Position numbers and translations under genes: made by a program
The notes under the pieces: model-generated
Told to the model about the DNA's origin: nothing
Databases searched by the model: none
Seen by the model: only the letters and a program-made list of their open reading frames with translations
DNA from: Marsupella aquatica
Taxonomy: Eukaryota > Plantae > Marchantiophyta
Length of the DNA stretch: 64,000 nucleotides
Assembly: GCA_973895155.1 (NCBI GenBank)
Contig: OZ316898.1
Coordinates: 5,195,079 to 5,259,078 of the forward strand
Reading direction: 5' to 3'
Shown here: positions 1-64,000 of the stretch, one piece after another
How positions within the stretch are numbered: the stretch's first letter is position 1
Layout: the number at the start of each line of letters is the position of its first letter

Positions 1-86
1 ACGACAATTTTGGGAAGATCTAAGAGCCTAGAAGCCATAGGGCCAAAAAAACTGTTATTATAAACTGGAAGGTACGTGTTCCTTCT

Positions 87-308
87 CTGCAGAGCCCAAA
101 CTGCTTCATCTGGATATTAATTTTAAGGTTGATGAAAATACTTTCGTAATGTTCAAGTCACTGCAGAGCCCAAACTGCTTCATCTGGGTATTAATTTTAA
201 GGTTGATGAAAATACTTTCGTAATGTTCAAGTCACTGCAGAGCCCAAACTGCTTCATCTGGGTATTAATTTTAAGGTTGATGAAAATACTTTCGTAATGT
301 TCAAGTCA
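87..308. repeat. Tandem repeat, 3 x 74 bp
   Basis: Unit CTGCAGAGCCCAAACTGCTTCATCTG...GTTCAAGTCA starts at 87, 161 and 235; copies are near-identical. Confidence 0.95.
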
Positions 309-1159
309 GTATCACTAAATAACATCCATATTGTTTTGATTTGTTTTGGCATGAAAGTACAGTAGCTCAAAAGTTGAGTAATCTTTTTGAATCTTTCAAA
401 AAGATCTTTCAAGGCAACCGAAAAAAAAAGTTGAGTGATCTCAGTTTTTCCTTTCAATGGGTTCTCTTGTTTTGTTTGCTGGCGGACAATTAATAATGAA
501 GTCGAACGAAGACGGGTCAATCTTCAGTACATATGTGCTTCAGCTGGGTTTTTGTTTGATTCGTCATCTGGCGGCAACCTTGTAGTCAGATAATTATCAA
601 ACTCATCTCAGTAAAATGTACGTGACCAAGTCTGGCGTACATCCGTGTATCAGAGATGATATGGAACGGGATGACTGAATTAAGGTTTAGACTGACTCCA
701 CCGGAGTGGCATGGGGGCCAAGGTTGATCTCCTAACGAGGATGCTCGATCGATGTTTACATGGTCGGCTCTTCTGGAAAGTGGAAACCTTCCTGGAGGCG
801 GCTTTCTGGAAAACCGTTATACTTCCCGACCTCGTGCGTGGACTCAGGGCCCAAGAGAATCTAAACGGACAAAACTGCAATTGTACTACTGTGACATTGG
901 AATACTCTTGGGCCCTGAGTCACAAGTCGTAGAATGCTTAATAGGAAGCTTCCACTTGTCATATGCTAGGCTCGGATCGAGTCCAAGCTTAAGCCTGATC
1001 GTCCTGTGGACAAAGCAAGGGCTGCATATGATTTTGGAGGGGACTGTACAAGCCAGGGCATCATTCTTGCTAGTACATACTCGACAAACTAGTAAATATA
1101 TGCTATAGATTAGCAAGTTATCTGTTCAAGACATTTGGAACGTCCACTATCTTTCTGAT

Positions 1160-1316
1160 CTAAATTCATGAATTGGTTGGCCAAGTACTGATTTCAGTAC
1201 AACCCAGCTCCAATGAAAATCGTGTTGAAAGTATTAGCCTAAATTCATGAATTGTTTGGCCAAGTACTGATTTCAGTACAACCTAGCTCCAATGATGTGT
1301 TGAAAGTATTAGCCTC
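1160..1316. repeat. Tandem duplication, 2 x ~79 bp
   Basis: CTAAATTCATGAATTG..GGCCAAGTACTGATTTCAGTACAACC..GTGTTGAAAGTATTAGCCT occurs at ~1160 and ~1239. Confidence 0.85.
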
Positions 1317-3759
1317 TGCACTAAATTCAACTGGATGTTGCAACTGTCAGCAGCTCTTATTCAGGACACCGTCGCCAACAGGAAGAAGAGCATCAAAATA
1401 TACTATGGTAGTATCTTCCATCATAAGTTTGAACGGCCATGTATTATAGCGAAGGTGCTCTTGACTGACTGATAAGAACGATTTATCCATTCAACTGGTC
1501 TTCTTTTGAGGAGAGCAGACAGTCGGCTGGAAAACTGTCAAACGCAATGAGTAGATAGAAGAATTTCAACTTCGTACGTATAGACCGAATTCCACAAGCC
1601 GTCTCCTGTAGGGCCCCTTATTTACGACGGGGAGATCGATCATATACTCTTTTGCTTACATTTTGGCAGTGAGTGTCCTGGCATCTAGTTCAGGCTTTCG
1701 GCACTTCGTTCGGAGTGGTGTGTGGGGGTTTGAGGGTGGGTTTAGGGTTTCATTCTCCTCTCCCTTCTCTTAATTCCTCGATCTTTTGCTCGTCCTTTTG
1801 GGACCTGCGCGTCTTGTTTCCTTTGATTCCCTTTCGTCAGGTTTTTTTCCTTTCGGTTTTGAGCTTCCTTCAGCCGCTTCTTTTCTGGCTTTGGTTGCTC
1901 TAGCTGTACCTCAGTCTCCTTGTTTTGCACCGAGTCACACTCAAAATTTCTATTGGGTTTCTTCTATCGAGTTATCACAATAAAGAATACCGGGTATTGG
2001 ACCTTGTCCACGAGACATAAATATTACTTTTAACGAAACATCCACAGATCCAGTAGCAACATAGACGCCTTCGCCACTGTTCTCTCTCTCTCTCTCTGGA
2101 TCTGTCATGTCAAGCAAGAGCAGTGTACATGAAAGTCCAGTCCGCGCGTGTGAGTCACTGTCGCGCGCACGAGATTTGCTGTCGGAGGTTCAGGATCATG
2201 TGAGTTAATTCCGTGAATCCCGCGGAGTCAAACCACTCTGCCCAGACTTATTTAGCCGCTGGCAGCTAAGCCCCTGGCTGTTTCTTCTTTCTTTCTTTCT
2301 TTTAAAATCGGAGCTCAATTATTTGCGAGTCGCCAGGTGAATGCAACGCACGATGTGCAAGGTGATAGGATGAAGGCGAGGGTCCCAGCGGTGAGCTTCC
2401 ATGTCCACCAAGTAAATCAGACCGTAATCTCAAAAACGACTACCAAAAATCTGCCGATGCCGATGCCGATATGTAGCAAAGAACCCCGAAATAACAGGTC
2501 AATCAAGTCAGGAGTAGAAAAATCCTAAGTAAACCAGCTTGGACGACACGAGATACCACAGGTCAATTGCGTTCGAACCGATTAAGTAGCAGGTTAGAGG
2601 AACACGGACCGGAGAATGAGATAGAATCAAGATATACCCCTGTTGATAAACCGAAGAAGGGGAAACTGAAGAGAATGATGCATGGTTTTTAGAAAGTCAT
2701 GGAAGGACGTCTAGGAATCAAAGGAATTAAGGACACACGAGAGCCGGACAAAAAAATGTTGATTAATCAAATTGAAATGAGAAGAGCAGAACAGTGGACC
2801 GTCCGTAACGGTTCACGAATTTCGGCGATGTTGCTGGAGAAAGGCCCCATCGAAGCTAGGTGTGATCCGGGAAGGAGATTACAAGTTAGAGCAGTTGAAC
2901 GCATTCATACAAAATGTGACTGTCTGCAATTAGGGTTTGGGAATGAGTCGTCGAGAGTTGACAGACTGAGTATAAAATCATATATAAGGATATAACCACG
3001 ACTTGCTGGACGAATTGCGAAACAAAATCGGTGCGATGTGCAGACAGAGAGTAAGGATGACACAATCATTATAGCTATAAATGCTAGGAACTGATGGGAT
3101 GGCCGCGGTGGCCCAGGACCATGATTCGGGAGCATTCATCTTTAAAATTAACAAGACGAAAACATCTGTCGATTCTCTCTCCAATCGACTGGCAGCTTGG
3201 TGTGGCGAGGCTCTGGCCAATTTGAACGAGGCACTGGCCACCACTAGGTGGATTCTCCCCATCCACTAAGCCCATTGCTCCCTCTACTCTACTGATGAGT
3301 GTCTGAAGAGCAATTCAAGCCAACAATTCCAGAATTCAAGAACACCGAAACGTTGTTTCTTATTTAATTTGTGGGCTGCTTGCGCTGTGAATAGAGATGG
3401 ACCTCTTCTCTGGACTACTCTTGGGAAATTCTGCCTCATGCTCACCTTACTACTGCCTGTGATGAATCTCCTGCCCAAGGATTCATTCGTGGATTTCGTG
3501 CCCTGTGTCTGATTCTTTCACAACTCCCCTACATTTTGGGCTGCTCGCTAAACTCTGTGTTGCCCCGTTCTTAGACTAGGAGTTTTTTCCACGTCACCAC
3601 TGTGAATCTGTGCTGGACTCGGCTGGGATTCCTGACATCACTGCCCCTTTCCTTCTAGTCCTCATTTTGGATATGGAAGTCAGCCATTGAACTTTGAGAT
3701 TTAACGTTTGCAATTTTGGATGATAATTTGAACAGGCTCTGCCATACGTGTGGAATTTG

Positions 3760-6004
3760 GCCGCGGGGGAGAGCACGTTGAGCTGGCTTTTAATTGTGGC
3801 CCTGGTCTTACTGGTGATGAGCAAGGTAATGTTGGCTTTTGAGTCATCGACATAAATTTTCAGTGAAATCTCTTTGTAATTAGGGTTGCGTCTTATACAG
3901 AAGTATGGGGTCTGATTATTTTTACAGAGGGCGCGCTGTTGCCCTTCCACTGGATAGTAGTGGCTTACTCGTCACGATGCGTAAGAGAGCTAGAAGACTT
4001 ATGAAGTTAGGATGAGGAAGGGAGCTCAATGGGTCTTTATATGAGTACCATATTTGTTGGTTTTGTGAGCGATTTTTGGCTCCTGGATGTTAAGATTATT
4101 CCAAACTATCTCGCTTCTCGTACAACTTGTAAACGAATGTCAATTAAAGTCAAGGTGGAGGTGGTATCCTTAGATGTTCCGAAGAGATCAGACTGAATAC
4201 GTGATGATTTAGCTAAAAATGTGAAATACTTTAATTTGATAACTTCTTAATTTTCTATTGGGTCATGGGATGTGGACTGTTGTGGTAAAGTCAGACTGGC
4301 AATCGCTTGTACCACCATGTCGAGCCAGGCCAGCTGGTGTACATTTGGGCTGACGATCGAGTAAAAACGGTTTGGATTTAAAAGGAATTCATTCGATTAA
4401 AAGTTCATGGAGAGTGACACCGACTTTTACAGGGTTCTTCCCCGGGTTCTCCCTCTTTTGCGTGTGTTATCGTGACCTGGAATGCCTGTTCTGACTCATT
4501 CTGGATGAAGCAGGTGGCAGGGCTTGCTGGACCAGTTTTCTTCAAGAAAGCTATGCACGCTCTCACAGGTCCTACGAACAGTGTTATACAAGGAGGCGAT
4601 GCATGGAACTGTTCTTATTCTCGTGCTTGCAGCTATAAGCAAAGTAAGTGCAATTTCTCGAGGTTTTGGTTCTAGATTCAAACACAGTTCAATCTCCTAC
4701 TTTTGGTTGTTATCTAATGCATTCAAGTCAGGTTCATATTTCAAGAGCAAAACAGCTTGTTAAAAAGGTGAAGAACCCGTGCTGTATGTTACCATCGTCG
4801 AAGCATTGTTTCTTTCATTGTCTACTGGGCTCAACTTCTGGCGTTCTACTCTTTGCTTTTGAATATATATCTCTTTTAAAGTAGATGGCTTCCCTGCCGC
4901 AATCCATTTTCTGCAAGAGTTGTCCACATCCCAATGCTAGGTGACAGTGTTTAGCTGTCCAGGTTCTGGGTGTGAATTTTGCCTCGTGGTCTTTCCATTT
5001 TGAGGTTTTCTTGTGCAAGTCAGGTGTGGTCGGTTTTCTTTCACCGACCACTGCTTATGTGCCCACGTCGTATGGCAGGCTGTTAGTGCTGGGCTCAATG
5101 AGCTTCGGTATTTAGTGTTTGCCCCACTGGGTCAGTTAACGGGAAGAGGAGTGGGTGTGCAATTAGAATTGATCATATCGATCCTTCGGCTGGATCTGGC
5201 CTTCAATCTGGAGCGCAAGAGTGGTGCTCTTACCCGCATACTTGACCGAGCCCAGTGAAGTCTAGTATATATTTTTCGAGCTGTAGGAATGTTAACATTG
5301 CGTCCTGGCTACCAAGAACGCGACGTTGTGACGGTGAGCAAGCCTGCTAGTTCAGATTGCAAATCCGAATCTGAAGCAAAGAAAATAGCTGGATGCAGAG
5401 CGGTTGTCAGCAGCATTGAATGCAGGCAAAGCTTTGATTCTATCTTTCGGTAGTGCTGCGGTTATGGCATTTACGGGCTTGAACGTTGCTAAGGGGAGGA
5501 TGACGATAGGGGACCTTGTTCTTGCAAGTGGTCTCATACTGCAGATCTCAGGACCTTTACAGGTACGTAACCCTCTAAGTGGTCCGCAGTGGAGTTCATT
5601 TGAGTTCACACAAGCAACTGAAGCTTCAAACTTCTGATCCTCCTCTTGGCCTGACAGTTTCTGGGATATCTTTATCGAGATCTACGACAGTCATTGGTTG
5701 ATCTGGAGTTATTCTTCACAATCCTCAGGTAATGAATAAGGCAGTTCTTCCAGTACCACTGGTTTGTCTGTAAACGTAGGTTGTGTTTGAAACCCAAAAT
5801 ACGTAGGTTGTGTTACTTAAACCCTACGTTGCTTTAATTTGTACGAATTGGTGGATGAATTGATCCACCTCATGCCATCTCTATTTTCCATGTGATAGTA
5901 CCAACTCGCAGCTGACCGATGGGACGACAGAGCTTGCTTCCTCATATCAGGGTGTGAAACTGTGGATAAAAAATATACATTTCGGGTACACACCTGCTCG
6001 TGAG
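3760..6004 (+). pseudogene. Truncated ATM1/HMT1-like ABCB half-transporter pseudogene (spliced exons, no nucleotide-binding domain)
   Basis: GT-AG exons: ..3825 (LIVALVLLVMSK); 4514-4643 (VAGLAGPVFFKKAM.., 130 nt, frameshifted); 5079.. (GLNELRYLVF..LDLAFNLERKSGALTRILDRAQ, then TGA at 5256); ..5562 (GRMTIGDLVLASGLILQISGPLQ); 5658-5728 (FLGYLYRDLRQSLVDLE); 5899-6004 (IKNIHFGYTPARE). These match ATM-type transmembrane motifs. The middle TM segment is missing and the sequence stops before Walker A. Confidence 0.85.
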
Positions 6005-7648
6005 GATAGCTTTGCAAAACTTGGTCAACACACTGATAATACAACATGTACCTTGGTGGCTATCGAGAAAAATTTCCTTTCATCCACTTCTAATCCAAAA
6101 CATCAAGAAAGGTTAACAGCATGTTGCAAAACAGTTGTGATTGTGAAAGTATGATAATTATCAGCAATATGATCTGAGGTGGGGTCCTGAATTGATTGGA
6201 CCCCGGATTGGACTCGGCCCACAGTAGTGCTTCAACATAGAAATGTTGTTGTCGCTAGGGGAAGGTTGTTTCCAGAGTGGCACTCCATCAAGAAATACAT
6301 ACTTAAAGCTTGTCCTTGTCCAGTTTCTGAAGGGGAGTCTCCTTCTCAGCGAGTCCAGGACAGAGCATCGACATTGTCGGGACATCTTAATCAGGAAAAT
6401 GTACAATTGTGAAGCTTCTGCTACGGGTCTATGATCCTGACGTGGGAGTTCTATATGTTGATGGCCATGACTTGCGCTCTCTATCACAGGTTTGTCTTTG
6501 ATTTGCTGCTCCCGAGAAGCAGATCCTTGCTAATTATGAATCATTACAATGTGATTCTGAATTTAGAATCTCTAGTTGTGAACTGAAATATTGGCTGAGA
6601 GTTGTTGATGTGTAAAGTAGTCCCAAGGATACTGTAGGTACGTTTTGAACCTGGTTGGCTCTGTTTGATGAAATTCCCCATTCAGCTGAAAGCGGAGTAG
6701 ATTCTGCAATTGCTCAGGGGCCCACTAATGACGAAAAAATTGCTTTGTGATACAGAAATCTATTCGTAACACACTGGCAGTTGTTCCACAAGATACGGTA
6801 TAAACTCCTCTGCATCCCCTTGATCTCACAATGAGACAGCACGATGGCCGTTCCCCCACGTTCCGGAATAGGGGAGAACTTCACATCTGATGCATCTGCA
6901 AAAGCCTTCATTAGCCCAACCGACCACACAGATGTCACAGCTAGCACCGGATCTGTAAACCAGGAAAACAATGAGCCATTCAATCCATAAAATCGAGAGA
7001 GGAGGATTGCTGGGATCAGCTTCTCGGCCTCATGGTGTGGACTAAGCCCCACTTCGTACTAGCTAGGCATCATTTTCATGTCACCAACCATCTGGGTTCC
7101 GTGGATCCACAGTGCGAATTTTTCTCTGAAATGCACATTCCCATCCTTCGTATAGATCACAAGGTCTTTTCATGGCTGTTCTTGTGGCAAAAAGTGCCTT
7201 GAGCCAAGGATCTTTCATTCACGGAGAGAGTTGCAACGTTTTGAGCCCTGAAAGAGAGCTTTATGCATACAAGTTGAGGAAAAAAATAGAATCTTTTCAC
7301 GTGCTGTTGAGGGCACCCTCTATTTCTACAGAATATCTTGCACGTTTTTCATGGAAAGTAAAGAAGGTCTGATCTTTGAGCGGACATTTTGGGCAGGGCT
7401 AAAAGCTCATTGGGGTGACAAATTCTCACGTGGACACTTGAATTTCGTGGTTGTCTTTGAAGGACTCAACCATCTTACATGGCACTACTTGAGGATTAGA
7501 ATGGCCAACTAGAGGAAGCTAGAAAGGTCTATTTTTTTGAGACTCTTACATGCAAGATGACATTAAATCCCATATTTACAACTTAGACCACATATACACA
7601 CCAAGACTTATAAAATCAACTTATATAATCAAGCTCCATGAATTACAT

Positions 7649-8566
7649 TCAAGAGCAAAACATTCGAGAAAATAGTTGATCATGGCCAGCCTGAAATATC
7701 TCTAAGAGTGGAGAAGTTTGATGCGCTTGTTGTAAAGGCTTGTTGGCATACTTTTCCAACAAGGTCTCAGCCTCAAAAGCTACCTTGCGTTGAAGTCTGG
7801 CTGCCTCCATAGGGCCTGTGATGTTAAGCCTTGTGCCGGCTGACAATATGTCTCTAAGGGACAGAAATAAATACGAACGTTGTGCTGTGAGCTCACTTAC
7901 GCCTAGAAGTCCACAAAGCACTCCAAAAAGCGGCGCATGGTGAGGAGTTGTACAAACAGGCGCGAACAGACAGACTTTCATCTTCTTCAGCTCAGGCAGA
8001 TGAGTGAACACTGTGACACCAGTCCGTAGAAGAGCAGATCCTTGAGTCAAGGAAGCCTTTCGAGCTACATGGTTGGTGAGAGTAGCATTCAAAAGCCGAT
8101 TTAGCTGTAACCAGCATTCGGTGTTGGGGAGCCTAGTGCCTGCAAAGACAAAAGGTAAGAGGAGCGCTGCATTGTTCTGCAGAGAATTAAGGAGAAACCT
8201 CTCCAGTGTTAAAGAATCATAAACTGATCCTGCTTGGACTGAAGCCTCCAGACCATAAGAATGGGCAAAACCTCCTGTGGGAAAAAGAGAGTCCAATAAT
8301 TGCCACAAAGTCCAATCCATAGTCCCACTCTCTGGAGCCTTGTCATTATGGATGGAGCAGATGGTAGGAATCTCTTCACTGTCCATTTCGTCAGAAGCAT
8401 CCGTGAGAAAACTTGTCACTAACTTGAGAGCACATTCCTTGCTCAAATTCCCCTCAGCTACACCTTCTGCAACATGAAAACTGGTGTCCTCTTCATTTTC
8501 CACCTCCGAAGTGGAAGCTGTTCCACTGGTGCTCACCGCTCTACTCTCTCTACGACGTTTGACCAT
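7649..8566 (-). CDS. UREF: Urease accessory protein F
   Basis: 305-aa intronless ORF with WQLLDSLFPTGGFAHSYGLEA, ARKASLTQGSALLR, HHAPLFG and the terminal H..LFSRMFCS of plant UreF. Confidence 0.96.
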   Translation of the reverse strand: MVKRRRESRAVSTSGTASTSEVENEEDTSFHVAEGVAEGNLSKECALKLVTSFLTDASDEMDSEEIPTICSIHNDKAPESGTMDWTLWQLLDSLFPTGGFAHSYGLEASVQAGSVYDSLTLERFLLNSLQNNAALLLPFVFAGTRLPNTECWLQLNRLLNATLTNHVARKASLTQGSALLRTGVTVFTHLPELKKMKVCLFAPVCTTPHHAPLFGVLCGLLGVSELTAQRSYLFLSLRDILSAGTRLNITGPMEAARLQRKVAFEAETLLEKYANKPLQQAHQTSPLLEIFQAGHDQLFSRMFCS

Positions 8567-8593
8567 CTTCTGAGGTGTCCACCGATGACTACC

Positions 8594-8653
8594 TCATCCC
8601 ATTTGTGAACTCTCCTTCGACAGAATTGTACTATCAATTGATATCATCGACAT
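8594..8653 (-). promoter_or_regulatory. Upstream ORF (19 codons) in the putative UreF 5' leader
   Basis: ATG at 8653 encodes MSMISIDSTILSKESSQMG*. It is in frame with the UreF ATG and ends 27 nt before it, downstream of a candidate acceptor (GGCAG, ~8670). Confidence 0.5.
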
Positions 8654-9269
8654 TTCGTTCAACAATGCCCTGCCAGTATTCACAATTCAGAAAGGTCGAA
8701 TTCCTTCAAATTACTCCACAGTAGACCCCACGTATGAACACAATTCAACCGCCGTAACCCTGAGGAAATCATGACCAGCACCAGAACTCTATGTTCGGGA
8801 AACTAAGGAAACCGTGACCAAAGCAGCACTGGTAAAAATCTCCCGCACACGTCCATGCCCCCCCCCCCCTTGGGAAACTACATTAAAGATCGCAAGCCTC
8901 ACCCACATCAAGAGTGCGTTGACCGCTGAACAAACGATCTAGCTGATGCATAGATTAGTCTGCTGCAATCTAGAATCCAAGAGAAAGGCTAGGCACCTCA
9001 GAGTTGTACGATTTCACATCGACTTTCCCATTCTTCAGCAGCGCATCGATGACCTTCACATTTCCTTCTTGTACGGCTCGGAAGAACGACACCGAATTGC
9101 TCGCTGTCGTTGCTGCTCAGGCCATCCTCCTCTGCCTCCTCTGCCTGACTGCGCCTACCCCCTAGCTGCTTCACCCCATCTCACCAAATCCTTCGCAGCT
9201 GCTTTCTTCACGGAATCGTGCTCTTTCCACTCCCCTGTCGATCTGCTCTCCCATCTCATGAACTTCAGC

Positions 9270-9362
9270 CAAATCTCGAGCAATTCAACTCCAATCTTCT
9301 CAAATCTCGAGCAATTCAACTCCAATCTTCTCAAATCTCGAGCAATCGAACTCCAATCTTCT
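9270..9362. repeat. Tandem repeat, 3 x 31 bp upstream of UreF
   Basis: CAAATCTCGAGCAATTCAACTCCAATCTTCT at 9270, 9301 and 9332. Confidence 0.9.
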
Positions 9363-11221
9363 CCACACAACTCAGCTGGAAACCCCCACACTAGTTCATT
9401 CCCTGATTTGTGAACTCAGGTACGAGAGCAGCCCTCAACACGAAGTTTCTCCATCCTTCTCTCTCACTCATCTCCTTTGCTCAATTGTGCCTCACTGCAT
9501 CTCTCGTACACATCGGCTTATTTTTTAGGTCCAATTTTTCGCCAAACAGATTTTTACTAACCTATTTCCCAAACTATTAACCTATCCCCCAAACTACTCA
9601 CGTGCCCCCCAAAACAAAATTAATTATCAACTAGTCTCGCATTTTGTATTGGGGTCACTATTAACTTTTATATGGGTTCTTGGGGAGATGGAATTTCACC
9701 TCCCCAAAATGTTTTTGCCCATTTTTGGCTAAAACTCGCTAGATTTTTTTTATACTATTAGCCAGTTTCCCACCAAATCATGGACCCCATCAGCCAGAAT
9801 CTAATGATTGTCCGTAATTCTAGGGATATCTGACGGTCACGAAATAATTCAGGAAAAACAAATAAAGAATATCCTCAGCATCTCCTCCTTCACTTTTTAT
9901 TTTAGTAGTGGCTGTGAAGAAAAAGGCCCTCCTTGTGGACTATTTTATAGTAAATAATTGATTTATAGATTGAAGTGAAATACACATAACAATTGAATTA
10001 AATTATTAATGTGTTATTTATTTATAAATTTAATGAACAGTCGTTTCTCTTGAATAAGCCTTTCATCTAACCAATCACAAAAAGAATAAAAGTCATTTGA
10101 TTGACCAAAAATGATTTTTTGAAAACAGCCCTTGCTGTTCTTGGGAACTTTGTGACTGAAACCAGATGCGCCAACTTGCTACCTACATGCTACTTACATT
10201 AGAGATACATCTTAAAGTGGTTACCTTATATTAGAGTTAGCCATATTAAAGTGGTTGAAACTAGATTAGTCCACCAGTATTTTGTATACCAGCACCTTAT
10301 ATTCAAGTTACTAGCCAGTGCTTAGTTTGAACACAAATAGAGGTGAATACATTCAAGTCCCCCTCTCCTATCTTCAGAGGCTCCTCTGACGGGGTTCCCG
10401 TCACTGAAAATCCTCGATGATTGTGAACTGGGGTTACGCCATGTAAATAACCATTGTAAATGCGCCAGTTTTTTTTAATTTTTGAAGTTAATTCCGTCAC
10501 TTATGAGGGACCGGAATATTTTATACGTTGGGCCCCTTAGAAATAGAATTTGACGGAAGGCCCTACTTTGGGGGATTCCCCATTATGTTATGGCCATTTC
10601 CGAGGACCCCAATAGCAAGGAGTAGGGAGCGGAACTTTAAGTGTTAGGATAAAAGGGTATATAAGGGGGTGTTTTGTTTTTTATGTTTTTTTGTTAAAGG
10701 CCATGGTGCTACCGCGAGGGCTTGCATAGGGAAACGTGCTGCCAAGGAGCCCATAAGGGGCAACCCTAGGTGCTGACATGTGGAATCTCGGAGGGCTCCG
10801 CGAGTAATTGAGGAGACTGCTGGGCGCTCGGGAATTTAAAAGGAAGAAATGGGGGGTTTTTTTTTAAACCCCAAAAGGGGACCCGCGAGTGATACTTGAG
10901 GAGGAGCCGAGGCGGAGCCAGACCGACCCGGGGCGAAGGAGGCGCGAGACCGGGGGGGCGCTAGGGAGTTAGGGGGGGGTTAAACCCCCAATACGGGGCA
11001 GCCAGGGCGAGCCACCATAAGGAGGCGAGCCCCCCATAACGCCGCAGCCGCGTGGCGGGGTGAGCGAGCCGGGGTGAGGGGGCAACGTGCGAAGACTACA
11101 GGGGCGGCAAGGTGCTGCCAAAGCACAACAGAGCCGGGAGGCTCCCGCGAGTTGTTAGGGAGAGGGGAGCAGCCGGGTGGCGGAGGAGCCGAAGGCCCTC
11201 CCGCGAGCCATGAATGAATAA

Positions 11222-11330
11222 GGGGGCGCGGGGGCCCGCAACCGGGGAAGCAGAGAGGGGGGCGCGGGGGCCCGCAACCGGGGAAGCAGAGAGGGGGGCG
11301 CGGGGGCCCGCAACCGGGGAAGCAGAGAGG
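11222..11330. repeat. GC-rich tandem repeat, 3 x 36 bp
   Basis: GGGGCGCGGGGGCCCGCAACCGGGGAAGCAGAGAG.. repeated three times (reads GARGPATGEAER x3). Confidence 0.9.
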
Positions 11331-11924
11331 AGGGCACGGGGGCAGCCGCGAGCCCTGCATAGGGCCGCGTGCCGCCACAAGAAGGGAAGCCGGGGCGCAA
11401 GGCGCGAGCCAGTGGCTGCAACCGGGGGACGAGAAAGAGCGCAGCCGAAAAGAAAAAAATAGACGGGAAGGGCAAAGGGAGGGGGTTCCTCCCCTTTCCA
11501 TGGTTGGGTTGTTTTTTTCTCCCTTCTTTTCTTTCTCCGCCGCGCGCGACTCCTGTCATTGCCAAAAGCAAAACTTGGTGTTTTCTCAACTCCTGGCCGA
11601 AAGCTCTCTCGAGCTCTTGCAATTATTTTTGAAGCTCTCTCAGGGTGGATTGTGAGAGCTTGGGGGCTCACAATTTCCGGGCATTAGCGGCGGCGGCATT
11701 TAGTGACCTCTAGGGAAATTGAGGGTGGTTCTTAATCGTGATACGGGGGCGTTCGGGCCAGGACTTACATTCGGTGACGGGATTTTGTGATTGAGTATTT
11801 TTCTGGAGCATGGATGCTTGATCGGCCTGAGTTCAGCGTGACTCGCATTCGTAGATACAAGGCCGCTTACCGTGAGTACATTGCGACACTAATTGAGGAG
11901 GAGAGAGAAGAAAGAAGAGCGACA

Positions 11925-13669
11925 ATGAGCATTGGACCAGCAGCAAGTCCAGCACCGGTTATGATGAAGGTTTTCCGTCAAATTTATCCCAAGACCTCTG
12001 CCAGGGTGATGGAGGATTGCAAAGCTATGTTCCAGGCCACCGGGCTCACTGACTTCATGAGAGTAGAGATTAAAATCCCTCCAGGGAAGAGTTGGGACTT
12101 GGATGCTGGAATGGAATTGCGCATGGAGGGGATTTATTTCGCATGTATTCAGCGTTTAGTACATCATACCAAATTGGCTAAACTGTTGTTTTTGGAGAAA
12201 CAGCAGTTCTCATTCACCCCTCGAAACATCGTCGGGGATCTCACGTTGACAATGGTGGCATGCTGGGTGAACAATCCTACCTCCACCACGGCCATTCATC
12301 TCTCGGTCGTCAAGGATGCAGCGCACAAGGGATTTCTGGCCAAGGTTCATCAACGGGTCCTCGGTAATGTGCAATCCGGTGTAGTGAACGGGGAGCATTT
12401 CATAATTGCTCTGGATATTTGGAAATATCTAGCCCATGCTTACGGATTAACAAAGCTATTGGATGTTGAACCCAAGAGTCTGAAACCAGGGGGAGCTTTG
12501 CATTTGATGGGGTCATTTTTGTTGGCCAGGGCAGAAGGATCGATTACCTCCCCGGGGCCCGAAGAAGCTGGGTCATCCCTTACCACAAAAATCCACAACA
12601 TTGCCACTACCATCTTGGGGAAACTCACGGAGGTGCTAGTAGTATCAGTAGGAATAGGAGACGATCAAGTTGAGGAAGACATCCAGGATGAGGAGTACAC
12701 ATTGGAGTGGCTGGAATCTCTGGTGGGGAACCCAGAAGAGCCCCTTGCTTACGACATTCCAGAGGTCTACTTGGCAGAATTACAGGATTTTCGTGAAAGG
12801 GCCCATGAGGGGCTCAAGCTAGCCCACACATTGAGAGATGCGCTCAAGCAGGCCAACACAAGGGTGGAAACATTGCAGCAGGGTGCCACGTCGATGAAGG
12901 AGGTGATCAAAGCTAAGGAAGAAGCCATACAAGAGAAGGCCAAGCTTCTCCAGATGGCTCAAGTGGAGATTTCTCACTTGAGGGGGGCCTTGTCTACCAA
13001 GGCCAAAGAAGCGGAGGAAGTTGGAGTGCTGAGAGAAGCATTGGCCAAAGAGAAGCGGAACACGGGAGAAGTTAAGTGGAAAGGTTAAGAGGCCAAATTG
13101 CATAACTACGGAGTCAGGTGGGGATCTTTGAGACTAGGGCCAAAAGGAGTGAGGCCTTGAGTCTTGGGAAGCGGAAGAGTCCCTGCCCACCTAGCTCCAC
13201 GCTCTCCCCTGATCTGGTCTCCAAGGCCATTGAGATGGTGGTGAAGGAAGTAAGTGAGAAGTACGGTCCCCTGCTGGAAGCTGCCAAGAAGAATCAGGAG
13301 AAGAATAAAAGCTTGGAGAAAAAGCTCAAGGAGGTACGTAAGTCGTTACGGGAGGCCCAGGTCAATACGGGAACCCCGGGGATGCCACCCAGATCTGTGA
13401 CACCAGGGACTCCCATGGCCACCGGGCAGGTTTTACCGTTGGAGTTGCAATCTAGAGAGGAGGCTGCCTTGTGGAAGGATACCATCGGTGACGGCTATGT
13501 CAGGGCTTGGCAAGCCTTGGCGGCGTTGAGGAAGCAAGGGAGCACTAGCGGGAGGAGTACACCTGTGAAGAAGAAGAGAAGCGGAGTAGTCTCCACTTCG
13601 ATTGAGAGCGACGAAGAGACCAACTCACGTGGCTCAAGTCATGGCACCGTGAGTGAGGAGGAGGACTAG
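11925..13669 (+). pseudogene. Disrupted ~580-codon ORF of unknown function: globular N-terminal part, acidic linker, long coiled coil, basic/Ser-rich tail
   Basis: ORFs 11787-13088 and 13118-13669 join via a frameshift near 13070 (VERLRGQIA*LRSQVGIFETRAK in the second frame). The ATG at 11925 is a plausible start. Heptad E/K/A/L-rich segments are present. Confidence 0.6.
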
Positions 13670-15039
13670 GATAGCCGTACGGACTTGTCGTACGACCTCT
13701 GGATTTTGAAACTTTTTGGAAGGGTGCACTCACGGGCTTGTTGGAATCAGCTCAAACGGAGCCAGGATGAGTAAGTTGGGGCCCGACAAAGTTGGTAAGT
13801 AAGTGATATTGAAACGGCCATAACTTGGTCGTTCGGCATCCGTTTTGGGAGCGGTTTTGTGATTCATGATCATGGGGAGTAGGGCTACCCAGGGGGGAGT
13901 TCAGAGGTGCAATCAGAGTGGCACATAGTTTCAGCAAGTGTGGGGTCCCTTGCATTTTTGTGGTTCACGGAGCGATGTTGGGGTGCCATCAAAGGCACCG
14001 TTGGTCCCATTGTTAGATTAGGGTTTTAGGAGCATGTGTGTGCCGCATGCTTTAGGATTAGGGATTTCTTTGTGAAGGGTTTTAGCGGCGCCGCTAGGGT
14101 AGCCGCCACCTTTGTGACCCCATGAGGGGGGCTTTGGTGTGTTTGTTTCTAGTATTTAGGGGGAGAGCCCCGGAGTAGTGAGGGGGGAACTCAGTCTAGT
14201 GTTGGTGTTAGGGAAGTTAGCTCATAGCTAGAAGGGGAATTCGAGCCAGAGTAGTGAGGTAGAGGTGTAGCGCTTGCCCTAGTGAGGTAGGAGTTGGGCA
14301 GACGGCAGGAGGCCGGGTTGTCCTTGCAATGTGTTACCACTTTTTGCCAAAAGATATGGATTTGGTTTGATTCCTCAAGTTTTGGTGTGACATTATCTTT
14401 TTTGGTTCACGATTGTATTCTTTCCCCAAGAAGTGTCTAAGGAATCCTTGCACGGTTTGGTTGACCATGTGAGTAGGAGGGGTGGTGATAGCACTCCACC
14501 AATGACCAATAGGAGTGTGTGTGTGGCGTAGTCCATGGGACTTGATCAAAAGCAGAGGGACTAGTCGGTAGACTTGATCAAAAATTACATTTCCGGGAGA
14601 AATAAACATACTCATCCTATATGCAATAGAATCCTAATAGTGTCCCTCCACGTTCCCGTCATACGATAACAAACGATTTTAGTAGGAGTAAAATTAAAAT
14701 ACGTATTTGTTGTACAAATCGTTTGATAAGCAGGTGACAGCTCCCTATGCCCTCAATCCCTGCTTTCCACTTGCACTCCCAACTTCAGTTAGGTTTTTGA
14801 GTTCCAATCTAGTCAGAGGCTTCACTTTAGAGTGTAGGCCCTGATAGTAACTTTAGACCGCAATTATATGTTTAGATACTTACTAAAGGGGTTGAAACTA
14901 GATGAGTGAACCAGCATTTCTATTCAAGTTAAGGGGCATTATTCTTTTGTACTCTGTTTGGCCCTTTTCTGTAAAATTTTTGTGTATACTCCAAAATTTA
15001 AGTTCATGGTGAGTTATTGATTGACATGGACAAACTAGT

Positions 15040-15640
15040 TAGTGTTCAAAACTTGGGTGAGACTGCGTATAGGCTTCCAAAGGTGCAATTATATTCAGGT
15101 AGAAGGTTCCAATAAACTTATTTATTACAACCTCTTGGCTCCCACTCTTAGATGTTGTCTGCCTGCCAGTTTGCATTTACGTGATAAGAGGGTGGACTGA
15201 CCTCTAGATTATCTTAGTGTCGAGTTTTGTGTGTGCAATGGGCTTTGGTGGAACCCACTTTGGGAGGGGGCTTTGTGCTAGAGTTGGTGGACTCATGAAG
15301 CTTGAATTGGAACCTCACTTCCCACACTGGAGACTGCTCTGACACTTGCTGGGAAGACTAATGTGGAGCAAACTTAGCACTTATGTGCATGGGCACTCTT
15401 GAGGTAGCATTCTGAAATGTGAAGAAATACACCCCCACATTTTCATATAGTGTGTGCAATATATTGGACAGCAGTGAATGCTAGGACCCAATAGGTAGCA
15501 ACAATGAGTTTCCAGGAACCCTCGTCCAAAATTAAAATCCCTTGAGCTACCAAGTATCTTGGAAGCCTCAAAGCACTCCTACAGGTGTGATGCTCACCAA
15601 ACAGCCGGGCCAACAGGGAGTTTAGCAAGCTGGTTCAGTG
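15040..15640. repeat. Dispersed repeat family A, copy 1
   Basis: Collinear with 24060-24640 (shared TATTCAGGTAGAAG, GTGATAAGAG, GGGAAGACTAAT, GAAATGTGAAGAAATACACCC, AGGACCCAATAGGTAGCAACA, CTCGTCCAAAATT). Confidence 0.85.
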
Positions 15641-16143
15641 CAAAAGTTACAGGTCTCAGTAGTTGTCCATAACTTGAGTTACAGGCAGCACTGTCTTACT
15701 GACGAGATAGTTAGCCGGTGCACTGCATTGACCAGCCCGAGCCCCTTAAATACCTTTGGCCCGCTCAAAGTAGAAGTTAAGGCTCCCTTCCCTCTCAGAC
15801 AATAATTTCCTCTCAGAGGTAAACACCCCGTCCCTGTGAGATCGGCGTTGTTATTTCACTTTTGTTGCCCCTCTCTTGACTTTTATGGTCCTTGGGCTTC
15901 TAATACGTTACCATTTCACTTTTGTTTTCTTGCACAACCCAAAGAGCTCTTTCACACGCCCCTAAAACTTCAAAACCCCACCTTTCACACACACATAAAA
16001 GTTCAAAACTGAGGTCAATTGTTTACCATGAGAAAAAAGCTGAAGCCTCCGCTGCTGCAGAGACATTTGATCAGACTTGCAAGGCTGATTGGCTGTGTCC
16101 AACAACATGCTCGGCCCTTGAGCCCCCACTCTTAAACCCTCCT

Positions 16144-16790
16144 GCCCCTTTAAAGAGCTAAGGGTTACCAGTAGCTCTCATTATAAAGTGCACAAGTTCA
16201 GGAATACTGCCCCTATAAAGAGCTAAGGGTTACCCATAGCTCTCATTATAAAGTACACAAGTTCAGGAATACTGCCCCTATAAAGAGCTAAAGGTTACCC
16301 GTAGCTCTCATTATAAAGTGCACAAGTTCAGTAATAGAATTGAGTTGCACAAAAGGTGGTGAGTGCAAAACTTTTGATTGGCAAGTGCTCCACCTTTTAT
16401 GATGAGACACTATTAAAAGGTGGCCAGTGCAAAACTTTTGATTGGCAAATGCTCCACCATTTATGATGAGACACTATTCAAAAGGTGGCGAGTGCAAAAC
16501 TTTTGATTGGCAAGTGCTCCCCACCTTTTATGATGAGACACTATTCACAGGAATGAAGAGTAATGAATAGTAGTGAGGGAGGGAATGAGGCTTTCATATA
16601 AGCATGTGTGATTTAATTGAGATGCAGAGTATGTGCAATGCTTGAAGGCTAGACTTTATTCATTTAAACTAAGTTTAGGTAACAAGGGAACTTTGTAAAG
16701 CATGTGTGATTTAATTGAGATTCATAGTATGTGCAATGCTTGAAGGCTAGACTTTATTCATTCAAACTAAGTTTAGGTAACAAGGGAACC
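16144..16790. repeat. Three consecutive local tandem arrays (3 x ~65, 3 x ~64, 2 x ~98 bp)
   Basis: Units start at 16145/16209/16274, at ~16351/16416/16480 and at ~16600/16698. A mostly single-copy homolog of the first two units lies at ~30690-30890. Confidence 0.9.
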
Positions 16791-18106
16791 TTTGTATCAG
16801 TGTGGATGTCTGGAGGTGAATGTTGTGCTTCTGATTGAGATTGCCTTCGTCACCCATTTCATGTCCCATTTTGTGCTTCTGATCGAGGTTGCGTCCGCCA
16901 CCTATTTCATGTCCCCATTCGTAGGGCTTTCCTCGTTAATGTTTTGCCTAGGTTGCCATGGCGATACCTTCCATGTCGTAAACCTGCAATCATTCTAGTC
17001 TTGAGACTATTGAATAGTCGTGAACTGTGGATGTGTTGTCTCAAACGACCACGGAGTCTTAGTTAGATTTGGAGTTAAGCTTTCTCTGAGTGATGCAGAT
17101 AATTGTGGTTGTCGAGAATCCTCAGGATGTCATCGTGAAATCTGATCTCTTCTTTTACCTCAACTCGATCGGATCAGCTGTAACACTGTTTCGAGGAAAC
17201 TGTTGTACGATGCGAGGCAATCAATGCCCAGTCGAATTGCAGTTCGGATTTGGAATAGCTCAGCTCGGCTCACTTAGCTGGGTCAGTCCAGCTAAATGCC
17301 AAGTGACAGATCAAGGTTTGTGCGAGTATATTCGAGTGACAGATCAGAATTTCACAATGCCTTCTTCTCAGGCTTTCTCCTCCTCGCCACCAAGATCCCC
17401 ACATGAATTCAAGGAGATCCCCGGTGGCTATCTCGAATTCCCGAGCTGTCACAAGCTAACACTGCTTGGAGCATTCCCAATCTGCTAAGAATTACTCGAC
17501 GTTGCTTCAGTTGCTTTTCGGTGAGCTGGTACCGAGCTGTGTGTAGCTACATGCTGACGAATCCAGTGATCCCTGTTAGGGTTTAGGGGTTTAGGGGTTC
17601 TTTCTTGGAGGGTGATATACAAGAGCACTTTCGCGAAAGTTTCTCCGAGGGCAATGTGCAGGGAAATGGCGGTGGTTGCTTTGGGATTTGAAAGGAAGAA
17701 TTTCTCATACTTTTTGCTCTCAAAACTTGTAGTTTCGTTTCTCAAGTTTGGACGGCAAAGCTGGGATATTTCTCGAAGAGTACAGCAGTTTTAAATTCTT
17801 CATTCTCAATGCAGGAGGAAGTGATCCTGGAGAAGATACTGCTTCTGCTAGGCTTCTAGGGGTACCTCCAACAGTTACGTTGAGCTGAGATTCCTCTGCC
17901 CGAGTAAGATTTCCCCAACAGAGCTTACGCCCGGTGAATTTTCTGTCCTTAGTCTGAGGGGAAGGAAAGATGAGACTTGAAATTTGAGGGCTCAGTAAGA
18001 TTGCACTACTTTGACTGATTTGAACGTTTGCGAACAGGTAAGAGCATAATTGTCCCAACTGTACGATTAAGCTCTCTTCTCCCGGCACGGGAACCGAGCT
18101 GACTCA

Positions 18107-19323
18107 ATGGAAATTTTGGATATGGACCCCTTTAGGCAACACTCCACAGCTAGGTATGATCAATTTTGTACGCATACCATTTTGTTGCATTATGATGTGA
18201 CCAAACGACCTTGAATACATTCTCAACAAATACGTTTGATTTGCAGAGTTCATCCTACATCGTCCGGTTTGATTGGTATTGGCATCAGCCATTGTTCTGG
18301 TACAAGCGCTTCAGGTAATGAGGCTGAAGAGCGATTTGAACGTTGTGACTACCTAGTTTAAACGAAAAACCCTTGTTTCAGAACCTCGGTGACATTTATA
18401 GACTGAATTTCCTCCTATGATCCTTACGTCATGAAGACTTGACTTGAATTTCATGTTTGATTTTTTTTTCATGCCCATGGAAGCAGAGGGTGGTGGGGTT
18501 GTCACATTCATGTCATATGTGTCTACTCTCGATGGATTCTTTAGAGCCAATTGAAAGAATGCTGGATAGGCTGTAATTTTGAATTGTAGGAGAGGGAGGG
18601 GGAGCGCTATCATATTCATGTCATCTGTGTCTAATCTCAATGGGTTCGATCGAGCCAATCTACAGATGCTGGCTAGGCTTTATTTCTGAATTGTAGTCTC
18701 TTTTAAAAAATCTGAGATTCTGGTTCGTGTATAGCGAAAGGCGGTGTAGGCAACTTACAAATTAACGCCTGTCTAGGTGCCCTAAGAGTCTATCCTGTAC
18801 ACAACCCAAGGATCACATGTAACTTCTTGACTAAGTTTTTTAGGGCCAATTCGATAGGCTCTTGACTCTGTCCTTCTATGGTCACAGTGAAACACTGGAG
18901 TACGAACGAGCTTATTGATACTTGAGCTACCTCGATATGCCTTCACAATTATTTCAGTATTCTATTCTAAAATCATTGCATTCTTGACAGTTAGCCGTTA
19001 CTCTCAGTTGAAAAGGAGTCGTATCACTATTGCGAGTTATCTGTACCAAAGATCACAGCGGAGCAAGGGAGACAAGAAAATACGTCTTTGGACGGAGGTA
19101 GGCATGCATCCTAGTCGTACGACTCGAGAGACTTACCGGTCTGCTATGTACTTGTGAACCTCGTTGGAGAAAGATAATTGAGAAACAGAGTCCTCGAGAA
19201 ATACATAAAGATTCATTTCACCTCGTGGAATCCAGATCTCCTGGATTTTCTCCTGGTACTAGATCTGATCGTCGGTTGTGGTCTTGACAGAGGAAACCCA
19301 GAGCACCGGAGTTCAATCATAGG
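18107..19323 (+). other. Candidate upstream coding exons of the DYW-PPR gene
   Basis: Exons 18107-18153, 18247-18314, 18991-19097 and 19291.. have GT-AG borders with compatible phases (2,1,0) and splice in frame to the 19324 ORF. The 107-nt exon is conserved without indels upstream of the paralog. Confidence 0.45.
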
Positions 19324-22300
19324 ATGACAAGGAACGCACTTTGGGTGGATGGATGGTCAACTCCAGCCTGGGTTAAGGCAAGGGCTAATTTTATTACTCA
19401 CTGCAGATCTCAATCTCATGTCAGTTATTGCACGAGAGATTGGTCTCAAGTCACTGCAGAAAGAAATGGCAGTAGGCACATGCACAACGTTAGTACCATG
19501 CGTGAAACCATTGCGGTTTTGAAAGATCGTGTACAACGAGGCATTACTATAGACTCGTACACATATGTGAAAGTTCTGCAAATGTGCTTGCAAGAGAAAG
19601 ACCTTCCAGCAGCCAAGCAAATTCATGATTGCATCATCGCGAGTCGAATTGATAAGCATCCATATGTGGCCATCACGCTCTTAAATGTGTATATCAAATG
19701 CGGAGGATTGTCGTATGCACGTAGAGTTTTTGATCACCTTCAGAAGAAGAGTGTTATTACTTGGACCAACATGATTGCAGGATATGCTAAGAGTGATCAT
19801 GTTCAGTCTGCATTCGAACTTTTCAATCAAATGCGCCAAGAAGGCGTCCAGCCTAATGAGATCACATATCTGACCATCCTGAAAGGATGTGCCAGCCCAT
19901 TAGATCTAACATACGGAAAAGAAATTCATGAGCATATTCGACAGGCCGGCTTTGAATTGGACGTGCGTGTAGGGACTGCCCTCCTACAGATGTACGCAAA
20001 ATGTTGGGGCGTTCCCGAGGCAAGGAAAGTTTTTGAAAAGCTGACCAATCGAAATGTCATTACATGGAATGTTATGATTGGAGCATATGCAGAACGTGAT
20101 CATGGTCTGGAAGCATATCGACTGTTTCTTCAAATGAGACGGGAAGGTTTAGAACCAGATGCATTCACTTACGCGAGCATCCTGAATGCATCTGCAAGTG
20201 AGGGGGCTTTGGAATGGGTGAAGGACGTTCATGGCCAGGCTAGCGAAGCGGGAGCGGACTCGGATTTGCGTGTAGGCAATGCACTGGTTCACATGTATGC
20301 ACAGAGTGGCAGTATAGATGATGCCCGACTAGTGTTTGACAAAATTGAGAAACGCGATGTAGTCACATGGAATGTAATGATCGGTGGACTTGCACAACAT
20401 GGATGTGGGCATGAAGCATATCGACTGTTTCTTCAAATGAGACTTGAAGGATTCGAACCAAATGCAATCACTTTCCTGAGCATCCTGAATTCATCTGCAA
20501 GTGCAGGGGCTTTGGAATGGGTGAAGGAGATTCATGGCCATGCAACCAAAGCGGGACTGGAGTCAGATTTGCGCGTGGGCAATGCAATGATTCACATGTA
20601 TGCAAAGATTGGCAGTATAGATCACGCTCGACTGCTTTTTGACAGAATGGAGGAACGCGATAAAGTCACATGGAATGTAATGATCGGTGGACTTGCACAA
20701 CATGGATATGGGCAAGAAGCATATCGACTGTTTCTCCAAATGAGACTTGACGGCTTCGAACCGAATGCAATTACTTATCTGAGCATCCTGAATGCATCTG
20801 CAAGTTTGGGAGCTTTGGAGTTAGTGAAGGCCATTCATGGCCATGCTACCAAAGCGGGACTGGGGTCGAATTCGCGTGTGGCCAATGCAATGATCCACAT
20901 GTATGCAGAGAGTGGCAGTATAGATGATGCCCGACTTGTTTTTGACAAAATGGAGAAACGCGATGTAGTCACATGGAATGTAATGATCGGTGGACTTGCA
21001 CAACATGGATGTGGGCATGAAGCATATCGACTGTTTCTCCAAATGGGACTAGAAGGTTTGGAACCAGATGCATTCACTTACGTGAGCATCCTGAATGCAT
21101 CTGCAAGTGAGGGGGCTTTGGAATGGGTGAAGGACGTTCATCGCCAGGCGAGCATAGCGGGGTTGGAGTCAGATTTGCGTGTAGGCAATGCACTGGTTCA
21201 CATATATGCAGAGATTGGCAGGACAGATGATGCTCGACTAGTGTTCGACAAAATGGAGAAACGCGATGTAGTGACATGGAACGTACTGATCGGTGGACTT
21301 GCACAACATGGGTGTGGGCATGATGCATATCGACTGTTTCTCCAAATGAAACGTGACGGCTTCGAACCGAATGCAATTACTTATGTCAACATCCTGAATG
21401 CGTCTGCATGTGACGGGGCTTTGGAATGGGTGAAGGAAGTTCATAGCCATGCTAGCAAAGGAGGACTGGTGTCGGATTTGCGTGTGGGCTCTGCGCTGCT
21501 TCACATGTATGCAAAGAGTGGCAGTATAGACGATGCGAGACTGGTTTTTGACAGAATGACGAAACGCGATGTAGTCACATGGACTGCAATGATCGGTGGG
21601 CTTGCACAACATGGATGTGGGCAAGAAGCATATCAACTCTTTCTCCGAATGAGACTTGAAGGCTTCGAACCAAATGCAATCACTTATATGAGCATCCTGA
21701 ATGCGTCCGCAAGTGCCGGGGCTTTGGAGTGGGTGAAGGAGATTCATGGCCAGGCTAGGGAAGCGGGAGTGGAGTCAGATTTGCGCGTGGGCAATGCAAT
21801 TCTTCACATGTATGCCGAGAGTGGCAGTATAGATGACGCCCGACTGGTTTTTGATAGAATGGAGAAACGCGATGTAGTCACATGGAATGTAATGATCGGT
21901 GGACTTGCACAACATGGATTTGGGTATGAAGCCCTGGAAATCTTTAGAAAAATGACCGCTGACGGTGAGAAGCCCGACAATTACTCGTTCGTGGCAGTAT
22001 TGTCAGCCTGTTGTCACGGAGGCCTTGTAGATGAAGGCCGTAGACTCTTTTCAGCTATGACGCACGATTATGGGATCGAGCCCGATATCGTGCATTGTAC
22101 GTGCATGGTGGATCTTCTTGGGCGGGCTGGACTTTTGGAGGAAGCGAAGCTCTTCATTAGTGACATGCCAGTGGAACCAGATGAAGTAACTTGGCAAGCC
22201 TTGCTTGGGGCTTGTAGAACTTACGGTAATGTGGAGTTGGGCGAATTTGCCGCTAAAGAGCTTCTGGAGTTGGATCCCAATAATGCTGCTGCGTATGTGC

Positions 22301-22797
22301 TCCTCTCCAACATCTATGCTTCAGCTGGCAAATGGGAGAATAAGTCATTGGTACGCACCGTGATGCAAAAGAGACATGTTTGGAAGGTGCCAGGACGTAG
22401 CTGGATTGAAGTTGACAAGAAGATCCATACATTTGTTGTAGGGGATAGATCTCACCCAGAAGCGAAGGCAATATATACCGAGCTCAATAAATTGACTGGG
22501 AAACTGAAGGCTGAAGGCTATATTCCGGATACCCGACTTGTGTTGCATGATATTAATGAGGAGGATAAAGAACTAGCTCTTTGCTCTCATAGTGAGAAGT
22601 TGGCTATTGCTTACGGACTTATGCACATACCTCAGGGGAAACCAATTCGTGTATGGAAGAACCTTCGGGTGTGTTCAGATTGCCATACTGCAACCAAATT
22701 TATCTCGAAGGTGGCTGGACGCGAGATTATAGCCAGGGATGCTAATCGCTTTCACCATTTTAAAGATGGCATTTGTTCTTGTGGCGATTACTGGTGA
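19324..22797 (+). CDS. PLS-class pentatricopeptide repeat protein with E1-E2-DYW cytidine deaminase domain (candidate organellar C-to-U editing factor)
   Basis: 26 PPR motifs (L-S, 7 x P-L-S, P2-L2-S2), E1/E2, PG box PGRSWIE, HSEKLA, KNLRVCSDCH and terminal HHFKDGICSCGDYW. Confidence 0.97.
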   Translation: MTRNALWVDGWSTPAWVKARANFITHCRSQSHVSYCTRDWSQVTAERNGSRHMHNVSTMRETIAVLKDRVQRGITIDSYTYVKVLQMCLQEKDLPAAKQIHDCIIASRIDKHPYVAITLLNVYIKCGGLSYARRVFDHLQKKSVITWTNMIAGYAKSDHVQSAFELFNQMRQEGVQPNEITYLTILKGCASPLDLTYGKEIHEHIRQAGFELDVRVGTALLQMYAKCWGVPEARKVFEKLTNRNVITWNVMIGAYAERDHGLEAYRLFLQMRREGLEPDAFTYASILNASASEGALEWVKDVHGQASEAGADSDLRVGNALVHMYAQSGSIDDARLVFDKIEKRDVVTWNVMIGGLAQHGCGHEAYRLFLQMRLEGFEPNAITFLSILNSSASAGALEWVKEIHGHATKAGLESDLRVGNAMIHMYAKIGSIDHARLLFDRMEERDKVTWNVMIGGLAQHGYGQEAYRLFLQMRLDGFEPNAITYLSILNASASLGALELVKAIHGHATKAGLGSNSRVANAMIHMYAESGSIDDARLVFDKMEKRDVVTWNVMIGGLAQHGCGHEAYRLFLQMGLEGLEPDAFTYVSILNASASEGALEWVKDVHRQASIAGLESDLRVGNALVHIYAEIGRTDDARLVFDKMEKRDVVTWNVLIGGLAQHGCGHDAYRLFLQMKRDGFEPNAITYVNILNASACDGALEWVKEVHSHASKGGLVSDLRVGSALLHMYAKSGSIDDARLVFDRMTKRDVVTWTAMIGGLAQHGCGQEAYQLFLRMRLEGFEPNAITYMSILNASASAGALEWVKEIHGQAREAGVESDLRVGNAILHMYAESGSIDDARLVFDRMEKRDVVTWNVMIGGLAQHGFGYEALEIFRKMTADGEKPDNYSFVAVLSACCHGGLVDEGRRLFSAMTHDYGIEPDIVHCTCMVDLLGRAGLLEEAKLFISDMPVEPDEVTWQALLGACRTYGNVELGEFAAKELLELDPNNAAAYVLLSNIYASAGKWENKSLVRTVMQKRHVWKVPGRSWIEVDKKIHTFVVGDRSHPEAKAIYTELNKLTGKLKAEGYIPDTRLVLHDINEEDKELALCSHSEKLAIAYGLMHIPQGKPIRVWKNLRVCSDCHTATKFISKVAGREIIARDANRFHHFKDGICSCGDYW

Positions 22798-23299
22798 CCA
22801 GATCGAAAGGTGTGTCCAAAAGTTACTTGAAAGCAAAACTCAGTCATCCCGATTTGCCTTTCTGTTCCATGCTTGCCATTCGTTCTTCTGTTCATATTTG
22901 CCCATTTTTCTATTTGTTCCAATCTGTCCTCCCCAAGAAATGAGGGATGTCTTCAGTAGACAGATTCGCCAAACGGAATAAACGCAAATTCACTTCATAT
23001 CGATCTAAAGTGAAGAATAATTTTAAGCATATGTATTCAGTAAATTCCTTCTGTGCTATGGTAAATGAGAAGAACGAATGATGATATGCAATTACATAGG
23101 CTATAAGACATTCATCCACACAAAACCAATAGTACGGAAAAGCTCGAACATTTGATCTTCACTAAGCACATCAGTTGGAAATATTGACACACAAACTTAG
23201 TTCACTAGCTGGAGAAGGAAGTCGAATTCGAAAGACCCTGCCTCTGAGAAGCCAGGCCAAACTTCAATTTCTCTTGCAACGTAATCTGTAAATTTAATT

Positions 23300-23700
23300 G
23301 ACTTTAGTCCAATTTGCATGATTGCACTCGGCGATTGCACTGCAGAGCAGAATCACAACAATGCCACTGAGCAACGAGACTTGTTCGCCAGACAAGAAGT
23401 CGAGCAAATAAAGTCATATTCAGCAAGATCTCTTGCAGAAATCCCACAGTTCCAAAAAGTGCGAGAAGAGCAACATCGATACCCTGCAGCGAGCTACCGC
23501 ACTCTAAACTCAATGACATGCTGAAACGAATTCAGGAGGATTACACATATCAAGGATGGGAGACGCCAAGTCAAAAGCGCAGGCTCTGTGAGGTCTACAA
23601 CGCAATCTAGGGAGAAAACAGAGAGCGTCTGCCCATTCAACCGTGAACCTTAAAGAAATCCATTCACACTCTGCATTAAAGCTCTCGTGGAAGTGCTTTA
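23300..23700 (-). pseudogene. Possible degenerate cysteine-containing LRR (F-box/LRR-like) remnant
   Basis: Minus-strand peptide GQTLSVFSLDCVVDLTEPALL..VR*LAAGYR..FWNCGIS resembles LRR-CC repeats; many stops. Confidence 0.25.
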
Positions 23701-24059
23701 ATTCAAAAATGAAAACAGCTGATCTCTCTGTCACACTCGTCTCCCTCCCTCTCATTGTCCACTTTCTCTTTCGTTGTTGTTGCTTAGCAATGTGAAGCAA
23801 TCTTGGTCCAAAGTTTACCATCTCTTGGCAGATTTTCTAAGCTCAAGAAATCATTGATAAATCCACATTCCAGCATTGCCAGGCATCCAACGACGCTGGC
23901 AATTTATAAACACTGACGCAGCTTCAAGACATGAGTTCAACTCTCAGAAGTGCAGATGACTCGAATTAATACCTTTGCACAATTCCTCACTGTGGAGAAG
24001 TTAAATCCACACTGCAGCATGCCCAGGCACCCAAAGACTCGGACATAGGCGATCACAAA

Positions 24060-24640
24060 GTAGTGGTGTTGAACTCTTGGGTAAGACGGTCTTTAGGCCT
24101 CCCAATCAAAGGTTCAAATTTATTCAGGTAGAAGCTTTATGGGAAACTCATTTATCAGAACCTCTTAGATGTTGCCTGACCTGCTTGCTTGTATTTAAGT
24201 GATAAGAGAGTGGAGTGACCTCTAAATTGTCTAAGCAAGTGTCAAGTCTTTTTTCTGCAAAGGGCTTTAGTGAAACTCACTTTGGGATAGAGGTTCGTAC
24301 TAAAGTTGGTGAACCAGTGAGTTTTGAACTCGGAACCTCACTTGCCTCAATGAAGCTTGTTGGGAAGACTAATATCTAGCCAAAATGCATCCACACATTA
24401 GAGTTGGCGTTTGGAAATGTGAAGAAATACACCCTCATGTCTCGCCTTCAATCTGTGCGCAATGGGCAGCATTGAATGACAGGACCCAATAGGTAGCAAC
24501 ACATGATTTAGGTTCCAAGGAACACTCGTCCAAAATTGATTTCCCTCCAGTTAACTCACTAAGTATCTTGGAAACAGCAGAGCACTCCCACAGGTTCTCA
24601 CCAAACATCCCCACCAATGGGGATTCTAGCAAGCCGGTTT
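24060..24640. repeat. Dispersed repeat family A, copy 2 (same orientation as copy 1)
   Basis: Collinear diverged match to 15040-15640. The motif TTGGCTGTGTCCAACAACA also recurs at ~16089 and ~25452. Confidence 0.85.
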
Positions 24641-27600
24641 GCCTAAATCATGTGGGTTTGTGAAGGGGCCAATGACCTTCCCTACCCATCTCGCCTTCCA
24701 CACACCCCAGAAAGTTTCCACACACCCCAGAAAGTTTGTAAAATAATGCGGTACTGAATAAAGGTTGCTGGTGTGTGGCCATTTCTGGAGGTCCTTGTTA
24801 TTTTCATAATCTCCTGCACAGAAACTTGTGATAGTTAATTTTTTTCCATACCACATTTCAGTACTATTAGGACTGTAGGATTGGGTTGTACGTAGTCTGA
24901 ACTAGGCTTCCAGAATGGTCACAAAAGCTTCTGGTCATGGGGTTACAGCCTAGTAACCCTGTACCTAGACTGTCAGTCATTATCCTACACAGTGGTAAGC
25001 GTAAAGGGACTGACTTGATAAAGTACAAGATGTGGGTTAGGTGTAATAGCCCAATTAAGATAGGACTATTAATATGATTACTAGGAAGGGCTGTTTGACC
25101 CAACCCCAAATCAGCAAAACCGGTGGAATTATCAGACCTTGAGGAGAGGTAGACAATAGTGTATAAATAAATGTATGGCATGCTGAGGAAGATGGATATT
25201 TAGAATCTTATGGCTTGACTAGTTTGATTTGTTGTTTGCATATTTGGTTTGGGAGTGTGCGTGTTTGTTCTTTTTTGGCTGACTTTTGTCCCCTGTTTGG
25301 TATTGACGTGCCTTGCGTCCCCCTTGAAAAACAGAAAAATACATATAGCAGAGATTGACTGTTCACCACGTGCAAAAACCTAAAGCCTTTGCTGCTCAAG
25401 AGACAATTGCTCAAACCTGCAAAAGCTGATTGGAGTTGTCAATTGGTCTTGGTTGGCTGTGTCCAACAACAAGTTGGAGTGCAGGACTGCCGGCCTCGGT
25501 TCAAAAAATTGCCAGGCTGCATCCAAGCTTCCATTTCCTTGATGTAGCATGGTTAAAATTTATATGAAAAAATAGAAAAATAATGAAAATTGAAATCTTC
25601 TTGTTAGTTGTAGTGAACCTGAAGCTAGGATGGACCACCATGTTGGACACATTGGTCTCCCCTGGACCACATTTTGGTCTTCCATGGGAGTTTGGCGCCC
25701 ATATCTTGATATTTATGAGTACTAAAATGGATTTCTAGTTTTGCACATGCAAGGCAACTAGAGAAGGTGGAGGACTTCAAAATAGCATTAGCCCAGATAT
25801 TTCACATTAGCACAATGAAAGTTAATCCAACTATTTTCATCCCTCCACATCTATGATTGATGAAAAAATCAAACAAATTGGCCAAAAATTCATTGTCAGT
25901 TTGATGCAAGGTTTGATGGAAATGTAGCTTACCCACTACTTGAGCTAGCATATCCCCAAAACTAAAAGATATTTGCATTTATGAATATCAAGTTATTATA
26001 TGAAGTTATTACTATTAGACTCAGATTTTGGTAAATGTGGTACATGGGGTCTCAAAGACCAACCTTGTGGTCCATGGGGACTTCAAATTCTTGTTGTAGC
26101 AGTTAAAAGTTTATATGAGAAAAGAGAAAAATGAATAATGAAACAACAGAGAGTGATACTAACTAACTAAGGCACTATCAGAGTGATCCCTTAGACATTG
26201 GCAGCAAGCCGGCGATGGAGGCCGCATCCTAGCCTGAGATTCGGGACTCCACTGTGCCCTCCCCGGCGATGGCGTGTAGGATTCATTCGGGGACTCATTG
26301 CCTTGTTGGTGGGAGGAGGTTTACACAAAACCAAGATAATCAACTGCTCAGCCTTCAAGATTCTTCAAGACTGTCATGAGAGACCGAAGAAGTGAAGCGT
26401 GATTTTACTTCCAATTCGTTGGTTACGTCGATCAAGTCTGTTGTCAAGGTCAAGGTCGAGATCAAGGTACTCCAAAGAGCTACGCTCATTCTCTCACCAC
26501 TTCTCAAGTAACTGGTTTCTTGCTGCAAATTCGACCGATCAAAGGATCTACTGTGTGTATAATTAGTATGTCAGCCAAGGTTGTCTCTGAGATCGGATGT
26601 AAGCATGATGCGGTGTACACCCTTGCAGGCCACTCGAAATTCCCGCGCACGTATATAAAGTGTTGCTGTAATGGTAATGCTTCCGCCGGGGCTTCCGCAG
26701 ACTAATCAATCGACTGAAACGAAGCGCATGCAACAAGATTTGGCGTTCTAAAGTTCTGAACATGGTTCCTGGCTTTCGGGTAGTTATTGGAAAAATGAAT
26801 TCGATGCTTATTCTTTCTTAGACACCGGGTTAGTCACTGTTCCTGTGACTCCATGCTGAAAATCTGACGAAGAAAGATAAGCTCGAACGACTTAAGATAG
26901 AAGAACAAATTGAACGCTACTTAATTAGATCGACGCCGTCTTGGCTTAAAGTATCAGCGACCATCGATCGCCAGCAATGGGCAAGCGATGCTCCCAAAGT
27001 TTTTGCAGTATAGTGTTGGGTAAACCCACTCAGACATAAAAGAAACCGGATTGGAGACCAACCGAAGCAGATTTTGCGGTTGGAGGAGCTAGCTAGAGTC
27101 TCAGTTACAAGTATTTCTTGCATGATGCAATTCAGATCCACAATCGGAGCGATGTACAAAATCTAGGCTAACTTGTCGATCGCGCAAGTAGCAGCAATTG
27201 ATGGGATCAAGGACTCTTGTAAAGTTATATTAATACGAAAATTCTGTACATCAAACATTTATAATTATTTCCGAGGCCGTCGATCGATGTAAGTTTTCCT
27301 AAAGCCGTAAGTTTCTTTAAGTTTGTGTCTGTGAAGAGCATATTTGTATTCTTAATTAGAGCATCGATCAAACTCCAACCCCGACTCCAACATTCAGCTA
27401 CTAGCTAGCTAGTGTCTATAAGGAGAATTTCGGTCCCTTCAGCAATACCAGGATCCAGGATATGGACCTAAAAATTCTGTTGAGGTATCTGAGAGCGTAA
27501 TTTAATAAGCAAAGAATGCCAGTATAAAATTTCCATAAAGTACATACTAGACTAGGAACTAAGAAATCATGTAAGTAACGTGGCGAGCGCCAAGTATACA

Positions 27601-28043
27601 AGTAACAAGGGCCAAGATCTTGTTTCCATCATTCTACCAAGCTTAATTATAAGCCTTTCTTTCAATCAATAGCCTCCAAGAATGTAGATGTTCCAATTTG
27701 ATCAAAGCCACAGGCTCACTACGTACTGCTGCACAAAGAACACTCCAATGTCCAAGCTGGTCTATTCATTGAATTGATTTCTCTATCTTACTCAATTTGG
27801 CTCCCATCACTGTACGAGAATCAAAGATGTTCTGAGGGAGACCACCAGCAGCTAACATTTCCAAATGGCTCAGTTGGCTGAATCATTAGTGTACTTAACT
27901 TAGTGAGGTAATAGTTTTGGAGGCCTTGCAATTATATAGCATCTTCATATTGCATCCACGATGAGGAACTGTTCTAAGCTGCCTGCTAGACCGTGTCCCT
28001 TCAGATCGATCGAGACAAGTGCTGAACTCTTTGACAGATTGAT

Positions 28044-28847
28044 TCACTCCACATTCTTGGTGCCGGTAGCTTCAGTGGCGGCGACCCCTTGGGCAGGTTG
28101 ATCAGATTGAGCTTTAGTCGCGCGTTTTTGTTGATAAGCGAAACTCCTGCTGGCGTAAGTGAAGGAGACTGGAGAGACTGGGAATCCGATGCCATGTCTT
28201 GTTGAGGGAAAGGTAACAAAAAGCGCGCTGACAAAGAACCCAACCACAGCGGGAACGATCGTCACAACGTTCTCATCGATGTCAGGATAGAAGCAGGCAC
28301 GAATGTTGGAAGTCATGAGTGCACACGCCGAGAACACTGTCAGCGAAAGAATCGAGTGTATGACATCGATCCATGTCAACTTGTACTCCTCGTTGTCGCC
28401 CGGATGAAGCGCGCCGGGAAGCTGTGGAGTCCACAACCCATTGCAGGTGACCAGCCCGTAGTAGACCTTTCCATCTGCGGCTTGGTAGCTATCGGTGAAA
28501 CACGAGACGACACAGAACAATGCGAAGAAGGAGACCACCGCAATCGTGAGCCAAAATTCGAACGGATCGTCACATGCGCCATAGTCGGTAATGATCGGCG
28601 CGATTGCGGTGAAGGCCAAGAACGTTCCCGTGGGCAGAAGATTGGCCAGGTTAGATGCACCGCTGTATAGCCCATTCACGAGGGTAGCCCATGGGTTCGC
28701 TGCAGTGCTAGAACTCGCGTCTGCTACAGATGTTTCTGATGTCGAACTGGTATCGGTGCTCCGTGCAACCTCTCTCGGTACCAGAGGTTCCGTCTCTTGC
28801 GTAGAAGACGTCGGCAGTAACGTTTCTGTCAGTCGAGAGCTCGTCAT
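28044..28847 (-). CDS. DMP: DMP (DUF679) membrane protein
   Basis: LANLLPTGTFLAF, CFTDSY..DGKVYYGLVT.NGLW, YKL..ID.IH, CFYP and FPSTRHGIGFP, with four hydrophobic segments. First ATG is at 28847 (267 aa); the ORF-track start at 28985 is GTG. Confidence 0.93.
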   Translation of the reverse strand: MTSSRLTETLLPTSSTQETEPLVPREVARSTDTSSTSETSVADASSSTAANPWATLVNGLYSGASNLANLLPTGTFLAFTAIAPIITDYGACDDPFEFWLTIAVVSFFALFCVVSCFTDSYQAADGKVYYGLVTCNGLWTPQLPGALHPGDNEEYKLTWIDVIHSILSLTVFSACALMTSNIRACFYPDIDENVVTIVPAVVGFFVSALFVTFPSTRHGIGFPVSPVSFTYASRSFAYQQKRATKAQSDQPAQGVAATEATGTKNVE

Positions 28848-29811
28848 GATGTCCGGATTCCGTCTCTGCTTTAGATGCGTTGGTGCGATCTCAATTCTCA
28901 GATCCAAATTTCGCAATATGTAGATTTCCGAGAACACCAAGACGTAGAGGTTTGGATCTATCAATCCGACAGGATCTCCGACCACTTTAACGTGTGAAAC
29001 TTAAACTCTGCCGCTACCTAACGAGCCCACAAAAACATGTCGATCCGAGATGAGGCTCGCTCCTGGATTTAAGGTCTTCAACAACTTCGACGCTGTCAAC
29101 TCGAAGCAGAGCGGCCAAAGTATCTTTGACCTGAGCCAAACAGAAAAGCATTGTATTTCTGTGTCTGTCTGCCTAGCTTATTGCCCTAGCCCTCCAACCA
29201 CTAAAGCAATCCAGGAATCTATCTTCCAAGCTTGACGATGCCTGCACTCTTATTTCATCGACTTTTGACACGAGGAATATACGGACCGTTCTATCATGAT
29301 GTAGACTGAGAAGGAATCAACTTACTGCAGCGAGCTTTCGAAGGTTTCAGGGAAGGTGTACTTTGCATGACCAAGTAGAAATCCCGCTTTATCACTTTCC
29401 CCCTGAACAGACCAAGTGCGAAACAATATTGGCTGTCGACCCGGCCAAATCATGAACATTTTCGGAATGATGCGTCTCTGCAGGCTAGCTCGACACTGCA
29501 GCTCCATGTGTAGCGTATTGCCTTGATCCTCGGCCAGATTGATTGGGACAATCAAATCACTCAACACGAATGTCTCTCCCGAATCCCGAAGTGGTAATTC
29601 ATAATTCATCTTTTTGAGTCGACGCAATGTCCAAACGTGGGCAACCATTGCATGGTACTAACCCAGTTCTTCCGGCTCATGCCTCATGGCCGAGATGGTG
29701 TTTGCACATCTCATATGGAGTAACTGTAGCTAGCAGCTGGCTAGTATTCTGCTAGAGGATATGCTTTCGTTTTCAGTCGTCAGCGCTTCCATAGCATGCA
29801 AGCTCCTGTAG

Positions 29812-30224
29812 CAGATAATCTTTGTGCATCTTATTCACATTAACAGCTTCCCAAATAACATGGACCTTCTCGATCAACCACAGCTGTTGAGCTGTTGAAC
29901 ATCGGATAAGCTTTGGGCATCTTAATCACATTAACAGGTTCCCAAATAACATGGACCTTCTCAACCAGAGCTGTTGAACATCGGACAAAGTTTGTGCATC
30001 TTAATCACATTAACAGTTTCCCGAATAACTTGGACCTTCTCATGCAACCAGAGCTGTTGAATATCGGATAAACTTTGTGAGTCTTAATTACATTAACAGT
30101 TTCCCGAATAACATGGACCTTCTCAACCAGAGCTGTTGAACATCGGATAAACTTTGTGCATCTTAATCACATTAAGAGTTTCCCAAATAACATGGACCTT
30201 CTCAACCAGAGCTGTTGAACATCG
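29812..30224. repeat. Minisatellite, 5 x ~80 bp
   Basis: ATCGGATAAACTTTGTGCATCTTAATCACATTAACAGTTTCCCAAATAACATGGACCTTCTCAACCAGAGCTGTTGAAC units at ~29812, 29901, 29980, 30063 and 30142. Confidence 0.95.
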
Positions 30225-30689
30225 ACTCGATCTCGATAGGAACCGCAGATTGCTACTCACTGTTTGGTATATGTATATTGTGTGACGCCAAGCGAGCACA
30301 TGACCAGTACGCTGACTCCAAGATGGGCCAAATCCAGTGCGCAATCCGCTTTGCGACCCCTCAATCATGATTATTTCCTGTAACGTGCGTGTCGATCGAG
30401 ATGTCCCAGGCAATTTGTTGGCGTCAAGGCGGCTCCAAGGTGGCCCCCAGGAAACTTTAGAAACTGTCACACGATAGTAGTGCTCTTTGCAGTAGTACTG
30501 TGTACCAAGAGGCAAAACAGTGCCTATCGCCAAGCATTGTGACCCCAGGAGCCAACCTTAAAATTGCAACCATGCCACTGGACATTTGGGCCATCAAAAG
30601 ATTTAAGGAGACCCAAATACTCAAAGCAGCCATCGACCATGCATTGCACTATCTCCTAAAGTGGGGCTATTAAACCACAACTACCGGCT

Positions 30690-30890
30690 ATTGGTTACCT
30701 GTAGTTCTCATTATAAAGTGGACAGGTTCAACATGGGCTTGAGCTCCACAAAAGGTGGTGAGTGCTCCACCTTTTATTGGCAAGTGCTCCACCTTTATGG
30801 GGAGACACTATTCACCACAAGACACTAATGAGTGCTAGTGAAGGAGTGAATGGGACTTTTATATGGGCAGGTGTGGTTTAATGGACCTTA
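30690..30890. repeat. Unamplified homolog of the 16.1-16.6 kb arrays
   Basis: GGTTACC.GTAG.TCTCATTATAAAGTG.ACA.GTTCA, AAAAGGTGGTGAGTGC, ATTGGCAAGTGCTCCACCTTT and GAGACACTATTCAC occur in the same order. Confidence 0.8.
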
Positions 30891-31157
30891 AACCACACTT
30901 GCCGTTCAAAAGCTAGGAGTTATCTGTAGGTACCATTAAAAGAAAAAAAATTCTGAGATTGTGGAGCAAACTGGCAGGGTAAAGGAGAAAAATGAGTGGA
31001 ATGTGGAAAAAGGGGCAGACACTTCTACCTTATATATGGCAAGTGGTGGTTTAAGTGGGATTGAAACAGACCGCCCCTGCATTGTGTGATGACATGACAT
31101 TTCTCCTCAAGGGTTTCAAAAACTTATTTTATCTTATCAATCCCATGTATATGCTTA

Positions 31158-31470
31158 TGGACACAAGACACAGGTACAGAATAGTAGAGCCTGCGCCCTG
31201 CAAACTAGAAGCACCTTCAAATCACTAAGCTAGAGACAACACTACTTGGTAAGCTAACATAAGCAATTGTTTGATTCACTCTTAAGTTTCACCAAAATTA
31301 GAATCAATGCTAAAGCCCGCAAAGAGTCCATAACCTCTTTGTTGTTGGATTGTCCAAAATTACTAACTCCATCCACAATAAGGTGAGAGATGACACTCTC
31401 GCTTAGTGATTTGAAAGTGCTTCTAGTTTGCAGGGTGCAGGCTCTACTATCCTCAAACTACGTCTTGTGT

Positions 31471-31473
<3 letters not shown>
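31158..31473. mobile_element. MITE/foldback element with ~75-bp terminal inverted repeats, TA-flanked
   Basis: Left arm TGGACACAAGAC..AGTAGAGCCTGCGCCCTGCAAACTAGAAGCACCTTCAAATCACTAAGC. Right arm GCTTAGTGATTTGAAAGTGCTTCTAGTTTGCAGGGTGCAGGCTCTACT..GTCTTGTGTCCA. TA on both sides. Confidence 0.85.

Positions 31474-31513
<40 letters not shown>
31474..31513. repeat. (TA)n microsatellite, ~20 units
   Basis: Pure TA run directly abutting the right TIR of the MITE. Confidence 0.97.
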
Positions 31514-31515
<2 letters not shown>

Positions 31516-34500
31516 ATCCATCTGGTTGATTTTGTATCTCACTGAGAGGTCATATTGATGATTATTTCACAGCCAGGAAAGTACTTAACCAGGCCCCTTC
31601 AACATCTTCTGGACTTGATGGATTGGGGACTGTAAAGATGGATTAAGGACTTGACCAGGGTTCAACTTGACCAGGCCCATTGGAGGTAGGCTTTTAGAAA
31701 TCCAAAAAATGCAGGAGCTCTGCAATAGTTGCTGTTGCGTCCAACTTCGCTATACAGGGCACCACTACTTGACTGGGTTGCCACAAAACTTACAAAATGT
31801 TAAGTTTAGATAAAGTCCAATTTATTACTGGATGATGAAGTGAATTTAAATTAGTTTAGAGTGATCTCTTAGATTGGAGCTACCTACTGAATGAAGTTGG
31901 GACTTTTAGGGAAGTTTCCAATTTTTTTGGTTGTTTCCTCTCATTTTAAATTTTGTTGGGGGTTTGGGGAAAATTCAGGGGCCTAGGCGTACCCTTGCCC
32001 ACCCCCTCCCACTTTGCTTTCTTGCCACTTTGCTTTCTTGCTTGCTTTTTTGTAGCTGGGGTGGACCTTTATTTTCCTGTTCACAATCTTTTATCTCGAT
32101 CATGCATTCCACATCAACACCGCACATAATTTCTGTTTTTGCTTTTCTCTGCCAAGATGGGGAGCCTTGGGGGTGGTAGGGGGGGGAGATGGGAAAGGTG
32201 ATGGAGATGGTTTTAAGGAACAATGGGAGGGGGGATTATGGGGGGTTAGTCAATTTTTTTCTGCCCACTCTGGCCTAGCTCCAACTCTTGCTGCAACTCT
32301 TGCCCCAACACTCACCCCAACACTCACGCCAACTCTCACCCTACCTCTCACCCTAACTCTCGACCTGTTTAGCCCTTCAGTTTGCAGCCATCCCAGCATT
32401 TGACAACCCTTGTTTTTATCTTGCTAATCATACACACCATTTGGCACCCCAGAGTGTGCGCAACTTATGACAGTATTTTCACAAGCACAAGCTTGACATC
32501 CTTTTTCCACAATAACACTTTTGTGCCAACAGTTCTATATCAAGAACCCGACCGCAACGACAACACTACAGCCGCAACAAAAGTGTGCCACACAAGCATT
32601 GGGCTTGTATCAATATAACTCATCCCACATGCATGATCCATCCTACCAAAGCCTATTCACAGTATAGTCCCTAGTTGGCTAAACTGTCCAAGGACATCAA
32701 GAATTACAAAAACTTAAGGTAGTCTTGTCATCAGACTAGAAACAAGCGAAGGCATTCAACAAAACTGAGAACATGCATGGCATATAAAAACTATCGGCGG
32801 AGCAACAATATATGTACAAAGGAAATTATTGAGCTGTCTTAATTGAAGGATGATCGACCTGGTTTCACAGAACACCAATAAAAAGCCAACAGCTTCCTCA
32901 AGTCTGTTTGGACACAAGGAACTCCAACTACTGCATCTCGCAGCTTGATTTCTATCTGCAACACTGGTGTAGTATTTGTTTATGGAGGCATGTGAAACCA
33001 AACAGCGAAAACCGACCGGAGACCTCACCAAGATGACTCGAGATGGAGCCATTAAGCACAGATGGCATTCAAAGTAGATCATGAATTAGGCAGCTCATGA
33101 TATCATGCTCGTATACGTCCTCTAGGAATATTTGTTTAGTCTGTGGCTGCAGGCCAACCTTCAAGCGTGAGCTGCTAGAATTTGAATTCGTGGAACTTTA
33201 GATTCTGCACTTCAAACCCTACTATGATTATGAAGAGAGGGAGTGCATGGAGTATGCAGTATTCAACTACGTTCGGCACTGTTACTCAGCTTCTACAATC
33301 AAAATACTGCTCAAAGGCATTTCCATTCTTTTGTTTCTTCATCATGAATTCTATCGTGCGCCAGACCTTATGGGAAAATCCGTGCCATTCCATGATGATG
33401 ATTGACCTTCAAACGATTCTTCTTTACATCAAAATCATTCAGTCCCATCTAGAACTGACTTTGCTTAGGCTAGTATTACAGACATTGATAACCGTGCAAC
33501 AATTGGATTGACGTGCGTCTCCCGGGGATGCTTACATCTTTGAAATTCGCGAGTGTGCTGTGGCTCGAATAAGTAGTAAGTGGTTGCTCGACTAATTAAG
33601 TGGACCGAGACAAGTCAGAAAACTAACTTGACTACGGAGAGGAAAAAGAAACTATCAACTCGCCAATCTGGTGGGTTGCTGTGTCTAACATCCAGCATAT
33701 TATTAGTATTCCCACTCATGGGGACAAGGATGCTACAGAGGTACAGTTCATAAGAGAGGACAGGTCACTGGGCCAACCTCTTGAGCAGGTGACTCCTAAC
33801 TTCCCAGACAATTGTGTTAGTGCTGACTACGACGAAGAGTAATTGTTGACAACAGTAGAGCCCACTTGGAAGGAGGTCGGCAGGAACTAAGAAAATCCAC
33901 CCAATCGACAAACTGTAAAGTCATAACCTTTACCGGAATTAGTTAGAAACCAGAGAAATTTAGAAAAAGCATGGTAAATCACCCTATGATGCAAGAAAGG
34001 AAATTGACAGATCAATTAACTAATGATGTACGTTTTAGCTGTGATCGACAAGCCTCTACCACTCACAAGGTCAGTGGCACCTCATCTTTCAAAAACAAGT
34101 CGAGAGTGGTCGAATCGTATTTCAAAACAAATCATCCGTTCGAAACTATTGTTTACACAAACTTCTCCAAAAATACTTAATGCAGCAAATGATGGGATGC
34201 ACTAACCTGCAATTTGTTATGCAAGCAAGACTCACGACCTTCACAAGTGGTGATTTGTCCAGTATTAGTTGACCTGTCCATCCATGTCAGCTGCCTTCAC
34301 AGTTGGCAGACGACATGTTCAGGCCATGACAGTGGTCTGCTTGACAAGTTACTGGCACACTGGCAAACTGCATGAATCATGGAAAAGACCTGGAAGCACA
34401 GATGTTAGTACAACTCAAAAGATTGGCACCCGTAAGTAACGAAATCTCCTTTCTGTGTATTCTTAAACCTATCACAGACCTTACCAGAGAGCAGTACCAA

Positions 34501-37500
34501 AAAAACCATTAACCAACGTATTTAGAATGGACATCATCCAGACGAACAGGGCATGCCAATAAGCACGTTGCCAAAACTCCGATATCTGCATGAAAGGATG
34601 ATACCACGCTCATAACCAAGCACCTTGGTGGGATTTGAACCCAACAGTACTGCCCAGGTTGCAGTCCAAGGGACCCTCCCCACCAACAAATCCAGGTCAC
34701 AAACAAACCCCTACCAGAATTTGTTGGTAGGGAGCCTATACTAAACAAGCAAACCAGATACTCGGAAACGTTCTGTCAGGAATGTAGCAGTTTAACTTTC
34801 GAATGGACCATTTTACCATCCTCACAACCTGCCTTTTCAACCTCATAGCTGTTATTATTCCACTTTTTCGAGAGAGTTAAGCTACCGGGAAGAATTTTGG
34901 CCACAGGATGATGATTGTCTTGGGAGACAAGGTTGCATGTTGAAGGTCTACACGACGAAGTTTTAACATGAAATCGATGACCAAGGGCTGCACCTTTCCA
35001 GTGTAGTTGCGCAATTCATTGAAAACGATGTACCGTCACATGTAAGATTTGATATGCTTCGGATTCCTTGAAACACAATCGACTTCAGTGCGTTTGGGGT
35101 GTGCTGTTCTGTCGAAAGTTACAACTTGTAGAAAAGAATCTCTTAAGGTTTTAAACACAAACAATATGGAAGGATTTGGCCTTCCCTACCAGCATTGCCT
35201 CCAAAGTTGTAACTGTAACTCCCTCCGAGTTGTATCAAGGCAGCTAGATTTGTCACCTGCACTGACAAGACATTGGAAACAGCAATTGTTCGCTTCCCTG
35301 TCAGCGTTGCGAAGGAAAAATTGTCTCAGACAGTAGACTAATTGGAAAGAGGGTCATCACCAGCTCTTCAAAACACAGTAAGGCAAAGACACCAGATTGA
35401 AACCAGGACAGTCTCGAAATAGAAGAGACATCCAGAGAAAGCAATTGCTGATTTGTAGACGTGAGGGAATAGACACGATCAGTGTTTGAATGAGACTAGC
35501 CAGAACTGCTTGCAACACATGATGCAACAGACTGGACTAGTACAGGGTAAACTGTGCATAAAATAAAACCCTCAAAAGTAGCTTTCAGTGGTTCGAATGC
35601 ACTATTTTGGAAGCACTTGTGATAATGCATTCGACCAATCAAATCCAGCTTACTTATGAGCACGATGATTACCACAGAGAACTTTTGATAATAAAACCAT
35701 GGTTCATTATCATTACCATTAGACCTTGAAAGTTTTCAATCGACTCGATGTCTATCCAGATACTGCCATCAACCACATTTGCAATAACTAGGGTACAATA
35801 TCTCTAAAACAGTACAATATAGAGGTGTAAAAGAAGTCACTAAAACGGTACAATATAGAGATAGTGTAAGAAGTCACCTGGTCTGAACATAGTGTGATAA
35901 TGTCAATCTACAGCTTGCTTCGATAATTGTAATTAATGATAACCTGAGGTCAAGTTCGTAGGGAACCAACCTCCCTCTGCTTGCAACTCGTGTTGCACCA
36001 GATCAAGCTGGCCCCTATTGGAAAGTACCTTACAGCATCCGGATCTGGGGTTCACGTAGCAACACCAGATCTTTCAGCCTTAGAACGGAGACGTTGATTT
36101 CTGATCCCCAAGCCCATCTGAACCTTTATCGGTATGGACTTTTCCCCAATTGAACAAATGTGCCAAGGAAATATCCTCTCGGGCTATATCAGTCCAATGA
36201 GTAGAAATATGATGTCGAGTACTTGGAGGTTCAGCTCTCCATCCATCAGAAGGTAAATACCAGTTGTAAGTTACTGAAATTATGCCAAACAACACAAATG
36301 GTGAAGTGACTATAATATAGTATTCGATCTGAACCTGAGAGTACCTTCTGCTTTCTGCACTAAGCAACTGAAGCTGCATATGTGGACAATCGAAGAGGAT
36401 ATTATAAATTCTTTCCCGAGGAGAATAACTTGTAGAAAATGTCCGAGGAACAGCCGATTGTCCAGAAGGAAGTCAACCCTCTTATGTGATGTTCAAGTAG
36501 TTTACCAATAGTGCATTGCTTGACAGTTGATAGACTTCCAGGTCCAATGCCTGAGGCACGGCCAGCAATCACTTCGGCCAAAAGCATTGAGTAATCCAGG
36601 ATTAACCGACCTCTTATTGGATCCAAAACTTGATGACATAGATAACTCACTGAAGTCGAATCAAAGAGCATTTGCATTGGGATACTATTAGTATTGTTAC
36701 TCCGGTGTGGTAAGCCAAAGACTAGGTTAAACGGACATATATACTTTTCCCTAAAGCCACCACCTCCATTCCAGACCGCTCCTACTTCATCTGGGAGATA
36801 ACCTGGAAATATTGAAAACATAAAGGATAAAAACAGCTTAGGTGGTTCCACTTAAGAGAATGGCCCTATAAGAAATTAATCTTTTTAATCATTGAAACCA
36901 TGTACAAAACTTCCAAGGCAACCAGGAGCCAGCTTACATTCTAGTGTCTCACGCTAAATCCAGAAGAAGATAACGTTGGGAAAAGTGGCTACAAACCTGG
37001 GAGAGGATAGAGTAGTTGAACCAACAGTTTGGTTGAACATGCATCAGTGACCTAAAGCAAGGTATAATCCTTATAGCTTGACTCGAACAGCTGAGGTTTC
37101 AGAAGGCAAGGGGATTGTTAAACATTTAAGAAATTGTGCCAGCGCTGAAGGGCTTGAGGTAGCAAATAATGGGGTCAGACAAACTATGACGAGCTCTGTA
37201 GCTGTCAACTTCCTTCACATAATTTTGCATTTTGTTCGCACGAATCGTAATAGACTGGTATTGGGGGACATAACCTTGGTCCTATCATACCTTCAAATTA
37301 CGGTCAGAAATTTGTAGTGAATGGGAACAGGGCTTTCAGACATTATGACGTCCACCTTACCTGGATACCTGTTGCTAGTGGTAGCAGATTCGCAACCAGA
37401 AGTTGATTTGCCGTTTTTCTGTGAAATATTTGATGACGAATTTTGTGAAAACTATTAGCGGATCATGAGAAGTTCGGCGTATTGAACGCACGAATGAACT

Positions 37501-40500
37501 GAATTGAAAGCCCAAAGGTACCCGGAGTCAGAAGAGGTGATCTGCGAAACTGACACATAAATTGAATTTTGGATTACCTCATCAGATTGAGTGAGCAATG
37601 GCAGAACATTAGCTTCTTCACAAAAACTTGATATCCGTCACCGGTCAACTTGCCTCAGATGTTTAACCCATGCACTGCGGAGTTAATTCACTCATCAGGA
37701 ACCTGTGGGTTGATGTAACTTGCCAGACCCTGTCCACAGTGCACCCCACTCAATGATCTGCTATGCAAAAACACTTGAATATAAATACCCTTGCACAAAA
37801 ATTACCTCTTGTCAGTCTGCAGTTTAACAAGATACAGTGTTGCAGCTACCCAGATGAGTATGAGGATGTCACCAAATGCATTTGAGTTGCTGTGTTGCAG
37901 TGTTAGTCAGGTGTGGTCCAGTTTGCACCCCGGTTACTACCGCGGAGACCCTACAGATCCAGCCTTCACGGACCCTGCAAGAGGACTTCAGAAAGTTGTT
38001 GGTAAGCTATGTACTACGTGCTCTGTTGCTGTGTTAGCCGTGTCATTTAGGGGTGCACCTCATTGACCTTTCGTCCGAAACGTACTGATCGAACCTGCAA
38101 GTACGCGAGCGTGCAAGAGGATTTCACCCAAATACTGTTTGCTGTGCTGAAATGCAGTAGGAATCGTGTAAACCAGGTCGTAACTCATGATGAATACATC
38201 CAAACCGTACAGATCCAGTACTCGAGATGAGGATTCCACTGCAAGTTGTTGGACTGCCGAGTAGGTGATCGAGTAACCAAAATGCCGATCATCATTCAAC
38301 TTCCAAAACCTAAAACTCCAGCTTGCAATGCCAGATATGCGCGAGGGTTCCAGAAAATGTGATTCGTCTGCTGTGTGTCTGCCAAATCCGAGTATGAAGA
38401 ACGACTTCGATGAATGTTTTTGTTGTGTTGTGTAGTAGTGGTAGACGTTGAGTATAATTTGCAAATGATTGACCCATATAAACCCTACATTTTCTGCCTG
38501 CAAGTACCCAGATCTGCATAAGGATCAGGCCAAGTCACTGGCGTGCTGTGTCACAGTATTGATCATGTCATCCAATTTGCAAAACAATGAAGCCTCGGTG
38601 AAGATCGAACTGTCTGCAAGTACTGTACGGTGCATGAAGATGTCACTGAATGTGTTTGGTGAGCAGCCTTGCAGTGGTAGGCATGTAATTAATTTTAAAA
38701 CTTGTTGATACTTCCGTCCTCATCCTACAGATCCAAGATTGAAAGTCGGGATTGCCGTGATATTGTTACTGATGTTCCAGGTGTGTTGTATTGCAGTTGG
38801 TAGGCGTGGTGTAATCCACGTAGTGATTTTTCGATCCTCGTGTCCAAATCCTATATGTCCGGCCAAAACAACCAGCTAACAGACCCTAAACCTCCAACTC
38901 ACATGTCAGCATTGCAACCTGACTCAATGAAATCCTATTTTCTGTAGACGGAAATAGACCCATGCTATCACCGAAAGTCAGCAAAAGATGGAACTTATTT
39001 TGCTCGAGACTATAATTGCAGTCAAGACCAACGTGGAGAATTCACTCCAAGGCGTCAGAGGGGATGTCCTTGACAGACAAGAATCAAAACCAGCCGTACA
39101 TTGTACTTTCTTGGGGACCCACAAAAACTTCAAATCAGTCCAATGACATGGAAACCTCTAGAAGGAGAATTTACCATCGTCAGAATATCGGCGAGATGTC
39201 AGACAATGTAGGGAACTGCAGCTACGGCTTTGCGCTCACAGATGCAAGACCCACTGTGTATAACAAGTAGAATGGAAGCAGTTTACGGAGAAGCGACTAG
39301 GCCGCGCCTAACGCTCCGAACATTCAACTTCAGAAAGTATCCAAAAGCTTACCCAAAGCTCAGAGATTAGATGTAAGGAACCTTTATGTGACCCTAATCA
39401 AATATTTCCCTGGCTTCAAGCTGTCATAATCGTATCCTATAAAAGCAACGCAACCGACGGAAAAACCACTTAGTTGGAAAACAGAGAAGCGTGAACATCA
39501 AAGGTTAAGCAGGTCAAGGAAGACAAGTCCGATGCTAACACCTTCGATGTTCCCTTTTTCTCCCCAACCCCCGCTCCTTTCCAATTCCCAGCAAGTCCAG
39601 AAATTCAATCTCCTGTCACTCAAGGATGCTAACATCAACGACCCAATCTTGAAGCCAGGACCGTGTAGCCATCCCATACTCCAGTGCTGCTCCAATAATC
39701 CAGGTTCGTACTCGTTTCAATGCTAGGTTGATCGTGTCCTACATAGCTCCGAATTCGACAAAAGAGGTCTGACCATATATGGACACGTTAATACAAGTCT
39801 GCCAGATCCTTTCCACCATGCCATGCTGGCAAAATAACGTAGTCTGCAAGCCCACAAATATGCGTGAAACCATAAGGTTCGTCTCCCCAGTCTTTCCTTT
39901 CACCATATTAACTCCTATAATATCTTTGAAGTTGACATAGCACATTCCCTCAAACCTTTACCACTGGATACCCAGCTGGAGGATCCATGGGAATAATTAT
40001 CGCTTGCACAAGAATATCCAACTAACATCTTAAAACCACAAATCCAGCCAGCTGAGAAAACCACCGACGGCTTGCAGCATTCGGCCTCCGCTAGAGACAC
40101 GAATCAAGCAGAAAAAGCTTTCTGCTGACAGCTACCTGCTAAACCCGGCGCATCTACGGTTAAATTTGCATATATCTGCAAAATCAAGATTCTCAAACTA
40201 AATCATAACGAAGAATTCTAAAAGACCCGCTGAAGAAAACATATACCTATTCAACTTAACCGCATTCCCTAAGAAAATATGCCAGGGAAAGTCTTCCTTT
40301 AAACTCCTAAGACAGATCCTCACACTGGATATCTCAGCTGTAACCCCAGGTCAATACAAGACACTGGTGATGATAAGAAAGGTACTGACAGGCAAGTGCC
40401 GAAGCAAATTGATCGCTCCCTGAAGAGAGCCTCTCGGGTGTGTAAGAGAAAAATATGAGAGCAAAAAGTTCAACAAGGATGAGATGTCCAGACCATTACT

Positions 40501-41899
40501 CCCAATGACTTGTCCGCGCATACCTTCAGAATAGACTTTGATCGAACCCTTTCACGCTCCTTCCCGAGTTTCACAAATCGAATTGCCCAATAATTCCTAG
40601 ATCGTCCAAGGCTCCCCTATTTTCAATAGTAAGGAAAGAAAAGACAGGACGTCTTGTTCACAGATACGCCAACATAAATAAAGGGGCTGTTCACTAGTAC
40701 CAAGCTCTGAAAACTGGTGGAGAATTCAGGGGGTGGTCACTCATGATTCCAGTTCGGAGAAATTCAACACATCAACCTGTCAAGCAACATAAAGATAATC
40801 ACAACCGAAAAAATCCGTTGTAAACATCTCACAGTCAAAAATCTCCAAAATTGATCTCAAAACGTTAAAAAGTGTTGAGCCCAAAGATCTTAAGGACTGT
40901 GTCCGTCAATCTTGAGATTATGGGGACAGATAATCGTTCGTATTATCCAGAGGATGCTGCTGAACGATCAAAGAACAGTACAACAAATAAGAGGCCTCAC
41001 CTCGACTAGGCTCATCGAACAGAGGTTACTAGCATAACCCAAAACCTCGACACTAATGCCAATCAAAAATGTTCGAAGATATCTCGCAAGATGAAATCGC
41101 TCTAAGTACAACAGTTCATAAGAGAAAACTAGAGATCATAGCTGCGGTGAGAGAATACCTCGGGAGCTATGGAGGACTATTACAAGTGAACAAGACCGAC
41201 GACACAATCTTCATGTTTAGGACAACCCTCTCTGGAATAGCAAAAGAGTTGGATGACAAGGTCAGCAACATCCAAATCCCGGGGGATCAGCATTTAACCA
41301 CACCATAAAATCTTGATGTCAAGCAGCATCTTCACCCACGCGAGGTCACAGATGCTTTTGGAAGAAACAGCTTTGGTAAGGTCAAATGGAATGGATACCT
41401 GCAGCACTTATGAATCCTGGAACATAAAACAACCTGGGCAGGATACATTTGAACTGGCCTCCTCAATAGAAATCGCAAATTACGCACTGCTCCAGGAAGG
41501 GATCTTGCCGAACTGAAAAGCTAGGTCTGAGAGCAATCACTGGTAGGTCGCATAGACGTGAAACTTGCAAGTTCGCAGATCTGACCGCAACATTGTAAAC
41601 AACAGAAAAGGGACAGTCTGCACAGCAGTCGCCCCAAGTATATCACAAGGCCAACGCATCTTCAGGCTAACAGCGATGGCGGGGGCCAGAGCAAAAACCT
41701 GTTTCGGAAAGGTGGGCCACGTACCCATTCCGGTGGTATCACGCTGCAAACCACAACACTAGACATCTGGGTGCCAACTCCTGAATTTGCCGAAGCGAAT
41801 ATAAAATGAAACCGGTCATCATTGAGATCCTTTCCAGGTTCCATCACTGATGTCGTTTCCTCGTCTGGAAATAACCACCTTCCAGAAAAGCAATCACGC

Positions 41900-42450
41900 G
41901 TGTAGTGAAAATGTGCCGCAAGCTCCCTATCAACTGTCTAGGTTGACAGAGAAGGTGCTCCAAAAGTGGACCATCGATGCAACTTTCAAAGCAGCAAATA
42001 ATTCTTCCTTCTATTGTATACCATCAGGATAAACTGCATCTCAATTTTCTGAATTTGACGGACAGCATTGTTGTACAAGTGGACCATGTATGCACCTTCC
42101 AGAACCGCAGTTATCAAGTATCATCAAACGTGTGCCGACCAGGGCACCCTCCATATCGACCATCTCAGTTGACAGAGGATAGGAATGCTCTACCGGTGGA
42201 CCATTAATGGAACTTATAGATCAGCCGATATCAAATATTGTCAGATGTACACACCATTCAGGGAGAACTCCAGGACAGCTATTTCAGCTGACAAACGGTA
42301 GAATTTCAACCCAGGTGCACCATTACTGGAACCTCCAGAACAGATACCGAATATCGCCAAATGGATTCGCCATGCTGGACAAACTCCATGTCAACTATTT
42401 GAGCTAACAGAGGGTAGAATTGCCAAACAGGGGGATCATTGATGCAATGA
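41900..42450 (-). repeat. Cryptic degenerate tandem repeat, ~5 x 113-119 bp
   Basis: Anchor motif (plus strand, GGA[C/T]CATT.ATG-like) at 41972, 42085, 42202, 42321 and 42437. Minus-strand peptides align: CINDPPVWQFYPLLAQIVDME / SSNGAPGLKFYRLSAEIAVLE / SINGPPVEHSYPLSTEMVDME. Confidence 0.65.
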
Positions 42451-44789
42451 AATTTCCAATGTGTTCCGTGGAACACAACCGAACCATGAGCTTCCAATGT
42501 CAGCCAGCCTGTGTTTAATTGCACGGCCTGAGATGTCTAGCTTTGCTGTGGTGAATAACCGAGCAGACTTTTTCAAACAGCCTCTCTTTGTCATTGTCAT
42601 CCAAACCACCAAAAGTCCTTCAACAGACTCGAAGTCACATCATCATTTGCTCCGATAGGACCATCCTGATGTTTGTGAGGACCATTTGAGACAAGATTTT
42701 CTTTCGGGGCAATCTCGACACGCTTGGAGGACAAGTAACCCCAACACCGGGGGAAAATCTTTCATAGGAAACGTGGGGAAATTGCCAGATACCTCTTGAT
42801 CCCGTGAGGGGGGCAACACAAACCAGATACAATCTATCAGGTCTACTTGCAACCACTGTTGCAATAAACCAGACATTTTTTCTTGAAACAAACTCCGCAG
42901 TAACCCCTCCGGAAGGGATTGACTCATGGAAGATTGCAATGAATAGATATTTTCTTCCGGCAAGCTCAGCAGTATACCAGCCTGGTAGCACTCATAGAGA
43001 CTTGCCTTTCAACAGCAGCTGTCACAAACAGACACCAGCGGCTCCTCCAATTAAGGTACAACCCCGCTACACAATCTTCAAATCAATCGAGACTTCCACC
43101 TCTTGAATCGGCTTCAGTAGGCAATTGAGTCCAAACCGAGTAGTAAGAATACCAACACGTCGCCCTGTCAACCCGGTTGAAACATAACTGCTGGCGAATC
43201 CAGTCAACCCTCCTAAGCAATAAATCCCTCGATTCCGTCGAGCGATCGTTCCGAACCCCTCTCTTCCTCCACACTGAATCGAGAACAGAGTGAGACAGAC
43301 AACCTTCAGTAAACCAGCAAATCTAACCCAGTTCAGGAGAGGAGCACTGGCGTGGCGAATTGCCAATTTGTCCCAGCACGAAAGCATGATCTGCACGCAA
43401 CATCTCATACGGGCATGCAACAACGACTATGCCAAACAAGCCGGTCTCGCGACCTAGACTGTATCTAAAGCATCAGATATACAAGCTATTTTACCAATAC
43501 TACAGGACAAAGGTGCCCGTCACTGACGAGGCATACACGAGATGCAATTGGGTCTGTTACACTGCAGCGCAAGGCCTAGCCCGCTCACCAGACGCACCAC
43601 AACACAGGACAAATTGTTCGCCACATCTCGAGGGACTGTCGAGACACTACGACATCTACCCAACTAGGACAAGACGCCTGGATTTTCGTCAAGAACTACT
43701 GAGACTGAACTATCACTTCGTCCTCACTTCTTTGACACCACTTCTCAGACACAGCTATATTCCACGACAGGACGCTCAGGGCAAAGGCGAACACAGACCT
43801 CAAATTAAAGTACAGGATAGACGACGACTTAGGGATACTCTCCAAATCGCTAGGATTTCGCTCACATCATGAAAAGTATCACATCGAACTAGAACAAAAC
43901 TGCAATTTCGTGCCTCCTTCAGCTTGTTCTCAGAGTTTGAGACTCAAAGTAGCGAAACTAAGAACAATGGAATTGGGTTTCGTAAAACTTCAACGCCATC
44001 TTCGCTCCACCTCCAAAGGCAGTAGCAATCTTCACCAGACCACACGGGTGCAGCAGCAGCGCAGATGCGGCATCCTGCGGGACCATCATCGTCGACAGTC
44101 TCAGGCGAGGAACTCCTCGAACGACCGTTCATCGAGACACAAAAGAAGAAACGTATTCTTCTAGATGCAAGATAAGTCTACAACTCCTGTAAACCCAAAC
44201 AGACTCGGTATGAAAGCACCAAAGTACTTAAAGCTTCCTCCTTCACGCACACAAAAAGGCGCGCCGGCGTCAGAGAGACAAGGAGAAGACAGAGCGAGAG
44301 AGAGCAACTACAATAAATGAAGTATTCTTGTGGCAGTCCAAAAGTCCACAACCGACAGAGAAGCCAGAACACGAATCGGCTGACGCGCCACACAAGAAAT
44401 GACTTTGGACAACGAGTGGATCACCTCAGAGAGACACAGAGAGCTTTGGTAAAAGGAGCAACGGGGAGAGCGAGAGCCGAGGGAAGGGACTGAAAGGAAG
44501 CACGGCACATGAACGAAGAATCAACGAAAGGACGCTATCCCAAACGGACGATGGTTCACGACAACAAACGAAGATGAACTCGGAGAAAGAGCAAAGTAGT
44601 GAAAGTGAAAAGAACGCGGGAGACCGGGAGAGCAAGAAAAGAGGGATGGAGGGAACTTCGGAAGGAAGGAAGGAAAAAATTTCGTGCAGTAGACTCTAGA
44701 GAAAACGAAAACGAAAACGAGGGAGGGAAGGAAAACTCTTCGTTACTCTCCGACAAAGACGAACACAGAACCAGTGACGCCACTGCATG

Positions 44790-45215
44790 GAACGACGCCA
44801 ATTCCACTTCCGGGGGCCTGATCACGAGACAGAAGAAGGAGGAGGAGGAGGCAAGAGCCCAAGAGACTGATCACCCACGAGGTCGAGAAACCGAGAAAGG
44901 CATTACAATTTACGTGCGAGGGACCGAACATGAAGGACGCCAATTCCAATTCCGGGAACAGAAGAAAGAGGCAGAGGAGGAGGCAAGAGCGCAAGAGACT
45001 GATCCCAGATGAGGTCGAGCGGAGAAACGGAGACAGGCTTTACAATAATTATGTGCGAGGGACCGAATGTAACGCACGCCAATTCTAATTCCGCCATTCC
45101 GGGGACCTCGATCACGAGAGAGAAGGAAGAAGAGGAGGAGGCAAGAGCGCAAGAGACTGATCACTGATGAGGTCGAGCAGAGAAACGGAGAAACAGAGAG
45201 GGACCGAATGTGACA
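44790..45215. repeat. GA-rich diverged tandem repeat, ~3 x 130-160 bp
   Basis: GAGGAGGAGGCAAGAGC[C/G]CAAGAGACTGATC..GAGGTCGAG..GAGGGACCGAA at ~44842, ~44974 and ~45132. Confidence 0.85.
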
Positions 45216-45739
45216 ACAGCAGAGGAGACCAGAATCAAGAAAGGGAAGTCGGCGACAAAACGAGGGCTCTCGTCTTTGGACAAGACGAAGACGAGGGTAC
45301 TGAGGGAACTGAGGGAACCGGAGGGCCGTTGGATTGGGAGAGAGGGAACTGACGGAACCGGAGGACCTTTGGATTCGGCATTGGGAACAGAGGGAACGGG
45401 AGGACCGTTGGATTGGGACGGGACAGGACAGGACAGGACGAAGAGGACAAGAGACGTGCGGTTCTGGCCTTGAAACAACCAATGACCTCATACAAGGGGG
45501 ACGTGTCCCAAAACTTCTTATTTTTCTTGAAAGGGGCACTTTACTTGCAAGAAAAGTAAAACCCATTAAACACCAGAGTAATATGGTCAGACCACATGAG
45601 GGCAAGGACCAAAAGTCACCCAGAGGCCAAACACATTAGCCCCGAGTACAGGGGTACAAATGGGAAAAGAAAGAAAGAAAAGAAAAGAAAGGTGCAAATA
45701 TGAGGGCCAACTCAACCCCAAAGCAAAACAACTTTATTA

Positions 45740-46780
45740 ATACGCGGGGTAGCAATCAAGGAGGCTTGGATATGGGTTCCAAATGTTTTTTTATTGCGTA
45801 CAGATGCTACTAGAAGCACATGATACATTGATGGTTGGACATAATGGAGTGGCAAAACCATGAAACAACTGCAAAGCAAATATTGATGATTGATCATATG
45901 TGATTTGAGATGTCTAGACATATGTTCATAGTTAAGTGTTTAGTTTGCCAGCAAAATAAATCTTCTAATCAGAAATAGATAGGTCTTCTCCAACCACTCC
46001 CCATACCGGAATGACGATGAAAACATGTTTTGATGTATCTAGTCATATCATATGTGTTAAATTATGACGTCTTCCTTCATGACGATCCAATCAGTATTCA
46101 TTCTATGCACACGTAGTCGACACAATCTCTACGTGGTTCACCTCTTCTCTAAGACTATGTCCTCACGAACACTCAAACTTTATTCAAGAGTAGACGAACA
46201 CACATGCTCTCCCTCTTCCTCTAGTTGCTCCGTTACAATGAGTAAGTAACCCACACCAACAGTTTACATTAGCTCTGGTATATACAAGATCACACACGAT
46301 TAATCTAACCTCAGCTAAGACTCTAACTATAGTTAACCTAATTGTCGTAACCTATGAATAATAAGACTAAGAACAATCCTTAACAATATGATCTACAACC
46401 AAGGACATAATGTTATTGTTGTCTTTGTGAATAAACTCACCAAGATTATACATATTTAACCCACATTAGATATGATAATTGCTCCAAAGGTAGTACAACA
46501 CTTTCTTGTAATAGAGTTTGCTCAACATGGGATGTGTACTACATCAACTTCAAATCAAGGCAAACAGTTCACAAGTTAAGTCTCTTTTGAAAAAGCTTAT
46601 TTAGGTCTGTTAAAACCAAGTTAGCTATTTTTTACTAAGGTCTATTACTCTAAAGATGGATGGTCAAACCAGATGTGCCAATCAAACTATCGAGAAGATA
46701 CTATGAGCATATATACTTGATCAGCAAACAGAGTGGGATCTTGCCTTACCCTTGGTTGAGTTTGCTTACAAAAATCTGCT
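45740..46780 (+). mobile_element. Degenerate Ty3/gypsy integrase fragment
   Basis: EAHDT..GHNG..KT, CLVCQQNK, GLLQPLPIPE, IVVFVNKLTK, DGQTRCANQTIE.IL and EWDLALPLVEFAY motifs, with stops and frameshifts; split by a solo LTR. Confidence 0.9.
46055..46385. mobile_element. Solo LTR related to the copia LTRs at 52.4/58.8 kb
   Basis: TGTTA...TAACA termini and a perfect 5-bp TSD ATATG (46050-46054, 46386-46390). Shares TAGTCGACACA, TACGTGGTTCACCTC and GCTCCGT.ACAATGAG with the copia LTRs. Confidence 0.9.
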
Positions 46781-47196
46781 CACCCAGATGAATTCTCGAT
46801 TCGTTCAACTGTGCCATAGGAAATGGAAGGTTACTCCAGTTCCTATGTGCACTACGGACCCTCCTGTCCTACTAGTTAATTGCTGAATTATTCCCGGATA
46901 CATTCGATTATGCAGTAAGTTCCCCAGTTCCGAAGATTCGGTCCACCGCCGGTAGATTTTATCCACTAAGCCGATTGTACACTCGCTGCAAGACATAGTG
47001 GTATTGTACTAACTAGGTAGCATGTGAGGAAGTAGTGTTCACCACTTCACACTCTCAAATTACAGCGTTGGAGGTGAACTGTAAATCTCCGCTCCTTTGT
47101 ACTATGTTTGATATGAGAACTCTCGACCCCGAGCGTTTGTCCTTAACGCAATTAGCAGGCAGATGCTCTTTTGTTGGTCTGATTTTGAGATTGCAG

Positions 47197-47495
47197 AATT
47201 CAAGCAACTGGTGCGAAATTGTGAACCGAAGGATATTAGGTTTGGAGCCGAGTCGAGGGCTCTTATACTCCAAGGTGTCGAGCAACTTTCAGATGCTGTG
47301 AAGTTTACCATGGGCCCGAAGGTATAGAAGAGAGCTGTTTAACGTAATTGTTGTCTGCCACTTATAAAATTATGTTTAGATGTCGTAGGTATGTGACATC
47401 CTTGAACTACTCACTAATTGCTTTGTGAATCGTACTCTTTTCCAGGGTCGAGGTGTGTTTATTGAGGAAAGTTTTGGTTCTCCTAAAACCACGAG
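47197..47495 (+). pseudogene. HSP60: Mitochondrial-type chaperonin-60 N-terminal gene fragment (two exons)
   Basis: Exon 47197-47321 encodes ..[36 protein letters not shown] intron follows, then an exon from 47446 (GRGVFIEESFGSPK). Homology stops there. Confidence 0.85.
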
Positions 47496-48558
47496 TTCCT
47501 GTATAAAGTACTTCGGTTAACCCGTAGTACTCCTTTCAAATATAGTACAATTGTATGTGCGAGAGAGCATGGATATGATGAAGTAAGAGGTGTGTGACTT
47601 TTCTATCTCTACGCTACAAATGATTTCATCATGTTCTGTAATGATTACGGAAATGCAGCGAGCCGGTACAGCACTGGCATGGTTGAATTAATAAAGCAAT
47701 TACAGTCGATGAATTAGTTGTGGCCCCATTCAAGCGGTGTGGTTGGTGTAAAATTTAGAAGGATTCGGCTTTCACTATAATTGTAAAACAAATTCTGGGG
47801 TGACTGGAGCTGTGCAAACCATGCAGAAGCGTTGGAGAAAAGGACTCCAATGCGAACAGGCGGAATTCCTCGTAGCGAGAAGTGAAAACCCTTAGAAGAG
47901 AGCTCAAAGATGTCCTAGTTGGTTGGATTTCTTCAATGAGAACGGATCCTTTGGGGAGTTATCCCTACCCTTGGTTTGATGTGGAACTCTTGTATTATGC
48001 CTATCAGTGGATTGTTCTCGTATCTTGTTTGAGGGTTTAGGGTTTAGAGTTTAAACCCTAAGATGTGGCCAACCCTGTCATCATTGATCGAGTGATCACC
48101 GAGTTGCCAGACAATGATTACCCTGCATTTCCATACCGCCAGGACTGCAAAGGGTATTGGAATGTGAATGAGCACATAGAATTCTAGCTAAGCTACCTGG
48201 ATATGTCTTTCACACTTATTTCGGTATTCTATTCTAAGACCATTGCACTCTGACAGACAGCCGTTACTCTCAATTGAGACTAAGTTATATCACTTTTGCA
48301 AGTTTTGCGTACCATATATCGCAGCATAGAAAGGGAGACAAGAAAGCATGTCTCTGGACGGAGGTATTGTCCTAGCCCCAGAATTAGGGACTTACCGGTG
48401 TGCTATCTTTTTGTGAGCGTAGTATTGTAGACATATGGTCTTGACTTCAGAAACCCAAAAAGTAATTCATTGCACCTCGTGGAATCGCTTGCTGTCGATC
48501 TGATCGTGGGTTGTGGGGACCATCGATGAAGCCCAGAGCACCTGAGTTTAATCATAAG

Positions 48559-51261
48559 ATGAGAAGGAAAGCACTTTGGGTGGATGGCTGCTCTACTCCA
48601 GCATGGGTGAAGGCAAGGCTCGGATTGCTTACTCAAGGCAGATTGCAATCTTGTGCATATGGAACTGTGGGCTCCGTCATCCGGCAGATGTCTGGCGTGG
48701 CCAAAGTTTACAACCCGTCCCTGCAGCAGGCGTAGAACGAGCTCGACGCATTTCGTGATCAATGGAGGCTTCAGAAGACGGCTGCCAAGGTGTACGGGAG
48801 GGAAGTTCAATCAGCAGAGTCTGAAAACAGAGGGGAAGCTGAAGCTCTGGCTGGTTTTCAAGGTGTAAAGGGGCATGGCAACAATGTAGCACAGCTGGAG
48901 GCACCATCCCCTCAAACTCGCCCAGGAGCTCCCAAGTGGAGTGAAGCTGCAAAGATGATCGAGCACAAGCGGAACCTTTCACGTACAGTCGTTGGTGGGA
49001 TTGAATTCCGTCAACAGAACACTGACAGCCTGCAAGTGGAACTCGAAGGAGCAGGTGATACAAAAGCGAAATTAACCAGACCTATAGCAGCGAACAGTTT
49101 GCAGGGGACTCAAGAGCCGGAACTTCTATCCAGGAAGCAAGAGGAGCAATCTTCAGCTATCTTTGAAGAACGGGTGACTGGGGAATTAGGACGTCAACAC
49201 CTGATGACCGAGGAGCTGTTCAGGAAAGCACATTGGATGGATGGCCGGTCAAGACCAGCGTGTATAAGGGAAGGGCTCGATTTGATTGGTCAAGGCGGAT
49301 TGCGATCTCGTGCCTATTGTGGCAGAAGAGATTGGTCTCGAAACATTGCACAAGAGAATGACAATACGGACATGCAGAGCGCGGGGACCGCGAGTCAAGC
49401 AATTACTGTGGTGCAGAATCGTCTACAACGAAGCATTACTACAGACTCGTACACATATGTTAAAGTTCTGCAAATGTGCTCGAAACAGAAAGACCTTTTA
49501 GCGGCCAAGCAGGTGCATGACCACGTCATCCCGAGTGGAATGGATAATAATCTTTCTGTGGCGATAGCCCTCCTGAATGCGTATATTAAATATCGAGCAT
49601 TGCTCGATGCACGCCGAGTTTTTGACCAACTTGAGAAGAAGAGTGTCATTACTTGGAACAACATGATTGGAGGATATTGTAAGAGCGATCATACTGAATC
49701 TGCTTTAGAGCTATTTAATCAAATGCGCCAAGAAGGCGTGCAGCCGGACGAGATCACGTATCTGAGCATCCTAAAGGCATGTGACAACAACCCATTAGCT
49801 CTAAAATGGGGAAAGGAAGTTCATGTCCATATTCGACATACTGGCTTTGAATCAGATGTGCGGGTAGGGACTGCCCTCCTACAGATGTATGCAAAGAGGG
49901 GCAGTATCGATGACGCCCGACTAATGTTTAACAGAATGGAGAAACGTGATGTAGTGACATGGACTGCAATGCTTAGAGCATATGCAGAAGGTGGTCATGG
50001 TGTGGAAGCATATCAACTGTTCCTCCAAATGAGACGGGAAGGCTTCGAACCAGATGCAATCACTTATCTGAGCATCCTGAATGCATCTGCAAGTGCGGGG
50101 GCTTTGGAGTGGGTGAAGGATGTTCATGGCCATGCTAGCGAAGCTGGACTGGAGTCGGATTTGCGTGTGGGATTTGCGTGTGGGATTTGCGTGTGGGATT
50201 TGCGTGTGGGCAATGCACTGGTTCACATGTATGCAAAGAGTGGCAGTATAGATGATGCCCGACTGGTCTTTGACAGGATGGAGAAATGCGATGTGGTCAC
50301 ATGGACTGCAATGATCGGTGGACTTGCACAGCATGGATGTGGGCATGAAGCCCTGGAGTTTTTCAGGAAAATGAATGCAGACGGTGTGAAGCCCGATCGG
50401 ACTTCATTCGTGGCAGTGTTGTCCGCCCGTTGTCATGGAGGCCTTGTTGATGATGGCCGTAGAATCTTTTTGGCTATGACGCAAGATTATGACATTGAGC
50501 CTGACGTTGTGCATTATACCTGCATGGTGGATCTTCTTGGGCGGGCGGGACACCTGGAAGAAGCAAAGCGGTTCATTAGTGACATGCCAGTTGAACCAGA
50601 TGTAGTAACTTGGAAAGCTTTGCTTGGGGCTAGTAGAACGTATAACAATGTGGAGTTGGGCGAACTTGCCGCTAAACAGCTTCTGAAGTTGGAACCCAAT
50701 TGTGCGTCTGCATATGTGCTTCTCTCCAACATCTATGCTGCAGCTGGTAACTGGGAGAAGAAGTCCTTGGTCCGCACCATGATGCAAGAGAGAGGTATTC
50801 GGAAGGAGCAAGGGCGGAGCTGGATTGAAGTTGATAGCAAGGTCCATGAATTTGTCGTGGGGGATACATCTCATCCAGAAGCGAAGGCGATATATACTGA
50901 GCTCAATAAATCGAATGAAAAACTGAAAGATGAAGGCTACATTCCGGATACCCGACTGGTGTTTCATGATATGAATGAGGAGGAAAAAGAACTAGCTCTT
51001 TTCTCTCATAGTGAGAAGTTGGCTATTGCGTACGGGCTTATGCATATACCTCTGGGAGAATCAATTCGTGTGACTAAGAACCTTCGAGTGTGTCCAGATT
51101 GCCATACAGCAACGAAGTTGATCTCTAAGGTGACAGGACTTGAGATTATAGCGAGAGATGCAAATCGCTTTCACCATTTTAAAGGTGGGGTGTGTATTGT
51201 GGTGACTACTGGTGACCAGTTGAATTTGTTGCGGTGGCTGGAAATTGGTTCTGAACGGTAA
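48559..51261 (+). pseudogene. Second PLS-DYW PPR paralog, probably decaying (11 PPR motifs, E1-E2, frameshifted DYW tail)
   Basis: ATG 48559 is homologous to the 19324 start and in frame with the 48790-51261 ORF, but TAG lies at 48733; later ATGs are at 48955 and 49204. HSEKLA and CPDCH are retained and the PG box reads QGRSWIE. There is a 39-bp insertion at 50158-50209. A 1-bp deletion at ~51196 moves CGDYW* (stop 51213-51215) out of frame. Confidence 0.88.
50158..50209 (+). repeat. 4 x 13-bp perfect microrepeat inside the PPR coding sequence
   Basis: GATTTGCGTGTGG at 50158, 50171, 50184 and 50197; single-copy in the homologous motifs of the first PPR gene. Confidence 0.97.
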
Positions 51262-51383
51262 TCACTGGCCACAAAGATTTGATCAGGTTTTTCATTGTTG
51301 CCTTCATCAAGAATGGCTCTATTTTTGCACTCTGCTTTTTATTGCAACCGAATCTGTGACGCAAGACTGGTCTTAGTTTGCTA

Positions 51384-51620
51384 CAGTTTCTTGTAATGTT
51401 ATGGGTGGGTTCAATGCAGTCACACTGGTTCTAAATGAGGATGCAGTTTAGGTAGCAGAAGCCATGTTACTAGGAACTAAAAGTGCTTCTCTAGCTTCAC
51501 AGGAATTGCAGTTTCTTGTATTTAATGGGTGGGTTCAATCCGGGTACACTGGATCGAAATGAGACTGCAGTTTAGGTGGCAGTCCATGTTACTAGGAACT
51601 AAAAGTGTTTTCTCTAGCTT
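51384..51620. repeat. Tandem duplication, 2 x ~125 bp
   Basis: CAGTTTCTTGTA..ATGGGTGGGTTCAAT..CCATGTTACTAGGAACTAAAAGTG..TCTCTAGCTT occurs twice. Confidence 0.85.
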
Positions 51621-52104
51621 GAAAGGAATTGCACAAAAGGATTGGTGATGCTTAGAACTACAAACTCCTTAGTTTGGTCATGAGAATAAGAACACAATGG
51701 GCCACGAGAGTAGCTTTTGATTAGGCTTTATTAGTTAGATACAATTGAAGTAAAAAAGTCAGGTCTTCAGAAAACACTGCTTAGTCTTGGGTTCAGAAAT
51801 CAACTCTCCACATCAAAAACCATTTGATCACAATTGGAACTTGACCCCTAAACCCAAACCTCTTATCTCTAAGTGCAATATATTTACTCTATGCCCAAAC
51901 CCTATGCGCTTATCACTGACTGCACCCTGTTGTCTTTTCATCGTGTTGTTGATCTTAGGGATAAGAGAGAGTACGTCAACTATTGCACTTCTAAATTTGT
52001 GGTCTAGATGCCTCTTTGTCCAGTAATGTAAACTGCCAAAAAGGTGATGAGAAAAATGATCCTGTTGTTGTTCGTAGGAGTAAGAGTACATCACCCATTG
52101 CACT

Positions 52105-52250
52105 TTAAATTTGTAGTTTAAGGTGTGTCTTTGTCCAATAACGTGAGCTGCAAAGAGCTGTAATTCACACAATTATTTTAAATTTGTAGTTTAAGGTGTG
52201 TCTTTGTCCAATAACGTGAGCTGCAAAGAGCTGTAACTCACACAATTATT
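52105..52250. repeat. Tandem duplication, 2 x ~73 bp
   Basis: TTTAAATTTGTAGTTTAAGGTGTGTCTTTGTCCAATAACGTGAGCTGCAAAGAGCTGTAA.TCACACAATTAT occurs twice. Confidence 0.92.
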
Positions 52251-52414
52251 GTTGCTGCTGCGTGGAGTTGTCTGGCCAGGTGAGAATTTTTTTTAAGTGA
52301 CAAATTCTTTAGATTCCACCTCTCTAAAAGTAATTTGCTCTGGCAAAAATTGCTAGATTTTCTATCTTTATGTAAAACTTTTTTTGGTTTTTTTTTCATC
52401 AGCCTCTACAGTGA

Positions 52415-52758
52415 TGTTGAGCAAAGACGACATTCGTAACGGCAAACCCATGAACCATCCAACGCACAATAGTCGACACAAAGAGATACGTGGTTCACCT
52501 CCACATGAGGCTACGTCCACGGGAACACACAAGAGCTTTACTGCACTCTAGGCTGACCGGCCATACCAAACATCCACAGCACAAGCTCTCCCTATCTCTC
52601 AACTAGCTCCGTAACAATGAGCCTAAGTTTCACCAGGGTCTGGCATCAGCCCTGGCTATATGCACAATAGCACTACCGCTAACATTAGCTAAGTCCTAAC
52701 CCGAGTTAGCCTAACTGTAGTTAGCTCATGAGTCACAAGACTAGAACAATATCTAACA
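52415..52758 (-). repeat. 3' LTR of the copia element
   Basis: TGTTGAGC...TCTAACA; adjacent PPT (plus strand AACCCCCCCTT, 52759-52769). Confidence 0.95.
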
Positions 52759-52971
52759 AACCCCCCCTTGACTCTTGTCTTGGGGACTAGACTAAATGTT
52801 ACCATATGAAATCCTCAGCGGGAAGTTCTAGACAATCACCAAACCAGGTCTCCCCCTAAAAACCACAAGGGTTAACTAAGGGTTAACTAGAACTAAGCCG
52901 TAGCCAAATAGGAATGAGTAATCCATATACAAATAGTCACACATTGTTAAATAACTCTACTTGCACTACAA

Positions 52972-55900
52972 CTACAAAACTTGCAAAGTAGCATGATGTC
53001 TTGAGAAACTCTCCAAAGGAATCACTTTGGTAAAGGCATCAGCGGGATTAAGCTTTCCATCAATCTTGACTAGCTCAAAAGTTTTATCAGACACTGCTTG
53101 CCTGATAAAATGGTACCTGATATCAATGTGCTTCACCCTGCTATCCATCACCTGGTTAGCAGCCAAGTGAAGAGCACTCTGACTATCACAATTTAGAGTC
53201 ATTTTTCCATGCTCTAAACCCATCTCTGCGATCAACTTATCCAACCAAATTGCTTCCTTTGTTGCTTCTGCTGCTGCAACATACTCTGCTTCTGTAGTAG
53301 ACTGAGATATGCACTTCTGCAAGGTAGATTTCCAACTGATACATCCTCCTCCAAGAGTGTATACAAACCCAGTTGTAGACCTCCTTGTATCCAGACAGCC
53401 TCCATAGTCAGAATCTACATAGCCAACTAACGTTCTATCTTATCTGTTATCAAATAGTAATCCATAGTCCTGTGTTCCCCTCACATACCTAAGAATCCAT
53501 TTCACAGCTTCCCAATGTACCTTCCCTGGATTTGACATGAAACTGCTGACCTTGCCCATCGCTAGGGCCAAGTCAAGCCTAGTACAAGTCATCAAATACA
53601 TCAAACTGCCTACTGCCTTCTCATAAGGAATCTTAGCCATCAGACCTTTCTCCACAGCATCCGTAGGAGAGAAAGCCGATGATAACTTGAAATGTGAAGC
53701 TAAAGGAATACTCACTGGCTTACAGTTCTCCATGTTGAATCGTGCAAGTACTTTCCTCGCATACTGGCCTTGACTCAAGCACAACTGTCCAGTCTCAGAG
53801 TTCCTAAAAATCTCCATCCCTAAGATCCTCTTGGCCTTACCAAGATCCTTCATCCTGAATTCAGCACTCAATTTTGCCTTGAGACTGTCAACCTCAGATT
53901 GATCTTTAGCCACAATCAGCATGTCATCCACATAGATCACCAGAATGATGAAACCAAATACATCATTCTTGACTAATTTTGTATACACACAAGGATCATA
54001 CACCATCCTTGTAAAACCTTGAGCAATCATGAAATCATCAAACCGCTTGTTCCACTGTCTGGGAGACTGCTTCAATCCATACAAGGACTTGAGCAATCTA
54101 CAAACTAAGTTCTCTTGGCCCTTCTTCGTAAAGCCTAGTGGTTGTCTCATGAAGATCATCTCTTCCAAGTTGCCATAGAGAAAGGCAGTAACAACATCCA
54201 TCTGATCCATCACCAGACCAAAAAATACAACAAGCTGACACAAGATCTGAATTGTGAAATACTTAGCAACCGGTGAAAAGACCTCATTGTAATCCACTCC
54301 TTTCTCCTGAGTGAATCCCTTGGCAACAAGCCTTGCCTTGTAGATCTTGTCTCCACCCTCTCTGAAGGACTATCCTTCAACTTATAAATCCACTTGTTGT
54401 CCACCACTTGCTGACCTCTTGGAAGCTCCACCAGCTCCCATGTCTTGTTGTCACTCAAAGATTGCAACTCCCTCTGCATTGTTGCATTCCACTCATGCTT
54501 CTGCTCTGAAGCACAAGCCTCACTATACGAAGAACGCTCTCCTTCTTCCAAGATCAAAGCCATATCATCTTCATCAGGTGCAATGTCAATATCATCTAGC
54601 TTAGATGAGTCTGCCCAATGACCATACCTGGTAGGAGCTCTAGTAGAACGACTGGAAGTTCTTCTAGTAGATGACTCAGGCTGATCTGCTGCTGCTGCTG
54701 GTTGAATTTGAGGTACCCCAGCAACAATCTGCTCCTCTTGTTCCATCACAGGAACCAGCTCCAAGCCCGGAGCTTCTCCATCTCTCCTGTCATGAACATC
54801 ATCATGACTAATCTCCCCTCAACCTCGTCCGGAATGGGAGATTTCCCCTTGTCAGTATGGGAGTCCTGAGAACTCTCCCCCTCTTTTGATGATCTGGATT
54901 CATTAAATGACACATCTCTACTAACAATTAGCTTACAGGTTACTGGATCCCATAACCTATAACCTTCACACCTCTCTGATAACCAAGGAAAATGCACTTC
55001 TTTGACTTGGAGTCCAGCTTGGATCGAAGCTGGGAAGGTGTAAGCACATAAGTATCACATCCAAAAATTTTCAGATGTGAGTAATCTGCTGGACGCCCGT
55101 ACCTCATTTCAAATGGCGTCTTGAATCCAATAGAACTGGATGGAGAAAAAATTACCAAATAAGCTGTAGTGTTGACAACTTCAACCCAAAACTCATGTGG
55201 TTAGCATGATTGACTCAACATACTCCTCGAGCGGTCCAATAGTGTTTGGTTGAGTCTCTCAGAAACACCATTCTGCTAAGGAGTATAACTTGTTGTGAGA
55301 TGGCGGGTAATCCCCTGCTCCTTACAACACGTTCCAAATTCCTCGGAACTGTATTCACCGTCATTATTCGATAGAAGATATCTCACCTTATTACCAGTCT
55401 GATTCTCAACTTGGGCTTTCCACTCCTTAAAAGTGGCAAAAACATCAGACTTATTGTGTAGAAAGTATATCCACACATACTTTGAGTAATCGTCTATGAA
55501 CGTGACATAGTATAACCGTCCAGAATGTGAGAGAGTAGGGGCTGGACCCCACACATCGCTATGTACATACTCAAGTATCTCCTTGCTGGTATAAGTACCA
55601 ACTCCGAAGGGTTTCCTGTGCTGCTTCCCTAGCACACAGTGCTCATAAAATTGCAACTTACAGGATTGCAAATTAGAAAATAATCCTTTCTTCTGAAGAA
55701 TAACCAAACCTTTTTCACTCATGTGGCCCAAACGGAAGTGCCACAGCCGGGCCGTCTCCTCATGAGATAAGGTTATATTGGCTTCATCACAGACCAAACT
55801 GCCCTCCAAAATGTATAGATTGCAATGCCTCTTTCCCTTCAATACAACTTTAGTATCAGTTGAAACCTGAAGGACACCATTAGCAGAACTCCACTGATGG

Positions 55901-57049
55901 CCATTTGCCTCTAAAACTCCAAGTGAAATGAGATTTTTCATCATGCTGGGAATATGTCTCACATTCCTCAATGTTCTCACAGCACCATCAAACATCTGAA
56001 ATCTTACAGATCCAAGTCCAACAACTTGACATGGGATTCCATTTCCCATCAACATTGACCCGTTGGAAACCGTGTAAGAACTGAAACAATCTCTTCTAGA
56101 GCAAATGTGAAAAGTGCATGCACTATCTAGAATCCAGTCATCACTACCTGGATTTGACACTACGTTGTGAGCATAACCTTGATATCACAATATGTCATCA
56201 TCATCGAGTAAATCTACCTCATGCGAGCTCGATGCCGCGTTAGCAAAGGCAGTAGGGACCTTTACTCGACAATCCCTTTTCATGTGGCCAGGCTTGCCAC
56301 AATTCCAATATGCAAGAGGCTTCCTCTCTTGCAATTTCCCTCTGGATTTAGATCTCCCCCGTGATGTAGATCTAAACCTATTCTGTCCATTTGTGCGCTG
56401 CGCTGCTCTTCCCCTGTTCACATTGAGCGCAGTGCCAGAAGAAGATGTTGTCTGTGATTGACCCAACTTCTTCTGAGCATCATCGGACAGTAATGAGCTC
56501 ACCACCTCATTATACAAAATGGACTTCAGATCTCTGTACAAGGAAACCTGTTTCAAACCCTGATAAGATCGATGGCGGTAAGGAGCTTAGCAGAAGCAAG
56601 GCCTTATCCTCATCTTCAACTCCTTTTCCCAGGTTTGACAGATCCACCGCTAGACTGTCAAATTCATCCAGATGATCCTGCATCTTGCTCCCTTCCTTGA
56701 GCCTAAGGCTCATCAAGAGAGACTTCTTATATAGCCGGTCTGACGCATCTTCCCGGTAGTACTTCTCTCTTAGAGCCTTGAACAGTGATGTGCAATTCGC
56801 ATAATCATCCAGTTGCTTGATGATGTGCGGCTTGAGATATAGCATCACTGCATTGACAGCAATCACCTGCTCCTGTCTCCACTGTCTCACATAAATCTCC
56901 TCCTCTCCATCATACTGCTCTCGCGAAGAGAGCAGATGAGCTAAGCCCATGGCCCGTAGAACATCCTTCACTTGCTTCTCCCACAACAAGTAATCAGTAC
57001 GACCATCGTACTTCTCCACCTCAAACTTCACTCCTCCAAATCTAGCCAT
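52972..57049 (-). pseudogene. Copia gag-pol polyprotein with frameshifts and stops
   Basis: Gag KFEVEKYDG..LW, a zinc-knuckle remnant (YWNCGKPGHMKRDC), protease WILDSACTFH, integrase LWHFRLGH..VHSDVWGP..FIDDYS, RT DVVTAFLYG / SLYGLKQSPRQW / YVDDML, and RNase [25 protein letters not shown]. Confidence 0.95.
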
Positions 57050-58796
57050 CTCCCTCTTCTTTCCCACTACCGACAGCTCTGGTAGTAACACAGCTTCCTC
57101 CACTGCACGCCACACCAGTGATCATACCGGTGTCACTAGTTCTTCCTCAAATGGTAGCAGCTCCTCCTCAGACTCTCCATCTGACCATTGCGATCCTGAA
57201 ACTCCACCGACTCCAATTCTTCCAGTATCCCCCGAGTCACTCATATGAAACAATCACGAAAAAACATCTTTTTTTGAAACTTCTCATAAAACTCAAAACT
57301 CAACACCGCCGCGTAGCCCACGAAGCTAGGAGTCCAATACTGAAAGCCGAAATCAAAATTGAAATTCGACGGAAAAGTTATTCAAATTTTGGTCGGGGTG
57401 GGTAAAACCTTGGGAAACTCCCCCGTTTTGACCACCTTGGAGAATAACCAAAATACCCAGTACAACCCGTCGTCGGAATCGCGATGTGATTGGTGCGCCG
57501 CGTTGCTAACTCTAGTGGCAACGTCCTCACCAAAAAAGAACCAAAAAAGTTACCGTTCGGCGGACAGAATCTTTGTCGGACGGCCGAAAAACAGCTCTCT
57601 GTTTTTTGGGAATATTCCCGCACAGTACAACAGGTCTCACAGGGGGCAGTTCCCCCTATCCAAGCGGTTAAAACGGAGGGCGGCAGGTCCCGGCACATGG
57701 GACAAACCAATGAGAGGGAAAAAAAGGCAAAAAATGGGCACTAAAGGGGGTGCTTAAGCCCCTTAAAGCCTAAAATACCCTGTAAAGGGCCGGGGGTACA
57801 AAGGGCGTATGGCCGGCGTCGGGGCGGGACGAGGGTACAGCCGCGTACAAGCGGCGTAGAGCCGCAAAGGGCTGGGCATACGATGACAGGGCGGTGCCGC
57901 GGTAGCGACCGACACAGTATGGCGGAGGGCGTACGAGCGCACAAAAAGCGCCGGCCGGTGTTGCGCAGCTCGTCGCCGCGGCTGAAGGATGAGCGGAAAA
58001 CAAGGTGCGGGGGGGGGTCGGGCATACAAGGGGAAACGATGGGGGACCAAGGGCCGGGAGGGTGTGTATACACACCAAAAGTGGCCCTAACCTAAGCTAA
58101 GATTTGACTTTAAAACAAAAAAGCCGTTTGCACACCTTGAACGCCGCTGCTTCTCACGAGTAAAGTGAACGCCGCCGTCAGGAAATGTTGCCGAATTGCA
58201 CCAGCACAGTCTGCAGCTCCACCAAAGAAAGAACTTCTGTTGCATCGCCTTCACTCCGCGTCAAGTGCCAATCCCGGACTCAAAATGACCGTCTCGCCAC
58301 GATCTCTCCGTTGAGCCTCAGCACTTCGCGTTTCTTCCTCCGAGTCAAGCGTCACGACGAGTAATCCGATTCAGGGAAAATTTGGCACCATAGCTTGTCA
58401 AAAAACCAGAACGCCTCCTTCACTTGTAATGACGCACTCGTTTCGCAAATGTCAGCAAACTAGATACCAAAACGACCAGCACGCTCCAACCTTCAACTTG
58501 AAGTATCACATGCGACGCCCTGCACACCACACAGCTCACACCGTTGAAAAAACAATCTCTGGTTTCTCCCCCGAAATACCGTCGAACACGAATAAACCCT
58601 GAACGATGCAAACTTCAATTCCTCCGCACCACGGATACCGATCAGCGAGCTCTAACCACCGTTAGAAAGCCCTCTCACTAACCTATCCGCACAGCCACAC
58701 ACATTTGAGTTTCATGCGACGAAACTCTGAATGTACCATCGACAATGAACGCTGGAAAAAACCTGTCACGAAAAAACCTCGTCACCTCCCAGGCAT

Positions 58797-58808
58797 GCTC
58801 TGATACCA
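58797..58808 (-). promoter_or_regulatory. Primer binding site complementary to tRNA-iMet
   Basis: TGGTATCAGAGC on the minus strand, 2 nt inside the 5' LTR. Confidence 0.93.
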
Positions 58809-58810
58809 TT

Positions 58811-59154
58811 TGTTGAGCATAGACGACATTCGCAACGGCAAGCCCATGAACCATCCAACGCACAATAGTCGACACAGAGAGATACGTGGTTCACCTCCAC
58901 ATGAGGCTACGTCCACGGGAACACACAAGAGCTTTACTGCACTCTAGGCCGACCGGCCATACCAAGTATCCACAGCACAAGCTCTCCCTATCTCTCAACT
59001 AGCTCCGTAACAATGAGCCTATGTTCCACCAGGGTCTGGCATCAGCCCTGGCTATATGCACAACAACACTACCGCTAACCTTAGCTAGGTCCTAACCCGA
59101 GTTAGCCTCACTGTGGTTAGCACAAGAGTCACAAGACTAGAGCAATATCTAACA
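58811..59154 (-). repeat. 5' LTR of the copia element
   Basis: Matches 52415-52758 with ~18 substitutions by manual count and no indels. Confidence 0.95.
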
Positions 59155-60559
59155 CTTTTTGCTAAGTCATTTGAATTGGTTCTTTTATGTCCAAACCAAC
59201 CTGTTTGCTAAGTCACTCGATGGCTGCCCACATGTGAGGGGTACTACTTTCCCTCAGGGTCAGTGTACCTTGGAGGTTGGTTTTGCGAGAGATTTTGGGG
59301 GTACTACTTGCCCTAAGTGTTCAGGGTCAGTGTGCCGCGAAGGTTGGTTTTGCGAGGGAAATTGGGAGTCGACGACCTTCATTCCAGCTGCACTCTTCGC
59401 GAACTTCCTGTAGGGGGCAATGAAAGTGTTTGAGCGCCACTGGACTTTAGGGTGCAAATGTGTTTAGGATTGGCCAGCTACGAGCGTCAGTGTGGAGGTC
59501 TGCCAATCAGTTTTGAGGGGAGTCCATTGTCGCTTTTCAACCTGCTGGTGAGCTAAGCTGCTATTGAGTTTCAAGTGAGAGCTGCCGACTTGGAGTTGAG
59601 CTCTACGAGGTGGTGTCTGAGTGTACATCTGCTCGACATACTTTTGGGAGCTCGCAGTTGGCAGGAGGGCCAAGTCATTGCACAAAAAGTTGCAACCATG
59701 ACAATGCAAACTAGCTAGGCAGAGGCCGGTTTGTGTGTGGGCGGAGGATCACTGCGAGCTAGGCGGAGGAATATTGTGTTGTGTCCAACTTGCTTTAGGA
59801 CGGCTCATGTCAACGCAGAGGACCTAGACTCTCACTAGGTTCAGTTCTCTGTGTTCAGTGTTGAGGTGCATTGTGCGTGAGTGCGTGTCTGATTCATCTT
59901 CTGCTGCCACTACTCTCACTCACTCTGCTTACTCTCGGCTTTTCTCACGTCGACTACGGGACCCTCACTCATTGACTTCTTGTCTAGTGCATACCGGAAC
60001 CCTATTCCTCCTTGAAGTTTTGTTCAAGCCCAAGGTAGAACGAGGAGGGAGGTAGAAGCGCAAGGGATTTCTATGCTAATCTGTTGGGGATTGAAGAACA
60101 CACCTGCCATTTTGAAGCTTTGTCGTAATTGCTATTGGTCTCATTGTTTTTTGCTACGGTGTGAAGGCGGCGGAGCTTCTAGTTTGACCTTTGAGTGACT
60201 TGCGGTGAGCTTCTAGTGTGGCTATTGAGGTCGACCAACCTGCATTGACCAAGCTGATCAACCTACTGAGCTGCCATTGGGAGTTGGAGGTTGTGTTGCG
60301 TTCGATTTTGGAGTCGAGAGGCTAAATGCGATAGCTCTGTTCCGGGCTCTGTTAAGCTAATGCAGACGTTTCTGCTCAGGAGACGAGGTAAAATCTATCG
60401 ACCTTCAAGCTGCTGTGAGGTTCATTGAAGAGGGAGGTTGAATGCCTAGCGCTATCAGGTGAGGAAGGAGAGTATGGCCAAGCTGCATCTTTAGGGGTTT
60501 TGCTTCAGCTTTGACCATCTTTCATCGTTGTAATTGCTGCTCTCGTCTATCGCTACATG

Positions 60560-61602
60560 GCGGATTGCTGCTCAGCCCTTTTGACATGGGTTGTCGGCCT
60601 GCCGGATGCTATCTCCAGTTTAAAAACAAATCATATCCTAAGTCCCGGTGTTGCAGTAGTGTCCCCGACCCTAAGATGGAACAGAGTATCATCTTTCTTG
60701 TTTCCTACTACTACTGATGTATGTCTGTTCTCCCCTATTTTTGCTTACTGATTGGTCTCTCCACACTTCTTGCTTGACTTGCTGCTTCCTTCAATCCCCT
60801 ATCGTGGACTCACCTCGTGGCTGCAAGTATAGTTGTCTAGGTGATGTATGCATTGCGTGTTTAGGGTCTAGGTGACATCGCTGCTGAGCAAAATTTGCGA
60901 GCTGCCTAGGTCCATTGCCGAATGCTGCTTCCTTCAATCGCCTGGTGCCTGCTGTTACAATCGCCTGCTCAATCATGCACCCAATCTTCTGGAGCTCATT
61001 TGCCTAGAGCTTCATCCGTCAGATTCAAACTGTTATTGGACCTCTCTGTTGCCCAAAGTGTATACACTCCTAGCATTGTCGTCCCAAACTGCAAAATGCT
61101 TCTCCGTGTTCTGTCCTCGTGCTTCACTATTTGTATTCAGGTGTTTTTATCAGTTTCAGAGGGGAGGTCATTGTTTCTGCAAGTTGTTGGTGAGCTAAGC
61201 TTCCGCTGTGTGTAGGTTTAGAGAGTTGCGCGTGCAAGCTGACGACTTGCACCTGAGGCCACAATCTTTTAGGGAGCTTGGAGTGGAAGCTGACAACTTG
61301 GAGCGGGACTTCAACTTGCTATTACTAGCTACCTTGGACAAAGGTGACAGTCAGTAGCGCAAAGGTGAGACTTGGTAGTTTTAGCGGATTGCTGCTCTGC
61401 CCTTTTGCCATGGGTCGCCGGCCTGCCGGATGCTACTAGCAGATTAAGAACAAGTCATATCCTAAGTCCCGGTGTTGTAGTGGTGTCCCCGACCCTAAGA
61501 TGCCACCCGAAATCATCTTTCTTGTTTCCTGCTGTTGCTGATGTATGCATGTTCTCCCCTATTTTTGCTTACTGATTGGTCTCTCCACACTTCTTGCTTG
61601 AC
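60560..61602. repeat. Pair of ~220-bp direct repeats (60560-60778 and 61385-61602)
   Basis: GCGGATTGCTGCTC..CCTGCCGGATGCTA..CATATCCTAAGTCCCGGTGTTG..GTTCTCCCCTATTTTTGCTTACTGATTGGTCTCTCCACACTTCTTGCTTGAC in both copies. Confidence 0.9.
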
Positions 61603-63020
61603 ATGACTGTTTTGCTCCTCCCTGTATCAGAACATGCCTTGTGCCCCGTGCTCTGGCGATGGGGTGGGGGGGTGAACAGACGGCCTTAAGGTCCACTAAA
61701 TTTATAGGAACCGTGCAATCATTCAGCTGATTTTAGCAGCAAGTTCCCTTGCTTTCCCCTGTTTTTGCTAAGATCCCTCCCCACTAATCACATGCATCCT
61801 TTACTTTTCTCGGTGGCCCGTGCACCTGCCTTCCTACTTTCGTTCTTATGGACTTTCCTTAGGTTTTCTTTCACCTGATTTTGGACTTTTTGCTCCGGTG
61901 GAATCTGTCTTGACAACTTGTGTTTGTTCTAATTGTTAATATCTCAAGAGGGTTGTCAACTAAGCTCACAATAGTCAAAGCTAACTACAAGCTAGCAAAT
62001 AGGGAGAATGCTCCCAAGTCGAGTCAGGAGGAAGTTACTAAAACTAGACCTTCAGAACTCTCAAAACTGGAAAGTGAAATTCAGCCTGAGACACACAGCT
62101 GAAGGCCACATGGATAACTATATGGCCACGCTGTCCCTCATTCAAGTCCAAAGTCCTCTTCAGATTGTCTGAACTCCTATCTAAACTCCTGAACTGGATG
62201 AAGTCCTGTCTGAATGTGAAGTTCAGATTGGCAATCTCAAATGGCAAGTTCTGAACTCTTGTCTGAACTTCATCCACCCTTCTAAACTGGGATTTGTGCT
62301 ACGTGTATAGACTCCACATTGTTGCTTCTCCCTTTCGGGCCAACCCTCCTTGTGAAACGTAGGAGCACGATCATGGCACTTACACATAGTCTGACATTCA
62401 AAAAATGCTACTTCTCAGAAGCATGTTTCGAGTAGTTTGCCTGTGTGTTGAGCCCGGGGTTGAGCCTAATTATTTGTTTATTGCTTTAGTAACATGCATG
62501 GCCAATTGGTTTCTCTTCATGTAAAGGCAAGTTTTTGAAACTTACTACTTGAATTAGTGGTTTGAATTTAGTTAAGTGTTGAGAAATTAGCATTCACACT
62601 AACTATTTTTCTTTTGTGATTGAGTTCTCTTTGCTATTGAATGTATTGAATAATTATTTCATCACAGAAATTTTCAGAACAAACACGGAAGCACCAGGGG
62701 GCTGAGGATTGGATATTGAGGCTGAAGACATTGAGGTAATAAACTGGGTGTGGTTCGGGTGACAATGTTAGCAACTGATGCTTCTTCAGGGGAACTTCCC
62801 ATGTGCAGTTTATCCACACATGATTGACTTTGGTTCTCGCTGTTTTTCTTTTGGTGTACTCTTGAGTTTGGTGTCACTCTATCCTTTCCTGTAGCCTCAA
62901 AATAGGAACACACGTGCTTTGTGGTCCCCAATTGCCCAATGATTTATAATGACTGTGTCTAGGCAATGTATGCATTGCGTGTTCATTCCAGAAGAATGAA
63001 TATGTACACTTTGCACAAAC

Positions 63021-63308
63021 AGGAGGTTGAATCTTGCGGTACGTCAAGGGGAACTTGATCTTTGAATCATGGAACTGCTTGGTACTTTCTCGCTTGCACA
63101 GAGAGACAGGGACTGTCGTAGTCTTGATGATCTGGATGCAAGGGAACCGAACTCTATGACAAGAAGCCATCTCATCATACATCTGCTCTACAGCGATGTT
63201 CAATGTGGTATCACAATATTTCTTGTACATGTTGGGATAACCTGTACGACTCTGATACCCCACCTAGATACCAAAGTTCTTAATTGTGGTGGGCTTCTTT
63301 TCGAAGAT
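63021..63308 (-). pseudogene. RPL18A: 60S ribosomal protein L18a (eL20) last-exon fragment
   Basis: [83 protein letters not shown]>TAG stop; starts at a CAG acceptor (63309-63311); C-terminus truncated. Confidence 0.93.
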
Positions 63309-63410
63309 CTGGTAGACACATTATTCAGCATTTGCTAACTTTGAAACTAGAAGGGTAACACATTAAACAACAGAGAAACTCACAACATCCTCCTTTGGTC
63401 CTTCAGAGTC

Positions 63411-63874
63411 TGTACTTTGATTATGAAGTTTGACTGAGTTTCTGTTTACTGAAAGAATGTGACTGTGTAAGAGTTCCGTTTGGCAGTGGATTTTACTGAG
63501 TTTCTGTTTTGCCTTCAAGTAGGACATGGATGAATTGAGCTTGGAGGCAACAAAATGGCAAGGCCGAATCTGAATGGTTCCAGAAGTATGTGTGCTGCAT
63601 TTTGATCTGGAGAACCAATTGTAGAGTTGACTCTTTTTGAATGTTGTAGTCTATTTTGCCTTGAACTGGGCCATGGATGAATTGAGCTTGGAGGCAGTTT
63701 TTTTCATTCCCATCTTCCTGAAGCCTTGTCTGCTTTTTGCCACCCCCTTGTGGTGGGGACTTTTCTTGAAAGATCCTTATTGTGAACAGAGTTTGTACTT
63801 TGATTATGAAGTTTGACTGAGTTTCTGTTTACTGAAAGAACGTGACTGTGTAAGAGTTCCAGTTGGCAGTGGAT
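63411..63874. repeat. Interspersed short direct repeats (~80 bp at 63411 and 63795; ~25 bp at 63525 and 63672)
   Basis: TGTACTTTGATTATGAAGTTTGACTGAGTTTCTGTTTACTGAAAGAA..TTGGCAGTGGATT twice; CATGGATGAATTGAGCTTGGAGGCA twice. Confidence 0.85.
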
Positions 63875-64000
63875 TGGTTGAAGCACTTCCTGCTAGTGTG
63901 TTGTCCACAGCTCTTCAACCAGCTTTTGTATTCCTTGTCTTTCACCACTTACGGTGACATCAATTCAGCTAAGACCATAGAAGGTTCCAAAGCATCTAAC

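What the first reader, a model, noticed from the sequence alone, without database searches (positions are those of the whole stretch)
19324..51261. Paralogous DYW-PPR editor pair with different array length and rewritten RNA-recognition code
Seen: two genes share upstream noncoding DNA (~18920-19320 vs ~48190-48560), the first PPR motifs and E/DYW domains, but carry 26 vs 11 motifs. At equivalent motifs the 5th/last residues differ: first P TN vs ND, next S TN vs TD, second P ND vs TD, P2 ND vs TD. The scaffold stays similar. Established: these residue pairs set base preference (TN=A, TD=G, ND=U, NN=C/U). Inference: this is a birth-and-death system that makes new RNA editors by adding or deleting 303-bp P-L-S modules and changing code residues. 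From memory the scaffold resembles the moss PPR_43/PPR_45 type, so it may be a lineage-specific expansion.
Basis: partly seen in the sequence, partly recalled or inferred. Interest (0 to 1): 0.8.

Follow-up and report, generated by a model that had tools for sequence, protein, structure and literature searches.

The report
Old liverwort RNA-editor gene pair

Summary
Their 5' DNA is 73% alike.

Three points change the reading:
- They are not recent sister copies. Their dS is 0.45, against 0.42 for UreF between this genome and Calypogeia fissa. Trees leave them in a polytomy with 20 Calypogeia paralogs.
- Gene 2 is damaged. A 1-nt deletion removes the final SCGDYW, including a zinc-ligand Cys whose loss abolishes editing in moss PPR56. 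A perfect 13-bp x4 microsatellite adds 13 residues to an S motif. Seven otherwise invariant residues are changed.
- The "shared non-coding upstream DNA" is a family-wide 5' exon, an intron and the start of the main exon. It encodes an OSB-type PDF motif (profile E 1.5e-17 to Amborella OSB3).

Across 22 liverwort family members, code positions vary more than scaffold positions (p 0.001). Arrays differ by whole 101-residue P-L-S triplets. So birth-and-death holds for the family, as is already known for PPR genes.

The organism is a leafy liverwort, not Sphagnum. First-stage notes on other windows of this genome had already flagged the PDF motif.

The parts
18107..18153 (+). Gene 1, proposed exon 1 (ATG 18107, MEILDMDPFRQHSTA.), donor GT at 18154
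   Evidence: Homology to exon 1 of the Calypogeia P0066 model (L003 4001-4120) and a phase-consistent GT..AG. This is a model by homology with no RNA evidence.
18247..18314 (+). Gene 1, proposed exon 2 (.VHPTSSGLIGIGISHCSGTSAS.), acceptor AG 18245-18246, donor GTAATG at 18315
   Evidence: Matches P0066 exon 2 and P0059 residues 142-165.
18991..19097 (+).
   Evidence: tblastn matches to the N-terminal coding sequence of Calypogeia P0041, P0013 and P0066. Acceptor TTGACAG| and donor |GTAGGC are present. Exons 1, 2 and A total 222 nt, which is in frame.
19098..19290 (+). Gene 1 intron, two codons before P-R-A-P of the PDF motif
   Evidence: GT..AG is present. An intron sits at the same place in Calypogeia P0066 (L003 4595-4789) and in the moss Ceratodon P0049 (L007 1447-1593).
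19291..22797 (+). Gene 1 main exon: PDF motif, 26 PPR motifs, E1, E2, E+ and an intact DYW deaminase.
   Evidence: Pfam finds PPR, E_motif, Eplus_motif and DYW_deaminase 1-93/93. HSE, CSDCH, HHF and CSCGDYW are all present.
19291..19470 (+). Gene 1 PDF motif, second half and tail (RKPRAPEFNHRMTRNALWVDGWSTPAWVKAR...)
   Evidence: Local profile score 117.8 bits. The profile hits OSB3 at E 1.5e-17 library-wide. This sequence alone scores 54.6 bits against OSB3.
20110..21932 (+). Six tandem 303-bp P1-L1-S1 units in gene 1 (units 2-7)
   Evidence: TRF gives period 303, 6.0 copies, 84% match. Units 3-7 are 83-89% identical, with mean dS 0.32.
48191..48651 (+). Gene 2 block shared with gene 1: exon A-like 48256-48363, intron-like spacer, start of the PDF exon
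   Evidence: blastn gives 72.8% to 18925-19416. The same block is 69% identical to the DNA upstream of Calypogeia P0048. No exon 1 or exon 2 homologs lie within 4 kb upstream.
48529..48669 (+). Gene 2 PDF motif copy 1 (KPRAPEFNHKMRRKALWVDGCSTPAWVKARL...)
   Evidence: Profile score 97.8 bits and 63.9 bits against OSB3.
48733..48735 (+). In-frame TAG between PDF copy 1 and the rest of gene 2
   Evidence: It is either a lesion or intronic. The Calypogeia P0066 model has an intron at this place, whereas the P0084 model reads through.
48739..49023 (+). Segment absent from gene 1 and shared only with Calypogeia P0084
   Evidence: tblastn gives 52.6% identity, E 1e-20. blastn gives 73% to L002 4639-4885. 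It is the only hit among 120 homologs.
49213..49353 (+). Gene 2 degenerate second PDF-like copy (LFRKAHWMDGRSRPACIREGL...)
   Evidence: Profile score 39.1 bits, E 1e-10.
49204..51261 (+). Gene 2 PPR body: 11 motifs, E1, E2, E+ and a DYW domain with a frameshifted end
   Evidence: Against gene 1, dN/dS is 0.24-0.36.
50157..50208 (+). (GGATTTGCGTGTG)x4 perfect microsatellite. Three surplus copies add 13 residues at the start of motif S1-2.
   Evidence: TRF finds 100% match. Gene 1 has a single copy, GGATTTGCGTGTA.
51193..51215 (+). Site of the 1-nt deletion, with the out-of-frame remnant YCGDYW*
   Evidence: Alignment and frame check. 117 of 120 homologs end in CSCxxxW.

Best explanation
The window comes from the nuclear genome of a leafy (jungermanniid) liverwort. 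Both genes belong to a family of PLS-class DYW pentatricopeptide-repeat proteins that has expanded in liverworts and mosses. These proteins are the site-specificity factors, with a built-in cytidine deaminase, for C-to-U RNA editing in mitochondria and chloroplasts.

Gene 1 is intact. Its 26-motif array should bind about 26 nucleotides 5' of a target C, with S2 opposite position -4. By the PPR code it reads nnAnAUnUYnUYnUUnUYnGAnUUnG-nnn-C. Its DYW domain keeps every catalytic and zinc-binding residue.

Three small exons lead into an N-terminal OSB-type PDF motif, which is interrupted by a conserved intron.

Gene 2 is an old paralog, and the split is about as old as the split from the Calypogeia lineage. 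It has two triplets and a different code, nnUnGGnUGnG-nnn-C. It was under purifying selection for most of its history. It now carries fresh lesions: loss of the terminal SCGDYW by a 1-nt deletion, a 13-residue microsatellite insertion, several hits to invariant residues, and no homologs of the first two exons. It is most likely a recently inactivated copy.

Across the family, arrays change by whole 101-residue P1-L1-S1 triplets and code residues turn over faster than scaffold residues. This is the known birth-and-death mode of PPR editing factors.

Shown here: domain content, lesions, divergence values, family patterns and PDF homology. Inferred: organelle targeting, editing activity, the RNA targets, the exact exon model and the inactivity of gene 2.
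For: Organism:
- UreF (7649-8566, minus strand) is 85% identical to Calypogeia fissa, 65% to Marchantia and 52% to Ceratodon.
- Both PPR genes sit in a 100/99 clade with 20 Calypogeia proteins.

Domains and code.

Age of the split:
- dS between the genes is 0.45 in the C-terminal part and 0.46 in the N-terminal PPR block, with dN/dS 0.24-0.36.
- UreF dS between the two species is 0.42, and dS to Calypogeia paralogs is 0.36-0.59.
- The internal units of gene 1 have mean dS 0.32 and form a star with the Calypogeia units.

Gene 2 lesions:
- document them.
- 117 of 120 homologs end in CSCxxxW.
- In PPR56, C130A and C132A abolish editing, and P2A in the PG box has a strong effect (PMC10482289).
- A three-taxon split of the distances gives omega 0.20 on the gene 2 branch and 0.28 on the gene 1 branch, so gene 2 has had no long neutral phase.

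Family patterns.

5' structure and PDF motif.
Against: - There is no RNA evidence for expression, splicing or editing.
- The organelle genomes of this species are not available, so no target could be matched.
- The 1-nt deletion could be an assembly error. It lies in a GTGTGT context, and without it gene 2 would end in CYCGDYW.
- The 13-residue insertion lies at a motif boundary and keeps the frame, so it might be tolerated.
- Gene 2 keeps a 685-codon open frame and shows no raised dN/dS.
- The Calypogeia gene models used as guides are automatic predictions and disagree with each other in the 5' region. For example, P0059 reads through what P0066 splices.
- Signals on who is closest to whom conflict. 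Gene 2 shares a 5' segment only with P0084, yet unit 1 of gene 1 groups with P0084 and P0051. This points to mosaic evolution or gene conversion.
Confidence: 0.75

Rival explanations
1. One reading: gene 2 is a working, newly specialised editor. It was made from a gene 1-like copy by deleting 303-bp modules and changing code residues. The C-terminal frameshift is an assembly error or is tolerated.
For: - The frame is open for 823 codons.
- dN/dS is 0.24-0.36 and omega on the gene 2 branch is not raised.
- The microsatellite has exactly the copy number that keeps the frame.
- HSE and CxDCH are intact.
- Arrays of 11 motifs are within the range of known editors (own knowledge).
Against: - The second Cys of the CxC zinc site and the DYW end are lost. 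The equivalent C132A kills PPR56, and 117 of 120 relatives keep CSCxxxW.
- Seven hits to otherwise invariant columns, against none in gene 1.
- PG-box P is changed to Q.
- No homologs of exons 1-2 lie upstream.
- The split from gene 1 is as old as the species split, so gene 2 is not 'new'.
- The units of gene 1 are not a recent burst from which gene 2 could have been trimmed.
Confidence: 0.2
2. Gene 2 survives as a deaminase-dead RNA-binding protein. It would act as a specificity or stabilising factor that works with another DYW protein in trans, as E-class and truncated editing factors do in flowering plants.
For: The PPR array and the E1/E2 motifs are largely intact and were under constraint. 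Separation of RNA recognition from the DYW domain is documented in angiosperms (PMC10482289 introduction).
Against: - The lesions also hit the array (13-residue insertion) and conserved L2 and E1 residues.
- The microsatellite copies are 100% identical, so the damage is very recent and not a settled state.
- Trans-acting DYW helpers are not known to me in bryophytes (own knowledge, not tested here).
Confidence: 0.07
3. The two genes are a recent local duplication, and the similarity of their 5' flanks reflects that. The high coding divergence would come from accelerated evolution after duplication.
For: The genes lie 29 kb apart on the same strand. Their 5' DNA is 72.8% identical. Sisterhood is not rejected by the AU test, p 0.31.
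Against: - Synonymous divergence of 0.45 equals the between-species value of 0.42, and synonymous sites should not be accelerated by selection on the protein.
- The same 5' block is 69% identical to Calypogeia loci and is also conserved in mosses at protein level.
- There is no similarity beyond the stop codon or further upstream.
- The unit 1 tree excludes gene 2 from a clade of gene 1 plus Calypogeia units at 99/95.
Confidence: 0.1

Closest known systems
DYW-type PLS-class PPR RNA-editing factors of bryophytes, such as Physcomitrium patens PpPPR_45, PpPPR_56 and PpPPR_65
   Same: - The modular layout is the same. PpPPR_43 and PpPPR_45 are listed as L1-S1-(P1-L1-S1)6-P2-L2-S2-E1-E2-DYW in PMC9459714.
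- The DYW landmarks match: PG box, HSE, CxDCH, HxxxxxxCxC and the DYW end.
- RNA recognition uses the same 5th/last residue code.
   Different: - Gene 1 has 7 triplets, the longest in its liverwort clade, and gene 2 has 2.
- The family is much larger here than the 10 DYW genes of Physcomitrium.
- The genes carry an N-terminal PDF motif and small 5' exons.
- The one Physcomitrium protein among the hits (P0056) did not match the PDF profile at the cut-off used.
- I could not map P0056 to a PpPPR number, so orthology to PPR_43 or PPR_45 is untested.
Calypogeia fissa DYW-PPR paralogs (unnamed proteins P0013, P0041, P0048, P0051, P0066, P0084 and others)
   Same: - They share a 100/99-supported clade with both window genes.
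- C-terminal identity is 76-80% and dS is 0.36-0.59.
- The three triplet types are the same.
- The 5' exons and the intron are the same.
- P0084 shares the extra 5' segment of gene 2.
   Different: - They come from a different species (UreF is 85% identical).
- They have 3-6 triplets.
- One-to-one orthology is not resolved.
- None of the four loci inspected has the gene 2 frameshift.
[quoted passage not shown]
   Same: The N-terminal module of both genes is homologous to the PDF motif, (P.EWWDNR..K)NPxxPDFKHKxTGEALWxxxxxxPxWV. The profile hits Amborella OSB3 at E 1.5e-17, and it hits SSB-domain proteins with 2-7 motif copies.
   Different: - There is no OB/SSB domain.
- The motif sits N-terminal to a PPR array instead of C-terminal to an OB fold.
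- The liverwort version is degenerate (PEFNH in place of PDFKHK, and a weak first half).
- The motif is split by an intron.
- Its role here (RNA or DNA binding, or nucleoid tethering) is unknown.
Birth-and-death and diversifying evolution of PPR genes (restorer-of-fertility-like P-class PPRs, and the expansion of editing factors with editing-site number)
   Same: Paralogs differ most at the base-specifying residues, and copy number and array length are fluid. In liverworts, PLS-class PPR diversity correlates with the number of editing sites (PMC6865856).
   Different: Here the unit of length change is a whole P-L-S triplet of 101 residues. The amplified units are old (dS about 0.3), not recent.

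Membership tests
PLS-class DYW PPR editing factor | Tandem P-L-S triplets of 35/35-36/31-residue PPR motifs ending in P2-L2-S2 | tested here: met
   Motif tables for both genes and Pfam PPR families.
PLS-class DYW PPR editing factor | E1/E2 (and E+) motifs between the array and the DYW domain | tested here: met
   Pfam E_motif at 3.8e-21 and 2.1e-18, and Eplus_motif, in both genes.
PLS-class DYW PPR editing factor | Deaminase centre HxE...CxxCH | tested here: met
   HSEK, and CSDCH in gene 1 or CPDCH in gene 2. Pfam DYW_deaminase matches both.
PLS-class DYW PPR editing factor | C-terminal second zinc site (H...CxC) and the terminal DYW | tested here: not met
   Met in gene 1 (HHFKDGICSCGDYW). 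Not met in gene 2: the frameshift after the first Cys gives CIVVTTG.... The feature therefore fails for gene 2 only.
PLS-class DYW PPR editing factor | Site-specific C-to-U editing of an organellar transcript | not testable with these tools
   No organelle genome or RNA data for this species are available here.
Recent sister paralogs (local duplicates) | The genes are each other's closest relatives, with divergence below the between-species level | tested here: not met
   The tree is a polytomy and the AU test gives p 0.31. The unit 1 tree excludes gene 2 at 99/95. dS is 0.45 against 0.42 for UreF between species.
OSB-type PDF motif | Sequence homology to the roughly 50-residue PDF motif that is repeated C-terminal to the OB fold of OSB proteins | tested here: met
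   Profile search: OSB3 of Amborella at E 1.5e-17 with 4 stretches, and SSB-domain proteins with repeated matches. The window sequences alone score 54.6 and 63.9 bits.
OSB-type PDF motif | Binding of single-stranded nucleic acid | not testable with these tools
   Reported for the AtOSB1 PDF motif in PMC6963530. Not tested for the PPR-borne motif.
Physcomitrium PpPPR_43/PpPPR_45 orthogroup | Orthology to Pp3c3_24770 or Pp3c11_7720 | not tested
   Only the motif layout could be compared. The single Physcomitrium hit, P0056, lies in the moss sister clade and could not be assigned a PpPPR number.

The most novel reading that the evidence does not exclude
A lineage of PLS/DYW editing-factor genes shared by liverworts, mosses and lycophytes carries an N-terminal OSB-type PDF motif. 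This is a single-stranded-nucleic-acid-binding motif so far described only in organellar ssDNA-binding proteins. In these genes it is split by an intron at a matching place in a moss and in liverworts. The motif would give these editors a second, code-independent grip on nucleic acid, or tether them to the organelle nucleoid. Its repeated truncation or loss in paralogs, and its duplication in gene 2, would be part of the family's diversification. I found no paper describing this architecture.
Probability: 0.5. Interest if true: 0.6.

Novelty: new member of a known kind. Interest (0 to 1): 0.38.

Why it matters
The pair itself adds two members, one probably dying, to a well-understood gene family. 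It illustrates known rules: triplet-wise change of array length and fast turnover of base-specifying residues.

The work has three uses:
- It corrects the gene models.
- It gives a genome-level view of the DYW family in a leafy liverwort. A recent kingdom-wide survey sampled only four liverwort genomes and found PLS-class genes rare in them (PMC13386178).
- It provides a tested link between editing factors and the PDF motif of organellar ssDNA-binding proteins. That link suggests a simple experiment on how long PPR editors engage their substrates.

Tried and rejected
- Sphagnum origin, stated in an earlier follow-up note, is rejected. UreF and both PPR trees point to a relative of Calypogeia.
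- A "recent" amplification of the 303-bp units is rejected. The units have dS 0.22-0.44 and do not form a gene-specific clade.
- Pfam and the ESM Atlas gave nothing for the N-terminal module. Only the full HMMER profile search identified it.
- Synteny with Calypogeia around UreF could not be judged. The fetched locus L005 ends just short of where gene 1 would lie, and its neighbours differ.
- Two Ceratodon loci (P0003, P0052) were not on record.
- A clean outgroup test for relaxed selection on gene 2 was not possible because the family tree is a polytomy. The three-taxon estimate is rough.
The exons were compared one by one, by reference.
- I ran no structure or complex prediction, because no claim here rests on one.
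- Target prediction was not attempted, because no organelle sequence of this species is at hand.

Full report
**What is there**

The window holds two long open frames on the + strand, at 19324-22797 (1157 codons) and 48790-51261. Both are PLS-class PPR proteins with E, E+ and DYW deaminase domains (Pfam).

Gene 1 has L1-S1, seven P1-L1-S1 triplets and P2-L2-S2, which makes 26 motifs. Gene 2, counted from ATG 49204, has L1-S1, two triplets and P2-L2-S2, which makes 11 motifs.

Tandem Repeats Finder reports a 303-bp period with 6.0 copies at 20110-21932. The 5' flanks align at 18925-19416 against 48191-48651, with 72.8% identity. Similarity stops right after the stop codons.

**Whose genome**

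A single-exon UreF gene at 7649-8566 (minus strand) is 85% identical to Calypogeia fissa, 65% to Marchantia paleacea and 52% to the moss Ceratodon.

In trees of the C-terminal 301 residues (119 proteins), the N-terminal five motifs and both parts joined, the two genes fall in a clade with 20 Calypogeia fissa proteins. That clade has 100/99 support in the last two trees. Moss sequences form the sister group.

The window is therefore from a leafy liverwort related to, but not identical with, Calypogeia. Non-marchantiid liverworts edit organellar RNA, and the number of sites correlates with PLS-class PPR diversity (PMC6865856).

**Are they sister copies?**

Within the liverwort clade the two genes sit in a polytomy. 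Forcing them together costs 3.07 log-likelihood units, with AU p 0.31. Sisterhood is therefore neither shown nor rejected by the protein data.

The paths between the two genes (0.49) are as long as the paths to Calypogeia P0051, P0084, P0013 and P0041 (0.44-0.48). Synonymous divergence between the genes is 0.45 in the C-terminal part and 0.46 in the N-terminal PPR block. UreF gives dS 0.42 between the two species, and the window genes are at dS 0.36-0.59 from four Calypogeia paralogs.

In a DNA tree of single triplets, rooted on the other triplet types, unit 1 of gene 1 groups with unit 1 of P0066, P0084 and P0051 at 99/95 support and excludes unit 1 of gene 2. Gene 2 also shares a 285-nt 5' segment (48739-49023) with P0084 alone among 120 homologs.

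The split is thus about as old as the species split or older. The conflicting signals suggest some mosaic history.

**The repeated units**

Three triplet types exist and all predate the species split. The first is a first-triplet type. The second is an "AYAE" type, seen in unit 2 of both genes, which are 88% identical. The third is a "GGLAQHG" type.

Units 3-7 of gene 1 belong to the third type. They are 83-89% identical to each other, with mean dS 0.32 and range 0.22-0.44. They form a star with the Calypogeia units instead of a clade of their own. The long array of gene 1 is therefore not a recent burst.

Across 117 homologs, the span between the first S1 and P2 lies within 3 residues of a multiple of 101 for most. 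One moss group is offset by 22-23 residues. Triplet counts are 3-13 overall and 3-6 in Calypogeia. Gene 1 (7) and gene 2 (2) are the extremes of the liverwort clade. Protein lengths among the hits step by 101 residues, for example 824, 925, 1026, 1127 and 1228.

**Code against scaffold**

For the pair alone, code positions differ at 5 of 16 sites and other positions at 70 of 254 (Fisher p 0.78). Restricted to P and S motifs the counts are 4 of 10 against 39 of 154 (p 0.29).

Across the 22 liverwort members the picture differs. Mean pairwise difference is 0.55 at positions 5 and last of P and S motifs, against 0.29 at scaffold positions (Mann-Whitney p 0.001). This test does not correct for relatedness, so it is descriptive. 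The family pattern fits what is known for PPR proteins.

**Gene 2 is damaged**

- Relative to gene 1 and to all four Calypogeia loci checked, one nucleotide is missing after the Cys codon at 51193-51195. The present frame reads CIVVTTGDQ... and runs on to 51261, while YCGDYW and a stop are still readable one frame over.
- 117 of 120 homologs end in CSCxxxW.
- In Physcomitrium PPR56, replacing either Cys of this pair (C130A, C132A) or the His ligand abolishes editing at both targets (PMC10482289). Gene 2 has lost the second Cys.
- A perfect (GGATTTGCGTGTG)x4 lies at 50157-50208, where gene 1 has one copy. It adds 13 residues at the start of the last S1 motif. The perfect copies indicate a very recent event.
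- Gene 2 departs from seven columns that are invariant in all 25 other sequences. These include C to F before SHSE, R to L in GREII, C to R in L2 and C to S in E1. Gene 1 departs from none.
- The PG-box Pro is Gln in gene 2. P2A has a strong effect in PPR56.
- Homologs of the first two 5' exons are absent within 4 kb upstream.
- An in-frame TAG at 48733 separates the first PDF motif from the rest. It may be intronic: the P0066 model has an intron at this place, while the P0084 model reads through.

Against a long-dead pseudogene, the frame is open for 823 codons and dN/dS is 0.24-0.36. A three-taxon split of the distances gives omega 0.20 for the gene 2 branch and 0.28 for the gene 1 branch.

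My reading is a gene that was functional until recently and is now inactivated. An assembly error at the 1-nt deletion remains the main alternative.

**The "non-coding" upstream DNA**

tblastn with the N-termini of Calypogeia proteins hits the shared block in both genes. Two pieces match. The first is ...SRYSQLKRSRITIASYLYQRSQRSKGDKKIRLWTE at 18993-19097, with its gene 2 counterpart at 48256-48363.

The same block is 69% identical at DNA level to the regions upstream of Calypogeia P0048 and P0066. That is almost as close as the two window genes are to each other.

The P0066 model has four short 5' exons, of which three lie upstream of the PDF-motif exon. Gene 1 has matching pieces for those three, each with GT..AG and consistent phases:
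- exon 1, 18107-18153, starting with ATG
- exon 2, 18247-18314
- exon A, 18991-19097
- main exon, from 19291

This predicts an 85-residue N-terminal extension. I compared these exons one by one, by reference, and did not join them. The joined protein was neither searched nor folded.

**The module is a PDF motif**

The module is also conserved in mosses. Ceratodon P0049 reads ...PSQWWDNRNRK|intron|GNPRAPDFKHKVTGEALWIDGWYTPEWVK, and its intron lies two codons before P-R-A-P, as in the liverwort genes.

Pfam and the ESM Atlas found nothing for the module. First-stage notes on other windows of this genome had suggested an OSB "PDF" motif in PPR-DYW genes, so I tested that.

I built a profile from five module sequences (A3) and searched it against 1.84 billion representatives. 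It gave 194 hits at E 0.001 or better. Many hits are 250-750-residue proteins with 2-7 matches in their C-terminal halves. Examples include:
- Amborella "protein OSB3, chloroplastic/mitochondrial", E 1.5e-17, four matches, with a Pfam SSB domain at residues 98-185
- other proteins with an SSB domain plus repeated motif matches
- a Ceratopteris cluster, one of whose members is named single-stranded DNA-binding protein

The matched stretches show the PDF signature ...P.EWWDNR..K NPxxPDFKHKxTGEALW......PxWV. The window sequences alone score 54.6 and 63.9 bits against OSB3.

The PDF motif is the part of AtOSB1 reported to be sufficient for ssDNA binding (PMC6963530).

**Spread of the PDF-PPR combination**

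The same profile finds PLS or DYW PPR proteins with one to three N-terminal PDF motifs in the lycophyte Diphasiastrum. In the window it also finds a degenerate second copy in gene 2 at 49213-49353. Only 15 of the 120 annotated homologs carry the motif at the cut-offs used. One reason is truncation or loss in paralogs. Another is that gene callers miss it: in locus L001 it lies 360 nt upstream of the called start.

I found no paper that combines PDF or OSB with PPR or DYW in this sense. The library is incomplete, so this is not proof of novelty.

**How it most likely works**

Gene 1 should be made as a precursor with an N-terminal presequence and PDF motif, and then imported into an organelle. 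It should bind an RNA stretch of about 26 nucleotides through its array, with S2 opposite position -4. It should deaminate the C four nucleotides downstream.

All of this is inferred from family knowledge. The domain content and the residues are shown. The PDF motif may add non-specific single-strand binding, but that is speculative.

Gene 2 most likely no longer edits.

**Verdict**

The pair is old, not a fresh duplicate. One member is decaying, and the shared "non-coding" DNA is coding. The one feature that may be new is the PDF-PPR-DYW architecture, which this scan had already flagged on other DNA of the same genome and which I tested here.

Noticed in passing
window 52415-59110 (- strand): A copia-type LTR retrotransposon lies 1.2 kb downstream of gene 2. 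It has gag, integrase and RT ORFs at 53440-57115. Its 300-nt LTRs at 52415-52714 and 58811-59110 are 95% identical.
   Followed up: partly
L001:9462-9638 and ENA hits P0001-P0120: Unnamed ENA assembly contigs hold two very large, very young moss-like DYW-PPR families. One has 18 and the other 56 of the listed hits, with branch lengths of about 0.02. Protein lengths step by 101 residues. The PDF module lies upstream of the called gene start, so prokaryote-style gene calls truncate these proteins.
   Followed up: partly
proteins P0303, P0328, P0349, P0377, P0390 (Diphasiastrum complanatum); P0264 (Logan assembly): Lycophyte PLS and DYW PPR proteins carry one to three N-terminal PDF motifs. The PDF-PPR combination is therefore not confined to bryophytes.
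   Followed up: partly
proteins P0241 (Effrenium voratum), P0244 (Sanguina aurantia): The PDF profile's best hit is a dinoflagellate protein with 7 motif copies (E 8e-43). A snow-alga MAG protein has 5 copies. The motif is thus repeated in proteins well outside land plants.
   Followed up: no
window 19252-19290 vs 19065-19097: The end of the gene 1 intron (TRSDRRLWS*Q) resembles the end of exon A (KGDKKIRLWTE). Calypogeia P0059 is annotated as reading through the equivalent stretch. This is either an old internal duplication or a shifted splice site. The automatic models disagree here.
   Followed up: no
window 28044-28985 (-), 29820-30224, 44000-46000: Three unrelated features: a DUF679 (DMP-type) membrane protein ORF; a 79/162-bp tandem repeat just beside it; and a strongly purine-skewed block (AT skew 0.40) with a 40-bp tandem repeat at 45302-45419 inside a 231-codon ORF with no Pfam match.
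   Followed up: no
window 11787-13088 (+): A GC-rich 433-codon ORF with no significant Pfam match. In Calypogeia, the gene at the comparable distance from UreF is a Kinase-PPPase gene, so local synteny is not obvious.
   Followed up: no
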